Origin: an uncultured Gemmatimonadaceae bacterium
GTDB taxonomy: Bacteria; Gemmatimonadota; Gemmatimonadetes; Gemmatimonadales; Gemmatimonadaceae
Assembly (NCBI GenBank): GCA_963790305.1
Contig: CAWBOC010000010.1
Coordinates: 224,001 to 288,000, forward strand
Length of the DNA: 64,000 bases
Direction of reading: 5' to 3'
Under the pieces are notes generated by a model, which did not search any database, was not told the DNA's origin, and was given only the letters and a program-made list of their open reading frames with translations. Each line of letters begins with the position of its first letter. Position 1 is the stretch's first letter. Of this stretch, positions 1-64,000 are shown piece by piece. Position numbers and translations under genes: made by a program.

Positions 1-1
1 G

Positions 2-973
2 GAGACGGATCAGCTCAACTTCGCCGTCGACTACGGCTTCCTCAACAACCGCTTCACCGGCACGCTCGAGTACTACATCAAGAACACCGAAGACCTGCTC
101 CTCGAGATCAACGTTCCTCAGCCGGCCAACGTGGCGACACGGCTCGAGAACATTGGAAAGATTCGCAACAGCGGTATCGAGTTCTCGCTCGATGCCTTGG
201 CCCTGGCGACGCAGAATTTCACCTGGCAGGCGGGCCTCGTCTTCGCCGCCGAGCAGAACGAAGTGAAGGAGCTTGGTACTCGCACTTTCATCACGACCGG
301 CGACGTCAGCGGACAGGGACAATCGGGTCAGAAGTCTCAGCGCATCATGCCGGGACAGCCCCTGGGGACGTTCTTCGGACCCGTCTTCCTCGGCGTGAAC
401 GCCGCGGGTAAGCAGCTGTTCAAGTGCGGCACCGCCACCGCGGGCTGCGTGAATGGCCAGACCACCAACCCGAACGCCAACGACTACGAGGTTCTGGGCG
501 ACGCGAACCCCGACTTCAGCCTCGGCCTTCGGAGTCAGATGAACTGGCGCAAGTTCGACGCGAGCTTCCTCATTCGCGGCGAGTTCGGCCAGGAAGTGTT
601 CAACAACGGCGGGCTCGTCTATTCAACGAAGGGCAATGCACTTCAGGACAAGAACTTCCTGAAGGCGGCGCTCAGTGACCCGATTGGCATCGGCGAGCCG
701 GCCATCTACTCGTCGCGCTGGATCGAGGATGGCTCGTTCGTCCGGCTCCAGAACATCACGCTCGGCTACACGCTCGACATTCCGGCCTTCTTCGGCGGAT
801 CGGCGCGGCCGGTGCGCGTCTACGTGTCGGGCGACAATCTGTTCCTGCTGACGGACTACACGGGCTATGATCCGGAAGTGCACACCGACGCGGGGCTGGC
901 CTCGCGAGGGATCGAGTACGTCACGTATCCGCGTGCCCGCACGTTCACGGCCGGCTTCCGCGTTCAGTTCTGA
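2..973 (+). CDS. SusC/RagA-family TonB-dependent receptor, C-terminal part (5' truncated by window)
   Basis: Open frame from position 2 (ETDQLNFAVDYGFLNNRFTGTLEYYIKNTEDLL), motifs SSRWIEDGSFVRLQNITLGY and YTGYDPE, terminal Phe; directly upstream of a SusD-like gene. Confidence 0.93.
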   Translation, partial: ETDQLNFAVDYGFLNNRFTGTLEYYIKNTEDLLLEINVPQPANVATRLENIGKIRNSGIEFSLDALALATQNFTWQAGLVFAAEQNEVKELGTRTFITTGDVSGQGQSGQKSQRIMPGQPLGTFFGPVFLGVNAAGKQLFKCGTATAGCVNGQTTNPNANDYEVLGDANPDFSLGLRSQMNWRKFDASFLIRGEFGQEVFNNGGLVYSTKGNALQDKNFLKAALSDPIGIGEPAIYSSRWIEDGSFVRLQNITLGYTLDIPAFFGGSARPVRVYVSGDNLFLLTDYTGYDPEVHTDAGLASRGIEYVTYPRARTFTAGFRVQF

Positions 974-980
974 GGCACCT

Positions 981-2546
981 ATGAGGAAACTACCTGTGAA
1001 GACCATGCTTCTGCGGGTTTGCGCCCTTGCGCTCGGCGTACCCGTTCTGCTCACTCTGCCGGCGTGCACCGATCTCGAGGAAACACCCCTCAGCGCGATC
1101 ACGCCGGACAACTTCTTCCGGAACGAGGGAGAGGTGCTTTCCGCGCTCGCAGCGGTGTATGCGCAGCTGCGCGCGACGGAATGGGGCTATTACAATCTCA
1201 GCCAGGTGAGCTCGGACGAGCACATCGTCCCGACTCGCGGCCAGGACTGGTATGACAATGGCCGCTGGCTGGAGCTCGACCGTCAGGCCTGGGCGCCTAA
1301 CAGCCCGTCCGGCCTCGATGACGTGAACGCGGGCTGGGTCGACTCCTTCACCGGCGTCGTTCGCGCCAACGCGCTGCTGGCCAACATTGAGGGAGTGACC
1401 CTCCCCAACAAGCCAGCCGTCGATGGCGAAATCCGGTTCCTCCGCGCGTTCTACTACTATCAGCTGATGGATCTGTTCGGTGGCGTGCCGCTGGTCACCG
1501 ACACCGAGCTGAAGACGCGGCCGCGGAACACGCGCCGGGAGATCTTCAACTTCATCGAGAGCGAGCTCCGCGCGATCCGCACGGCGCTGCCCGCGACGAG
1601 ACCGGCCGGTGAGCACGGACGCATTACGAGAGGAGCGGCCGACGCGCTCCTGGCCAACATGTACCTCAACGCCGGCGTGTTCGCCAAGGACGCCGGAGTC
1701 AGCGCGACGGCGTACAACTCGTGCGCGGACGTGCAGATCGGTGGCGTGTCGGCGTGCCAGCTGGCGATCAACTTCGCCGACAGCGTGTTGAACTCAGGCC
1801 GGTATTCGCTGGCGAGCAACTGGCGCTCGAACTTCACCGTCGACAACGATGCGTCGCCCGAGCTCATCTTCGTCGTCAAGCACCTGAATGCCACCGGCGT
1901 GGGATTGAACTTCCTGTATCGCGCGCTCCACTACAACCAGATCAGCCCCACCCCGTGGAACGGATTCGCGACGATCGCCGAGGTCTACAACGCATTCGAT
2001 GCGAACGACCAGCGGCGTGAGATCTTCCTCGTCGGGCCGCAGGTGAATCTGGACAACGGGCAGCCGGCGAAGCACCGCAATGGTGAGCCCCTGGTCTTCA
2101 CGGTCGACATCGGCAGTGAGACGGCGGCCGACGAGGACGAGGGCGCCCGCATCATCAAGTGGCCCCGCGATCCGGCCCACCTCAACGAGGAGCATGGCAA
2201 CGACTTCGCCTACTTCCGCCTCGGCGAGATGTATCTGATCAAGGCGGAAGCGCTGGTTGCGTCGGGACAGGCGGCGCTCGCGCTCCCGTTGCTGAACCTG
2301 CTGCGCGCTCGGGTCTTCGAGCCTGACGAGCCGCTGGTCGGCGTGCCCACGCAGGACATGATTCTCCAGGAGCGTCTCTTCGAGCTCACCGGCGAGGCGA
2401 AGCGGCGCCAGGACCTCATCCGTCATGGCAAGTACACCGCGGCGTGGCGCTTCAAGCCGGCAACCGCTGCACACAAGATTCTGATGCCGATTCCGCAATC
2501 GCAGATCGACGCCAACCCACAGCTCACGCAGAATCCAGGGTACTGA
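981..2546 (+). CDS. SusD/RagB-family nutrient-binding lipoprotein
   Basis: ATG 981 after GAGG; lipobox LPAC; GEIRFLRAFYYYQLMDLFGGVPL, FRLGEMYLIKAEA, ERLFELTGEAKRRQDLIR, NPQLTQNPGY. Confidence 0.93.
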   Translation: MRKLPVKTMLLRVCALALGVPVLLTLPACTDLEETPLSAITPDNFFRNEGEVLSALAAVYAQLRATEWGYYNLSQVSSDEHIVPTRGQDWYDNGRWLELDRQAWAPNSPSGLDDVNAGWVDSFTGVVRANALLANIEGVTLPNKPAVDGEIRFLRAFYYYQLMDLFGGVPLVTDTELKTRPRNTRREIFNFIESELRAIRTALPATRPAGEHGRITRGAADALLANMYLNAGVFAKDAGVSATAYNSCADVQIGGVSACQLAINFADSVLNSGRYSLASNWRSNFTVDNDASPELIFVVKHLNATGVGLNFLYRALHYNQISPTPWNGFATIAEVYNAFDANDQRREIFLVGPQVNLDNGQPAKHRNGEPLVFTVDIGSETAADEDEGARIIKWPRDPAHLNEEHGNDFAYFRLGEMYLIKAEALVASGQAALALPLLNLLRARVFEPDEPLVGVPTQDMILQERLFELTGEAKRRQDLIRHGKYTAAWRFKPATAAHKILMPIPQSQIDANPQLTQNPGY

Positions 2547-2571
2547 TCGCGATGCGGTAGTCGCTGTAGCC

Positions 2572-2635
2572 AGTGAGAAGTGAGGAGTGAGGAGTGAGGA
2601 ATCCGCTTTCCCTCCTCACTCCTCATTCCTTTTTT
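2572..2635 (+). terminator. Heptamer-armed hairpin (AGTGAGG x4 / CCTCACT-like x2-3) followed by a T run; probable intrinsic terminator
   Basis: agtgagaagtgaggagtgaggagtgagga...cctcctcactcctcattcc then tttttt, just after the SusD stop. Confidence 0.55.
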
Positions 2636-2657
2636 GTCACGAGCCCCATAAGGCTGC

Positions 2658-2854
2658 CATCCAGGTTCAAAGTGGGGACGCGGATTACGCGGATGCAGCG
2701 GATCAGGCGGATCGTTCGTGGCGCATTGATCCCTCCTCTACCGCAACAAAAAAAGCCAAATCCTTGGCTGCGCGAGGAGAGCTTTTAGCGCCAGGAATAA
2801 TCCGCCCGATCCGTTGAATCCGCGTGATCCGCGTCCCAACTTTGAACCTGGATG
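2658..2854. repeat. MITE-like palindromic element, family A copy 1
   Basis: About 55 bp imperfect terminal inverted repeats catccaggttcaaagt(g/t)gggacgcggat...atccgcgtcccaactttgaacctggatg; related copies at 6335 and 46955. Confidence 0.85.
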
Positions 2855-2899
2855 CCGGCCCCGCAGCGCCGAAACTCGATGATCTCGACGACACCAACG

Positions 2900-5800
2900 A
2901 TGAATTCCGTAGACTCCTTCCACGTGGCGACACGAGGGCACGTCTTGCTCCCGGCCCTCGTTCTGGTGCTGGCGTGCACGGGCATCGATGGAGCAGACAA
3001 GAATGAGTCGTCACCGCCCGCGGACGGGCACCTCTTCACGAAGCTTCCCTCGAGCTATACCGGCGTCCGCTTCGTGAACCGGCTGGAGGAAACCCGCGAG
3101 CTGAACGTCTTCACCTACCGCAACTACTACAACGGTGGTGGCGTCGCCATTGGTGACCTGACGGGTGACGGGCTGCCGGAGCTCATGCTCACATCCAATC
3201 TCGGTGGGAACACGCTCTACCTGAACGAGGGCAAGTTCCGCTTCCGCGATGTGACGGAGCGCGCGGGGGTGGGTGGGAAGGGCTACTGGGGAACCGGCGT
3301 CACCTTCGCCGACGTGAACGGCGACGGGCTGCTCGACATCTACGTGTGCTACGCCGGGAACGTCGCCGGCGAGCGTCGCACGAACGAGCTGTACATCAAC
3401 AACGGCGTGAGCTCGAACGGCGTGCCGACGTTCGCCGAGAAGGCGGCCGAGTATGGGCTCGCTGACGAGGCCTACTCGACGCACGCGGCGTTCTTCGACT
3501 ACGATCGCGACGGCCGGCTGGACATGTTCCTCGTGAACAACTCGTTCCGCCCGGTCTCGAGCTTCGGCCTCCGCAACATTCGCCACGTTCGCAACGCACT
3601 CGGCGGACACAAGCTCTTTCACAACGAGGGCACGCGCTTCGTCGACGTCAGCGAGAAGGCGGGCATCTTCGGCAGCGAGATCGGGTTCGGGCTTGGCGTC
3701 GCCGTGGGCGACGTGAATCGAGATGGTTGCCGGACATCTACGTCTCCAACGATTTCTTCGAGCGGGATTACCTCTACATCAACAAGGGCGACGGGACGTT
3801 CGCCGAGCGGCTCGACGAGCAGATGCCGTCGATCAGCATGTTCTCGATGGGGCTGGACCTGGCGGACATCAACAACGATGGCCTGCTCGACATCTACGTC
3901 ACGGACATGCTGCCGGAGGACAACTACCGGCTCAAGATGACGACGCAGTTCGAGGGCTGGGATGTCTATCAGACCAAGCTCGAGAACGACTACCACCACC
4001 AGTTCATGCGCAACATGCTCCACCTGAACAACGGGAACGGGACGTTCAGCGACATCGGCCAGATGGCCGGGCGTGGCGCGAACGGACTGGAGCTGGAGCG
4101 CGCTCATCGCCGATTACGATCTCGATGGGTACAAGGACATCCACGTCACGAACGGCATCGCGCGCGACCTGACGTCGCAGGACTACATCTGCCTTCCTGG
4201 CGAACGACGAGACCATGCGCTCGGCGATGCAGGGCGGGAAGCGCGTCGATTTCGTGCGGCTCGTCAACGCAATGAGTGAGACGCCACTTCCCGACTATGC
4301 GTTCAAGAACAACGGCGACCTGACGTTCTCGAAGAAGAGTGCGGAGTGGGGGGTAGATCAGCCGAACTTCTCGAATGGGGCGGCGTACGGCGACCTCGAC
4401 GGGGACGGCGCGCTCGATCTGGTGGTCAACAACGTCAACCAGGAAGCCTTCATCTATCGGAACAACGCCCTGGCGCAGACCGAGCAATCATTTCCTGCAG
4501 GTGAAGCTCGACGGTGAGGGCCAGAATCGGTTCGCCGTGGGCGCGAAAGTCACGGTACGCAGCGGGGACTCACTTTTCTTTCAGGAGCTCGAGCCCTCGC
4601 GCGGCTTTCAGTCGAGCGTCGACTACGTGCTGACGTTCGGCGTCGGTACGCGAGATACGCTCGATGCGGTGATTGTCGAGTGGCCCGACCGGCGCGTGAG
4701 CCGCGTGGAGAAGGTGGCCGCCAACCAGCGCATCACCGTTAGGCAGGCCGGGTCGATCCAGGAGCCGGTGCTCGAGATGCCGGTGCCCCCATCGCCTGTG
4801 CTCACCGACGTCACACGCGAGACGGGGCTCACTTTCGTCCATCGCGAAAACGAGTTCATCGACTTCGATCGTGAGCGGCTGCTGCCGAAGATGGTCTCAA
4901 TGGAGGGACCGTTCATGGCGGTCGCCGACGTGAACGGCGATGGTCTCGACGACGCGTACATCGGCGGCGCGAAGGACCAGGCGGGCCAGCTGCTGATTCA
5001 ACGCGCGAACGGCGGCTTCGTCAGCACCAACGAGCAGCTCTTCGCGCAGGATCGCATCTCCGAGGACGTGGGTGCGGTGTTCTTCGACGCAAACGGCGAT
5101 GGGCACCGCGACCTGTACGTGGTGAGCGGCGGAAGCGAGTTCTCCGACATGGCGCCGGCACTTCAGGATCGGCTCTATCTGAATGACGGACGCGGCACGT
5201 TCCGCAAGACGAGCGGGCAGATCCCGCACGACGGAACGAGCGGCTCGCGCGTGGTCGCGGCCGATTACGATCGCGATGGCGACGTCGACCTGTTCGTGGG
5301 CGGCCGCGTCGTCGCCGGGCCGGTATGGCTTCGATCCGCTGAGCACGCTGCTGCAAAACGACGGTCGCGGCCGATTCACCGATGTCACGGAGAAGCTGGC
5401 GCCGGCGCTCGCGCGTATTGGGATGGTGACCGATGCGGTGTGGACCGACCTTACTGGCGACGGGCGGCTCGATCTGGTGGTCGTCGGCGAGTGGATGCCG
5501 ATCACCGTGATGCGGAATGCGGACGGCGGAAAGCTCGAGAAGATGGAGGTGCGCGGGCTCGAGAAGAGCGAAGGGTGGTGGAACCGCATCGTGGCTGGCG
5601 ACTTCAACCGCGACGGCCGCACCGATTTCATCATCGGCAATCTCGGGCTCAACACGCGGTTGCGTGCGAGCGATACCGAGCCGGTGACGATGTACGTAAA
5701 GGATTTCGACAAGAACGGGTTCAGCGAGCAGATCGTGTCGTGCTACATGGAAGGCACGAGCTACCCGATCGTGCTTCGCGACGATCTCATCAAGACGCTC

Positions 5801-6435
5801 CCGTACCTCAAGTCGCGCTATCTGGCCTACAAGGATTATGCGCGCCAGACGGTGACAGACATTTTCTCACCCGAGGATCTGTCGGGCGCGGTGTTGAAGC
5901 AGGCGCGCACCTTCGCGACGGTGATGGCGAGGAATGACGGCAACGGAGCCTTCACGCTCGTTCCTCTGCCGATCGAGGCGCAGACGACTGCCGATCTACG
6001 GCATTCTCGCCGCGGACTACGATCGCGACGGCGCGCTCGATGTGCTGCTCGCCGGCAACTTCGACGGCGTGAAGCCGGAGATCGGCCGGATGGACGCGGG
6101 ATACGGCGTCTTCCTTCGTGGCGACGGGAAGGGAGGGTTCACCGCCCCGCCGTGCGGTCGAGAGCGGCTTCTTCGTTCCTGGCCAGGCGCGCGACATTCA
6201 GCGTCTACGCACTCGCCAAGGGGAGTTGTACGTGGTCACTCGAAACAACGACCGGCCACTGGTATTTCGCGTTACGGCGAGCTGGTGGTCTGCACGCAGG
6301 CAAATAGAAATCGGTGTGGCGAGGCCCAATAAGACATCGGGGTCGAAGCGGGGACGCGGACTGCGGCAGGGATACTGCGGATTCACCGCGAATTGCTCTA
6401 CGGGCGAAGGTGACTTCCTGCGCGAGGCGAGTTAG
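2900..6435 (+). CDS. FG-GAP/VCBS-repeat, ASPIC/UnbV (CRTAC1-like) lipoprotein; split by about 7 frameshifts, 3' end uncertain
   Basis: Signal LLPALVLVLAC; NYYNGGGVAIGD; many DxNxDGxxD repeats; ASPIC motif RFAVGAKVTV...PSRGFQSS; homology continues across ORFs 2852, 3727, 4073, 4215, 4375, 5183, 5934, 6118. Confidence 0.85.
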
Positions 6436-6499
6436 GAGCGATCCGGTCGTATTCCGCTGTAATCCGTGTAATCCGCAGTCCCAACTTTGACCCTGGATG
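6335..6499. repeat. MITE-like palindromic element, family A copy 2 (degenerate)
   Basis: catcggggtcgaagcggggacgcgga...atccgcagtcccaactttgaccctggatg resembles the arms at 2658-2854. Confidence 0.7.
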
Positions 6500-6533
6500 C
6501 GAGCATTAAAGCGTTTCACTGTGTGAGGCACGA

Positions 6534-7935
6534 ATGAACGTACTACGAACACGACGATCGCACTCGTCACGACGTGCGCACTCCAGACCGCGTGCACGAG
6601 CGCGAACGGCGATTATCGCGCACAGCCGCCCGACGCGGAGCTGCTGCACACGGCCGTGCAGCAAATGACGAGCGTCATCGTCTACGACATCTTCAGCCCG
6701 CCGCAGGCCAGTCGCGCGTACGCGTACGCGAGCGTCGCCGCCTACGAGGCGCTGCGTCATGACGACTCGACGTACCAGTCGCTCGCGGGGCAGCTCACCG
6801 GACTGACGGCGGTCCCGATGCCGAAGCCCGACTCCGAGTACTACTTCCCGCTGGCGGGCGTGCACGCGTTCATGACGGTCGGCAAGGCGCTCACCTTCTC
6901 GCAGAAGCGCATGGATTCGCTGCGTACGGCGATGCACGAGCGCATCCGCGCGTATGGGCGTGCCCGCGGCCGTCTTCCAACGCTCAGTCGCCTATGGTGA
7001 AGAGGTCGCGCAGCACATCCTCGGCTGGTCGAAGAAGGACAACTTCCTCCAGATGCGCGGCATGCCGAAGTACACGGTGACGTCGAGACCAGGGCCGGTG
7101 GAGGCCGACGCCGCCGGCGTACATGGACGCCGTCGAGCCGAACTGGGCCAGGCTGCGCCCGTTCGTCATGGACTCAGCCGCTCAATTCCGGCCGAAGCCG
7201 CCGCATCCGTTCGACATGAAAGATGGGAGCGCCTTCCGTCAGCAGGTGCAGGAGGTCTACGAGGCGGGGAAGAACCTCAGCGACGAACAGCGCGCGATCG
7301 CCGCATTCTGGGACTGCAATCCGTACGTGATGAACGTTCGTGGTCACGCGATGTATCGCGACGAAGAAGATCACGCCGGGAGGCCACTGGATGGGGATCG
7401 TGGCGACGGCGGCGCACAAGGCGCACGCGTCGCTCCTCCAGTCGTCCGAAGCCTACGCGCTGACCGCTATGGCACTGGCCGACGGATTCATCAGCTCGTG
7501 GGAGGAGAAATTCCGCAGCAACGTCGTGCGACCCGAGACGATGATCAACGCGTCACATCGACGAAGCGTGGCAGCCGCTCCTGCAGACGCCGCCGTTCCC
7601 CGAATACACGAGCGGCCACAGCGTCATCTCGACAGCGGCGGCGACGGTGCTGACCAGTGTGTTCGGTGACAACTTCGCGTTCGCGGACAGCACGGAGATG
7701 AGCTACGGGCTACCGGTGCGGTCCTTCACGTCGTTCAATCAGGCCGCCGCCGAGGCGGCGATCAGCCGCCTCTACGGGGGCATCCACTACCGGATGGCGA
7801 TCGAGGCAGGGTGCCACGCAGGGACGCGGTGTGGGCCAGCTCGTGGTGCAGCGGATCAAGACGCGCGCGTCGACCACGGTGGCGGCGAAAGCGGCCGCCG
7901 AGGAATCGGGGCGCGCGGAAACGCGCGCCCGTTAG
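6534..7935 (+). CDS. Vanadium-dependent haloperoxidase / PAP2-superfamily protein; about 6 frameshifts
   Basis: Stitched frames give DIFSPPQASRAYAY, IAAFWDCNP, KKITPGGHW, EKFRSNVVRPET, TPPFPEYTSGHSVIS and SRLYGGIHY (PAP2/VHPO motifs); TAG at 7933-7935. Confidence 0.82.
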
Positions 7936-7950
7936 GGCTTTCCGTCGAGA

Positions 7951-8409
7951 TCAGCCCGGACTCTTTCTCCGCTGCGCGCGCTTGGTCTTGATGACGATGA
8001 CGCCGTTGGCGCCGCGCATGCCGTACATGGCGGTATCCGCGGGGTCCTTGAGGACCTCGATCGATTCGATGTCATACGGGTCGATGCCCGTCAGGCTCCC
8101 GCCGGCTCCCGGCTGAATCGCGACGCCATCGAGAACGTAGAGGGGCTCGGTGTTGGCGTAGAGCGAGGAGGCGCCTCGAATGCGGACGCTGATGCCGCCG
8201 TCTGTACGCGTGACGGTCACGCCGGCGACGCGCCCCTTGAGGATCTCCTCGATGGACTGTCCCGGAGCCTGTTCGATGTCTTTCGAGGTCAGCTCCGAGC
8301 TCGATGGTGGCGGACTGGCTTCGGACGAGCGAGGGGCCGATTTGCAGCCGGCGACGAGAGCGCCCGCGAATGCAAGCGGCAGCATGAGACGCGAGGACAG
8401 CGAGGTCAT
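7951..8409 (-). CDS. Stand-alone TonB-dependent receptor plug-domain lipoprotein (152 aa)
   Basis: ATG 8409; lipobox VAGC; VRIRGASS, PLYVLDG, DIESIEVLKD...YGMRGANGVIVIKTKR, then stop with no barrel. Confidence 0.85.
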   Translation of the reverse strand: MTSLSSRLMLPLAFAGALVAGCKSAPRSSEASPPPSSSELTSKDIEQAPGQSIEEILKGRVAGVTVTRTDGGISVRIRGASSLYANTEPLYVLDGVAIQPGAGGSLTGIDPYDIESIEVLKDPADTAMYGMRGANGVIVIKTKRAQRRKSPG

Positions 8410-8607
8410 TGGAACCTCGGGCGAGGGAATGCTGGGATGCTGGAGGATGAGCACCTTGAATATCGGGGTCGGGCGGTGCGTCGGGCAAGTGCACGCTGGC
8501 GTGGTCGGGGCTCCCAAAATCGGGACCCCGATTGCCTTCGGCCCCGTAAGGCACGATCCATTAGGAACATGGCGGATTCTGTTTCTCCCCTCGACACGCT
8601 CACCGAG

Positions 8608-10666
8608 ATGCTCATGAGGATGCGACCGACTCGAACCCTTACATTCGCCGTAGCTTTTGGGACGTTCACCGCGGCCGGGGCGCCCGCTCAGAACCAGGTC
8701 CGCGTCGAGTCGCCCGATCGCCGGAACGTGGTGACGGTCGAGGTGCGCGATGGAGGCCTGTACTACAGCATCCAGCGCGACAATCGCGCGATCTTTCTCC
8801 CGTCGCGCCTGGGCTTCGAATTTCAGGGTGCGGCGCCGTTGCGTGATGGGCTTCGCATCACAGGCTCGACCGCTCGGACGGTCGATACCGTGTGGACGCA
8901 GCCGTGGGGAGAAGTCGCGCGGGTGCGGGACAACCATAACGAGCGCCGGATCTCAGTGAGCGAGGCCGCTGCGGGCGGGCGCCAGCTCGTCGTCGTGTTC
9001 CGTGTCTTCAACGATGGCGTGGGCTTCCGTTACGAGTTCCCGGAGCAGTCGGGGCTCGGAGAGTTCGCGATCACTGCAGGAGCTCACCGAGTTCGCGCTC
9101 GCCGACGACGCCCGCGCCTGGTGGATTCCCTCCAACCGCGCTCGACTCGACCGGTCGGAGATGCTCTATTCCTCGTCCCCGGTGAGCGTGCTCGACAGCG
9201 TGCAGACCCCGTTGACGATGGAGACGCGCGACCGCCGGACCTTCATCGTGATCCACGAAGCCAACCTCGTCGACTATGCGCGAATGTTCCTCGCGGGTCG
9301 CGGGATGGAGGTTCGAACGCTCCGCGCGACGCTGGCACCGTGGGCGGACGGAATCAAGGTTCGCGGTAGAACCCCCTTCGTCACACCGTGGCGCACGATT
9401 CAGCTCGCGGATCGCGCGACCGATCTCGCCCCGTCGGTGCTGGGCCTCAATCTCAACCCGCCGAGTGCGATCGCGAACACGGACTGGATCAAGCCGATGA
9501 AGTACGTCGGCATTTGGTGGGGGATGCACATCAATACGATGACGTGGAGCTCCGGCCCGAAGCACGGCGCGACGACGGAGAACACGAAGCGCTACATCGA
9601 CTTCGCCGCGGCGAACGGCCTGGGTGGCGTGCTCGTGGAAGGGTGGAACGTGGGCTGGGATGGCGACTGGATCGCCAACCGCAACGCGTTCTCGTTCACG
9701 CAGCCCTACCCGGACTACGACCTGCCAGGGCTCGCGGCCTACGCGAAGCAGAAGGGCGTGAAGCTGATCGCGCACAACGAGACATCGGGTGGCATCGAGA
9801 ACTACGAGCGGCAAATGGACAGCGCCTTCGCGCTCTATCGCTCACTGGGTATCGATGCGATCAAGTCGGGCTACGTCACGGACACCGTCGGCGGGGGACA
9901 CTCACACTATTCGCAGTTTGCCGTGCGTCATCACCGCAAGGTGATCGAGACGGCCGCGAAGTACGGGATCATGCTGGACGTGCACGAGCCAATCCACGAC
10001 ACCGGCGAGCGTCGCACCTGGCCGAACATGATGACGCGCGAGGGTGCGCGTGGGCAGGAGTACAACGCGTGGGGCGGCGAGGGCGGCAATCCGCCGGAGC
10101 ACGAGACGATTCTGTTCTTCACGCGCCTGCTCGCCGGCCCGATGGATTTCACCCCGGGCGTGTTCGACATCCTCTTCGAGCGCAGCACGGGTCGCGCGCG
10201 GCGCCCGGAGGAGTCGCGCGTTCGCACCACGCTCGCCAAGCAGCTCGCGCTGTACCTGGTGCTCTACTCGCCGCTCCACATGGCGGCGGACTTACCCGAG
10301 AACTACGCGAACCAGCCGGCATTCCAGTTCATTCGTGACGTGGCCGTGGACTGGGACACGACGCGCGTGATCGATGGAAGCATCGGCGACTACGTGGTGG
10401 TGGCGCGCAAGGCACGCAACAGCCCGGAGTGGTTCGTGGGCGCGATCACCGATGAGGAGGCCCGCACCTTCACGGTGCCGCTGTCGTTCCTGCCTCGCGG
10501 CCGTAGCTATGTGGCCGAGATCTATGCCGATGGGCCGAATGCGCATTGGCTGACGAACCCGCTGCCAGTGGCGATCTCTCGGCGTCCGGTGACGTCGGCG
10601 TCAACGCTGCGACTGGTGCTGGCGCCCGGTGGCGGGCAGGCGATTCGAATCCGTCCGGCGCGATAA
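8608..10666 (+). CDS. Glycoside hydrolase family 97 (SusB-like alpha-glucosidase); one frameshift near 9078
   Basis: Signal peptide; WIKPMKYVGIWW, YIDFAAANG, VLVEGWNVGW, REGARGQEYNAW, GPMDFTPG. Confidence 0.92.
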
Positions 10667-10667
10667 T

Positions 10668-10772
10668 GAGGGTGCTCAGGGTGCTCAGGGTGCTCGAGGT
10701 GCTCAGGGAGCGCGTGATGAAATCGCGTCGCGCGCTGCGCACGCTGACTACCCTGAGCACCCTGAGCACCCT
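10668..10772. repeat. Palindrome with tandem 9-mer arms (GGGTGCTCA x4 / TGAGCACCC x2-3) spanning the next start codon
   Basis: gagggtgctcagggtgctcagggtgctcgaggtgctcaggg...accctgagcaccctgagcaccct. Confidence 0.85.
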
Positions 10773-13700
10773 TGCCGGATGCAATCGCGCCGAGAGCGCG
10801 CCGCCGCTGTTCGAGCTGCTGCGGCCCGAGGCGACGGGCGTGACGTTCGTCAACGAGCTGCCGGAGAGCCGCGAGTTCAACATCCTGAACTATCTCTACT
10901 ACTACAACGGCGGTGGAGTGGCGGCGGGGGACATCGACAACGACGGGCTCACCGATCTGTACTTCACGTCGAACCTCGGGTCCGACCGGCTCTATCTGAA
11001 CAAGGGGAACTATCGGTTCGAGGACATCACCGAGACGGCCGGGGTGAAGGGACCGGACGGGTGGTCGAGCGGCGTCACCATGGCGGACGTCAATGGAGAT
11101 GGCCGTCTCGACCTCTACGTGTCGGCGGTCCACTACCTAACGATGACCGGCCGCAACGTCCTGTACGTCAACAATGGCGATCGGACCTTCACCGACCGCA
11201 CCACGGAATACGGGCTGGATCACGCCGGATACTCCACCCAGGCGGCGTTCTTCGATTACGACATCGACGGCGATCTGGACATGTATCTCCTCAATCACTC
11301 GATCCACATCGAGCGGTCGGTGAGCCAGAAGCCGCAGCGGTCGCCGCCGTCACCCGCGGGCGGGGGACAAGCTCTTCCGCAACGACGGCAACCGCTTCGT
11401 CGACGTGAGCGACAAGGCCGGGATCTACGGTGGCGTCGAAGGATATGGCCTCGGGGTCGTCGCCAGCGACCTGAACGTGGACGGATGCCCCGACCTCTTC
11501 GTCGCCAATGATTTTCAGGAGAGCGACTTCCTGTACATCAACAATTGCGACGGGACCTTCACCGAGTCGATCGGCCGGGCGATGGGGCACACCAGCCGAT
11601 TCTCGATGGGAGTCGACGCCGCCGACTTACAACAACGATGGGCGCCCGGACCTCATGGTGCTCGACATGCTCCCGGAGCGCGAGGACATCCTGAAGACGT
11701 CGGCGAACGCCGAAAACTTCAACATCTACGATCTGAAGGTGAAGGCGGGCTATCACCCTCAGTTCGCGCGCAACACCCTGCAGCTGAATCGCGGCGCTGG
11801 TCGATTCAGCGAGATCGGCTATCTGGCCGGCGTGTACGCGACCGACTGGAGCTGGGCGCCGCTCTTCGCCGACCTCGACAACGACGGCAACAAGGACCTG
11901 TTCATCACCAACGGGATTTACCGTCGTCCGAACGATCTCGACTACATCAACTACGTCAGCAACACCGAGTTCCAGCGGACGCTGGCCATGTCACTGCCCG
12001 ATCGCATCACCGAGCAGAACATGACGCTGCTGCAGCACATGCCGCAGATTCCGCTGGCGAGCTTCGCGTTCCGCAACAACGGCGACCTGACGTTCACCAA
12101 TCAGGCGGAGGCGTGGGGGCTGGCGCAGCCGGGCTTCTCGAATGGTGCGGCGTACGCCGACTTGAACAACGACGGTGCGCTCGATCTCGTGGTGAGCAGC
12201 GTCAACGGGCCAGCGAGAATCTACCGGAGTCGCGCGAGGGAGAATGGAGGCCACTTCCTGACGGTGCGACTCGAGGGCGAGGGAGCGAACACCGCGGGAG
12301 TCGGCGCCAAGGTCATCGTCCGGCATGGCGCCATTCGACAGCTGCTGGAGCAGATGCCGACTCGCGGCTTTCAGTCGTCGGTCGAGCCGCGCCTTCACTT
12401 CGGGCTCGGTCCGGCGCAGACGATCGACTCGCTCCTCGTGGTGTGGCCGGATCGGCGCTTCCAGGTGCTCACCAACGTCAGTGCCGATCGTGCGCTCACG
12501 CTGTCGCAACGCGATGCCGCTGGGCGGTACGCATATGCACCGCCGACGCCCGGCGCCAGTGTTCGCCGATGTCACGACCGACGCCGCCATCGACTTCACG
12601 CATCGCGAGAACACGTTCTTCGACTACAACCGCGAGCCCTTCATCCCGCATCGGGTCTCGACGGAAGGGCCGGCGCTCGCCACGGGTGATGTCAACGGCG
12701 ACGGGCTCGATGACATCTACGTCGGCGGCGCGAAGTGGCAGGCGGGCGGCCTGTTCGTGCAGCAGCGAGACGGGGGCTTCCGCGCGAGCAACCGGGGCGT
12801 GTTCGGCGCCGATAGTCTGCATGAGGACGTCGACGCGGCGTTCTTCGACGCAAACGGCGACGGGTACGCCGACCTGTACGTGGTGAGCGGCGGCAACGAG
12901 TTCTGGGGAGAGGAAGAAGCGCTACGCGACCGCCTCTACCTGAACGATGGCCGAGGCAACTTCCGACGCGCGACCGACGCTCTTCCTGCGATCTTCGAGA
13001 ACGGATCAGCCGTGGTCCCGGCCGATTACGATCGCGACGGTGACGTCGATCTTTTCGTAGGGAGCCGCGTCGTCGCCCGCGGCTACGGCCTTGCCCCGCG
13101 CAGCCATCTGCTTCAGAACGACGGTAAAGGGCGGTTTGCCGACGTGACGGGCGAGAAGGCGCCGGAGCTCGCCACGGTCGGGATGGTGTCATCGGCGACG
13201 TGGACCGACTACGACGGCGACTCCCGTCTCGATCTCGTGGTCGTCGGCGAGTGGATGCCGGTGACCGTAATGCGGAATTCGGAAGGCGGAAAACTACAGA
13301 AGGTCCGGATCTCCGGTCTCGAGCACAGCGACGGCTGGTGGAACACCGTCACCGCCGCCGACGTCAACGCCGATGGTCGCGCCGACCTCGTGCTTGGCAA
13401 TCTCGGGCTCAACTCGTACATCCGTGCCTCGCAGGATGGGCCCGCGCGGCTCTACGTCCATGATTTCTTTCAGACCGATGCGCTCAAGCAGGTCCTCACG
13501 TTCTACAAGAATGGCGTGAGCTATCCGCTCATGGGGCGCGACGACTTCGTGCGGACGATGCCGCAGCTGCGCAGCAAATACGACTCGTACGCGAAGTTCG
13601 GGGCGGCACGTATCGAGGACATCTTCCCGCGCGAGCAGCTCGAGAAGGCAACCGTTCTCGAGGCGCACCAGTTCGCGAGCGCCATCGCGCTCAACAAGGG

Positions 13701-14109
13701 CAACGGAGGATTCGACCTCCAGCCGCTGCCTGCCGAAGCGCAGTTCGCGCCCGTGTACGCCACGATGGCCGAGGATTTCGATGGCGATGGCCGCGTCGAC
13801 ATCCTGCTCGGCGGCAACTTCGACGGGGTGACGCCCCTGCTCGGGCGATACGACGCGAGCTATGGCCTGCTGCTTCGCGGGGACGGGACAGGCCGTTTCG
13901 CTTCGATGGATCTCGCCGAGAGCGGGTTGCTCATCGAGGGGCAGGTGCGCGACATGAAGCCGCTAAGACATGTGACGGGGCGCGTGATCGTGGTCGCGCG
14001 AAACGACGACCGCCTTCAGCTGCTGCGGACGCTCCGGGGTTCCGGCCTAACGCGGGTCAGTGCGCAGGCTTCAGCCGACGCTGGACGGCCGCGCTCGTCA
14101 GCTCCCTGA
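10717..14109 (+). CDS. Second FG-GAP/VCBS-repeat ASPIC/UnbV lipoprotein; frameshifts near 11355, 11627, 12553
   Basis: AGGGAG then ATG 10717; lipobox LAGC; YYYNGGGVAAGD, ATDWSWAPLFADLDNDG, PTRGFQSSVEPRLHFGLG; paralogous to 2900-6435. Confidence 0.87.
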
Positions 14110-14776
14110 GGGCGTCCTTTCCCACCCAGCGCGACGCACGGTCGGGCGACTCTGCCAGGCGCGTCGCCACGGCGACGGAGGCGGTGTTGAGACCCTTGTT
14201 CCGCCTGCCCACGCTCCGCACCGCCCAACTCACCGCTTTCTTGACGAAGTTGCGCTCGTCGGTCGCGGCGTTCTCGATGAGACGAAGGGACCGCACGAAG
14301 GGCGCATCGCCTTCCTTCTTGTCATGAAGCGCGACGCTCGCCAGCAGCGCGAATGCCGCGCGCTTGACGAACTCGTCGCGCTTGCCGCTCCATTGCTCGA
14401 TCTTGCGCCAGGCGTGTGGAGTGCGATCGAACAGGTGAAAGCAGAGGTGATCGCAGATCGCCCAGTTGTCGAAGTCGCGTGCCCAGCGGTCCATTTGTGC
14501 CGGGGTGACGCGATCGGGCTCATCGACGAACGCCGCGAGCATGCGGGCCTCGTACCACCCGGTCTCCCACAGGGCGGCCGCGAGCTCGTGATCGCGGCCG
14601 AGGCTCTTGCCGAGCAGGCGAATGTTGGCGACCGATACCCCGAACGCATTCGGCGCCACGATCGCATACCGGGCCATTCCGTCGCGGTTCTTTTTCGTTC
14701 CCTTACGCTCGAGCCAGGTCAGCGCTTCGCGGACTCGATCGGTGGTGGGCGCCTTCGCGGTTTTTGATTTTGCCAT
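14057..14776 (-). CDS. DNA alkylation repair protein (AlkD-like)
   Basis: LWETGWYEARMLA, DFDNWAICD, DERNFVKKAVSWAVRSVG. Confidence 0.85.
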   Translation of the reverse strand: MAKSKTAKAPTTDRVREALTWLERKGTKKNRDGMARYAIVAPNAFGVSVANIRLLGKSLGRDHELAAALWETGWYEARMLAAFVDEPDRVTPAQMDRWARDFDNWAICDHLCFHLFDRTPHAWRKIEQWSGKRDEFVKRAAFALLASVALHDKKEGDAPFVRSLRLIENAATDERNFVKKAVSWAVRSVGRRNKGLNTASVAVATRLAESPDRASRWVGKDALRELTSAAVQRRLKPAH

Positions 14777-14845
14777 GACCGCCGGATCGTCGCTGGACTG
14801 GTCGTCGGCGTCAAGATGCGGCTATTTGGCTCGCGATCGCCGGGG

Positions 14846-15047
14846 TTTTGGAACCGCAGAATGGCCGCAGAAGGCCGCAGATGCTTCACTGCGAATGGGA
14901 CAGGCTCCATGCGAGATGAAGTTCCCAAGGCTCCTTGGTCACAACTGCGCGGAATCAGGTCGGGCGCCAGGGCCATCTGCGTCATTTGCGTTCATCTGCG
15001 GCCAACAAAGCCTTTGCGGCCTTCTGCGGCCATCTGCGGTTCCAAAA
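14846..15047. repeat. Palindromic element with tandem GGCCGCAGA(A) arms in a divergent intergenic region
   Basis: ttttggaaccgcagaatggccgcagaaggccgcaga...tgcggccttctgcggccatctgcggttccaaaa. Confidence 0.8.
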
Positions 15048-15097
15048 AAAAAGTCGAGCACATACACCAGCCAAAGCACTGACACAGCGAGGCGGCA

Positions 15098-15715
15098 ATG
15101 CGGGGTTACAACTTCACCGAGCGCGTTCGGAAGGTTCTCGCGATGGCCCGCGAGGAGGCCTTTCGTCTCAAGCACGAGTACGTGGGCACCGAGCACATTC
15201 TGCTCGGCCTCGTCCGCGAGGGGGAGGGCGTTGCGGCGGCCGTCCTGCAGAACCTGCGGATTGATCCCGACGACGTCGTCGAAAGCCTCGAGAAGCACGT
15301 CAAGAAAGGGATCTCCGCGCACTTCACCGGGCCCGATCTCCCCTACACCACGCGGGCGAAGAAAATACTGGAGTTCGCCATGGCCGAGGCGCACGAGCTC
15401 GGTCACAGCTATGTCGGCACGGAGCACATACTGCTCGGCCTGATCCGGGAAGAACGCGGGCTCGCGGCGCAGGTCCTCACGGCTCTTGGTGCCGGCCTCG
15501 AGGCCGTGCGCGCGGAGACCCTCAGACTCCTCGGTACGCGCGTACCGGGACGCCGTGATGCCGCGACGCGCATGGAGGGGAAGGGCACGCTTCAGCCAAC
15601 CCTGTTCACCGTTCAGGTCGACTACGAGGACGGCCGTTGGTCCGAGCACACGTTCGAGCGCGCTGAAGAGGCGATCGTTTTTCTCAAGAGCCTCTCCTCG
15701 CCTGAGCAGCGTTGA
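15098..15715 (+). CDS. Stand-alone Clp N-terminal (double Clp_N repeat) protein without AAA+ domains
   Basis: YNFTERVRKVLAMAREEA; two YVGTEHILLGL repeats; no Walker motifs. Confidence 0.88.
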   Translation: MRGYNFTERVRKVLAMAREEAFRLKHEYVGTEHILLGLVREGEGVAAAVLQNLRIDPDDVVESLEKHVKKGISAHFTGPDLPYTTRAKKILEFAMAEAHELGHSYVGTEHILLGLIREERGLAAQVLTALGAGLEAVRAETLRLLGTRVPGRRDAATRMEGKGTLQPTLFTVQVDYEDGRWSEHTFERAEEAIVFLKSLSSPEQR

Positions 15716-15879
15716 CCCTTTCGACGGCGGACGGTATGCTCAGGACAAGGCGTTCAGGACGCCTCCAGTCCGCGGAGAGGACCGAGTCCACCTGGTTGGC
15801 CTAACGATCGATCCTGGGTTCTCACGAACCTCCTTGGCCCCACGCAGCGGACAGCGGGCCGGTCCAAAGGAGGCTCGTC

Positions 15880-17142
15880 ATGCCAGCTCGACACCTGCCC
15901 GTTCGTCCCAATCTCGACCAGCTGAAGCACCAGGCAAAAGACCTGCTCCGCGCCATCCGCCAGCGTGAGCCGGACGCGATCGCCGACCTGATCGCCTTCC
16001 ACCCCGAAAAGATCGACCCGGCGTCCGCCAGGCTCGCCGATGCGCAGCTCGTCCTGGCGCGCAGCTACCAGGCACCGAGTTGGCCACGGCTCGCGCAGGC
16101 ATGCGCGCTCATCGACGCGATCTGGCGCGACGACGTGGACACCGTGCGGGAGCTCGTCACGAAAGATCCTCGGCTGATTCATGAGGAGACCTTGATCCGA
16201 CGCGGGAATTGGGGACCGCCGCTTACCTATGCGGCGAACCTTGGGCACGACCGCATTATCAAGATGCTCCACGAGCGAGGTGCGACCGACCTGGCGTCGG
16301 CGATCGATCGTGCGACGCTGCAGAGCAAGATCGGAACTGCCCGGATGCTCCACGAGATGGCGGGATCTCCGCCACCGCCCTCCGATGCGCTCGAGGGCCC
16401 AGCGTACACGCTGAGCTCATCGGGTACGGCGCTTCAGCTCGAGCTCGGCGCGCGCGTGCACGACGCCGAGGGCAGGCCGATTGCCCCAGTCCACGTCGTC
16501 CTCGAAACGGACAGCCGAAGGCCGTCGGCCAAGCACGAAATTCTCGAGATGTACGCGCAGGACGGCCTCGAGCTGCCCGATACGCCCACGATGGCGCTTC
16601 ATCGCGGCCGGATCGATCTGCTCGAGAAGCATTCGAGTCGAGATCCTGGGTTGCTGCGGCGCACGTTCGCGCACGAGGCGATTTATCCGCCTGAGTGGGG
16701 GTGCCATGATGAGGTGCTCGCGACCCAGGGGACGCCCCTGAAGGGGACGACGCTTCTTCATATGTGCGCGGACTACGACGAGATCGAGATCGCGCGCTGG
16801 CTGCTCGACCGCGGCATGGACGCCGACGCGAAAGCCGAGGTCGACGCCGAGGGCTTCGGCGGGCATACCGCGCTCTTCGGGACGGTCGTGTCGCAGCCGG
16901 CTTTCTGGATGAACCGCCGTGCCAGCCAGGATGCGCCGTTCACACGGCTGCTGCTCGACCATGGCGCCGATCCGAATGCGCGGGCTTCCTTGCGAAAGCA
17001 GCTCCACCCGGGGTACGGCGAAGACACACTGCACGAGTATCGGGACGTCACGCCGCTGGCCTGGGGTGAACGGTTTCACGACAAGCGCTTCGTCAGCCAA
17101 CCGGCGATGCAGCTTATCGCGCAGCGGGGCGGGCACCGGTGA
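15880..17142 (+). CDS. Ankyrin-repeat protein
   Basis: N-terminal LPVRPNLDQLKHQAKDLL; ankyrin-like GTTLLH..., GHTAL..., LLLDHGADPNAR. Confidence 0.8.
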   Translation: MPARHLPVRPNLDQLKHQAKDLLRAIRQREPDAIADLIAFHPEKIDPASARLADAQLVLARSYQAPSWPRLAQACALIDAIWRDDVDTVRELVTKDPRLIHEETLIRRGNWGPPLTYAANLGHDRIIKMLHERGATDLASAIDRATLQSKIGTARMLHEMAGSPPPPSDALEGPAYTLSSSGTALQLELGARVHDAEGRPIAPVHVVLETDSRRPSAKHEILEMYAQDGLELPDTPTMALHRGRIDLLEKHSSRDPGLLRRTFAHEAIYPPEWGCHDEVLATQGTPLKGTTLLHMCADYDEIEIARWLLDRGMDADAKAEVDAEGFGGHTALFGTVVSQPAFWMNRRASQDAPFTRLLLDHGADPNARASLRKQLHPGYGEDTLHEYRDVTPLAWGERFHDKRFVSQPAMQLIAQRGGHR

Positions 17143-17155
17143 TAGCCGGGATGGG

Positions 17156-17288
17156 GCAACAGCGTTTTTTTACCGCAGAGGGCGCAGAGGACGCGGAGGC
17201 AACGTCAACTGCAAAGGCCTTTGGAAAAGCCCTCGCCGTTGACGTTCCTCCGCGTCCTCTGCGCCCTCTGCGGTAAAAATGCTGTTGC
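17156..17288. repeat. Palindromic element, family B copy 1 (CGCAGAGG-type arms)
   Basis: About 50 bp near-perfect inverted arms around core actgcaaaggcctttggaaaagccctcgccg. Confidence 0.88.
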
Positions 17289-17407
17289 GGGCCAAGCCGT
17301 ACCGACTGTCTCGTTAGGCGGGTATGCACTGGCGCCCTCGCCCCCGCACGACCATCATTTGCCCAGTTACCACCCTTAGAAGAACGGCTGGAGCGGAGGC
17401 TCCCCCA

Positions 17408-17587
17408 TTGGCCAGAAAACCCAACTACGGCTTCGAAAAGCGAAAGAAAGAGATGGACCGAAAGGCGAAAAAGGACGCCAAGCGCGAGGACCGCCGGCGG
17501 AGGGAGGAAGAGGCCCGGGGCGATGAGGCCGGAGAATCCTCGCCGCCCGCCGATAGTGAGCCCGGGAGCCAACCAGCCGAGCCATGA
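17408..17587 (+). CDS. Small charged hypothetical protein (59 aa, MARKPNYGFEKRKKEMDRKAKK...)
   Basis: GGAGG then TTG at 17408; stop overlaps the next ATG (ATGA). Confidence 0.6.
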   Translation: MARKPNYGFEKRKKEMDRKAKKDAKREDRRRREEEARGDEAGESSPPADSEPGSQPAEP

Positions 17588-20124
17588 CTCCCCGAGACGG
17601 CCCCTCGGCGACGATCTTCGCGCCCTTCTCCGGGATCCTCGTTCCCCTCGATGACGTCCCGGATCCCGCGTTCGCGCAGCGGCTCGCTGGCGACGGGATC
17701 GCGATCGACCCGCTCGACCAGCGGGTCGTGGCACCCTGCGACGGGCGCGTGCTCCAGGTGCATCGCGCCGGTCACGCGCTCACGCTGTCCGCGTTCGGGC
17801 TCGAGATCCTCATCCACGTGGGGCTCGATACCGTCAAGCTGAAGGGCAAGGGATTCAAGGCCCGGGTGAAGGCGGGCGACGAGGTCCGAAAAGGCGAGGA
17901 GCTGATGACGTTCGACGCCGACTACATCGCGACGAACGCGCTCAGCCTGATCTCGCCGGTGCTGGTGACGAACATGGACCGCGTCACGTCGCTCCGTCCC
18001 CGAACGGGGAAGGTCCGCGCCGGGGACCTCCTGCTCGAGATCGGCACCGGCGGCATCGCCACGCCGCAGGGCACCGATCTCCTGCGCGACGCCGTCCGTT
18101 CGGCGCCCGTCGTGATCACGCACGAGTCCGGACTGCATGCCCGCCCAGCGGCCGTCGTCGCCGCGGCGGCCCGCCAGTTCACGTCCGACGTCAGGCTCGT
18201 CAAAGGCGACCGCGAGGCGAACGCGCGGAGCCTCGTGTCGATCATGGCCCTCGAGGTCGGGCGGGGCGACTCGGTGACCGTCGTGGCTCGGGGCGAGGAT
18301 GCACAGCAGGCCATTGCCGGGATTACGCGGACGCTTTCTGCCGAACCCGCCGCGCACGGCGCGGCGCCGACGGCCAAGCGGCAACCGGAACGCTCCGCGG
18401 CAGCGCCCAGAGGCGCGGCGCCACCGTCGCGCGATGATGGAGCGTTGCGAGGCGTGCCGGCGTCTCCGGGCGTCGCGGTCGGGCAAGTGTTTCAGCTCCG
18501 ACACGACGACGCCGTCGTCGAGGAGCGCGCCGCGGACGCCAACCACGAGCGGCGCGAGCTCGAGGCGGCGATCGCTTCCGCACACCTTCAGCTCGAGGCC
18601 ATGCGCTCGCGTATGGCCACTGAAGCCGATGCCGATCGGGCCGCCATCTTCGCCGCGCACCAGGAGCTGCTCGAGGATCCCGAGGTGCTTGACGCCGCCG
18701 CGGAGCACATACGGGAGGGGGCGAGCGCGGCCTTCGCCTGGCGCGAGGCGTACACCGCGCAGTCGGACCGGCTCGCGGCTCTTGCGAACCCGCTGCTCGC
18801 TGGCCGCGCTGCCGACCTTCGTGATGTCGGCCGGCGCGTGCTCCACCTGCTCGTCGGCCGGGATGACACGCCCCACGATGTGCCAGCCGACTCGATCATC
18901 GTCGCCGAGGACCTCGCGCCGTCCGATGCGGCGACGCTGGATCGCACCCGGGTGCGCGGTTTCTGCACGACGATGGGAAGCGCCACATCCCACGTCGCCA
19001 TTCTCGCCCGCGGACTTGGCATTCCGGCGGTCGCTGGCATCGATCCGCGTGTGCTCGACATCCCGAACGCGACGCGCGTGATACTCGATGGCGACGCTGG
19101 CACGCTGCAAATGGGCCCGACTGCTGCCGAGGAAGGGGAGATCGCGAAGAGGCAGGCGGTGGCGGCGCGGCAGCGGACTGCTGAGCTCGCCGTCGCCTTC
19201 GAGGCGGCGGTCACACGGGATGGCCATCGCGTCGAAGTCGTCGCCAACATCGGCGACGAAAAAGAGGCGCGAGAGGTTGCCGAGGTCGGCGGCGAGGGTG
19301 TCGGGCTTCTGCGCACGGAGTTTCTCTTCATGGAGCGGCGCACGGCACCTGACGAGGAAGAGCAGACGCGCACGTACGAAGCGATCGCGCGCGCGCTCGG
19401 CCCCGATCGCATCCTCGTCATTCGCACGCTCGATGTCGGCGGCGACAAGCCTCTGCCGTACATGCCGATGGGGGCGGAGGCCAACCCGTTCCTCGGCGAG
19501 CGCGGAGTGCGACTGTCGTTGAATCGCCCCGAGTCATTCCGGGCGCAGATTCGCGCGATTCTTCGCGCGTCGAAGGTGGGGAAGGTCGCGATGATGTTTC
19601 CAATGATCTCGACGCTCGCGGAGTGGCGCACGGCGCGCCAGCTGGTCGAGGAGGAGCGCGCGAAGCTTGGCGTCCCACGCATTCAGGTTGGCATCATGGT
19701 CGAGACGTCATCGGCGGCCCTCATGGCCGATCGCTTCGCCGAAGATGCCGACTTTTTCTCGATCGGGACGAACGACCTCACGCAGTACACGCTGGCGATG
19801 GATCGGACGAATCCGCGCCTGGCGGCGCAGGTCGACGCCCTGCATCCGGCCGTGCTGCGGCTCATCGAGCACACGGTCGCGGGCGCGCGCAAGCACAAGC
19901 GATGGGTGGGCGTGTGCGGTGCCCTTGCCGGCGATCTTCAGGCGGTTCCGGTGCTGGTAGGCCTCGGCATCGATGAGCTGAGCGTGAGCGTGCCGATCGT
20001 GCCGGCGGTGAAGGCGCGCGTGCGCTCACTGCTTCTGTCGGAGTGCACGGAAACCGCTCGTCAGGCGCTGGATGCCGCTGATGGGTCCGAGGTCCGTGCG
20101 TTGGTGGCGAAGCGCCATACCTGA
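17584..20124 (+). CDS. PTS multiphosphoryl transfer protein EIIA(Glc)-HPr-Enzyme I fusion
   Basis: [13 protein letters not shown]; HPr [42 protein letters not shown]. Confidence 0.95.
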
Positions 20125-20176
20125 CCCCTGGGGTCAGGAGTCAGGGTCGGGGGGTTGTAGGGGAGAGGAGTCAGGT
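20122..20176. repeat. Short GGAGTCA/GGGTCAG heptamer-repeat remnant
   Basis: tgacccctggggtcaggagtcagggtc...ggagtcagg; same unit as 56774-56927. Confidence 0.5.
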
Positions 20177-20210
20177 TGTCCCTAGTTCCTTTGTCTCTCT
20201 GGAGACCGAT

Positions 20211-21999
20211 ATGAGCGTGGGGCGAGCCGCTTTCGGGTGGCTGCAGAAGATCGGGAAGTCGCTCATGCTGCCGGTGTCGGTGCTGCCAGTGGCGGGCATT
20301 CTGCTCGGCGTCGGCAGTGCGAAGTTCGCGTGGCTGCCCGAGACGATGTCGAACGTCATGGCGCAGGCGGGCGGCGCCGTCTTCGGCAACCTGCCGCTGA
20401 TCTTCGCCATTGGCGTCGCGCTCGGCCTAACGGGTAACGATGGAGTGGCGGCGCTGGCGGCGGTGGTCGGCTTCGCGGTGATGGTGGCGACGATGGGTGT
20501 GATGGCGCCCCTCGTCGGCTACGAGCCGCGCCAGATCATGGGCATCCCGTCGATCGAGACGGGGGTGTTCGGCGGTATTCTCATCGGCGCGGTCGCGGCG
20601 ATCCTGTTCAACCGATTCTTCAAGGTACAATTACCACCGTATCTCGGATTCTTCTCCGGAAAGCGGTCGGTGCCGATTCTCACCGCGTTCGCGGCGGTGC
20701 TGGTGGGAATCGTCTTGAGCTTCATCTGGCCCCCGATCGGCCGGCAGATCGATGTGTTCTCGCACTGGGCGGCGACGAGCAGTCCGCAGATCGCGTTCGC
20801 GGTATACGGCGTCGTGGAGCGGTCGCTGATTCCATTCGGTCTGCACCACATCTGGAACGTCCCGTTCTTCTTCGAGGTCGGGCAGTACATCGAGCCGGGA
20901 ACGGGGAAGATCATCCGCGGCGAGATCTATCGATTCACGGCGGGTGACCCGACAGCGGGCAATCTCGCCGGCGGCTACCTGTTCAAGATGTGGGGACTGC
21001 CGGCGGCGGCGCTGGCGATCTGGCGAACGGCGCGCCCCGAGAATCGCAAGAAGGTCGGCGGTATCATGATATCCGCCGCCTTGACGTCTTTCCTCACGGG
21101 TATCACAGAGCCAATCGAGTTCGCGTTCCTGTTCGTTGCGCCGGTGCTGTACGGGATTCACGCGCTGTTGGCCGGCGCAGCCTACTACCTGTGCGTCGAG
21201 CTCGGCATTCGGCACAGCACGACGTTTTCGCACGGATTGATCGATTACATCGTGCTCTTCCCGAATTCGCAGCGTGGCTTGTGGTTCCTGTGGCTCGGTC
21301 CGCTGTGGGCGCTGATGTACTACGGCTTGTTCCGGACGATGATCGTGAAGATGAATCTCAAGACGCCCGGGAGAGAGTTGGAGGACGTCACGACGCCAGC
21401 GGTGGAGGGGCCTGCCGGCGCGGGTGGGGACGGGATGGCTCCGGGACTCGTGGCGGCGTTCGGTGGGGCGGGGAACATCAAGAATCTCGACGCGTGCATC
21501 ACGCGACTCCGCGTCGACTTGAACGACGTGTCGAAGGCGAGCCCGGCGGCGCTCAAGGCGTTAGGCGCATCCGGTGTCATGCAGGTAGGGAACGGTATGC
21601 AGGCGATCTTCGGCACGCGGTCGGAGAATCTCAAGACCGCAATGGAAGAGTACATGCGCGGCGCCGGTGCGACTGTCACTGCGCCGCCGGTCGTGGCGCC
21701 GGGGCCGCGCACAGTCTGTTGTCCGAGTCGAGCCTACCGCCGAGGATCGCGCGCGCGCGGCGACGATCGTCGAGGCGCTAGGGGGCTACGACAACATCGT
21801 GCAGGTCGAGCCGGTGGCGTTGACTCGGCTTCGAGTCGAGGTGAGAGACCCATCACGCGTCCGCAAGGCTGCGCTGGAGAACGCGACGGGCGGCGTGCTC
21901 TCGGCGTCGGACCGCGTGCTGCACGTCGTTGCTGGGCAAAGCGCCGAGCGGTATGCGGCGGCGATCGAAGCCGCTGGTGGTGTAGCCGCGGGGAGGTGA
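20211..21999 (+). CDS. ptsG: PTS glucose-family IICB permease with an extra C-terminal IIB-like domain; frameshift near 21720
   Basis: [50 protein letters not shown] motif [10 protein letters not shown]; second IIB-like ALGGYDNI...ALTRLRVEV in the next frame. Confidence 0.85.
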
Positions 22000-22032
22000 C
22001 CAGGAGGATTCGCTGGCCACCTCCCTCGGCGC

Positions 22033-22779
22033 TCAGGGCGTCGTCTTGCTCAGCCCCGTGACGGTGCCGTCGGTGTTGTGGGCGAACCGGACGCCGTAGA
22101 TACCATCCGTCGACTTCAGCTTCCCCGCCGTGACGAGCGCTGATTTGTCGTAGGTCGCGACCGTCTTCCCGTTGATCGCGCACTCGACCTTGTCGCCCTT
22201 GACCGACAGCGCGATCTGCTGCGTGACCGGCTGATTCTTGCCGGCCGCCTTGTTCACCGCCGCGTTCGCCTCACCGCGGCCGCCGTTCATCTGGAACGAC
22301 TCCGGCCCAAATCCTCTCACGATGAAATTGCCGTTGCCGTACGCCGAGCAGTACAGATACGACTGCTGGTCGGTGCCCATGTCGTTGCCACCGATGAACA
22401 AGCCGTATGGGTGGGGATGGTCGTTGACGTTCATGTACTGCGGCTCGTTGAACGTCGCGCTCACGGTGTAATTCCCGGTCGCGGTGTTGGCCGGATTCCA
22501 GTACACGACCGCGGGCCCCGTGGTCACGAGGAGCGTGTCGCCTCGCTGCTCCAGCTTCGCGTTCTCGAGCTTCTGTCCCGCGCTCGCTTCCTTCGGATCA
22601 ATGCGCCCGCTCCATCCCGAGGCGGCGATTCCACCAGCGGCGACTTCGCGAGTTCCCTCATCCATCGGGGCGGCGGTGGCTGTGGTGTCGCCAGCACTGC
22701 TTGTGTCCTCGCCGCGGGCGCATCCGAGTGCGACGAGCAGAGCAGCCGAGAGGGCGATGAGTCCACGTGAATGCGACAT
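22033..22779 (-). CDS. Hypothetical lipoprotein, beta-rich
   Basis: Lipobox ALGC; GC3-biased codons; no family recognised with certainty. Confidence 0.7.
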
Positions 22780-22852
22780 CGGTCAGGCCTCGTTGTATGT
22801 GTGTCCCTTTATATGGAGGCGCTCCGTTCCGGTGCGCAAGCGGGGGAATGTC

Positions 22853-22932
22853 AGAGAGGCGCTAGAGGCGCTAGAGGCGCTAAAGGCGCTGAGCGATCCG
22901 CCTTTCAGCGCTTCTAGCGCTTCTAGCGCCTC
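22853..22932. repeat. Palindrome with tandem 9-mer arms (AGAGGCGCT x4 / AGCGCTTCT x3)
   Basis: agaggcgctagaggcgctagaggcgctaaaggcgctga...tcagcgcttctagcgcttctagcgcctc, next to the amidohydrolase stop. Confidence 0.85.
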
Positions 22933-22933
22933 C

Positions 22934-24388
22934 CTACTGCCCCCCCGTCGCCCGGGCCCCCTGAGCGATCATCTCGTCGAGGGCCGGGCGATCCAGCCAC
23001 CGGCCGCCAATCGCTACCCCTCGAATACGGGCGGTATTGGTGATGTCACTCAAAGGATTCCCGACCACGAGCACGAAGTCGGCTCTTTTGCCAGCCTCGA
23101 TGGTGCCCCATGCTGAGCTCGCGCCGAGGTATTCCGCGGGATTCCGTGTGGCCGTGACCAACGCCTCGTAGGGCGAGAGCCCCGCCTGCACCAGCGCGAC
23201 GAGCTCGCGATGCAGCCCGTAGCCGTACAAGTGAAACCACTCAGGCGTATCGGAGCCCGCGAGCAGCTTTCCACCAGAATCCTGAAGCGCCTTCACGACG
23301 TGGTTGCGAACGGCGACATACCTGGCCCGGCGCGGTGGCGTCTTGAGGCTGTCGTTGGCGGCGGCCCAGTACCGCGCGTGCGCGCGCAGATAGCCTTCGC
23401 GAAGCTGCGGCGGCCAGTGCTTGAAATCCTGGCGCGCTCTGATCGTATCGAGCGATTCACCAGTGCCGAACGCGGTGTTGAACACGTTCTGCGTTGGACC
23501 GACGTAGACGCCCGACCGCGCCACCACGCCCGCGAGCCGGTCGATCTTCCGCGAGTCGATGTAGTCGAGGCTCGGCCAGTTCCGCATGTTGAAGATGCGC
23601 CCTTGCGTGAGCGATGTCTTCATTGGCGCCGAGTCGGCGAGCGCGGCTTCCAGGAAGGAGTCCAGGTGCTCGAGCTGCTGCCGTGCCGCGGCGGCGCGCT
23701 CGACGCCGACATCGGGCTCGACGTGGCCCACCACCGCAATGTCCTGTTGCGCCGCTTCGCTGATAATGGACTCCCACACCGGGGGCGTAAGAAACAGCGT
23801 GAGCTTCACGAAGTCGTAGCCATCCCTTTTCGCGCGCCTAACGGCCTCGCGTGCTTCAGCATCCGTCGTCGTCACAATGGCATTCTCGGAGGCGCGACCG
23901 GTGAGTTGGGGACTCGCGACCCACAGCTGCGGGCCGATGACCGTCCCGGCACGGACCGCGTCGCGCAGCGCGAGCTGCTCCGGAGTTCCAATCATCAACC
24001 GCACGGCCGTCACGCCGTTTGCGACCATCACCCCCAGCTCGGCCGGCCCGGCCGAATCGGGGACCTCGTCGCCGTCGGAAAACAGGTGCGTGTGCATGTC
24101 GGCGAGGCCCGGCATCAGGTAACCGCCACCGCCGTCGACGACTCTGGCGCCCGGCGGAACTCGCAGGTCTCTTTGAGGACCGACGTACGTGATGCGACCG
24201 TCGCGGGCGAGCACCGCGGCGTCTCTCACCACCGCGTCGCCCGTCATCGGCACGACTGATACGTTCGTGATGGCGAGGTCGCCCGACGCCAACGCGCCGC
24301 GCGCGGCCAGCTGCTGCGCGGGAACGGCAGCGGTTTGCGGCTGGCACGAGACGAGGCCGGTGAATAGGGCGAGGAGAGGGAGACGCAT
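22934..24388 (-). CDS. Amidohydrolase-family lipoprotein
   Basis: LVSC lipobox; YLMPGLADMHTH; LLAGSDTP; GTIEAGKRADFVLV. Confidence 0.88.
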   Translation of the reverse strand: MRLPLLALFTGLVSCQPQTAAVPAQQLAARGALASGDLAITNVSVVPMTGDAVVRDAAVLARDGRITYVGPQRDLRVPPGARVVDGGGGYLMPGLADMHTHLFSDGDEVPDSAGPAELGVMVANGVTAVRLMIGTPEQLALRDAVRAGTVIGPQLWVASPQLTGRASENAIVTTTDAEAREAVRRAKRDGYDFVKLTLFLTPPVWESIISEAAQQDIAVVGHVEPDVGVERAAAARQQLEHLDSFLEAALADSAPMKTSLTQGRIFNMRNWPSLDYIDSRKIDRLAGVVARSGVYVGPTQNVFNTAFGTGESLDTIRARQDFKHWPPQLREGYLRAHARYWAAANDSLKTPPRRARYVAVRNHVVKALQDSGGKLLAGSDTPEWFHLYGYGLHRELVALVQAGLSPYEALVTATRNPAEYLGASSAWGTIEAGKRADFVLVVGNPLSDITNTARIRGVAIGGRWLDRPALDEMIAQGARATGGQ

Positions 24389-24492
24389 GGCTGAGCTTGT
24401 CTTGAGGGGGACGCCGCGTTCGCTCGGCAACGTTGACCGATGAGGACGCGCCTGTCACTCCCCGGGCCCGAAAGCTTTCACTTCAATGACAA

Positions 24493-25044
24493 GTGACCGT
24501 GACTCAGCTCGTCCCCGTCGACTCGGTTTCCGACATTCTCGGTGCCTACAGAAACACGCCGGTCGAATGGCTGCTACGCTACCACAATCTTTCCGAGCCC
24601 CTTCCGCCGACGAGCGGTCGTGCCACGCTGCTGGTCGGAATGTGCATGGACGATCGCAAGGACCTGGTGATTCCGAACGAGTTCGCGTTCGTGCTTCGCG
24701 CGGCGGGAGGCAACTTTCGCGATCACGCCTTCGACATCTCGTACGCCGTCGCGATTGGAGGGGTGACGGCGATCGCCCTTCTGGGACACACGAACTGCGG
24801 GATGGTCGGTGTGAGCAGGAAGCGCTCAGCGTTCATCAGGGGGCTCGTCGCGCGGGGCGGATGGGACGAGCAGCGTGCCGCCGAGCATTTCGATGAGTCG
24901 GTGGCCGTGTACGAGATCGAGGATGCCCTGACCTTCGTGCTCGAGGAGACCCATCGGCTCAGCGCTGTCTATCCGGCCGTGCTCGTGGCTCCTCTGATGT
25001 ACCGCGTCGAGGACGATCGTCTCCTGCAGATCGTGAAGGGATGA
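24493..25044 (+). CDS. Beta-class carbonic anhydrase
   Basis: GMCMDDR, VLRAAGGN, GHTNCGM (CxD...HxxC zinc ligands). Confidence 0.85.
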   Translation: MTVTQLVPVDSVSDILGAYRNTPVEWLLRYHNLSEPLPPTSGRATLLVGMCMDDRKDLVIPNEFAFVLRAAGGNFRDHAFDISYAVAIGGVTAIALLGHTNCGMVGVSRKRSAFIRGLVARGGWDEQRAAEHFDESVAVYEIEDALTFVLEETHRLSAVYPAVLVAPLMYRVEDDRLLQIVKG

Positions 25045-25050
25045 CCATGC

Positions 25051-25920
25051 CTAACGGCTGGGGCTGGTGAAGCTGAGCGGCAGCACGATTCGCGCATCGG
25101 AGCCGCCCAGTCGCCAGCCACGCGCCACTCGCACCAGGCAGGCCTCGGCCTCGGCGGCGCCCGCACCTGACCACGTGCGCTCGACAATGTGGGCCGACGT
25201 CACGCGTCCGCCCTCGACGGTGAGTCCCAGCCTGACGAGACCGGCCAGCGCCGAATTTCTCGCCAGCCCCTCCTGGTGATAGCAACGCTCGAGCTGCGGC
25301 ACATGGGCACGCGCGGCCTGGCCCACTTCGCTGGTGATTCCCGCCGCTGGCGCGCCGGCGACTGCCCGCACCTCGGGTGGCGCGATGACCACTGCGTTCC
25401 GGGCCACACCGGCACCCACGACGGTGCCGAGGCCCGCGCCGCTCGGGGACAGTCCGCCACCGCGGACCCTGCCAGGCGTCTGCGATCCGATCCCGGTGGC
25501 CAGACCAACCTTGCCGCCCGTGGGCTCACCCGCCGCTGACCCAGTCGGCGCGACATCCACGCCCCGAAGCAAACTGCCGGCGTCCACGAGCCCTGCACTC
25601 CCGGAGAATGCGTCGCGCATACTCCCGGCGCCCGGTGATCCAACAGGCGCTGATGCCCGAACGCCTCGACCGCCGTCGCTCGCTCGACTCCGGATGGGTG
25701 GTTGCGCCAACGGAGCGGTCAGCGGGTTCCAGGTGATGACGGGCGGCCCATGGTCAACCAGCGGGGGGAGGAGTGGCCGGGGCATCGAGTGCACGAGCAG
25801 CAGCCACGCCGTCGCGAGTAGCGAGGCGACGAGATACGAAACGAACAGCGGTCGATCTTCCTCGGACGCGAGCTCGAACCGCAACGTCGTATCGAAGCTG
25901 GAGCGCTCGGGACGGGACAT
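25051..25920 (-). CDS. Membrane-anchored protein with AgmX/PglI (TonB C-like) C-terminal domain
   Basis: N-terminal TM helix, Gly-rich linker, QLERCYHQEGLARNSALAGLV...EACLV...IVLPLSF. Confidence 0.7.
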   Translation of the reverse strand: MSRPERSSFDTTLRFELASEEDRPLFVSYLVASLLATAWLLLVHSMPRPLLPPLVDHGPPVITWNPLTAPLAQPPIRSRASDGGRGVRASAPVGSPGAGSMRDAFSGSAGLVDAGSLLRGVDVAPTGSAAGEPTGGKVGLATGIGSQTPGRVRGGGLSPSGAGLGTVVGAGVARNAVVIAPPEVRAVAGAPAAGITSEVGQAARAHVPQLERCYHQEGLARNSALAGLVRLGLTVEGGRVTSAHIVERTWSGAGAAEAEACLVRVARGWRLGGSDARIVLPLSFTSPSR

Positions 25921-26034
25921 GGGCCACCTCACGAGATAGTTTCTTACGTAAGACGTCTACCGGCCAAGCTGTTGCACACGTCCCCCCGCATACCCCGGTG
26001 TCAGCGCCAAGATTCGCGTCGTCCATCCCAAACC

Positions 26035-26958
26035 ATGCGTTTCGCGACCCTGCTTCTGTCTTTCGCCGTCGCTACGGCGGCTGGCGCCCAATCCGTCGAG
26101 AACCAGATCCGAACTGAGGTCGACCGCTATGTAGCGGCGATCAACAGCGGAAACGCCGGCGGTGTGGCCGCCCTGTACGTCAACGAGCCGACGACTTCGA
26201 GTGTCGGCGACGGACAGATCAATCGGGGGTGGCAGCGCATCGCCGACTTTCTCGCCCAGGTCTACCAGCAGGCGGGCACGGTCCGGATGACGAGCGACTC
26301 TCTGCTCGTAACGCCGCTGGGTCGCGAGGCCGCGATCGCCGTCCTCCGGTATACGTGGACGTCGCGCCGAGCAGGCACGGAGCCCGTGACTGGCGCCATG
26401 ACGCTCGCGTACGTGAGAACACCGCACGGCTGGCGCGTCGCGCACGCTCACACGAGCGCGCTCCAGACTGCCGGCGTCGCGTTAGGGGCGCTTGCGGCGG
26501 CCAGAGACTCCGGTCCGGCGGGACCGCGTCGTCAGACGGTGTCCTGCACCGTCACCCGAATCACCAATGGAGATGGCATCGTCTGCAGCCGGATCGGGAG
26601 GGTCCGTCTCATCGGCATCGATACGCCGGAGATGAACCAGCGGCCGTTCGGAAAACAGGCCGCCGATGCGCTTGGTGCGATGATCCGCGTCGGCAGCGTC
26701 GTGCGCCTGGAGCCTGATGTCGAGGAACGAGACCCGTATCGTCGCGCCCTCGCGTATGTGTGGGTTGACCGAACAATGGTGAACTGGCGTATGGTTCGGG
26801 AAGGCTGGGCCGTCCTGTTGACCTACCCGCCTAACGTTCAGTACGTGGACGCGTTCGCCGACGCCGAGCGTCTCGCGCGCGAGGAGAAACGAGGGTTGTG
26901 GGCGACGGGCGGGTTTGATTGCACTCCAGCCGAGCATCGCCGCCAGCAGTGTGAGTGA
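26035..26958 (+). CDS. Secreted SnoaL/NTF2-like domain fused to a thermonuclease (SNase) domain
   Basis: Signal peptide; NTF2-like end RTPHGWRVAHAHTS; SNase RVRLIGIDTPE, DPYRRALAYV, VNWRMVREGWA, AREEKRGLW. Confidence 0.82.
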   Translation: MRFATLLLSFAVATAAGAQSVENQIRTEVDRYVAAINSGNAGGVAALYVNEPTTSSVGDGQINRGWQRIADFLAQVYQQAGTVRMTSDSLLVTPLGREAAIAVLRYTWTSRRAGTEPVTGAMTLAYVRTPHGWRVAHAHTSALQTAGVALGALAAARDSGPAGPRRQTVSCTVTRITNGDGIVCSRIGRVRLIGIDTPEMNQRPFGKQAADALGAMIRVGSVVRLEPDVEERDPYRRALAYVWVDRTMVNWRMVREGWAVLLTYPPNVQYVDAFADAERLAREEKRGLWATGGFDCTPAEHRRQQCE

Positions 26959-27032
26959 ATCCTCCTCTTGCGCGCAGGCGTACGTCGAGGAAGTCTTTCC
27001 CTGTCACAGTCCTCGTCCTCATCCTCAGAACA

Positions 27033-28448
27033 ATGCGCGCATTTCGCCAAATCCTGGTCGTGCTGGGCCTGGCGGTCTCTTTCGCTGGCGCCCTTTCACA
27101 TGCTGACGCGCAGCAGCGCCCCTCGCGTGCCGCGCTGCAGCGAACCGTCGATTCTCTCGCCGCCAACGCGCTCCGCGAAGGGCCGGTGGGAGGGATATCG
27201 ATCGCCGTCGTTCGTGGGAGAGACACCGTCGTCATGAAGGGCTACGGCCTCGCCGACGTCGAGAACGACGTCCCGGCGACGGCCCAGACGGTCTATCGCA
27301 TTGGGTCGATCACCAAGCAGTTCACCGCGGCCGCGGTGCTGCAGCTCGCGGAGCAGGGAAAGGTATGGGTCGACGACACGATCGGCGGACGCGTGCCCAA
27401 CCTGCCCGCTTCGTGGCGGAAGGCGACGATTCGTCAGCTCCTGAACCATACGTCCGGCATTCCGAGCTACACGAGCGCCGGGCCACGCTGGCAGACCCGG
27501 ATGCGCATTGATCTGCCGCACGATTCGCTCATCGGCATCGTCGCCAACGACTCAATGGATTTCCCGCTCGGCACACAATGGCGCTACAACAACACCGGCT
27601 ACTACCTGCTCGGCATGATGATCGAGCGCCTCACCGATCGCTCGTACGCCGAGGTCGTGCGTGACCAGCTGGTCAAGCCGTTAGGCCTGCAGGCGACGAT
27701 GTACTGCAGCACGCGGCCGGTCATCAAGCGACGGGCGCAGGGCTATCAGGTCGATCAGGATGAGAAGCTCGTCAACGCCGACCCCCTGAGCATGAATCAG
27801 CCCTTCGCGGCCGGCTCGCTGTGCTCGACCGTGGGCGATCTCATCGCGTGGCAGCGCGCGCTTGCGGCGGGCCGGGTCGTCAAGCCGGAATCGTATACGG
27901 CGATGATCACCCCGCAGGGAGCGGCGGCCGGCCGGGGCTACGGGTACGGGCTGTCGAAAGACACGCTCGCCGGCCGCACGCGCATTCAGCACGGCGGGGG
28001 GATCAACGGGTTCAACTCGATGCTGCAGTACTTTCCCGCTGACACACTCTCGATCGCCGTTCTCGTCAACACCAACGGGCCGTGGGCTGACCGCATCGCG
28101 AACAACATCGCTCGTGCCGCACTCGGGGTGCCGCTCGTGGCATCCCCGGCGCGGCTCGCCGACCTTCCCACGACCGCGGAAGAACGCGCGCGGTTCGCTG
28201 GGACCTATCGGCTCCTGTTGCCCAACGGAAGCACCCTCAACCTTCGTGTCTTCGAGCGTGATGGAAGGCTGTTCGCACAGGGGGACGGTCCAGGCCAAGG
28301 CGAAATTTCGCTGCGATATCAGGGGAACAGCACGTTCGGCGCGTCGTTCGACCCCTCGATGCGGTTGACGTTCGCGGCGGGCTCGCCCACTCCCAAGGTC
28401 ACGCTGCTCCAGGGCGGCGCGACGATCGACGGCCCTCGGGTTCCCTAG
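27033..28448 (+). CDS. Serine hydrolase, beta-lactamase class C-like family
   Basis: YRIGSITKQFTA (SxxK), WRYNNTGY (YxN), IQHGGGING. Confidence 0.9.
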   Translation: MRAFRQILVVLGLAVSFAGALSHADAQQRPSRAALQRTVDSLAANALREGPVGGISIAVVRGRDTVVMKGYGLADVENDVPATAQTVYRIGSITKQFTAAAVLQLAEQGKVWVDDTIGGRVPNLPASWRKATIRQLLNHTSGIPSYTSAGPRWQTRMRIDLPHDSLIGIVANDSMDFPLGTQWRYNNTGYYLLGMMIERLTDRSYAEVVRDQLVKPLGLQATMYCSTRPVIKRRAQGYQVDQDEKLVNADPLSMNQPFAAGSLCSTVGDLIAWQRALAAGRVVKPESYTAMITPQGAAAGRGYGYGLSKDTLAGRTRIQHGGGINGFNSMLQYFPADTLSIAVLVNTNGPWADRIANNIARAALGVPLVASPARLADLPTTAEERARFAGTYRLLLPNGSTLNLRVFERDGRLFAQGDGPGQGEISLRYQGNSTFGASFDPSMRLTFAAGSPTPKVTLLQGGATIDGPRVP

Positions 28449-28459
28449 GCAGCGACGCC

Positions 28460-28858
28460 ATGCCTAACCACTGGCTGCTCAAGACCGAGCCCTCGACGTA
28501 CAGCTGGGATGACCTGGTGCGCGAAAAGACGGCGGTGTGGGATGGTGTCAGCAATCCGGTCGCCTTGAAGAATCTCGCCGCGATGAGGCCGGGCGATGAC
28601 GCGGTGATCTATCACACGGGGGACGAGAAGGCCGTCGTCGGGCTCGCGCGTGTGACGAAAGCGGCGTACCCGGATCCCAAGGCGAAGGACCCGAAGCTGC
28701 TGGTCGTGGAGCTGGCCCCGGTGAAGCCGTTGTCGCGCCGGGTCACCCTCGCCGAGATCAAGGCCGACCAGCAGTTCAAGGAGTCAGCGCTCGTAAGGCA
28801 GGGACGGCTGTCGGTCGTGCCACTCTCCGAGGCCCAGTTCGCACGGTTCATGACCTGA
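28460..28858 (+). CDS. EVE-domain protein
   Basis: HWLLKTEPSTYSWDDL, WDGVSN, IYHTG, LVRQGRLSVVP. Confidence 0.92.
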   Translation: MPNHWLLKTEPSTYSWDDLVREKTAVWDGVSNPVALKNLAAMRPGDDAVIYHTGDEKAVVGLARVTKAAYPDPKAKDPKLLVVELAPVKPLSRRVTLAEIKADQQFKESALVRQGRLSVVPLSEAQFARFMT

Positions 28859-28870
28859 TCCGGGAGCTGT

Positions 28871-30830
28871 ATGCGCGCGCACCTGACATTACTCGTGGCG
28901 GTCCTCCTCGTGTCCACCGGCCGCCACCCCGGACCCGGTGTGGCGGAGCCGGCTCTTCCTAACGACAATCGGGCGCCCGCGGGCCGGATGGCGAAAGGCG
29001 TGCTGCAGATTCGCCTCGAGGCGCGCGAAGCACGATGGCATCCGGAAACCGAGCGAGGCGTCGGCGTACCCGTGTTTGCCTTCGCGGAAGCGGGGAAACG
29101 CGCGCGAATTCCCGGTCCGATGATTCGCGTGCAGCGCGGAACGATCGTCGAGGCGACGATCCGGAATCTGCTACCGAAGGCGGTGGCGGTGGGCGGCCTG
29201 CGAGCGCGCGGAGACGCTGGGTCGGACTCGATCGTCGTCGCACCTGGCGCGGAGGTCACGCTCCGGTTTCCCGCCGATCTCGAGGGAACCTACTTCTACT
29301 GGGGACGAACCGAGGGATTCCCGCCGCTGCCCGGGCCCGGTACGGGGCGCGACGCGACCCTGAGCGGGGCCTTCATCATCGATTCGCCGAATGCCCGCCC
29401 GATCAAGAACGAGCGCGTCCTTGTGCTGAGCTCGTTCTCCGACTCGGTGCCTGAGCTCGGGATCAAGCCGGAGGCTGCCGATGTCGTACTGCGTCGGGAA
29501 GAGCATCCCCCGCGATCGCTGGTTCATCACCTCCGTCAACGGTCTGTCGTGGCCGCACACGGAGCGACTGACCTACACGGTCGGCGATACGGTGCGCTTT
29601 CGCCTGATCAACACCGGCCGCTTTCCGCACCCAATGCACCTGCACGGATTCTACTTCAGGGTGAACGCGAGAGGAGACGCGCGCCGCGATACAATGTACG
29701 AGCCGTCGATGGAGCGGGAGGTCGTCACGGAATGGCTTCCCGTCGGGACGACGATGAGCCTCTCCTGGATTCCCTCGCGCGCCGGGAACTGGATGTTCCA
29801 CTGTCACCTGGTGACGCACATCAGCGACGTACTTCGCCTGTCGGAGGGGACCCGGGCGTCAGGCGCTCGCGCACCCCACGCCGATCACGCCGAGCGTGGC
29901 ATGGCCGGCCTGGTGACCGGGATCTACGTGAAGCCGAACGGTCGAACGGCATCGGCCGCTGAGCCACCCCGTCGGCGGATGCGAGTCCACGTGACGGAGA
30001 AGGCGAACGTCTACGGCGACCGGCCGGGACGCAGCTACGTGCTCCAGGAAGGAAGTCGCCCGCCCGCTGCTGACTCAATCGCATTCCCGAGCTCCACCCT
30101 TGTGCTCCATCAGAACGAGCCGACGGAGATCACGGTGATCAACTCGGGGAGAAGCCCCACGACGATCCACTGGCATGGGATCGAGATCGAGAGCGTCTAC
30201 GATGGCATTGGTGGTTGGAGCGGATGGGGCGAGCGCGTGGCACCGGTCCTGGCACCCGGCGATTCGTTCGTCGCTCGCCTCACGCCTCCGCGCGCGGGGA
30301 CGTTCATCTATCACACCCACGTCGAAGAGGCCGAACAGATGGCTGCCGGCCTATTCGGGGCGCTGATCGTAGTGCCGCATAACGCGCATCCCGACACCAC
30401 CGATCGCCTCGTGCTCATCGGCATGGCCGGGCCGCACGACGATGCTCCGCCGTCTGTCAACGGTTCCGCGACGCCGCCACCGATCGAGCTCCGCGCCGGA
30501 GTGAAGTACCGGTTCCGGTTCATCAACATCTCGCCAATGGAAACACGCACGGCGCAGCTGCTTCGGTCGGATACCGCGCAGAGCTGGCGCGCGCTCGCGA
30601 AGGATGGATTCGAGTTGCCGGCGGCGCAGGCGGTCGCGAAGTCGGCGATAGCCCCGCTCCATGCTGGCGAAACGTTCGACTTCGAGGTCGTTCGTGCGGG
30701 GGCCGAGTCACTCACCCTTCGGCTCCTCGGTCCGCAATCCATCGCTGCACGCCGGGCATTTTTCGCGCGCGCCAAACCCGGCGAGCGCATGGCCCCGCTC
30801 GTTCTCGACATTCCGGTGATCGTTCGGTAA
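28871..30830 (+). CDS. Multicopper oxidase domain protein; frameshift near 29498
   Basis: HPMHLHGF, GNWMFHCHLVTH, TIHWHG, GTFIYHTH; signal peptide. Confidence 0.85.
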
Positions 30831-30846
30831 TTTGGCTGTGGGAGAA

Positions 30847-31021
30847 GGAAGCAGCCCCGTGGACGTAGTCCTCGTGGTCTGCGCGTCGCCCTCCCTACTG
30901 GTCTCCAGGGTTCGACTCCCTCCTCGTTCCGCCATGGCGGGCCAGCGCATTCGCGCACTGGAATGAACGCCCTGCAGGCTCGCGCCTCCGCGGTCGTTCC
31001 GGGGTTCGCCGTGGCGGAACG
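30847..31021 (+). ncRNA. Candidate structured RNA: degenerate tRNA-like module plus long hairpin in the slipin leader
   Basis: T-arm aggg-TTCGACT-ccct and 3' ttccGCCA (30907-30934); 19-bp stem 30925-30943/31003-31021; 9-bp stem 30958-30966/30994-31002. Confidence 0.45.
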
Positions 31022-31042
31022 CTTTCCAGCTTCGACACCACC

Positions 31043-31840
31043 ATGGTTCCTGAAACGCTCTTCGGCATCCTGCTCGCCCTCGTGGCGCTCCTCACGCTTC
31101 GCGCCACTGTGCGCAGCGTAACGATTTTCGAGTTTGAGCGTGGACTGAAGTACTCGCGCGGCAAGTTCCGCGCGGTGCTCGGGCCGGGACAGTACTGGTA
31201 CATGCCGCGCGTCACCTCGATTCGCGCGATCGACATGCGCACGAGTGTCGCGGCCTTGTCGGGACAGGAGGTGCTCAGTGCGGACGGTGTCGCGCTCAAG
31301 GTGAGCGTCGCCGCGAAGTACCACGTCGTGGATCCGGCGAAGGCGGTGAATGCCGTGGACAACTATGCGACCGCCCTCCATACCGAGCTGCAGCTCGCGC
31401 TGCGCGCCGTTATTTCCGGCAGCGAGGTGGACGCCCTGCTCCGTCAACGGGCGACGTTAGGCGCGAGGCTCACCGAGCTCGCGGCCGAGCCCATTCGCGC
31501 CCTTGGGCTGGAGCTGGTGGCGGCCGAGATCCGCGATCTCACGCTGCCGGGCGAGCTGAAGAAGATCTTCTCGCAGGTCGTGCGGGCGCGCCAGGAAGGG
31601 CTGGCCGCGCTCGAGAAGGCTCGCGGCGAGACCGCCGCGCTTCGCAACCTCGCCAACGCCGCTCAGATGATCGAGCGCAATCCGCACCTCATGCAGCTGC
31701 GACTCCTTCAGGTGCTGGGGCAGCAGTCCGGCAACACCGTTGTGCTGGGGGTCCCGGCCTCGAGCGGGCCGATTCCCGTGCGCAGCGTTGACACGCCGCC
31801 TCAGATTCCCCCGCAGGGGATAGACGCGAGCGAGAGTTAG
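31043..31840 (+). CDS. Slipin / SPFH (band 7) family protein
   Basis: N-terminal TM; IFEFERGLKY, GQEVLSADGVALKV, ALEKARGETAALRNLANAA. Confidence 0.9.
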   Translation: MVPETLFGILLALVALLTLRATVRSVTIFEFERGLKYSRGKFRAVLGPGQYWYMPRVTSIRAIDMRTSVAALSGQEVLSADGVALKVSVAAKYHVVDPAKAVNAVDNYATALHTELQLALRAVISGSEVDALLRQRATLGARLTELAAEPIRALGLELVAAEIRDLTLPGELKKIFSQVVRARQEGLAALEKARGETAALRNLANAAQMIERNPHLMQLRLLQVLGQQSGNTVVLGVPASSGPIPVRSVDTPPQIPPQGIDASES

Positions 31841-32757
31841 CGGCGCCGCTTGGCCTTCGCCTTACGAGCGGTCTTCTTCCTGGCCGCCGGTCGTTTCTTC
31901 GACGCCGCTTTCTTCCTCGCGCCGGAGCGAGCCGTTTTTGCCTTGGGCCGGGCCGCCTTCTTCGGCTTCTTACGTGTCGATGGCTTCGTCTCCGTGGCGC
32001 TCGCCGATCCGCCGGCGTGCACCGCGAATGCGGCGCCTTGCGGATCGCCGAGGATGGCGATCATTCCGCCCGGCACCTCCATCGGTGGCTGCTTGACGTA
32101 GGCGCCCGCCTTCGTCGCGGTGTCCACCGCTTTCTTCACGTCCTTCACGTTGACGTAGGCCAACCAGAATGGCGACATACCCGCCATCTCCGGCGGCCGC
32201 GTGAAGATCCCGCCGTACATCGTTCCCTTCATGCCGTACATGAGGTACGGATTCCCGCCGCCCATGTCCATCTCGCCCGTCTTCTCCCACCCAAAGAGCT
32301 GGCGGTAGAAGTCGAACGCCCGCTTGTAGTCGGTGGTCATGAGCTCATGCCACGAGAAGCGGCCTAACGTGGGCGTGCCGTCCCACGCTCGTGAGGCGCT
32401 GTTGGACTTGTACAGACCGAACGTCGCCCCCTGCGGGTCACGGACGACCGCGAAGCGTCCGGTGCCCGGGATGTCGGCCGGAGGAACCACGACCGTGCCG
32501 CCGAGGGACGTCACCTTCCGGGCGGTGTCATCGACGTTGCCCGCTTCGATGTACGGCATCCAGTTCGGCGGAATGCCTTGCTGGCGCTGCTCGGGACCGA
32601 GCTTGAAGATGCCGGCGAACGGAACGCCGCCCGTCGTCCACATCGTGTAGTCCTTGTCGAACTGCTGCGTCCCCCACCCGGTGATGGGGGGATAAAACTT
32701 GCGCGCCGCGTCGACGTCTGGCGTCGTGAGCTCGTACCACACGAATTGGCCGTGCAT
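31837..32757 (-). CDS. VOC/glyoxalase-family protein (two domains) with Lys/Ala/Arg-rich tail
   Basis: GQFVWYELTTPD and GRFSWHELMTTD repeats; DPQGA motifs. Confidence 0.9.
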   Translation of the reverse strand: MHGQFVWYELTTPDVDAARKFYPPITGWGTQQFDKDYTMWTTGGVPFAGIFKLGPEQRQQGIPPNWMPYIEAGNVDDTARKVTSLGGTVVVPPADIPGTGRFAVVRDPQGATFGLYKSNSASRAWDGTPTLGRFSWHELMTTDYKRAFDFYRQLFGWEKTGEMDMGGGNPYLMYGMKGTMYGGIFTRPPEMAGMSPFWLAYVNVKDVKKAVDTATKAGAYVKQPPMEVPGGMIAILGDPQGAAFAVHAGGSASATETKPSTRKKPKKAARPKAKTARSGARKKAASKKRPAARKKTARKAKAKRRR

Positions 32758-32949
32758 GGGAGTGGAGAGTGGGAGTGGAGAGTGGGGAGTGGGGAGTGGG
32801 GAGGACCCGAGGCGCTGGAAGAGACCAACAGCGCTGGAAAAGCGCTAGGGGCGCTGAAGAAACGTGCGCTGGGAAAGCGCTGGAGAAGCGCTGGACCAGC
32901 GCTAAACCCCCAGCGCTATTCCAGCGCCTTCAGCGCCTGTCCAGCGCCC
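32758..32949. repeat. GGGAGTG tandem array followed by an AGCGCTGG-type palindromic array
   Basis: gggagtggagagtgggagtggagagtggggagtggggagtgggg, then repeated agcgctgg and ccagcgc; the right arm overlaps the kinase 3' end. Confidence 0.75.
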
Positions 32950-34503
32950 TTGTTTCTTTTCGTCCCACCACCGCTTCGCGTCCACCTGCGTCCACGGCTC
33001 GATCGCGATCGCGCTCAGCGCGCGCGACACCTCCCCCGCGGTGGCCGGTCGGTCTTCGCGCTTCTTCGCCAGACAGGACAACACCACGCGTTCGAGCGCC
33101 GGCGGAATGATCACGTTTGCCCGCTGAGAGGGCGGGATCGGTTCGCTCTGCAGGTGTTTCACGATCACCTGGAGGCTCGTCTCGCCCTCGAATACCAGGC
33201 AACCGGTGAGCAGGTAGTAGGCGACGCAGCCGAGTGCGTAGATGTCGGCGCGTCCGTCGACGGCCTCGGCCATCGCGAGCTCCGGGGCCATGTACGCGGG
33301 TGTGCCCGGCGTGAGGCCCGCGGCGGTCGCCAACGAGTGCTCGTCGACTTTGCCTGTGACCGGCTTCACGAGGCCGAAGTCGAGCACCTTCACGAAGTCG
33401 TACCGCAGGCCGAGCCGCCCAATGTGGATGTTGGCTGGCTTGATGTCGCGATGAACCATCCCGGCCACGTGCGCTTCCTCGAGCGATTCGCACACCTGGC
33501 AAAGGATGTGGACCACTCGCCGCGCTGGCACTGGCCCATGGTCGCGGACGAGTGTCTCGAGGTCAGTCCCCTCGAGCAGCTCCATCACGAAGTACATCGT
33601 CTGGTCCTCCGTCACTCCGAAGTCGTACAGCTCGACCGTGTGCGGAGAGCGCAGGCTCGCCGCGGTTTCGGCCTCACGCCGGAACCGCTTCACCGCCACC
33701 TCGGCTCCTTCGCTATCCGCGCCACCGAGGGAATCCGGACGGATGAGCTTGATGGCGGCGGGGCGAGCGAGCATGCGGTGGGTGGCCTTGTAGACCTCGC
33801 CCATCCCACCGCGGCCGAGCAGCTCGCCAAGGTGGTAGCTGCCCATCTCGCGCGCCTTGCTCACGTGCTGACCGAGGCGGGTGACGACATGCGCGATGAC
33901 CACCGCAACGCCGACGAGCAGGTAGTCGGGGTGGTGCATGAGAAGCGCGTCCAGAGGCGAGTCGAAGTCCCAAACGCCCCGCGCCCGCGCGATCACCATC
34001 CCGAGCGGCTGCATCGACGCGACGATGAGCCCGAGGACGAGCATCTTCCTCGGCGGAGTGGGCACGATCGCGGCGAACATTAGAACGACCGCGCCCGCCC
34101 AGCTGATCATTGGCTCGAGTGGCTCGCCTGTGGGAGGGAACCAATGGGTGACCAAGCCCAGATCGAGGGAAGTGACTAGGAACCACCACATGCCGAGGTT
34201 GAGGACGCGCTCGGGGTCCCGGTCCGGACGCCGCGTGTAGAGGAACAACGCCAAGGATATGATGGCGGCTGTCGCGGCAATGACATCGTTACCGCTGAGC
34301 CGCGTCCAGACCTTGGCCTCTGGATGCAGGGCGCCCCAGGCAAGTCTTCCAAAGACAGTACCGGTGACCCACAGAACGGCAGCGATGAGCGCCATGATGC
34401 CGAGGCGCCGCGACGCATCGCGCAGCAGATCCTCAGGGAGCCGGCGCTGAGAATCCTGCGAGACGGAGGGCGGGGGAAGCTTGAGATCGCGCGCCGGAGT
34501 CAC
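32902..34503 (-). CDS. Membrane-anchored Hanks-type Ser/Thr protein kinase
   Basis: N-terminal TM helices; LGRGGMGEVY, AAIKLI, HRDIKPAN, DFG, GTPAYMAPE, DIYALG. Confidence 0.93.
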   Translation of the reverse strand: MTPARDLKLPPPSVSQDSQRRLPEDLLRDASRRLGIMALIAAVLWVTGTVFGRLAWGALHPEAKVWTRLSGNDVIAATAAIISLALFLYTRRPDRDPERVLNLGMWWFLVTSLDLGLVTHWFPPTGEPLEPMISWAGAVVLMFAAIVPTPPRKMLVLGLIVASMQPLGMVIARARGVWDFDSPLDALLMHHPDYLLVGVAVVIAHVVTRLGQHVSKAREMGSYHLGELLGRGGMGEVYKATHRMLARPAAIKLIRPDSLGGADSEGAEVAVKRFRREAETAASLRSPHTVELYDFGVTEDQTMYFVMELLEGTDLETLVRDHGPVPARRVVHILCQVCESLEEAHVAGMVHRDIKPANIHIGRLGLRYDFVKVLDFGLVKPVTGKVDEHSLATAAGLTPGTPAYMAPELAMAEAVDGRADIYALGCVAYYLLTGCLVFEGETSLQVIVKHLQSEPIPPSQRANVIIPPALERVVLSCLAKKREDRPATAGEVSRALSAIAIEPWTQVDAKRWWDEKKQGRWTGAEGAGIALGV

Positions 34504-34594
34504 ACCCGGAAGATGCGTCGGTCACCGGCCCGGCCGCCATTCCCGGCTCGAGCGACTGGCAGCGATCCGGGCCGAGGGCGACATTCAAGCTCCT

Positions 34595-36549
34595 GTGAAG
34601 ATTGAACGCCCGCGCTCATCGCGCCAACGCTACCGCGGCTTCGTCGAGGACTACAAGCAGGGCCGGCTCGACGAGGCCATTGAAGCGGGCCAGGAGGGGA
34701 AGCCTCCGGAGGCCGCTGCAAAACCCGCCGAAGAGGCGTCGCTTCCCTGGTGGCGCCAGCTTCGCCGCGGCAAGCGACGCGAGTACCTCGGCGAATACCT
34801 CCGCTGGCTGAAACCCCACCGCGGCGCGGTGGCGGTCGTCTTCGTTCTCGCCCTCGTCCGCGCGGGCCTCGAGAATGATCGAGCCGCTCTTCATGCGCTA
34901 CATCATCGACCGGGTGCTGCTCAACTCGGCGCTCGACGTCGTGTCGCGCTTGAGCCGGCTCAACCTCGCCGGTGCGGCGTTCCTGACGGTCATCATCGTC
35001 TCGACGCTCGTCAACGTCCTCAAGGACTACCGGCAGCGTCTCCTGAACGTGAAGGTGATGCTCTCGCTGCGGCAGGCCCTGTTCGACCGTCTGCTGCACC
35101 TGCCGCTGCCGAAGCTGTGGGACATGAAGACGGGCGGGATTCTCTCGCGCCTAACAGGCGATATCGACACGACGACGGGGCTGCTCCAGAATGGCCGTCA
35201 TCTCGCCGAGCATCTCACTCGTCAGGTTGATGATCGCGATGGGGATCCTGCTGTCCCTCAACTGGCGGCTTGCGCTCACGGCACTGGCGATCATCCCCGG
35301 GGTAATGCTGATGAGTTTCATCTTCGCTCGGCGCGTGCGGCCCATTTATCGCTCTGTTCGCAAGGATGTCGAGGTCATCGACGGGCACGTCGGGGAGACG
35401 TTCTCGGGCATTCGCGTCGTTCGCGCCTTTCGTGGCGAGGTGCGGGAGCTGCTCGACTACATTCGGGGGCGGCACACGGTGCTCCGAAAGGAGCTGTTCG
35501 CGCATCGCCGCGAGCTGGTGCTCTGGTCGTCGTGGGGTCTGCTCATGAGCGCGGTGAACGTGGTGATCGTCTGGTACGGCGGGTACCTCGCGATCGGGGG
35601 GCGCGCATCGATCGGCGACATCATGGCCTTCCAGTGGTACACGTTCCTGCTGCTCGGCCCGGTGTGGAACATCGTCAACTCGTTCTCCGAGCTTCAGCGC
35701 TCGCTGGCGGCAATGGAGCGGGTGTTCGAGGTGCTCGGCATGGAGGGCGACAAGCCCGATCGTCCCGATGCGCGGCCGGCGCCGCGGGTGGTGCACGAGA
35801 TACGCTTCGAGAAGGTGGAATTCGAGTACCGTACCGGTCAGCCCGTCGTTCGCGACTTCAACGTGACCGTGCCCGGTGGCTCGGTGGTGGCGCTCGTGGG
35901 CAGAAGCGGAGCAGGGAAAACCACGGTGACAGATCTGGTGGCGCGGTTCCATGATCCGACGCAGGGACGGATTCTCGTCAATGGGTCCGACATCCGCGAA
36001 TACCGGCTGCGGACGTACCGCGATCTGCTTGCGCTCGTGCAGCAGGACGTCTTTCTGTTCGACGGCTCGGTGCGCGACAACATCGCCTATGCCCGGCACA
36101 ACGCCACGGATGCAGACGTCGAGGACGCAGCTCGCCGCGCCAACGCGCACGAGTTCATCGTCAAGCTGCCGGACCTGTATGGGACGTTCATCGGGGAACG
36201 CGGCGTCAAGCTATCCGGGGGACAGCAGCAGCGGCTCGCGATCGCACGCGCGATTCTCGCAAATCCGCAGATCCTCATCCTCGACGAGGCCACGAGCAAC
36301 CTCGACACGGAGAGTGAGCAGCTCATTCAGGCCTCAATGGCGTCGCTGCTCGCGGGGCGCACGACGTTCGTGATCGCCCATCGACTATCGACCGTACGGC
36401 GCGCCGATCTCATCCTCTTGATGGAGGATGGGCGTGTGATCGAGCGTGGAACGCACGACGAGCTCATGCGTGCCCGCGGCGAGTACTCCCGCATGGTCCT
36501 TCGGCAGGCCGAATACTCGGCTGAGAACGCCGGCGAGCTGCTGCACTGA
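34595..36549 (+). CDS. ABC exporter, fused permease/ATPase; frameshifts near 34874 and 35191
   Basis: TM domain; GRSGAGKT, LSGGQQQR, ILILDEATS, IAHRLST. Confidence 0.9.
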
Positions 36550-36560
36550 GTCAATCGACG

Positions 36561-38642
36561 TTGACGCCTCCCATCGAGGGCACGGAGCCGTCCGCAACCG
36601 CCGCCCGCAGCACGCGCGTCGTGTACGCCGCGGAACTGTTGGCGCTGGCCGCGCTGTACGTCGTCGTCGCGCGCATCGGTCTGGCGATCGAAGCGGTGGC
36701 CGGGTTCGCCACGCTGGTGTGGCCGCCCAGCGGCATTGCACTCGCCGCCCTGCTGCTCCGGGGACACCGGCTGTGGCCCGGAGTTCTCGTCGGCGCGTTC
36801 GTCGCCAACACGCTGACCGGTGCGCCATTGCTCGTGGCGCTGGGTATCGCGACCGGCAATACACTGGAAGCTGTGCTGGGAGCGTATGCGCTTCGGCGCA
36901 TTCCAGGATTTCGTACCTCGCTCGATCGCGTACGCGACGTGCTCGCGCTGATCGTCTTCGCGGCCGCGCTGAGCACAGTGGTGAGTGCCACGATTGGCGT
37001 TGCAAGCCTTTATCTCGGCGGAATCGTGTCGCCCGCCGATCTGGGGCGCGCGTGGCGGGCGTGGTGGGTTGGCGACCTGATCGGCGACCTGCTCGTGGCA
37101 CCGGCGATTCTCGTCTGGGCAGGCGTCTCCGGGCGCCCGTCGTCGCGTCGATGGACCGAAGCCGCCGCGCTGGTCATAACGGTCATCGGCACCGGGTTCC
37201 TGGTTTTCGGAACCGGACCTAACGCGTTCGACCAGGCATATCTGATCTTCCCCGCGCTCGTCTGGGCGGCGTTGCGCTTTGGCCAGCGCGGAGCGGCCTC
37301 GGCGGCCATCGCGGTATCCGTGATTGCGGTGTGGGGCACCGCGACGGGCCACGGGCCGTTCGTTCAGCCGCTGTTGTACGAGAGCCTGTTCGGGCTGCAA
37401 ACCTTCATGGGTGTTACCGCGGCCACCTTTCTCGTGCTCGGCGCTTCGATCGCGGAACGCCGGAGCGCCATCCGGGAGGCGAGCGCGGCGATCGCCGAAC
37501 AGCATCGTCTCCACGCTGAGCGCGATGTCGCCCACCAGCGCCTGATCACGGTGCTACAGCAGTCCCCCGTCCCCATTGGGATCGCCGAGGCACCGACCGG
37601 CCGCTTCATCTTCCTGAACGAGGAAGCGGAGCGCGTCATCGGCTATCGTCCGGAGGTGATTCAAGCTGCCAACCCGCTTGGGCCTGGCTTGAAGGGTGTG
37701 CATCCGGATGGGCGCGAGCTCGCGCCTCACGAGTGGCCGCTCGCGCGCGCGCTGCATCACGGGGAAACGATCCGCAACGTCATCATCCGCCTCCTCAAGG
37801 ATGACGGGACCGCCGTCGACGTCGCGTGCAACGCAGCCCCCGTCCGGGATGGAAGCGGCCGGATCATCGCCGGGGTCCTGATCTTCTGGGACGTCACCGC
37901 CGAGCGTCGTGCCGAGGAGGAGCGGCGACGGGCCCACGAGGCGGTAGCGGCGGCAAACCGGGCCAAGGCGGAATTCTTTGGGGTGATGAGCCACGAGCTT
38001 CGTACACCGCTCAACGCGATCGGCGGATACGTCGAGGTAATGGCGCTCGGCATCCAGGGTCCTCTGACCGACCAGCAACGCGACTCGCTCGAGCGCATTC
38101 AGCGCAACCAGCACCATCTGCTCTCGGTCATCGAGGATGTGCTGACCTTCGCGAAGCTCGAGGCTGATCGTCTTCCGCTCCAGCTGACGACGGTAAGTGT
38201 CGGTGCGGCGCTCGACGAGCTCGATGCCCTTCTGGGTCCGGCAATGCATCGAAAGGACCTCACCCTGACCTGTGCGCCATGCGACTCGGCGGTATCGGTG
38301 CTCGCCGACCCGGAGCGGCTACGTCAGATTCTATTGAACGTCGTCGGCAACGCGATCAAGTTCACTCCGCCGGGGGGCCGTGTCATCGTGAACGCGGTGC
38401 GCGAGCGAGACTTGGTGCGCATCTCGGTGACCGACACGGGCATCGGCATTCCGGAGGATCAGCTCCCGCGCATCTTCGAGCCCTTCTTCCAGGTGGAGCA
38501 AGGGCCCACGCGACGGTATCCCGGAGTTGGACTGGGCCTGTCGATCGCCCACGATCTCGCCCGCGCCATGCGAGGAGACCTGCAGGTCACGAGCCGGGTG
38601 GACGAGGGAACCGCCGTCTCCATTACCCTGCCAGCCGCCTGA
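36561..38642 (+). CDS. MASE1-PAS histidine kinase (no adjacent response regulator)
   Basis: VWPPSGIALA and WWVGDLIG (MASE1); PAS; SHELRTPL, NAIKFT, DTGIGI, GLGLSI. Confidence 0.92.
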   Translation: MTPPIEGTEPSATAARSTRVVYAAELLALAALYVVVARIGLAIEAVAGFATLVWPPSGIALAALLLRGHRLWPGVLVGAFVANTLTGAPLLVALGIATGNTLEAVLGAYALRRIPGFRTSLDRVRDVLALIVFAAALSTVVSATIGVASLYLGGIVSPADLGRAWRAWWVGDLIGDLLVAPAILVWAGVSGRPSSRRWTEAAALVITVIGTGFLVFGTGPNAFDQAYLIFPALVWAALRFGQRGAASAAIAVSVIAVWGTATGHGPFVQPLLYESLFGLQTFMGVTAATFLVLGASIAERRSAIREASAAIAEQHRLHAERDVAHQRLITVLQQSPVPIGIAEAPTGRFIFLNEEAERVIGYRPEVIQAANPLGPGLKGVHPDGRELAPHEWPLARALHHGETIRNVIIRLLKDDGTAVDVACNAAPVRDGSGRIIAGVLIFWDVTAERRAEEERRRAHEAVAAANRAKAEFFGVMSHELRTPLNAIGGYVEVMALGIQGPLTDQQRDSLERIQRNQHHLLSVIEDVLTFAKLEADRLPLQLTTVSVGAALDELDALLGPAMHRKDLTLTCAPCDSAVSVLADPERLRQILLNVVGNAIKFTPPGGRVIVNAVRERDLVRISVTDTGIGIPEDQLPRIFEPFFQVEQGPTRRYPGVGLGLSIAHDLARAMRGDLQVTSRVDEGTAVSITLPAA

Positions 38643-38662
38643 CGACCCTTCGAGGCAACTTC

Positions 38663-39655
38663 GTGAACGCTCGACTTTCACTCCTGCTTCTCAGCGTAGT
38701 ATCCCTTTCGGCGTGCGCCGGTGCCGGTGGCGGGATCGTCGCGGACGAAACGCTGCCCAGCGCGCTTCGCGCGGGATCGCACGAGGTCACGCTCAACGGT
38801 GCTCGCCAGTTCTACCGCGTCGGTGGGGCGGCCCGTCATGGAGCGCCCCCAGTCGTCTTTCTGCATGGCGGTCCGGGGCAGGGCAGTCAGCACTTCGACG
38901 CACTCGCCGGACCCTATCTGGAGCCGCAGCTCCGCATGGTGTACTACGATCAGCGGGGCAGCGGCAAGTCCGAGCGGCCCGCGAGCGGCGACTACGCCAT
39001 TGCGACACTGGTGGAAGACGTCGAGGCCCTGCGGCGCACGTTAGGCGTTCCCAAGGTTGCGCTGGTCGGGCATTCGTTCGGCGGGCTGCTCGCGCTGGAG
39101 TATGCCGCACGGTATCCGGAGAACGTCTCGCACCTCGTGTTCGTGAGCGGGCTGTGGGATACCGACCTGCAGTGTCGCCTCCGCGCCCAGCGGCTCGCGC
39201 AGGCGCGGCCGCAGGCGTACGCACGGGTTGCCGGCGATACGATCCAGTCGGACGGAACGCGACGCAGCCCGTGCGATGTGGAGTTCCAGGCGCTGCGAGG
39301 CGCGGAGCGCGAGGCGTACAACACCGAGATGATGTTTCCCAACCCGGCCGTCAGCGCGCGCATCGACAGCGTCAATGCGGCGCACGGTGTCCGCAACACG
39401 GGAGAGATGGGGCGTGCACTTTTCTCGAGCGGGCTGTTGACCTACCGATTCACCGCCTTCGACCGCCTGACGATGCCTGTTCTGGTGGTCGCGGGTCGGC
39501 ATGACGGCGCCGCGCAGCCCGCGGGATTGCGGGAGCTCGCGCGCCGGTTGCCGAATGCACGGTTCGTCGAGTACGAGCGAAGCGGCCACTTCGTGTATCT
39601 GGACGAGCCGGAGCGGTTCGCTCGCGACCTCGCGGATTTCGTTGTACCGCGGTGA
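38663..39655 (+). CDS. Alpha/beta hydrolase (proline iminopeptidase-like) lipoprotein
   Basis: GTG start, LSAC lipobox; LHGGPG, YDQRGSG, GHSFGG, SGHF. Confidence 0.88.
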   Translation: MNARLSLLLLSVVSLSACAGAGGGIVADETLPSALRAGSHEVTLNGARQFYRVGGAARHGAPPVVFLHGGPGQGSQHFDALAGPYLEPQLRMVYYDQRGSGKSERPASGDYAIATLVEDVEALRRTLGVPKVALVGHSFGGLLALEYAARYPENVSHLVFVSGLWDTDLQCRLRAQRLAQARPQAYARVAGDTIQSDGTRRSPCDVEFQALRGAEREAYNTEMMFPNPAVSARIDSVNAAHGVRNTGEMGRALFSSGLLTYRFTAFDRLTMPVLVVAGRHDGAAQPAGLRELARRLPNARFVEYERSGHFVYLDEPERFARDLADFVVPR

Positions 39656-40164
39656 GCGCCCGAGATGTACCGGCGATGGCTGCCCTCCGCATCTGCCTGA
39701 CGAAGCGCCCCGACGGCGGCGCCATTCTCCGGTGCGTTCGCGAGGACGGCTCCGTGACCTGGCAGCACCAGCAGGGTCGAAGCGCCGGGTTCTTTCCGTT
39801 GCACGACCTGACGCACTTCGCGATCGAGCGTGAGCTCGGGCTACGCCAAGCCTTCTATGGCTTGATCGCAGCCGGCTGGGCCATCGAGGAGACGACGGGG
39901 AAAAGCCCGCGCGGGCCGCTCCCTCCTGAGGCGTATGCGGTCGAGCGGATGGTTGGCCTCTTCGATCTCGAGCGAGCAGGCAGCGCGTTCTGGTCGGCGG
40001 CCGAGATCAACGCGCACTGCTATGAGCCCGCCGTCCCGGTGGGACAACGGCTGCCGCGCCCGATCACCGACGACGACCTCGCCCGAATTCGATCACGGGT
40101 GAGCGACCTACTGGCGCAATGGGCCGCCCTCCCGACCGGACATACTTTGGAAGTCTGGTTTTAG
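39652..40164 (+). CDS. Hypothetical protein
   Basis: Overlaps upstream stop (GTGA); HDLTHFAIE...FYGLIAAGW; alternative start 39677. Confidence 0.7.
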   Translation: MSARDVPAMAALRICLTKRPDGGAILRCVREDGSVTWQHQQGRSAGFFPLHDLTHFAIERELGLRQAFYGLIAAGWAIEETTGKSPRGPLPPEAYAVERMVGLFDLERAGSAFWSAAEINAHCYEPAVPVGQRLPRPITDDDLARIRSRVSDLLAQWAALPTGHTLEVWF

Positions 40165-40246
40165 AGCTGTATGCCGCGATAATGAAGCTGTTGCTGCGGG
40201 CGCGCGCCGCTGCTAGCGTCTCTATGTCTCATACAGGCTCGACCAT

Positions 40247-42178
40247 ATGATTCTCCGACTCCTGCTTTTGGCCTCCGCTCTGATGCTTACCGTGCCGCCC
40301 GCCGAAGCGCAGCAGCAGCCTACGCCTCAGCCATCATCACCCCGGCCGCGCCGAACCGCGAAGCCACCGCTTCACGGGCGCCATTGGATGGCCATCACCG
40401 GCAAGCCGCTGGCGGCGACCGCGGGCGCGATGATGTTCCAGAACGGCGGCAACGCGGTGGATGCCGCGTGCGCGATGCTCGCCTCGGTCACGACGATGTG
40501 GGATGTGCTCTCCTGGGGCGGGGAAACGCAGGCGCTGATCTATCACCCCACCCTGAGGAAGGTGATCGGAATCAACGCGCTTGGAGTGGCGCCCACGGGT
40601 GCGACGCCGGCGTACTACAAATCGAAAGGACATCGGTATCCGCCCGAGTTTGGACCGCTCGCCGCGATCACGCCGGGAACGCCGGGAGGTCTGCTCGTTA
40701 TGCTCGCCGAGTACGGGACGATGTCGCTCGAAGAGGTGTTGGCGCCGGCGATTCAAATGGCCGACGGCTACCCGATCGAGGCGGAGACGGCGAATTCGAT
40801 CGAGCGCAACAAGGCGCGCATCAAGGAGTGGAAGTACTCTCGCGCCGTCATGCTTCCACATCTGGGGCAGGCGCGTGAGGCGCCGGAACCTGGAGAGATC
40901 TTCGTGCAGCGCGATCTCGCCGCCACGCTGCGAAAGCTGGTCGACGCCGAGAAACAGGCGCTCGCCCAGGGGAAGAGTCGGAAGGACGCCATCATGGCGG
41001 CGTACGATCGCTTCTACAGAGGAGATATCGCGCAGGAGTTCGTGCGCGGCGTGCAGGAGGAGGGCGGGCTCATCACGATGCAGGATTTGGCGAACTGGAA
41101 GGTTCGCATCGAGGAGCCGGTCAAGACGACCTACAAGGGGATCGACGTCTACAAGCTCCCGTTCTGGCAGCAGGGTCCGGCGCTCCTCCAGGCGCTCAAC
41201 ATCCTGGAGAATGCGGACCTGAAGTCCCTGGGCTACAACTCGCCGCGCTACATCCACGCGATCTATCAGGCGATGAGCCTCGCCTTCGCCGATCGAGATT
41301 TCTACTACGGCGATCCGTATTTCCCGCCGGAGGAGCCGACGCGCGGCCTGCTGTCGAAGGAATACGCGAAGGCTCGTTATGCGCAGATCAACTGGGAGCG
41401 AAACGACCCGACGGTGAAGCCGGGCGATCCCTACCCGTATCAAGGTGGCACCAACCCGTTCCGGCAGCTGCTCGCGCAGTGGAAGGTGGAGGCTCCGGAG
41501 GACAGCACGCGTCGGAGCGGGCAGCAGGATCAGGTCGCTCCGTCCCCGCAGCCTGACGACGATGGAGAAGACGAGCGGTTCGAGTCCGCGTTCTACCGGG
41601 GTACGACGTCGATCGAGACGGCGGATACGACCGGGTGGGTCGTGTCGATCACGCCGAGTGGTGGCTGGGTACCCGCGGTGATCGCCGGTCGCACGGGTGT
41701 CGGGCTGAGTCAGCGCGCGCAAAGCTTCGTCACCGACGCCGCTGACGGTCCCTTCAACGTGATGGAGCCGGGCAAGCGCCCGCGCGTCACGTTGACGCCG
41801 ACGCTCGCCCTGCGCGACGGGACGCCGTTCCTCGCGTTCGCGGTCCAGGGAGGAGACTCACAGGATCAGAATCTTCTCCAGTTCTTCCTGAACGTGGTCG
41901 AGTTTGGCATGACAGTGCAGCAGGCGGTCGAAGCGCCTAACGTCAACAGCTCGCAGATGCGGTCGAGCTTCGGCGCGCACGAGACACGCCCCGGGCATCT
42001 GCTGGTGGCGTCCTCGACTCCGGACAGCGTTCGTGCCGCCCTCAAGCGGATGGGCTACACGCTGGAGTTTTCCGAGCGCACCTCAGGGCCGATCAACGCG
42101 ATCTACTTCGACCGAAAGCATCGCACGATGTGGGGCGGGTCGAGTAATCACGGGGAGGACTACGGAATAGCCTGGTAG
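40247..42178 (+). CDS. ggt: Gamma-glutamyltransferase family protein (secreted)
   Basis: GGNAVDAA, DRFYRGDIA, LAFADRD, GTTS N-terminal-nucleophile site, PGKRPRVTLTP. Confidence 0.9.
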   Translation: MILRLLLLASALMLTVPPAEAQQQPTPQPSSPRPRRTAKPPLHGRHWMAITGKPLAATAGAMMFQNGGNAVDAACAMLASVTTMWDVLSWGGETQALIYHPTLRKVIGINALGVAPTGATPAYYKSKGHRYPPEFGPLAAITPGTPGGLLVMLAEYGTMSLEEVLAPAIQMADGYPIEAETANSIERNKARIKEWKYSRAVMLPHLGQAREAPEPGEIFVQRDLAATLRKLVDAEKQALAQGKSRKDAIMAAYDRFYRGDIAQEFVRGVQEEGGLITMQDLANWKVRIEEPVKTTYKGIDVYKLPFWQQGPALLQALNILENADLKSLGYNSPRYIHAIYQAMSLAFADRDFYYGDPYFPPEEPTRGLLSKEYAKARYAQINWERNDPTVKPGDPYPYQGGTNPFRQLLAQWKVEAPEDSTRRSGQQDQVAPSPQPDDDGEDERFESAFYRGTTSIETADTTGWVVSITPSGGWVPAVIAGRTGVGLSQRAQSFVTDAADGPFNVMEPGKRPRVTLTPTLALRDGTPFLAFAVQGGDSQDQNLLQFFLNVVEFGMTVQQAVEAPNVNSSQMRSSFGAHETRPGHLLVASSTPDSVRAALKRMGYTLEFSERTSGPINAIYFDRKHRTMWGGSSNHGEDYGIAW

Positions 42179-42999
42179 TCCGAGGTCGGCGAGGATGTCG
42201 ATGTGGTCGAGGTGATCGAGGTGACTTCACGTCGATCACCTCGACGACCTGGACGACCTCGATCACCTGTCGCCCCAACCAACCGCCACGGAAAGAAGTA
42301 CACCGCATACACGACCGCATAGACGAAAAACCCGTCCACGCGCGCGAAGTGTGCAAACGCGAAGAAGAAGATCAGCCCGTGCATGCGGAGGACGTTTCGG
42401 TAGGGGGCCATCATCATGGCTCCCTTCCTTGCGTTGGACGCTTTGCGCGCCGCGATAGCCGCAGGGGTCACCGACAAGTCGTCTTTGGACCACAGCGGTG
42501 ACTGTCTCGCGAAGCCCGCTCGCTCGGCAAGAAATGCGGCGGGGAGGAAGTGCCAGTATCGCTGCGCGACATCAACGTAAGTCGCCATCCCCGCCGACCC
42601 CACTCGGCCAGCATCGCCGCCATCGAGCGGGAAGAAGGTGTAGAGGAACTGCGAGTGGACGTAGTGAAAGCCGCCGAAGTGGACGGTGAAGAACGCGAGC
42701 ATGAAGAGGCCGCCGACGATGAGCACCGATGCGCCGACCGCGGTGGCGACCTTATGGTCGGCGAGGACCTGGCGCGTGAACGCGCTGTCTCGTGAAGCGC
42801 CGCGCGCGATGTCGATTGCGGGCCGTACGATCGTCCACACGATCATCGCGTAGCCGACGACAAAGCTCGAGAGCCAAAGACTCCAGACGAGATCGGTCGT
42901 CGTCCACCCGGCGATCCACGCGACGCCGAGTCCCAGAACGAATGCGAGGGCATCCGGCCAGGCGGAGAGCCAGCTTGGGCGTGTGTCCTCTGTTGTCAT
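42160..42999 (-). CDS. Multi-pass membrane protein (possibly DUF6498-like); C-terminus runs through a repeat
   Basis: ATG 42999; several TM segments; AFFTVHFGGFHYVH, MMAPYRNVLRMH. Confidence 0.72.
   Translation of the reverse strand: MTTEDTRPSWLSAWPDALAFVLGLGVAWIAGWTTTDLVWSLWLSSFVVGYAMIVWTIVRPAIDIARGASRDSAFTRQVLADHKVATAVGASVLIVGGLFMLAFFTVHFGGFHYVHSQFLYTFFPLDGGDAGRVGSAGMATYVDVAQRYWHFLPAAFLAERAGFARQSPLWSKDDLSVTPAAIAARKASNARKGAMMMAPYRNVLRMHGLIFFFAFAHFARVDGFFVYAVVYAVYFFPWRLVGATGDRGRPGRRGDRREVTSITSTTSTSSPTSDYQAIP
42180..42267. repeat. Palindrome with tandem 9-mer arms (GTCGAGGTN type)
   Basis: gtcgatgtggtcgaggtgatcgaggtg...cgatcacctcgacgacctggacgacctcga; same family as 61388-61466. Confidence 0.75.
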
Positions 43000-43101
43000 G
43001 GGCGGTGAGGCGGGATATCTGTGTGAGGCGGGTATCGATTCGACTGGCCGGGTTGGGAGGAGGTAACTGTTCGTGCGCGACGAGCCCTTTAAGGGCGTTA
43101 G

Positions 43102-43509
43102 CAACTGGCACATCTCCAGCACGCGGTCGAGTGGCTCCAGCGTCAGCTCCAGGCGGACCCAGGTCGACGCGAGCATCGATATTGGCTTGGCAGCGCGCTG
43201 TACGATCTCGCCCGGTGGCGCGAGGCAGACGCGGTGTTTAACGCCCTTTACCGGGACTTTCCCGATCGCGCCCAGTATCGGGGCCTTGCCGCCCTCACTC
43301 GGGCCCGGCGGGGAGACCCTCGTGGCGCCGCGCGGTTGTTAGGCGACCCGCCGCGCCACGCGCGTGGGGAGCACACGACCTTCCAGGCCCGGCTCGCGGC
43401 GATCGCCGGTGATACAGTTGCCGCGCGGACACTGTACCAGCGGGCGCGCGGCGAGATCGCGCCGGGCTTTGCGTGGCTGCACGCGTCGGGGTTCCGGGAC
43501 TTGAGATAG
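43102..43509 (+). pseudogene. Start-less fragment of a TPR-like helical protein
   Basis: Open frame after TAG 43099-43101: AVEWLQRQLQADPGRREHRYWLGSALYDLARWREADAVFNAL...; no early start codon. Confidence 0.5.
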
Positions 43510-43542
43510 TCCAGGCTCACGCGCAACGAGCTTGAAGAGCGG

Positions 43543-43673
43543 TAGCACAGAGACACACAGAGACATCACACGGAGACACAGAGGAACTTTAGCGGCGGAG
43601 GCTTTTCCCAAAAGCCTTGCAGTTGCAGTCCTTCGTGTGTCTCTGTGCGATGTCTCTGTGTGTCTCTGTGCTA
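43543..43673. repeat. Palindromic element, family B copy 2 (CACAGAGACA arms)
   Basis: About 38 bp inverted arms; core 43593-43623 is a reverse-complement relative of 17208-17238. Confidence 0.85.
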
Positions 43674-43702
43674 TTGCTCTTCCGGCTCGTTGCGCGATAG
43701 AA

Positions 43703-44170
43703 TCAACGGCCCCCGACCATCGAGGCCGGCGCCCGCACCGCCACAACGTGCGCCCGCGCGCATTCCATGCCGTCGGCACTCAAGCTGACCTCGACCACAA
43801 CCTTGCGTTCCCCCACGTCTGCCGGCTTCGCGCGCAGCAGGAGCTCCGGGCCCAGCGGAGTGGGGCGTAGAAAGTCCACGCGCAGTGACGCGGTCACGAA
43901 GCGCGGTGTCGGGTCGTGGCCGGGTCGCAAGCCGGCGGCGACGAGCGATGCACCGGCAGCCGTTGCCATCGCGTGGCAATCGGCGAGCGACGCGATCAGC
44001 CCTCCGTACACGAATCCCGGCAAGGCCATGTGGTACGGCGCCGGGATGAATCGCGCGAGCGCCTCCCCGTCTCTCCACTCGCTCTTGACGTGCAGGCCGT
44101 TCGTGTTGAGTCGGCCGCATCCATAGCAATGGGAGAAGTCGTCGGGGTAGAGATCCTGAAGCATGCTCAT
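43703..44170 (-). CDS. PaaI-family hotdog-fold thioesterase
   Basis: HCYGCG, PGFVYGGLIASLADCH, FVTASLRVDFLRPTP. Confidence 0.88.
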   Translation of the reverse strand: MSMLQDLYPDDFSHCYGCGRLNTNGLHVKSEWRDGEALARFIPAPYHMALPGFVYGGLIASLADCHAMATAAGASLVAAGLRPGHDPTPRFVTASLRVDFLRPTPLGPELLLRAKPADVGERKVVVEVSLSADGMECARAHVVAVRAPASMVGGR

Positions 44171-44182
44171 GTCAGAATCACC

Positions 44183-45823
44183 TCACGGCGCTCTGACGAG
44201 CTCGAGCACGTGGATCTCCAGGGGAGCAATCGACGCGAGCGGACGATAGGCCTGCATCCGCCCATTATTCCCCACGCGCAGCGACTGGCCGGCAGGACCG
44301 CCTAACAGGCTGACCAGCCTGTAGCGTCCCGCCGGCACGGCGCTCTCGGGTGACGCCACCGACATGCCGACGAGTGGCGTCGTACCGAGATTGGCGATGA
44401 CGAGCACGACTTTGTCGCCGGCGCGACGCAGGTACGCGGCGGCGGCGTCACTCGTTGCCGTGAGGGGAACGAGCTCTCCGCCCCCTAACGCATCGTGCGC
44501 GCCGCGGAGGTGAATGAGCCGTCGGTGGAGGTTGAGCAGCGACGTGGGATCGCCATCCAGCGTTTCGACGTTCGCCGTCATCGAGTCCGGCATGAGCGGC
44601 TCCCACGGTGCGCCGCTGGTGAAGCCGGCCGCGGGTCCGCGACTCCAGTGCATTGGCGTGCGCAGCCGCGGATCGGGCTTGTCGCCCGTCATGCCTATTT
44701 CCTCCCCGTAGTACACGAACGGGAGCCCCGGCAGTGTCAGCAGCAGCGCGACCGCCAGCTTGTTGCGAGCGACGTCGCCCTTGAGCTCCGTCAGCGTGCG
44801 CGTCTGGTCGTGATTCCTGAGGAAGGGCGACCATCGCTCGGCAGGGACTGCGCGCTGCAATCTCACATAGGGCTCGAAAAGCTTCTTCGCCGAGCCGGTG
44901 CGGACCGCCTCGAGCAGCGCATCGGAGGCCGCGAAGGCGAAATGCGAATCGAGCTGATCCGGATAATAGGGAAGCATGGAGCCCACGCTGTCCCAGACCT
45001 CGCCCACCGTGTAGGCGTTAGGCGCGACACGGCGGATGTGCGCCGCGTACTCGCGAAGGAGTGCGTGTGTGCCTGGCGTCCCCGCGAGCCGGTTCCCCTC
45101 CTCCACGAGATACGGGATCGCATCGAGACGGAAGCCGTCGACGCCCATCTCCTGGAGCCAGAACGTCGCCACCTTCTTCGCCTCCTCGCGCGCGGCGGGA
45201 TGCTCGTAGTTCAGGTCCGGCATCCCGTGCCAGAAGATCCCATAGTAGTACTCATCGCGTACGGGCGACTTGTGCCACACCTCCTGTCCCCACGGTCCTT
45301 TGATGTCAGGCTTCGTCGCCGACCAGCGGAACCAGTTTCGATACGGCGAGGCGGGATTGAGCTGCGCGTCCTTGAAGTATGGATGCTCGTTCGAGGCATG
45401 GTTGAGCACCATGTCCACGAGGACACGGATGCCACGACGATGCGCCTCGGTGACCAGGCGCTTGAAGTCCTCGTTGGTTCCGAACTCGGGATTGACGCGG
45501 TAGTAGTTCTTGACGTCGTAGCCGTGGTAGCTCGGCGAGGCGGCTACGGGCATGAGCCAGATACATCGCGCGCCAAGGTCGCGACGCATATCGGGCGTGC
45601 CGTCGTTGATGTAGTCGAGCTTCTCGATCAGCCCGTTGATGTCGCCGATCCCGTCGCCGTCGCTGTCGTAGAACGATCGGACGAAGATCTCGTAGCAGAC
45701 CGCGCCGCGCTTCCAGTCGGCTGAGCGCGCTGCCGTGGCGGCCTGTGCGGCGCAGGGGATGATCCCGGCAGCAAGCGTGAGACACCAGGCAATGAAGGCA
45801 ATTCGCTCCATGAGCTCCCTCAC
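44183..45823 (-). CDS. GH13 alpha-amylase-family glycosidase with signal peptide
   Basis: YEIFVRSFYDSDGDGIGD, SYHGYD, DMVLNH, DGFRLDA, VGEVW, FLRNHDQ, YYGEEIGM. Confidence 0.92.
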   Translation of the reverse strand: MRELMERIAFIAWCLTLAAGIIPCAAQAATAARSADWKRGAVCYEIFVRSFYDSDGDGIGDINGLIEKLDYINDGTPDMRRDLGARCIWLMPVAASPSYHGYDVKNYYRVNPEFGTNEDFKRLVTEAHRRGIRVLVDMVLNHASNEHPYFKDAQLNPASPYRNWFRWSATKPDIKGPWGQEVWHKSPVRDEYYYGIFWHGMPDLNYEHPAAREEAKKVATFWLQEMGVDGFRLDAIPYLVEEGNRLAGTPGTHALLREYAAHIRRVAPNAYTVGEVWDSVGSMLPYYPDQLDSHFAFAASDALLEAVRTGSAKKLFEPYVRLQRAVPAERWSPFLRNHDQTRTLTELKGDVARNKLAVALLLTLPGLPFVYYGEEIGMTGDKPDPRLRTPMHWSRGPAAGFTSGAPWEPLMPDSMTANVETLDGDPTSLLNLHRRLIHLRGAHDALGGGELVPLTATSDAAAAYLRRAGDKVVLVIANLGTTPLVGMSVASPESAVPAGRYRLVSLLGGPAGQSLRVGNNGRMQAYRPLASIAPLEIHVLELVRAP

Positions 45824-46902
45824 AGGTACGATCGACCGTCTGCACCGAACAGATGCACACGCTCGGCGCGTATGAGTACTCGGATTTCTTCGCCAGCTTC
45901 CGGGACTGAATCGTTCGAGACGGCAGCCATGAGACGGTGCGGGCCGGCGTCGAAGTGAACATGCGTGGTACCGCCCAAACGTTCCACCAGCACGACACGC
46001 CCCGCCAGCGCGCTCCCTGCGACTCCGCCCGAATCAATCACCAGATCTTCCGGCCGCACGCCGAGCGTAGTGGGCTCCGCCCCGGCCGGTGGCGCAGCGC
46101 GGGTCTGTGCCAGCCTGATCCGTGCGCCATCGGCAAGGAAGACGAGCTCGTTGCCGTCGCGCCGCACGTGGCCTTCAACGAAGTTCATGCGGGGCGTTCC
46201 AATGAAGCCGGCGACGAAGCGATTGGCGGGCGCGCGGTAAATATCGATCGGCCGCCCGATCTGCTGGATGTGGCCATCCGCCAGCACGACGATCCGGTCT
46301 CCGAGCGTCATCGCTTCGACCTGATCGTGCGTGACGTAGACGGTCGTCGTATTCAGCCGCCGCTGCAGCCCGCCGATCTCGATCCGCATTTGCGCGCGAA
46401 GTCCGGCGTCGAGGTTCGACAGTGGCTCGTCGAACAGAAACACCTTGGGCTCGCGCACCATGGCACGCCCCATCGCTACGCGCTGTCGCTGTCCGCCGGA
46501 GAGCTGCTTGGGCTTCCGATCGAGCAGCGGCTCGAGTCCCAGAATTCCTCCGGCCCACGCAATGCGGCGATCGATCTCTGGTCGCGCAACTTTCTTGAGC
46601 CGCAGGCCAAGCGAGAGATTCTCCCGAACCGTCATGTGGGGATACAGCCCGTAGTCCTGAAACACCATCGCCACATCGCGGTCGCGCGGCGGCAGCGCGG
46701 TGACGTCGCGCCCGTCGATGCGAATGGTCCCGGTCGACACGGTCTCGAGCCCCGCCAGCATACGAAGGATCGTGGATTTTCCTGACCCCGACCCGCCGAC
46801 GAGGACCAGCAGCTCGCCATCGGCCACGTCGAGGGTGAAATCCTCGACGACGGTGGTTTCCCCGAATCGCTTCGTGACGTGCTCGAAAGAGACTGACGGC
46901 AT
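45820..46902 (-). CDS. Sugar ABC transporter ATP-binding subunit (MalK/UgpC family)
   Basis: GGSGSGKST, LSGGQRQRVAMGRA, FDEPLSNLDA, YVTHDQVEAMTL. Confidence 0.94.
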   Translation of the reverse strand: MPSVSFEHVTKRFGETTVVEDFTLDVADGELLVLVGGSGSGKSTILRMLAGLETVSTGTIRIDGRDVTALPPRDRDVAMVFQDYGLYPHMTVRENLSLGLRLKKVARPEIDRRIAWAGGILGLEPLLDRKPKQLSGGQRQRVAMGRAMVREPKVFLFDEPLSNLDAGLRAQMRIEIGGLQRRLNTTTVYVTHDQVEAMTLGDRIVVLADGHIQQIGRPIDIYRAPANRFVAGFIGTPRMNFVEGHVRRDGNELVFLADGARIRLAQTRAAPPAGAEPTTLGVRPEDLVIDSGGVAGSALAGRVVLVERLGGTTHVHFDAGPHRLMAAVSNDSVPEAGEEIRVLIRAERVHLFGADGRSYL

Positions 46903-46935
46903 CTCGTGGGGGGTTCTGTGATCTCGTATGGCCTG

Positions 46936-47198
46936 AACTGCGAACTGCGCTCCAGGCATCCAGGTTCAAAGTTGCGACGCGGATTACGCGGATTTAGCGG
47001 ATCAGGCGGATCGCTCCCCGCGCCAAGAGCTCTCCACGCGCAAGAGCAAAAGCCATTGTTGTCAAACAAAAACTGTTTGCTGCCGTCGAGGAGAGTTGCA
47101 TGCGCGCAACGTCATCAGCGTTATCCGCTAGATCCGCGTGATCCGCGTCCCAACTTTGAACCTGGATGCCCGGAGCTCGCATCTCGCAGTTCGCAGTT
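46936..47198. repeat. MITE-like family A copy 3 (46955-47170) nested inside a 14-bp perfect inverted pair
   Basis: ggcatccaggttcaaagttg...caactttgaacctggatgcc; outer aactgcgaactgcg (46936-46949) / cgcagttcgcagtt (47185-47198). Confidence 0.88.
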
Positions 47199-48012
47199 AG
47201 CCTTTAGTCCCTGACCCCGCCATGCTTTCGATGAAATAGCGTTGCAGGAAAGCGTACGCGATCACGACGGGCACGACCAGAACCATTGCCGAGGCGAGCG
47301 ATACCCCAAGCGATCCGGCTCCCCCGCCGAGCGCGAATACCGTGAGCAGTTGTGGCAACGTCATGAGCTGCTGCTCCCGTACCACGAGAAGAGGCCAGAG
47401 TACTTCGTTCCACGAGCCCATGAAGGTGAATATCGCGACGATCGCGAGCACCGGCTTGGCGAGCGGCCAGAACACCGTGAACAGGATCCGCATCTCCCCC
47501 ATGCCGTCCATGCGTGCCGAGTCGATGAGCGACTGCGGAATCTGAAGAAAGAACTGCCGCAGCATGAGCACCGCCGTCGCGTTGAACAAGTAGGGGACGA
47601 TGAGCGCCGCGTACGTGTCTATCCAGCCGACTTTCACGATCAGCGTATACAGAGGTATGAGGGTCAGCTGCCCGGGGATGAGCAGTACCGCGATCGTGAC
47701 GGCGTTGAGCAGCGGCGCCCCTCGAAAGCGCAACCGCGCCATCGCGTAGGCGGTGATCGAGCCGAGGAGGAGGACCGCCACCGTGATGGTCGTGGCGACG
47801 AATGCGCTGTTGAGGAGCGCCCGACCGAACGGCGCGCGCGCCCACATGGTGCGGTAGTTGTCGAGCGTGATCCGATCAGGGATCAGCTCGAGCGTGCCGA
47901 CCTCGAACGGTGGCTTGAGCGTGCTCGACACCATCCAGAGGAACGGATAGATGAAGGTGAGGGCGGCGAGCGTGAGCGCCGCGTAGAGGCCCACTCGGCC
48001 GAGTGCTTTCAC
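47197..48012 (-). CDS. Carbohydrate ABC transporter permease (MalG-like)
   Basis: IPQSLIDSARMDG EAA-type motif; FMGSWNEVLWP. Confidence 0.92.
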   Translation of the reverse strand: MKALGRVGLYAALTLAALTFIYPFLWMVSSTLKPPFEVGTLELIPDRITLDNYRTMWARAPFGRALLNSAFVATTITVAVLLLGSITAYAMARLRFRGAPLLNAVTIAVLLIPGQLTLIPLYTLIVKVGWIDTYAALIVPYLFNATAVLMLRQFFLQIPQSLIDSARMDGMGEMRILFTVFWPLAKPVLAIVAIFTFMGSWNEVLWPLLVVREQQLMTLPQLLTVFALGGGAGSLGVSLASAMVLVVPVVIAYAFLQRYFIESMAGSGTKG

Positions 48013-48872
48013 AGCGCCTCCGCCTTGCCGATCAGGCGGCGCTGGGCGAAAACGACCATGCCGATGATCACCGCCAGCGCGACGCCGATCGTGGCCGCAT
48101 ATCCCATCTTCTGATAGGAGAAGGCGTTCGTGTAGAGATAGAGGACGATGGAATACGTGCGTCGCAGCGGGCCGCCGCCGGTCATCACGTAGGGCTCAAT
48201 GAAGAGCTGGAAGCCGTTGATGGTCGAGAGCGTGACGACGAGAATCGTCTGCGGAAGGAGCAGCGGAAGCGTGACGTGCCGGAATCGTTGCCAGGCAGTG
48301 GCGCCTTCGAGCTCGATCGCCTCCAGGCAGCTTCTCGGGATGTACTGCAAGCCCGCGAGGTAGATGATCACGTAAAAGCCCACATTCTTCCACGTCACCA
48401 TCGCGGCGATCGCGGGCATCGCCGTGAGCGGATTGGTGAGCCACGCCACGGGCGCGAGTCCAACCTTCACGAGCAATCGGTTGATCAGCCCGACGTCGGT
48501 GGCGTAGAGCGCGCTCCAGAGAATGGCGACAACGGCGCCGGAGATCACGACCGGCAGGAAGAAGGCGGCGCGCCAGAATGCGCGAAGGGCGAGCGGTCGA
48601 TTGAGCGCAAGGGCGAGCGCCAGCGCGGTCATGATCTGCAGCGGCAGGTGGATGCTCAGAAACACAAAGGTGTTCCCTACGGCGCGCCAGAAGCGCCCGT
48701 CATTCGCGAGCAACCGAATGTTGTCGGCGCCCGCGAAGGCGGGGTCGGTCACGAGGTCCCACCGCATGAACACGAGCACCAGCGCGAACGCGATCGGATA
48801 CGCCGCGAAGGCGAGGAGAAAGGCGACGTAGGGCGCCGACAGGAGCCACCCGGAGCGCTCTTCAGCGCGCAT
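48009..48872 (-). CDS. Carbohydrate ABC transporter permease (MalF-like)
   Basis: WKNVGFYVIIYLAGLQYIP, FRHVTLPLL, MTGGGP. Confidence 0.92.
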   Translation of the reverse strand: MRAEERSGWLLSAPYVAFLLAFAAYPIAFALVLVFMRWDLVTDPAFAGADNIRLLANDGRFWRAVGNTFVFLSIHLPLQIMTALALALALNRPLALRAFWRAAFFLPVVISGAVVAILWSALYATDVGLINRLLVKVGLAPVAWLTNPLTAMPAIAAMVTWKNVGFYVIIYLAGLQYIPRSCLEAIELEGATAWQRFRHVTLPLLLPQTILVVTLSTINGFQLFIEPYVMTGGGPLRRTYSIVLYLYTNAFSYQKMGYAATIGVALAVIIGMVVFAQRRLIGKAEAL

Positions 48873-51459
48873 CGAGAAGCCGTTGGGCTTCGGTGGCGGC
48901 CCTCGTTAGGGCCTCCCGGACGGGTCGCGTGCCGTACACCGCAGCCTCTTCGTATGCTTCCGACAGGAGGTCGAAGATCTCGACGATGTCGGGATCGAGG
49001 TCGAGATCGCGCGTGCGGCCAACGTACGTGGCGTAGGTGACGAGCGTGGGCCAGCGTGCGAGCGCGGCAGCAAAACGGGGGTCCCCGGCGAGTCCGGCGC
49101 GGTATGGCAGCTGACTCGCGTGCTCGATCAGCAGACGGTCAGCGGCAGGAGAGGTGAGGTATGCAACGAACCGCGCGGCGGCATCCGGATGTCTGGTCGT
49201 AGAGAAGATCGCGATGCTGCGGAGATCGGCGAAGGCGAAGCGATCGTTGGGACTCGTTCCGTCCGCGGCAGGAACTGGGGCGACGTCGTACCGCAGTCCG
49301 GGAACCTTGAGCTCGTTCAGCTCCCGCACGAACCACGGACCGATGATCTTCATCGCGACCGTGCCATCGACGAACGGGTCTCGGCCTAACGAAAAATTCG
49401 CGCGAGGCAGGCTTCCCTCATCGAACCCGCTGCGCAGGACCTCGAGAGCGGCGACCGCCGCGGCGTTGTCGAACGTCACCTTCCCATCGGCGACCAGCGT
49501 TCGGCCGCCGGAGCTGGCGAGGTACAATGGGTAGAAATCGTAGAAGCGCTCGAACCAGGTCGTCTTGAGGCCGGCCCAGAACGGCCACCGATCGATGCGG
49601 CCGTCGCCATCGGTATCGCGAGCAAGACGGCGGAAGGCATGGAGGAGCTCGCTGTGCGTACGCGGGGGCTCGAGCCCGGCTGCCGCCAGGAGATCCACGT
49701 TGTACATCAGCATCTCGGGATTCGTCTTCCACGGAAACGCATAGATCCCGCCGTCGGGCAGGCGGAGCGACGCGAGCATCGCCGCGTTCGTGCGCTCGCG
49801 CAGCCGAGCCGCCGTCGCGACGCGATCGTCGAGGCGAACGACGCTTCCGGCCCGGACCAGTCGTGCCAGCAACGCCGATGAGACGTTCGAGCTGATGTCG
49901 GGCGTTGCCTTGGCCACGATCGCGGCGAGCAGGACCTCCTCCGACGAACGCCCGGCGGGAAGGGGCTGCACCCGTACCTGAACCGAGGGATTCTCCGCGT
50001 TCCACTGCGAAGCGAGCCGCGTGGCGAGCCACGTTTCGGAGGGGTTCGCCGCCGGCCAATAGGTCAGCGTAACGGGCGCAGCGGTCGCCCGCGATTCGAC
50101 GATCTCGATGCCTTGTGCCTGACGACTGAGCGTCAGGGGTGCCTCATCCGGTCCCTTGAACTCGCGGCGATCGGAAAGGCTGGTCAGCGATGCCGCAGGG
50201 CCATCGGTCGTGCGATACCCCAGGTATTCCATCGCCTCGGGGCTGGCACTGACGCGTTGCAGGGCGAGCAATGCCTCGATCGTGGACTCGGCGCCGGAGT
50301 TCCGATTCACCTGCTCGGCTGAAGGCCCGTCGATGCCATCGAACGTGCGACCAGTCATCTGGTCGTACATGCTCACGTGGGCCGGGTTCGCGCCGAGGAA
50401 CCATGACGCGGTCAGACCGGCGAAGACCGCATACCGACGATCGCCGGTGGCCTCGGCCAGGTCCAGGTACCCCTCGACCACCGGCCCAATCCCATACGCG
50501 ATCTGGGGGAATGACCGCACGGCACCGTTAGGCGCCACCTCCCAGGGGACTTGGCCTGCGAGCAGGAATCGTCCCCAGAGCCCATCCGCCTCCTGCCGCG
50601 CCGCCGCCAGAAGATCGGGCCGGTTTAGCGCGATGGACGTGCGCGCCAGCGCCGCCGTAGATCGGGATCCCCACGCGTGCCACGTTGCGGTTGGCTGATC
50701 CGTCCGCGCACCCCATGGCGGGGTAGTCGAGCTCCCGCGAGACAGCGGTACGAGCAGCGCCGCCATTCGGGCGGCCAGCGAGGCCAGCCGTGGCGTCGGC
50801 TCGGCCTCGTGCAGGGCGAGGATGCCGAGCAGCGCCTCCGATGTCGCGGTGGCCGATCCACCAATGAGGCGTCCACCGTCGACCTCGCGGGCCATTCGCG
50901 CGATGGCCCGATCGAGAACCGCACGGGCGCCGCTCACGGACTCCAGATCCTCAGTTCCGAGCACGCGCACCGCTTCGCCGAGCGCCCAGATGCTGCGTGC
51001 GGCCCAGTACGACATGCTCTTTCGGCTACTCGGAGCCGTGCGGTTGAGCCGGCCCCGTGCATCGATGAAGTTGATGAACTCGCCATCGCCTTGCTCCATC
51101 GCCGCGACGAAGGAGAGCAGCCCGAGCGCCTCCTCTCGCGCGCGTTGATCGCCTGTCATCTCGAAGGCGCGCAGGTACACGACCGCGGCACGGGCGGCGT
51201 CGTCCAGGCTGGCGATGCCCTCCGAGCCATCGCGTTCGGGAGAAGGCGTCGGCCGATAGTCGGGCGCTTCGGCGTACAGCGCCACGACGCGGACGGGGCG
51301 ACCATTCACTACCGCGTCGAGGCCGAGACGTCGCAGATGATCGAGCGACAGGGCGAGCGGCGGCGTAGCGGCGGGCGGCGGTCCGGACCGGGAATCCCCC
51401 GCGCACGCCGCGATGGGCGCGGCGAGGACGAGTATCCTCATCGTGCGATGGACGTTCAC
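48862..51459 (-). CDS. Lipoprotein fusing a helical catalytic-like domain to a C-terminal sugar ABC solute-binding domain
   Basis: Lipobox IAAC; N-domain LDDAARAAV, RSIWALG, NRNSGAESTIEALLAL; SBP from about 50076 downward (VTLTYW, YAFPW, YNVDLL, VAMKIIGPW). Confidence 0.8.
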   Translation of the reverse strand: MNVHRTMRILVLAAPIAACAGDSRSGPPPAATPPLALSLDHLRRLGLDAVVNGRPVRVVALYAEAPDYRPTPSPERDGSEGIASLDDAARAAVVYLRAFEMTGDQRAREEALGLLSFVAAMEQGDGEFINFIDARGRLNRTAPSSRKSMSYWAARSIWALGEAVRVLGTEDLESVSGARAVLDRAIARMAREVDGGRLIGGSATATSEALLGILALHEAEPTPRLASLAARMAALLVPLSRGSSTTPPWGARTDQPTATWHAWGSRSTAALARTSIALNRPDLLAAARQEADGLWGRFLLAGQVPWEVAPNGAVRSFPQIAYGIGPVVEGYLDLAEATGDRRYAVFAGLTASWFLGANPAHVSMYDQMTGRTFDGIDGPSAEQVNRNSGAESTIEALLALQRVSASPEAMEYLGYRTTDGPAASLTSLSDRREFKGPDEAPLTLSRQAQGIEIVESRATAAPVTLTYWPAANPSETWLATRLASQWNAENPSVQVRVQPLPAGRSSEEVLLAAIVAKATPDISSNVSSALLARLVRAGSVVRLDDRVATAARLRERTNAAMLASLRLPDGGIYAFPWKTNPEMLMYNVDLLAAAGLEPPRTHSELLHAFRRLARDTDGDGRIDRWPFWAGLKTTWFERFYDFYPLYLASSGGRTLVADGKVTFDNAAAVAALEVLRSGFDEGSLPRANFSLGRDPFVDGTVAMKIIGPWFVRELNELKVPGLRYDVAPVPAADGTSPNDRFAFADLRSIAIFSTTRHPDAAARFVAYLTSPAADRLLIEHASQLPYRAGLAGDPRFAAALARWPTLVTYATYVGRTRDLDLDPDIVEIFDLLSEAYEEAAVYGTRPVREALTRAATEAQRLLDAR

Positions 51460-52442
51460 AGAGGCACTCCGCCGCCCTGCTCTCGGATTGCGATGTCGAG
51501 GGACGCCACCAGCTCTCGCTTGCCGACGCGCGCGCCCGCCACCGCTACGTCGGCGGCGCCGTAATACACGATCAGATCATCGCCGCGCGCGACGAGACCC
51601 TCGGGGAAGACGACCCGCACCCCGGTTTTGAAGTTTGCCGGATCGACCTGCGGGATGGGCCGAAGCTCGATCTCGTAAGGCGCCTTCGGCGTCAGCGCCG
51701 GCTCATCGGAGACATACAGAACGTGCTCCGGCTTGGCGACGTCGAGCACGCACCAACCCATCGAGTAGACATTGCCTTCCGCGATGCTGGTGGCGCCGTG
51801 AAAGGGCAGGAGCCACCCGACCGACGTGCGAATCGGGGGCGCGCCCGCGCCCACTCGGGAGCTGCGCCAGGTTCCAGGCTGCGGGCCTATCAATGGTACG
51901 CCACTCTCTGGCCACGGCTCCTCGAGCGAGGATACCCGTGCGCAGACGATACGCGGCATGGGTCGGTGCAGAATCACGTACTGACCATCGACCTTTTCGG
52001 GAAGAATCACACAGTTCTTGTTCTCGCCGGCAATGCGCGGGCCATGACGGCGATAGCGCTCGGGCGCCAACAGGTCGTCGGTCGTGATCAGGCAGACCCG
52101 CGGCCCCTCTGGCGAATATCCAGTGTAGGTGATGGCGTAGCGTCCTTCACCTTCGAGGTAGGTGATCCGCGCGTCCTCGACGCCCCATTCCTCGTAGGGC
52201 GCCTGACGGGCGATGGCGGGGCGATCCCAGATCTCGTCGATGCGTTGGCCGTCCGACGACAGGGCGAGACCAAGACAGGAACGCTTCGTCTCCGCCTCGA
52301 ACACCCTAACGAGCAGCACGACGCGGTCTGTCGCCCGGTCGACGGCTACGCCTGGATTGAACGCGCCGCTTGCGCGAGCGAACGGAATGTGAGACGGATG
52401 AATGAGTGGGTTGCCGGGGAGCCGCTCGAGAGCTGCAATCAT
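51456..52442 (-). CDS. GH130-family glycosidase/phosphorylase
   Basis: NPLI, AFNPGV, GVEDARIT, NKNCVILPEK, VGAGAPPI, VVFPEG, YYGAAD. Confidence 0.88.
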   Translation of the reverse strand: MIAALERLPGNPLIHPSHIPFARASGAFNPGVAVDRATDRVVLLVRVFEAETKRSCLGLALSSDGQRIDEIWDRPAIARQAPYEEWGVEDARITYLEGEGRYAITYTGYSPEGPRVCLITTDDLLAPERYRRHGPRIAGENKNCVILPEKVDGQYVILHRPMPRIVCARVSSLEEPWPESGVPLIGPQPGTWRSSRVGAGAPPIRTSVGWLLPFHGATSIAEGNVYSMGWCVLDVAKPEHVLYVSDEPALTPKAPYEIELRPIPQVDPANFKTGVRVVFPEGLVARGDDLIVYYGAADVAVAGARVGKRELVASLDIAIREQGGGVPL

Positions 52443-53614
52443 GCCGGACTCCGGGACAGCCAGCACGCATAGAGTCGGGCGAAGTGCTGTGCCGGTGCGT
52501 GATAGTATTCGTCGGCACTCACGTCGAGCACGGTGGGGACCGGCCATCGATCGGCCATCCCCGCGTCCCGGCGCTCCCTGAACCTTCGAAACACGTCGAC
52601 TGCCGGTTTCTCACTCCCGTCCGCGCGCACGAGCCCGAACGTCCGCTCGCGTACGGCGGTGGCGAACGGCGGCCGATCGAACAGTGCTGCATCATAGTCT
52701 CCGTAACACCAGGCGTACGCTCCGGCCGCTCCGGTTCGCAGCAGCCGATCCAGGACAGCCTCGTAGTACGCGGCTCCCTCTTCTTCCGACGCGAGATACT
52801 GAGCCCGCGGCCGCCCCAGGAAGTCGTCGGTAATCGTGCGAGCCGCCGCCCCTGGAGGTGCAGTGCAGAGACCAAACTCCTGCATGAGGGTCGGCCGCCC
52901 CCGTCCCGAGAGACCTGTGGTGAGCGCGCAGGAGAAGGGAACGAGGTCCGGATCCAGAAATGATCGCGCGACGTCGGAGTAGAGGGGGTACGCATGCATT
53001 ACATCCTCGTCGCAGACGTCACCGAGATCGTCGACGCGCATGTTGTTCTGCGTGGTGAGCGACGGAAGGTGCGCGCCGATCTGAATCGGCGTACCCGGTG
53101 CCAGGCGCCTGATCGCGCTCGTGAGCCGCGATGCCCACTGAGCTCCCGCCTGCCGCGTGGGCGGACGCTGGGCATCGTCGATTTCGTTCGCGAGGTCGAA
53201 GGCGCGAATCGCGTCGTCCCCTGCGAGCGCCCGCACGCACGTCTCGACGAGGAGCACCTGGGAGTCGAGGACGCCCTCGTCCGCGTATAGGCTCCGCGTC
53301 TCCCCGCGTGCATCGAGCATCCATGCCGGCCACCAGATGCGCCCGCTCATGTTCAGGACGATGAGCGTCGGTACGATCGCGAGTCCGGCGTCTCTCGCGG
53401 ACCGGCTCACCGCGACCAGACGCTCCACCATCGGCATCGAGACGGTGCGTGGCCCTGGGAGAAAATCCTCCGTCAGGACAAACACTCGAACCACGTCGAA
53501 GCCCATGCTCGCGATGTGGGCCATGTCGTCGCGTACCTCGCCCAGATCGAGCTCGCGCCACATGTACATCGCGCGTCGGCGTGGCCAGTAGTTCACTCCG
53601 AGCTCGAAGGTCAC
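52439..53614 (-). CDS. Clan GH-A (GH5-like) beta-glycosidase, possibly beta-mannosidase
   Basis: LGVNYWP, DLANE (acid/base), MHAYP, LMQEFG (nucleophile), AWCYGDY, ERTFGL. Confidence 0.78.
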   Translation of the reverse strand: MTFELGVNYWPRRRAMYMWRELDLGEVRDDMAHIASMGFDVVRVFVLTEDFLPGPRTVSMPMVERLVAVSRSARDAGLAIVPTLIVLNMSGRIWWPAWMLDARGETRSLYADEGVLDSQVLLVETCVRALAGDDAIRAFDLANEIDDAQRPPTRQAGAQWASRLTSAIRRLAPGTPIQIGAHLPSLTTQNNMRVDDLGDVCDEDVMHAYPLYSDVARSFLDPDLVPFSCALTTGLSGRGRPTLMQEFGLCTAPPGAAARTITDDFLGRPRAQYLASEEEGAAYYEAVLDRLLRTGAAGAYAWCYGDYDAALFDRPPFATAVRERTFGLVRADGSEKPAVDVFRRFRERRDAGMADRWPVPTVLDVSADEYYHAPAQHFARLYACWLSRSPA

Positions 53615-54675
53615 GGATGGGACAACTCTGCCATGATCTCGCCGAGCGACAGGTCGGCGGCGGCCGTGACCCCATCCGCGGCCCCATAGTAGATGCGTAC
53701 CAGATCTCCCTCTGCGAGAAGCCCGCAGGTGAAGACGACGCCGCCGAAGAAGCCTTCGCGTTCGTAGGGTGCCTCCGGGGTGAGGATGGGTTCGCGCGAC
53801 CGCCCGATCACCTGCGCTGGATCGTCCGCGTCGAGGAGCAGGGCACCGAGGGAGTACGTCATCGGCGATCTCGTGACGCCGTGGTAAATGGCGATCCAGC
53901 CGTCTCGATCGGCCGTCCTTACGCGAATCGGGACCGCGCCCCCCCCGATCTTGGCGTCATCCCAGCGGCCGTCGCGCGCCGATGCGACGAGTCGGTGCTC
54001 GCCCCAGGAGAGGAGGTCAGACGACGACGCCAGCCACATTGCCGGCCGGCCGATCCCTTCCGGCATGGGCCGGTGCAGCGCGATGTAGCGGCCGTCGATG
54101 CGATCGGGAAAGATCGTGACGTCGCGATTGTTAGGCGGAAAGATGATCCCGTGACGCTCGAACGTTACGAAATCGGTCGTGGACGCAAGTGCCGTCGCGA
54201 TGCCATGTGGCGACACGGCGGAATAGTTGATCCAGTACGTCCCATCGAGCAGGGTGATGCGGGGATCCTCGATCCCAAAGGACTCGTAGGGTGTGGCGGG
54301 AAACAGCGCGGGCACGGGATCCACCTCGAAGCGGATGCCGTCCGTCGAACGTGCCAGGCGCAGGTGCGAGATCGACGTGAGCCACGTGCACCCATCGACC
54401 GTTACCGTCCGAGGATCGCTCGCATCGACAGTCTTCTCGTCGCGACGCCACCGCTTGATCTCGAGACGGTCGGTCTCGGAATCGTACACAGGTGCCGTGA
54501 CCTCATGCGTCGACGCACCGCGCACGGCCTCGGCCACCCGCAGCAGCAGGAGGACATGGCCCCCGTGCCGTGTGACTGCCGGGTTGAAGACACCTACAAC
54601 GTCCAGATCCGGCCGCGAGGGTGAGACCATCGCGGGAGTCAGTATCGGATTCTGGGTCGCTCGGTGAGCGCGCAT
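53611..54675 (-). CDS. GH130-family glycosidase/phosphorylase
   Basis: NPIL, VFNPAV, LLLRVAE, LTSISHLRLARSTDG, GIEDPRIT, HRP, KIGGGAVP, YHG, VVFTCG, YYGAAD. Confidence 0.9.
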   Translation of the reverse strand: MRAHRATQNPILTPAMVSPSRPDLDVVGVFNPAVTRHGGHVLLLLRVAEAVRGASTHEVTAPVYDSETDRLEIKRWRRDEKTVDASDPRTVTVDGCTWLTSISHLRLARSTDGIRFEVDPVPALFPATPYESFGIEDPRITLLDGTYWINYSAVSPHGIATALASTTDFVTFERHGIIFPPNNRDVTIFPDRIDGRYIALHRPMPEGIGRPAMWLASSSDLLSWGEHRLVASARDGRWDDAKIGGGAVPIRVRTADRDGWIAIYHGVTRSPMTYSLGALLLDADDPAQVIGRSREPILTPEAPYEREGFFGGVVFTCGLLAEGDLVRIYYGAADGVTAAADLSLGEIMAELSHP

Positions 54676-54802
54676 GGCACAAGGTGCTCACCGCCCTCCA
54701 CCTTGTGAAGGACCGGTGGGTTGTCCGATTGCGCACGCGAGGTATTTTCGAGCGGCTACGTTCCCACCGTGTAACCTCACACAGGCACAACGTGATTTCC
54801 TG

Positions 54803-56131
54803 ATGAGCAGCGCACTGCCGCGACGTTTTGGCGTCTGGGCTGCGCTGGCGATGATCATCGCCGAGGTCATGGGGGTCGGCATCTTCCTCACGCCAGCGTC
54901 AATGTCGCGCACCTTCGGCTCGACATCGTGGGTGCTCGCCGTGTGGGGGCTGGTGGGACTTCTGTCAGCCGCCGGTGCGCTGTGCTACGCGGAATTGGGC
55001 AGCCGTTTTCCCGAGGCGGGGGGCGGCTACGTCTACCTGCGTGAGGCCTTCGGGGAGCGGTGCGCGTTTGTCTACGGCTGGATGTCGCTCCTCGTCATGG
55101 ATCCGGGTCTTACCGCGGCGCTCGGCGTTGGACTCGCATCGTATCTGCTCGTCCTGCTTGGCGGATCGCCATCATCCGTGCCGGTGGTGGCGATTGCCTG
55201 CATCGTGGTGCTGGCGACCATATCGACGCTCGGGATCGAGAGCAGCGCACGTGTCCTGCGATGGACCGCGATCGCGAAGCTCGCGACGATCGGTCTGCTC
55301 ATCGTCGTCGTGCTCGTGCGTGGGAATTCGGCTGACCCTACCGTGGTGGCCGTCGATCGCGGAGTCCCAGCATTCCCGGCATTGGCCGGCGCGCTCATGG
55401 GTGCGTTCTTCGCGTTCGGGGGGTGGTGGGACCTTGGCAAGATGAGCGAAGAGATCGTCGAGCCGCGGCGAACACTCCCCGTCGCGCTCGTGGGAGGCGT
55501 GGTCATCGTGACGCTGGTGTACGCGGGCCTGAGCGTCGCGTTCACGCATGCGATGCAGGGCCGGCCGGTGCCCAGCGACGAGGCCTTCGTCGCATCGTTA
55601 GGCTCGGCGCTCTTTGGGGATGGGGCGGGGCAGGTGTTGGCCGGGGCGGTCGTGGTGGCCGTGGCCGGGAGCCTGGCGGCGGTGCTGCTCGGCGCGCCGC
55701 GCGTCTACCTTGCCATGGCGCGGAGCGGCGTCTTCCCCGCGTCGCTGGTTCGCTTTGATCTTCGACGACAATCGGCCCCACGTGCGACGCTCATCCAGGT
55801 CGTGCTGGCATGCCTGCTCGTGATGCTCGGCTCCTTCGACCAGATCCTGGGCTATTTCATCCCGGCGGCGGTGTTCTTTCTCGGACTCTCCGCCGCGGCG
55901 ATCCTGTTCCTCCCGAGACCAGCGGAGAGCCCGGGGATTTTCCGCGCGCCCTGGCACCCGCTGCCGATCATCGTGTTTCTCGTGCTCGTCGTGATCATGG
56001 TGGTGCTGTTCGCGGTGGGGCGGCCGGTCCAGACGGCGATCGGGGCCGCCGTCGTGACGCTCGGGATTCCGATATCGTTCCTCGTCGTCAAAACGCGCGG
56101 GCGGGCGAACGCCGTGTCGGCGCCTGAGTGA
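54803..56131 (+). CDS. APC-family amino acid permease
   Basis: GVGIFLTP, YAELGSRFPEAGGGYVYLREAFG, SEEIVEPRRTLP; about 12 TM segments. Confidence 0.9.
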   Translation: MSSALPRRFGVWAALAMIIAEVMGVGIFLTPASMSRTFGSTSWVLAVWGLVGLLSAAGALCYAELGSRFPEAGGGYVYLREAFGERCAFVYGWMSLLVMDPGLTAALGVGLASYLLVLLGGSPSSVPVVAIACIVVLATISTLGIESSARVLRWTAIAKLATIGLLIVVVLVRGNSADPTVVAVDRGVPAFPALAGALMGAFFAFGGWWDLGKMSEEIVEPRRTLPVALVGGVVIVTLVYAGLSVAFTHAMQGRPVPSDEAFVASLGSALFGDGAGQVLAGAVVVAVAGSLAAVLLGAPRVYLAMARSGVFPASLVRFDLRRQSAPRATLIQVVLACLLVMLGSFDQILGYFIPAAVFFLGLSAAAILFLPRPAESPGIFRAPWHPLPIIVFLVLVVIMVVLFAVGRPVQTAIGAAVVTLGIPISFLVVKTRGRANAVSAPE

Positions 56132-56204
56132 GGACCATGCTCCTATCGCAAACGCTTTCAAAAGCACAGTGCGGGATGAGCCACAAGCCAAGGGGGAATA
56201 ACGG

Positions 56205-56774
56205 ATGACCTGGATCAAGACTGTCGAATTCGACGACACGGACCCCGCGCTGCGCCGCGCGATCGAGATGCAGCGCGCGCTCTATCCGGTGGAGTACGCG
56301 ACGCCGGTGCATCCGGTGGCGGGAGGGCAGACGTCGGGGATCGTCGCATCGCACAGTCTCATCCCCGATGCGCTCTATCACGCGTTTGCGACATTCGGTG
56401 TGCTAATGTCACCCGAGTTGCCGCTCACGCGCCGTCAGCACGAGATGATCACGACCATGGTCTCGGAGACGAACCGCTGTAAGTATTGAATCGACTCGCA
56501 CGCAGAGTTTCTGCGTCGGGTCACGCTCGATGAGGCATTCGTCGAGGCACTGCGTCAGGACTACAGGACCGCGCCGATCTCGGAGGCGGAGCGGGTGATG
56601 CTCGACTACGTCGTGCAGCTGACGAAGGACGCCACGCGCATTACGCCCGAGTATCACGAGCGGCTCCGTGGCGTGGGCTTCGATGATCGTGGAATCCTTC
56701 AGATCACGCTGATCGCGTCGTGGTTTAACTACATCAATCGCGTCGCGGACGCGCTGGGAGTGGGAAGGCAGTAG
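56205..56774 (+). CDS. AhpD/CMD-family peroxidase-related selenoprotein (189 aa; TGA 56487-56489 read as Sec)
   Basis: [27 protein letters not shown]...LTKDATRIT...[31 protein letters not shown] 56772-56774; TGA sits at the second Cys of NxCxxCxxxH. Confidence 0.85.
56493..56522 (+). promoter_or_regulatory. Putative bacterial SECIS hairpin
   Basis: GACUCG-C-ACGCAGA-GUU-UCUGCGU-CGGGUC; G-leading apical loop begins 18 nt after the UGA. Confidence 0.7.
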
Positions 56775-56927
56775 GGGTCAGGAGTCAGGGGTCAGGGATC
56801 AGGGGTCAGGGATCAGGGGTGGAAAGGGGCCGCCGCGCTTCGCGCGTGCGGCCCTCATCAGATGGGCGCGGCAGCTTCGCTGCCGCGCCTTACCACCCCT
56901 GATCCCTGACTCCTGACTCCTGACCCC
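56774..56927. repeat. Heptamer-armed palindrome (GGGTCAG-type x6 / CTGACTC-type x4) enclosing two GC-rich hairpins
   Basis: Outer tandem arms; inner gggccgccgcgcttcgcgcgtgcggccc and ggcgcggcagc-ttc-gctgccgcgcc (56865-56889). Confidence 0.85.
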
Positions 56928-56967
56928 TTCTTCACAAAGGCCGAGGCGGCCCCCAACTTCGTCCCGC

Positions 56968-58383
56968 ATGGAGAAGCCACGCCTCAGCTTCTGGCAGATG
57001 TTCAACATGAGCTTCGGATTCCTCGGCATTCAGTTCGGCTGGGGGCTGCAGCTCGCCAACATGTCGGCGGTGTACGAGCGGCTCGGCGCCCGGCCGGACG
57101 AGGTCCCGCTGCTCTGGCTCGCGGCGCCGGTCACCGGGCTGCTCGTGCAGCCCATCGTCGGCGCCCTCAGCGATCGCACGTGGGGGGCGCTCGGGCGCCG
57201 CCGCCCGTATTTCCTCACCGGGGCAATCCTCGCCTCCATCGCGCTCTTCATCATGCCGACGTCCACGACCCTGTGGATGGCGGCTTCGCTGCTCTGGATC
57301 CTCGACGCCTCCATCAACATCTCGATGGAGCCGTTCCGCGCCTTCGTCGCCGACAAGCTCAACACGAGTCAGCGGACCGCGGGCTTCGTCATGCAGTCGT
57401 TCTTCATCGGCGTCGGCGCGAGCCTCGCGAATGCGCTCCCGCTCGTGCTCAGCCGCCTCGGCGTCGAAGGGAATACCGCGAGCGGAATTCCCCTTTCCGT
57501 GAAGTACTCGTTCCAGGTCGGGGCGGCGGTATTCCTGTTCGCCGTCCTCTGGACGGTATTCACGACGACCGAGTTTCCGCCGGAAGACCCCGCGGCGTTC
57601 GATCGCGCGCGCCGCGACCGTCGTGGGCTCGGCAACCTCGTGCGCGAGATCGCGGAGTCCATTCGCGGGATGCCGCCTACCATGCGTCAGCTTGCCGTCG
57701 TCCAGTTTTTCACCTGGATGGGGCTCTTCTGCATGTGGCTCTTCTTCGTGCCGGCGACGGCGCGCCACGTGTTCGGCGCTACCGACACGCAGTCGGCCGT
57801 CTACACGCAGGGGATGGAGTGGGGCGGGGCCGTGTTCGCGTTCTACTCGATTACCTGCTTCATCGTCGCGCTCGCGCTTCCGAAGCTCGCCGCGCTCACC
57901 AGCCGCAAGACCGTCCATGCGTTCGCGCTCGTGTGCGGCGCGGTGGGCCTGCTCTCCGTCTACGTCATTCACGATCGGTATCTCCTCATCCTCAGCATGG
58001 TCGGCGTCGGGATCGCGTGGGCATCCATCCTCTCCATGCCGTACGCCATCCTGTCTACGGCGCTGCCGGCGAGCCGCATGGGCGTGTACATGGGCGTGTT
58101 CAACTTCTTCATCGTCATTCCCGAGATCATTGCCGCGTTAGGCTTCGGCCCCTTGATCCGCACCGTGTTCGGGGAGAACAATGCGCAGGCGCCGCTCTAC
58201 ATCGTCATGCTGGGCGGCGTGTTTCTGTTGACGGCGGCGGCGTGCGTGTCGTTCGTGCGGGACGTGGGCGAACGGAACGTGCCGGAGGGCGACGTCATCA
58301 GAGCCGACGCGCAGGAGCATCTGCTCGCGCAGCCTGGAGTTCAGCCCGTGCCGAGTAGCGGGCTCGTCGACGAGTCTCGATGA
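56968..58383 (+). CDS. MFS sugar transporter (maltose/sucrose, SLC45-like)
   Basis: [28 protein letters not shown]...[35 protein letters not shown]. Confidence 0.9.
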
Positions 58384-61300
58384 TCGCTCGCCTCCTCGCG
58401 CAGGTCGTCGCGCTGACGCTCATTGTCGCCGCGGCACTTCCAGCACAGTCGACCGGGTCGCTCGCCGGTCACGTTCGCGACGACGACGGAGCTCCCGTTT
58501 CCGGTGCCGTCGTCACCGCGACCCGCTCCGACGGATCCATCGTCCGGCGTGACGTCTCCGGCATCGACGGGCGCTATCGCCTCGGTCTGCTGCCGCCCGG
58601 GGATTACACGTTGGTCGGCCGCCGCCTCGGCTTCCGCCCGTCCTCGCAGGAGGGCATCGCCATCGCATCGGGCGCGTCGGTCGAAGTCGACATCGTGATG
58701 CGCGACGCACCCACCGCGCTCGAGACGGTGGTCGTCGGCGCGGCGCCGAACGCCATCGATCAGGAGGACACGCGGTTCGGCACGCGCATCGACGAGGCGG
58801 AGCTGTCAGCGTTGCCACTCGGCTACGACTTCACCTCGATCATCGCGTTCACGCCCGGCGCGCGCCCCGATCAGGTGTGGGGCGGCGCGACCGAGCAGGC
58901 GAATAGCTACGTCGTCGATGGCGTGGCGCTCAATCACCCTGGCGTCGGCGGCGCGCTCATCCCGCTCAACCCGAGCTGGCTCGAGGAGCTCGAAGTCACC
59001 GGCCTCGCCGCGGGCGCCGAGTACGGCAACTTCCAGGGTGGGCTCATTCGGGCGGTGACGAAGTCGGGGTCCAATACGCGAACGGGGCTCCTTCGCGTCA
59101 ACGGCGAGACGGACCGTCTCAACAGCACCAACATTGGCTCCACGGAAATCAGTGCCGAGCTGGCGGGACGTCGCGAGGTGGAGGGCGAGCTTCGCGGGCC
59201 GCTCGTTCGCGATCGGCTCTTCTATTATCTCGCCGGCCAGCTGGTGCAGCGCGAGCTTCGCGTGCTCGATCATTTGGGAAACACGAGCGTGGCGGGACGT
59301 TTTCTTCCAACGCTCGGGACTCACGACGAGCGCAAGCTCTTCGGCAAGCTCACGTGGCAAGCCAGCCCCCGCGACGTCGTCGACGCATCGCTTGGCCTCG
59401 TCGATCTGGAGGCCGAGCAGTATGCGCAGACGGGCTTCGAGACGTCCGAGGCGGGCACGCGGCTGAGCGCGCCGACGCTGTTCGGCCTGCTCTCATGGCG
59501 GCGCTCGTGGGGAGCGCGGGCCCTTCTCGATATTCGAGTGGCGCGTCTCGATGGCGATGAGCGTCGCGACCCGTACGGCGGCACCACCGTGGCCGGAATG
59601 CGAACGTGGGAGATCGGCGGAGATCGGTCGTATCACAACGCGACGTTTCGCGACCGGTTCGCGCCGCTGACGACCGCCATCTCGGCGGACGCGAACATTT
59701 TCTCGTCGGGCGGCGGTACCGTCCGGCACTACTGGAAGGCCGGCATCGAGCTCTCGAAGTCGCGATATGTGCACCAGCATGTGCGCAACGGCGGCATGAC
59801 CTGGCGACCGGCCGCGCCCGACCGACCGACGTTCAATGCAGCGCTGCCGGCGACCTGGCCGGAGAGCCGCATCATTCCGGTGAGCACAGGTGGTGAGGTG
59901 CGGCTCGACGCCGACATCGAGAATGGCGCCATCTATCTCCAGGATCGCCTGGAGCTCGGGCGACGGGTGAGTCTGTTGTTAGGCGCGCGGCATGGGTGGT
60001 GGTACGGGGCGCTCCGGCCCCAGGGCGAGCGACAGGATCGGCTCGAGGCCGTTCGCGACTTCGCGACCGAGCCGCGCGTCGGCGCGATCGTCGATCTGAC
60101 GGGCAACGGACGCTTCGTGGCCAAGGTGCATTGGGGGCGCTACCACCAGCACCTCTTCGCACAGTTTTTCGACCGCGTCGAAGGCGGTGGCGTCTTCACC
60201 AACGATCAGTTCTGGTATTACACCGGCGCGACGCCGAGTAATCCGCGCGCGACATTCACCGAGGCGCAGCGCGACTCTCTCGTCGACGCCGGACAGCTCA
60301 CGCTGATGGACGAAATCCGGCTCAACGAGGAAGGCGCCGTCTTCAACTACCGTCAGCCGTACATCGATCAGGTCGTCGTCGGGCTGGAACGTTCCATCGG
60401 GTCGCGATGGAAGGCGGAAGCGGTGTACGTCGGCCGTCGCAATCGGCGGCTCGTCGCGCTGGTGGACCGGAACCTCGAGTCGAACTACACCGCATTCACC
60501 GATCTGCGCGTCACCAATCGCTTCGGCGGCGTGATTCGCGATCACAATGGGCAGCCGCTGGTACTCCCCGTCGTGTATCTCCCGAACGACGCGCTGGTCC
60601 GTCGAATCCTGGAGACGGTCCGGCCCGGTGCGCCGGCGCTGCCGAACTATCGGTTTGCCGACATTCCCGCGCTGACGTGGAACCCGGTGTACCAGATCAC
60701 GACCGCTCCGGGGGCGCAGCGGGTGTTCGATCAGGGCCAGCTCATCGTCTCCGGGCGGTTCCCCCTCTGGTCGGTGACCGGCTCGCTGGCGCTGACGCGG
60801 CTCGAGGGCAACCTGTTCAGCGTCACTGGGTATGACGATCCCGCCGGTCATGGGGCGGGCCCCTTCGTCCGCCCTAACGAGTCCATTCTCGGATTCGGCC
60901 GGCTCGGAAACTCCGCCGAGATCGAGGCCAAGCTGCGCGTGACCGGAGCGCTCCCATTCGGCTTCCGCGGCGGCGCTTTTGTCACCGCCATGCGGGGCGA
61001 CGCGTTTGCCCCAACGTTCACGCTCAACGGACTGTTGTTCAACTTCGACCTCAATGACTCGACGGCGATCCGCGCCGACACGTCGCGCATCGACTACACG
61101 GTGTTCCGTCCAGTCTCGGGGCAGCGCGTGTTTCTGGAAGAGCGGGGCAGTCGCACCTATCCGGATCGCGTGACACTCGATCTCCACCTGGAGCGAGGCT
61201 TCCACCTGGGCCGCGCCGAGTGGGTGCTCTCGCTCGATGGCTTCAACGTGCTCGGCAACAGCGCGATCACCGAGGCCAACATCGCGATCGATTCACAGAG

Positions 61301-61388
61301 CGACCCCAACGCGACGGGTAGCTTCGCGTCGGCACGGGCGAGAGTGGCGCCGAGGACGATTAGGATCGGGAGCGCGGTGAGATTCTAG
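58380..61388 (+). CDS. TonB-dependent receptor with N-terminal carboxypeptidase-regulatory-like domain (Oar-like)
   Basis: Signal; QSTGSLAGHVRD, LPPGDYTL, AEYGNFQGGLIRAVTKSGSN, GPLVRDRLFYY; terminal Phe. Confidence 0.88.
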   Translation: MIARLLAQVVALTLIVAAALPAQSTGSLAGHVRDDDGAPVSGAVVTATRSDGSIVRRDVSGIDGRYRLGLLPPGDYTLVGRRLGFRPSSQEGIAIASGASVEVDIVMRDAPTALETVVVGAAPNAIDQEDTRFGTRIDEAELSALPLGYDFTSIIAFTPGARPDQVWGGATEQANSYVVDGVALNHPGVGGALIPLNPSWLEELEVTGLAAGAEYGNFQGGLIRAVTKSGSNTRTGLLRVNGETDRLNSTNIGSTEISAELAGRREVEGELRGPLVRDRLFYYLAGQLVQRELRVLDHLGNTSVAGRFLPTLGTHDERKLFGKLTWQASPRDVVDASLGLVDLEAEQYAQTGFETSEAGTRLSAPTLFGLLSWRRSWGARALLDIRVARLDGDERRDPYGGTTVAGMRTWEIGGDRSYHNATFRDRFAPLTTAISADANIFSSGGGTVRHYWKAGIELSKSRYVHQHVRNGGMTWRPAAPDRPTFNAALPATWPESRIIPVSTGGEVRLDADIENGAIYLQDRLELGRRVSLLLGARHGWWYGALRPQGERQDRLEAVRDFATEPRVGAIVDLTGNGRFVAKVHWGRYHQHLFAQFFDRVEGGGVFTNDQFWYYTGATPSNPRATFTEAQRDSLVDAGQLTLMDEIRLNEEGAVFNYRQPYIDQVVVGLERSIGSRWKAEAVYVGRRNRRLVALVDRNLESNYTAFTDLRVTNRFGGVIRDHNGQPLVLPVVYLPNDALVRRILETVRPGAPALPNYRFADIPALTWNPVYQITTAPGAQRVFDQGQLIVSGRFPLWSVTGSLALTRLEGNLFSVTGYDDPAGHGAGPFVRPNESILGFGRLGNSAEIEAKLRVTGALPFGFRGGAFVTAMRGDAFAPTFTLNGLLFNFDLNDSTAIRADTSRIDYTVFRPVSGQRVFLEERGSRTYPDRVTLDLHLERGFHLGRAEWVLSLDGFNVLGNSAITEANIAIDSQSDPNATGSFASARARVAPRTIRIGSAVRF

Positions 61389-61466
61389 GTTGTCGAGGTC
61401 GTCGAGGTCGTCGAGGTGATCAAGGTGAAGTCCCCTCGATCACCTCGACCACCTCGACAGCCTCGC
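61388..61466. repeat. Palindrome with tandem 9-mer arms (GTCGAGGTC / ACCTCGAC) between convergent genes
   Basis: gttgtcgaggtcgtcgaggtcgtcgaggtgatc...gatcacctcgaccacctcgacagcctcg. Confidence 0.8.
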
Positions 61467-61472
61467 CCACCT

Positions 61473-62345
61473 CTAGACTCTACAGATTCTCACCGCCTCC
61501 TCGAGCGAGGCTCGGGGATCCCGCGTCGGGATGAACTCCTGCGCGACGTAGCCGGTGAAGCCGGTGGCCGCGATCGCGCGCATGATCGCCGGGTAATTCA
61601 GCTCCTGGGACGCGTCGATCTCGTGGCGTCCGGGGACGCCGGCGGTGTGATAGTGCCCGATGTACTGGTGGTTGTCCCGGATCGTGCGGATCACGTCGCC
61701 TTCCATGATCTGCATGTGGTAGATGTCGTAGAGCAGCTTGAACCGTTCCGACCCGAGCCGCTTCACGAGCGCGACGCCCCATGGCGTGCGATCACACTGG
61801 TAGTCGGGGTGGTCCACCTTCGAGTTGAGCAGCTCCATGCAGATCGTCACCCCATGTCGCTCCGCGGCAGGGAGGAGCGCCTCGAGCCCGCGCGCGCAGG
61901 TCGCGAGCCCTTCGTCGTCATCCTGACCATCGCGGTTTCCGGAGAAGCAGATGAGATTCGGAATCCGCGACGCGGCCGCGAGCGGAATCGCGCGCTCATA
62001 GGCCGGCACGAGCCACGCGTGATGCTCCACGCGATTGAATCCGCGAGTCAGCCGCGTGCGTGGCTCGGGCACGGGCGCGTATCCCATCGCGCAGCTCAGC
62101 CCGTGGCTGCGGGCGATCGGCCACTCGTCACGCTCGAGCAGCTCGACGGAGTCCATTTTCAGCTCGCGCGCCATGCGCGCCAGCTCGTCGACGGAGAGCT
62201 TTCCATAGGGCCACCGACAAACGGAATGCTTGAACGCCGCCGCTCGCGCGCCCGGGTCAGGAACGTCGGCGCGCACGGATCTCGCGCCCACGACGGCGGC
62301 GGCGCCAGCGCCAACTCCCGTTGCGAGGAACCGCCGCCGGTTCAT
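61473..62345 (-). CDS. Tat-exported hydroxypyruvate isomerase-like TIM-barrel protein
   Basis: MNRRRFL Tat motif; CMELLNSKVDH, KLLYDIYHMQIMEG, GHYHTAGVPGRHE. Confidence 0.88.
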   Translation of the reverse strand: MNRRRFLATGVGAGAAAVVGARSVRADVPDPGARAAAFKHSVCRWPYGKLSVDELARMARELKMDSVELLERDEWPIARSHGLSCAMGYAPVPEPRTRLTRGFNRVEHHAWLVPAYERAIPLAAASRIPNLICFSGNRDGQDDDEGLATCARGLEALLPAAERHGVTICMELLNSKVDHPDYQCDRTPWGVALVKRLGSERFKLLYDIYHMQIMEGDVIRTIRDNHQYIGHYHTAGVPGRHEIDASQELNYPAIMRAIAATGFTGYVAQEFIPTRDPRASLEEAVRICRV

Positions 62346-62355
62346 GATGGCCGGA

Positions 62356-63999
62356 TCACAGGTTACGCCGCTGCAGCTCGCGCACGGCGTGGTCGGCCGC
62401 GCGCGCGGTGAGCGCCATGTACGTGATCGACGGATTCTGGCAGGCCGAGCTCGTCATGCAGGCCCCATCGGTCACGTAGACGTTGGGCGCGTCGTGCACC
62501 TGGTTGTTGGCGTTGAGGGCGGAGGTCTTGGGGTCGCGCCCCATCCGCGCCGTCCCCATCTCGTGAATGCCGAGCCCGGGCTCGGCGCCGAGGCTGCCCG
62601 GCTGGTTCGCGTCCCAACTATTCACGTTTCGAACCCCCGCCGCTTCCAGCATCTCTCCCGCCTGATCCTTCATGTCCTGGCGCATCGCGATCTCGTTCGG
62701 CGTCCACTCGCAGCTGATCCGCAGGAGCGGGATCCCCCACTTGTCGGTCTGCTGGGGATCGAGCCAGACACGGTTTTCCTTGACCGGGAGTGCCTCGCCG
62801 AACGCCAGCATTCCTACGCCCCACGGCCCGGGCTCGTGCAGCTTCTTCTTCAGCTCGACGCCAATTCCCTCCTCGCCGATGCCACGTCCCCACCCGGCGC
62901 GACCCGCTCCGCCCTGATAGCCGTAGCCGCGAGAGAATTTCAGGCGATCCGACCTCGGACCGGCGAGGTTGCGGAAGCGCGGGATGTAGAAGCCATTGGG
63001 ACGATTGCCTTCGTAATACCGGTCGAGCAGTCCCGGCACTTCACCGCGTGCACCCACCATGAAGTGGTGGTCCATGAGATTCTGGCCCACGACCCCGCTC
63101 GAATTGCCGAGTCCGTTCGGAAACCTCGGCGACTTCGAATTGAGCAGCAATCGGGTCGTGCCGAGCGTCGAGGCGCAGAGGAAGATCACCTTCGCGAACA
63201 CCTCGTGCGTCTCACCGGTACTCGTATCGACGAAGCGCACGCCGGTCGCACGGTCCTGCGTCTCGTCGTAGATGACGCTGTGCGCGAGACTGTTCGCGCG
63301 AAGCGTGAGCTTCCCGGTCTTGCGCGCGGCAGGCAGCGTCGAGGACTGGCTCGAGAAGTAGGAGCCGGTGGAGCAACCGCGGTAGCAGGGCCCGCAGTAG
63401 TGGCAGGGCTGCCGGTCGCCGATGGCCTCGGTGAGCACGGCGCACCGACCGATCGTGACGTGGCGACCGGGAAACGCGCGCTCGATCCCCGCCTTCACGA
63501 ACTTCTCGCCGGCGTTGAGCTCCATCGGCTTCTGAAACTCGCCGTCCGGAAGGTAGGGGAGACCGAGCTTCTCCCCAGTGATCCCGGCGAAGCGCTCGAC
63601 GTAGCTGTACCACGGCTCGATGTCGCGGTAGCGAATCGGCCAGTCGACCCCGTAGCCGTCCTTCAGGTTCGCCTCGAAGTCGAGATCGCTCCAGCGATAG
63701 GTTTGGCGTCCCCAGATCAGCGAGCGTCCGCCGACCTGGTTCCCCTGAATCCAGGTGAAGGGCTTCTCCTCGATGTATGGGTGCTCGCTGTCCTTCTGGA
63801 AGAAATGCACGGCCGCTTCGACGAATTGGCCAGTTCGGGCCTGTATCTGGTAGTCCTTGGCGAGGGGGCTCTCCGGGGTGATCCGGCGCTGGCGCATCGG
63901 GAACTCGAAGTCCCGCTTGTGCTCGGTGATGTAGCCCTTCTGATGCTCGACGTCGCGCCCCCGCTCGAGCACGAGCGTGCGGAGCCCTTTCTCGCACAG
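62356..63999 (-). CDS. GMC-family FAD oxidoreductase (glycoside 3-dehydrogenase-like), 5' truncated by window
   Basis: LCEKGLRTLVLERG, VGGRSLIWGRQ, HEMGTARMG, NPSITYMALTARA. Confidence 0.92.
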   Translation of the reverse strand: MCEKGLRTLVLERGRDVEHQKGYITEHKRDFEFPMRQRRITPESPLAKDYQIQARTGQFVEAAVHFFQKDSEHPYIEEKPFTWIQGNQVGGRSLIWGRQTYRWSDLDFEANLKDGYGVDWPIRYRDIEPWYSYVERFAGITGEKLGLPYLPDGEFQKPMELNAGEKFVKAGIERAFPGRHVTIGRCAVLTEAIGDRQPCHYCGPCYRGCSTGSYFSSQSSTLPAARKTGKLTLRANSLAHSVIYDETQDRATGVRFVDTSTGETHEVFAKVIFLCASTLGTTRLLLNSKSPRFPNGLGNSSGVVGQNLMDHHFMVGARGEVPGLLDRYYEGNRPNGFYIPRFRNLAGPRSDRLKFSRGYGYQGGAGRAGWGRGIGEEGIGVELKKKLHEPGPWGVGMLAFGEALPVKENRVWLDPQQTDKWGIPLLRISCEWTPNEIAMRQDMKDQAGEMLEAAGVRNVNSWDANQPGSLGAEPGLGIHEMGTARMGRDPKTSALNANNQVHDAPNVYVTDGACMTSSACQNPSITYMALTARAADHAVRELQRRNL

Positions 64000-64000
64000 C

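Follow-up and report, generated by a model that had tools for sequence, protein, structure and literature searches.

To our knowledge, sequence-specific uptake tags are established in two proteobacterial families only, the Neisseriaceae (DUS, with ComP as receptor) and the Pasteurellaceae (USS, with ComN/PpdA as predicted receptor). Both tags are non-palindromic words of 9-12 bp that are present in hundreds to thousands of copies, on both strands and inside genes, are conserved, and are scarce in foreign-looking DNA. The Gemmatimonadales word described here resembles them in all of these features. For DUS, one copy per fragment is enough and two close motifs add nothing, according to passages of Treangen 2008 (PMC2397512). 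The consensus USS of H. influenzae is given as the best-taken-up sequence in parts of PMC3458573. The word also shares features with HIP1 (GCGATCGC) of the cyanobacteria, which in excerpts of PMC5861425 is hyper-abundant whatever the reading frame, is conserved to a degree that codon effects do not explain and is of open function, with Chi and KOPS, which are short asymmetric over-represented words, and with the R box GTTRRRY of integron attC/attI sites, several relatives having attC crossover ends that are letter-identical to its 8-bp core.

Abundance of the heptamer

In the window, i.e. the whole 64-kb stretch of DNA that was analysed, GCCTAAC/GTTAGGC was the top 7-mer. An exact-match search gave 26 copies, 13 of GCCTAAC and 13 of GTTAGGC, where 1.5 (order-2 Markov) or 1.7 (order-3 Markov) were expected. 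The initial annotation had listed 25 copies, every one with an exact coordinate, and a 13:12 split; the copy at 4738, which it overlooked, makes the split 13:13. Its examples of rare leucine codons in the word, at 21558 and 20424, were correct. The following sites were located:

1295..1301, plus strand, core site, GCG CCT AAC, SusD-family gene
4738..4744, minus strand, core site overlooked earlier, in FG-GAP/ASPIC ORF 4375-5937, an ORF dropped by the gene caller
14045..14051, plus strand, core site, GGC CTA ACG
15799..15805, plus strand, core site, intergenic or gene edge
17310..17320, minus strand, perfect 11-mer CGCCTAACGAG (core 17313-17319), intergenic, one of three genome-wide
20425..20431, plus strand, core site, GGC CTA ACG, PTS EIICB gene
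21560..21566, minus strand, core site, GCG TTA GGC, PTS EIICB gene
23836..23842, plus strand, core site, GTT AGG C, amidohydrolase gene on the minus strand
25049..25055, plus strand, core site, intergenic or gene edge
26829..26835, plus strand, core site, CCG CCT AAC
27680..27686, minus strand, core site, CCG TTA GGC, beta-lactamase-family gene
28462..28468, plus strand, core site, ATG CCT AAC, at a called start
31456..31462, minus strand, core site, ACG TTA GGC
32362..32368, plus strand, core site, ACG TTA GGC, gene on the minus strand
35149..35155, plus strand, core site, intergenic or gene edge
39040..39046, minus strand, core site, ACG TTA GGC, alpha/beta hydrolase gene
41935..41941, plus strand, core site, GCG CCT AAC, gamma-glutamyltranspeptidase gene
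43338..43344, minus strand, core site, TTG TTA GGC
44300..44306, plus strand, core site, CTG TTA GGC, alpha-amylase gene on the minus strand
45017..45023, minus strand, core site, GCG CCT AAC, alpha-amylase gene
49384..49390, plus strand, core site, TCG TTA GGC, solute-binding protein gene on the minus strand
50527..50533, minus strand, core site, GCG CCT AAC, in the same solute-binding protein gene as the 49384 site
54130..54136, minus strand, core site, CCG CCT AAC, GH130 gene
55597..55603, minus strand, core site, TCG TTA GGC, amino-acid permease gene
58137..58143, minus strand, core site, GCG TTA GGC, MFS gene
59978..59984, minus strand, core site, TTG TTA GGC, TonB-dependent-receptor-like gene

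Across the whole genome (labelled G000; draft contigs, 94% complete) 1105 copies were counted against 87 (order-2) or 96 (order-3 Markov) expected, and each of the 13 contigs carries the core word, at densities of 0.16-0.34 per kb. Genes were called with our own dicodon caller, which gave 4013 genes and 85% coding sequence, the calls being imperfect where the assembly appears frameshifted. The called genes contained 886 copies, compared with 82.1 +/- 6.8 after synonymous shuffling within genes, a 10.8-fold excess, and 588 of their 1070 TTA codons lie inside CCTAAC/GTTAGG. Copies occur on both strands and use all four stop-free reading frames. The TAA-containing neighbours GCCTAAA, GCCTAAG, GCCTAAT, GCTTAAC, GACTAAC, GGCTAAC and GTCTAAC reached 0.07-0.25 of the null.

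The over-represented heptamer is therefore confirmed as a real signal, as the initial annotation had supposed: the codon-preserving null is exceeded, similar TAA heptamers are not equally frequent, and the Markov excess holds genome-wide. Codon and amino-acid composition are ruled out as its source by the excess over the codon null and the use of four frames. Forced amino-acid change was not seen in a small sample, identity to word-poor orthologues being 0.72 at 66 occupied and 0.65 at 1261 unoccupied positions.

The extended site and its graded profile

A longer, asymmetric 11-12-mer, YGCCTAACGAG(T), has the heptamer as its core; the positions of this site are graded and compensate for each other. 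The earlier idea of a HIP1- or uptake-like genome signal holds in that the word is maintained, genome-wide and non-polar, while its unit is this graded site of 11-12 bp and not the heptamer. The masked-word null inflates the ratios of words containing CCTAAC, and only variants without CCTAAC were used from that test. In the window the variant sites below were found, which are enriched as classes, any single copy being possibly due to chance:

7930..7937, minus strand, variant site CCCTAACG
11135..11142, plus strand, variant site ACCTAACG(A)
20057..20067, minus strand, variant site CGCCTGACGAG
26480..26487, minus strand, variant site CCCTAACG
28790..28800, minus strand, variant site TGCCTTACGAG
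28957..28964, plus strand, variant site TCCTAACG(A)
31858..31868, plus strand, variant site CGCCTTACGAG
32388..32398, minus strand, variant site CGCCTCACGAG
37217..37224, plus strand, variant site ACCTAACG
37723..37733, plus strand, variant site CGCCTCACGAG
41373..41383, minus strand, variant site CGCATAACGAG
44483..44490, plus strand, variant site CCCTAACG
48904..48911, minus strand, variant site CCCTAACG(AG)
51672..51682, minus strand, variant site CGCCTTACGAG
52304..52311, plus strand, variant site CCCTAACG(AG)
60872..60879, plus strand, variant site CCCTAACG(AGT)

Outside about -1..+11 the flanks are uninformative, and those of the sites in the related genome G020 vary from site to site, which rules out a longer repeat or mobile element.

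The perfect 11-mer is not favoured in this genus. It accounts for three of 855 core sites in this genome, where a saturating model predicts about 52 (51.9); forms with one mismatch are present about 840 times. It is at background level in all nine congeners (51 of 6855 core sites, or 0.74%, compared with 5.9% in the matched control). Only G020, which belongs to another genus, favours the full consensus, with the perfect form at 144 of 194 sites (74%); among 60 low-count genomes none was similar to it, their perfect sites ranging from 0 to 6. An additive-energy band-pass model gained 32 log-likelihood units over the saturating one for two extra parameters, and predicted 4.8 perfect sites in this genome. 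In the TTA frame, opportunity sites with G1 and A9 were occupied in 32 of 197 cases, those with G1 alone in 301 of 1052 (P=2e-4) and those with A1 and A9 in 30 of 61; the CCT frame agreed (14/61 vs 137/298).

The band-pass fit and the lowered occupancy of the G1 and A9 combination favour a possible alternative that we rank next after biased DNA uptake, namely a protein inside the cell, probably spread horizontally, that binds the 12-mer and would organise the chromosome, bias repair or be selfish. Moderate occupancy would be favoured and high local occupancy harmful, so that one dose ceiling would disfavour both perfect sites and close pairs, and the affinity window would shift with the level or affinity of the protein in each lineage. 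The intergenic position of all three perfect sites adds no weight to it: neutral TAA words are themselves 58-69% intergenic, and a transcription roadblock at perfect sites is consequently unsupported.

Mutual exclusion and chromosomal distribution

Synonymous opportunity sites were occupied in 4 of 675 cases within 100 bp of another site and in about 7-8% beyond 500 bp. The exclusion could be fitted by p(1-exp(-d/L)) with L=425 bp (350-525) and a log-likelihood gain of 71. Only 4 of 1092 neighbour gaps were shorter than 110 bp, and the four pair orientations were equally depleted below 300 bp (9, 7, 6 and 6 pairs). Sites with a neighbour closer than 300 bp were weaker (mean 2.55 vs 2.85 flank matches), which would suit the intracellular binder but is also expected from simple redundancy. 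Occupancy climbed with GC3 from 4.6% to 7.6%, and a low-GC polysaccharide gene cluster contained 30 kb without CCTAAC.

No replichore bias was seen with a skew-based assignment on the draft contigs: 46% of the words lay on the G-rich strand, compared with 44% for the control and 66% for the KOPS-like positive control GGGNAGGG. The word has no polarity with respect to replication or transcription, in line with the lack of strand polarity described in the initial annotation. No ori/ter gradient and no periodicity up to 200 kb were detected, which speaks against the intracellular binder. The dif-like site at C6:185.76 kb is without the word, so that an Xer site could be dismissed. The density of one word per 4 kb is similar to that of Chi in E. 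coli. However, orientation counts on the two sides of dif were 15:16 and 40:26, and this 94% complete genome gave no match to PF12705, the family of RecB/AddAB nucleases. A polar signal of Chi or KOPS type, like a composition artefact, is therefore highly improbable and largely refuted.

Conservation and spread among relatives

Sites were kept in congeners in 26/31 and 36/43 observations, against 0.17-0.20 for TAA/TTA controls, which bears out the conservation in orthologs that the initial annotation had proposed to examine. A third comparison with a related genome gave 30/61, the controls then spanning 0.11-0.20. With other genera 0/14 and 0/32 sites were shared. High counts of the word are confined to 15 genera, all of one order, and its presence is patchy by genus; the word is identical across three families, as would be expected of a conserved protein of the cytoplasm more than of a rapidly evolving pilin. 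Of the 171 genomes sampled from the order, 158 have fewer than 150 copies, so its function is dispensable, a point against the intracellular binder. Two loci titled Gemmatimonas aurantiaca contain a single CCTAAC each in about 21 kb. Word-rich genomes differ in their density of GCCTAACG, from about 0.04 to 1.25 per kb, a range that fits the strength of a drive rather than a vital function. A search covering viral contigs and an OmpA-like query gave no match. In 40-100 kb samples of 16 word-poor genomes no other comparably abundant word was present among the matches listed, the two exceptions being G024, which has ACTAGT, and G037, which has a word like GCCAATAGCC.

Candidate readers

None of the candidates searched, i.e. 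methyltransferases, the integron integrase, two FimT-like pilins and ComEC, was seen to track the word among relatives, and no candidate protein for an intracellular binder was found.

The methylation system that the initial annotation gave as one possibility found little support. A mismatch-repair ratchet linked to a methyltransferase, as proposed for HIP1, would let a new methylatable site steer repair towards the opposite strand, an effect that ends once another site already lies close enough to cancel the bias. A site of 12 bp that is graded and shows compensation does not resemble those of methyltransferases. The ratchet model predicts short-range saturation in section 3.4 of PMC4390886, MutS is present (NucS was not found), and a type IIG-like methyltransferase is conserved throughout the order, side by side with an SNF2-like helicase. 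The methyltransferase, however, occurs in 39 of 41 genomes, word-rich and word-poor, with no evident rich-specific residues in its C-terminal region. In five genomes of other orders it gave one clear and three partial matches, so that order-specificity is not supported. A D12-class methyltransferase was present in 15 of 41 genomes, with no match in G012, G016, G021, G022, G036, G038 and G040; no C5 or N6_N4 family was found in this genome and no further N6_Mtase match in it or in G237. Divergence was not lower near shared sites. The ratchet is quite improbable.

The match to the integron consensus GTTRRRY seen by the initial annotation stands for the 8-bp core only. It is the attC right end in the word-poor G027, where five attC sites end in CGTTAGGC within 2.9 kb, and CGTTATGC, a tolerated variant of the word, is an attC end in the present genome, which encodes an intact integrase and contains an array some 30 kb long. 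The integrase could on this basis be the reader, the word acting as a crossover box at chromosomal secondary sites and perfect sites being purged as insertion hotspots. The genome's own attC crossover boxes nevertheless equal the word in 0 of 28 cases with the strict pattern and 1 of 31 (CGTTAGGC) with a looser one; the strict ends are CGTTCTGC (15), CGTTATGC (11) and CGTTATAC (2), and the A9 and G10 preferences are missing from them. The integrase scored above cut-off in 28 of 41 genomes, word-rich and word-poor, and was also present in 4 of 5 additional word-rich genomes. Hairpin-forming pairs of R''/R' ends at a spacing of 40-140 bp, in arrays, were not found, close pairs being depleted and the window copies single. 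Off-target recombination would be expected to deplete sites, not enrich them, and attG sites carry a GWT consensus only in the sections of 10.1101/2022.09.11.507474 that describe them. An integrase reader is accordingly unlikely. An anti-correlation between word and attC end is not clean either, attC sites starting with GCCTAAC being present in the moderately rich G170 as well as in the word-poor G027, G061 and G216.

Biased DNA uptake as the preferred reading

Molecular drive by biased DNA uptake is tentatively regarded as the best reading. One sequence-specific DNA-binding protein would read YGCCTAACGAG(T) in double-stranded DNA, and DNA with one site of workable strength would gain a transmission advantage during DNA exchange, most likely at uptake in natural transformation (type IV pilus, ComEC, DprA). 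Silent changes that create sites would spread and those that destroy sites would be reverted, molecular drive being preferred here over direct selection. Any further site only a few hundred bases away would ride on the same fragment and add nothing, which could explain the exclusion zone. The reader may catch and then release DNA, and the strongest site would bring no gain in this genus because the reader must let go. Lineages with a weaker or scarcer reader, such as G020, would retain mostly perfect sites.

The scarcity of the word in the low-GC polysaccharide cluster and the rise of occupancy with GC3 also favour uptake drive. DprA and three minor-pilin clusters are encoded in this genome. 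Against it, ComEC is present in all 41 relatives and fails to separate rich from poor, the competence machinery being equally present in word-poor genomes. Two of the four FimT-like globular domains were searched in 80 genomes and neither tracks the word, though distant pilins can escape detection. One of these domains had no match in most word-rich genomes of other genera, while the word is constant over three families. The background level of the perfect 11-mer in the congeners also counts against uptake, and catch-and-release was added to rescue the reading.

More speculatively, a putative horizontally spread DNA-binding system may write its own 12-bp site across Gemmatimonadales chromosomes within an affinity window, in which moderate sites are favoured, the strongest sites and close pairs are not, and the window height differs by genus. 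Such a system would stand outside the uptake, Chi, KOPS, HIP1 and integron classes, and each genome would record the working concentration or affinity of its reader.

Comparison with known systems

Abundance in 15 genera and rarity in most of the order amount to a natural experiment with many contrasts, so that profiling of whole proteomes should be able to reveal the gene of the reader. The band-pass profile and the exclusion length, about 425 bp, give sharp quantitative predictions. If the uptake reading is true, self-tagged sex is extended to a major soil phylum; if it is false, a new kind of chromosome-wide signal is at hand.

Unlike Chi and KOPS, the word has no replichore polarity and the genome lacks a detected RecB/AddAB nuclease domain. 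HIP1 is palindromic, is linked to GATC and CGATCG methyltransferases and is reported as periodic, whereas the Gemmatimonadales word is asymmetric and graded, with no matching methyltransferase found and no periodicity. In contrast to integron attC sites, its chromosomal copies are without a hairpin partner, carry extra A9/G10 preferences, and are independent of integrase presence and of the genome's own attC ends. It differs from DUS and USS in phylum and sequence, and in being patchy by genus while the word itself is unchanged. Inverted-pair terminators, as with DUS, were not found and close pairs are avoided, and the perfect consensus, best-taken-up for USS in parts of PMC3458573, is not favoured in this genus. 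The many copies of the word, their spacing of a few hundred bases and, in this genus, the preference for near-perfect copies point to an undescribed DNA-reading protein, in a system that partly resembles the tags by which Neisseria and Haemophilus take up their own DNA.

Abundance of the word in the window and the genome

GCCTAAC and its reverse complement GTTAGGC were each found 13 times in the window, against a Markov expectation of 1.5-1.7. Every coordinate in the initial annotation, which listed at least 25 copies, was exact; one copy, at 4738, had been overlooked. The source genome (G000; 4.31 Mb, 13 contigs, completeness 94%) carries 1105 copies against 87-96 expected, the top ratio among all 7-mers. 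Called genes contain 886 copies, whereas shuffling their synonymous codons ten times left 82.1 +/- 6.8, and the word thus exceeds both Markov and codon-shuffled nulls. Similar TAA-containing heptamers are not equally frequent, as seven neighbouring TAA words stand at 0.07-0.25 of their own null.

All four stop-free frames are occupied (464, 195, 155 and 68 copies). Rare codons are the main route by which coding copies arise: the use of rare Leu codons, noticed earlier by eye, was confirmed by TTA making up 26.7% of Leu codons in the context CG-Leu-GGC versus 0.6% elsewhere, and 588 of the 1070 TTA codons fall within the word. The host genes are ordinary and mutually unrelated, and the word is similarly dense in genes (0.20 per kb) and spacers (0.17 per kb).

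Conservation and distribution

In congeners, the word is kept well above TAA/TTA controls. At 83-85% alignment identity, 26/31 and 36/43 site observations were conserved (controls 0.20 and 0.17), and at 77% identity 30/61 (control 0.11), common sites being entered from both genomes. No sites were common to the rich genomes G012 (0/14) and G016 (0/32) of other genera, and none turned up in G002, where the sample was small (0/2). With rich defined by us as at least 150 copies of GCCTAACG, the core form counted across genomes, 18 of 41 near relatives and 13 of 171 genomes sampled from the order were rich, and none of 80 sampled from other orders. The rich set spans 15 genera and three families with 173-6360 copies, kin in it being non-independent. 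The word is a real, maintained and previously undescribed genome signal.

The longer site and the deficit of perfect copies

One-mismatch cores are 3-6-fold enriched only if A comes next, and the enrichment grows with G after that A and a pyrimidine in front (GCCTGACGAG, 285 vs 29). No substitution is tolerated at C2, T4 and C7. The full site reads YGCCTAACGAG and is followed by a less strongly preferred T; matches including variants number about 2900 in G000, part of them by chance. As an independent check, the full 11-mer, in dispersed positions, accounts for 144 of 194 GCCTAACG copies in G020, and the five examined in sequence had T next and lay in coding frames. G012 (L131-L135) shows enrichment of GCCAAACG alongside GCCTAACG (22 vs 16 in 100 kb), a possible shift of specificity at position 4. 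Such a graded 12-bp site with compensation points to a protein reader.

Against controls differing at T4 only, enrichment climbs with flank matches (0.02, 0.07, 0.24, 0.68, 0.88) and drops to 0.06 at the perfect site, which occurs 3 times in G000 versus 52 for controls. Forms with a single mismatch at one of the tolerant positions occur 11, 39, 49, 473, 53, 31, 190 and 45 times, background included in some. A band-pass energy model was better than a saturating one by 32 log-likelihood units, predicting 4.8 versus 51.9 perfect sites. In nine pooled congeners, 51 of 6855 core sites were perfect (0.74%; control share 5.9%); the share was 0.9-8.5% in other rich genomes and 74% in G020. Word-poor genomes hold 0-6 perfect sites each, so the perfect site in the genus of G000 is near background, not under it. 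All three in G000 are intergenic (one at 17310-17320 of the window), which carries little weight because neutral TAA words are already 58-69% intergenic.

Spacing and polarity

Gaps below 300 bp between neighbours are depleted in G000 (28 vs 82 expected), and G016 gave the same exclusion in a 60-kb sample (11 vs 24). In a sample of 250 comparably abundant 7-mers, the close-neighbour ratio averaged 1.18, and its minimum, the word itself aside, was 0.74. Synonymous opportunity sites are occupied in 0.6% of cases when another site lies within 100 bp, rising through 1.5, 3.3, 4.1 and 6.6 to about 7-8% with distance; the fitted decay length is 425 bp (350-525), and the exclusion is equal for every mutual orientation. 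The absence of strand polarity held up: the split is 13:13 in the window, and G000 showed no replichore polarity, no ori/ter gradient and no periodicity up to 200 kb.

Biased DNA exchange would drive the spread of the word, and such drive, uptake being the known process with such marks, is a plausible reading that falls somewhat short of an even chance. It is based on an exclusion that reaches a few hundred bases whatever the orientation, the scarcity in foreign-looking DNA and the 30-fold density range. The perfect-site deficit is a mismatch with known uptake sequences, and is explained at least as well by a binder inside the cell that is subject to a dose ceiling, a reading somewhat less likely than drive.

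Search for the proposed reader protein

Reader searches were single queries against draft genomes, in which absences are no proof. Tallies for the word, integrase, type IIG-like enzyme, D12-class enzyme and ComEC include the unpublished word-poor G015, on which alone no claim hangs. The loci concerned are:

G000 C7, 233022-238370 (L007, 9023-14371): type IIG-like adenine methyltransferase (1021 aa) adjoining an SNF2-like helicase, a single-copy pair order-wide
G000 C9, 694912-727000 (start within L010): sedentary integron of the chromosome, following lgt, with an intact integrase and about 30 attC sites
G000 C6, 185754-185781: dif-like site at the skew switch
G016 C182, 835-1781: integron integrase in three frameshifted pieces, in the most word-rich genome

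Methyltransferase profiling did not track the word: the IIG-like enzyme is present in 39/41 relatives whatever their word status, the D12-class in 15/41 and not found in seven rich genomes, and no C5 or N6_N4 family was found in G000. Maintenance by a methylation-repair ratchet, of the kind put forward for HIP1 (PMC4390886, section 3.4), failed this direct co-occurrence test and is very improbable. Order-wide single-copy keeping of the IIG-like/SNF2 pair (39/41 genomes) is unusual for a restriction-type enzyme.

The remarked match to the integron core GTTRRRY stood in part: the core of the word is identical to the right end of attC in G027, but the attC ends of G000 itself are other words. Integrase is present in both rich and poor genomes, failing the same kind of test, and is improbable as the reader. 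Crossover ends of the C9 integron are CGTTCTGC, which deviates from GTTRRRY, or CGTTATGC; several of its cassettes resemble, by eye, toxin-antitoxin pairs.

Neither the RecB/AddAB nuclease family (the Chi partner) nor NucS was found in G000. ComEC is present in 41/41 relatives, and G000 has DprA together with minor pilins in three clusters. Of its four FimT-like domains, two were searched in 80 genomes, at a sensitivity that distant pilins may escape, and showed no tracking of the word.

Other repeats and sequence irregularities

G000 also has REP-like families whose repeat words lie chiefly between genes: GAATGCG in tandem (148 doublets), CTGACTCCTG (248), CTGACCCC (298), GCCTCTAG (189) and CTAGCGCC (271). 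The GCCAATAGCC-like and GCGGGAAGCGG-like words over-represented in G037 (L091-L095) and G023 (L071-L075) are probably repeats. In GCCTAAC-poor G024 (L076-L080), the palindrome ACTAGT (38 vs 3.4 in 100 kb) may be a second iterated word or a repeat. In the window, FG-GAP/ASPIC (UnbV-like) proteins seemingly split across overlapping frames (2852-6307 and 11508-14109) suggest frameshifts or assembly errors. Sequence differences between the two 16S genes (L001, L002; 1556 vs 1489 bits) were seen in one or more of the printed stretches.

Comparison with known systems

Published sources served for comparison with DUS (PMC2397512), USS (PMC3458573), HIP1 (PMC5861425) and attG (10.1101/2022.09.11.507474), with 10.1101/2025.06.16.659825 as further literature. 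As a whole word, GCCTAAC gave only one match in the papers searched, PMC12901181, on integrons. Four longer forms gave no whole-word match, in a search that motifs within longer printed sequences would escape and with mention in a k-mer survey table possible; no overrepresented uptake sequence was found in Gemmatimonad literature, subscription papers lying mostly outside the search.

Of the HIP1- or uptake-like signal first proposed, maintenance and uptake-like behaviour stood, while methylation and integrase failed on co-occurrence. DUS and USS are the nearest known systems in behaviour; the word differs by one of their defining features and is therefore not classed with them.
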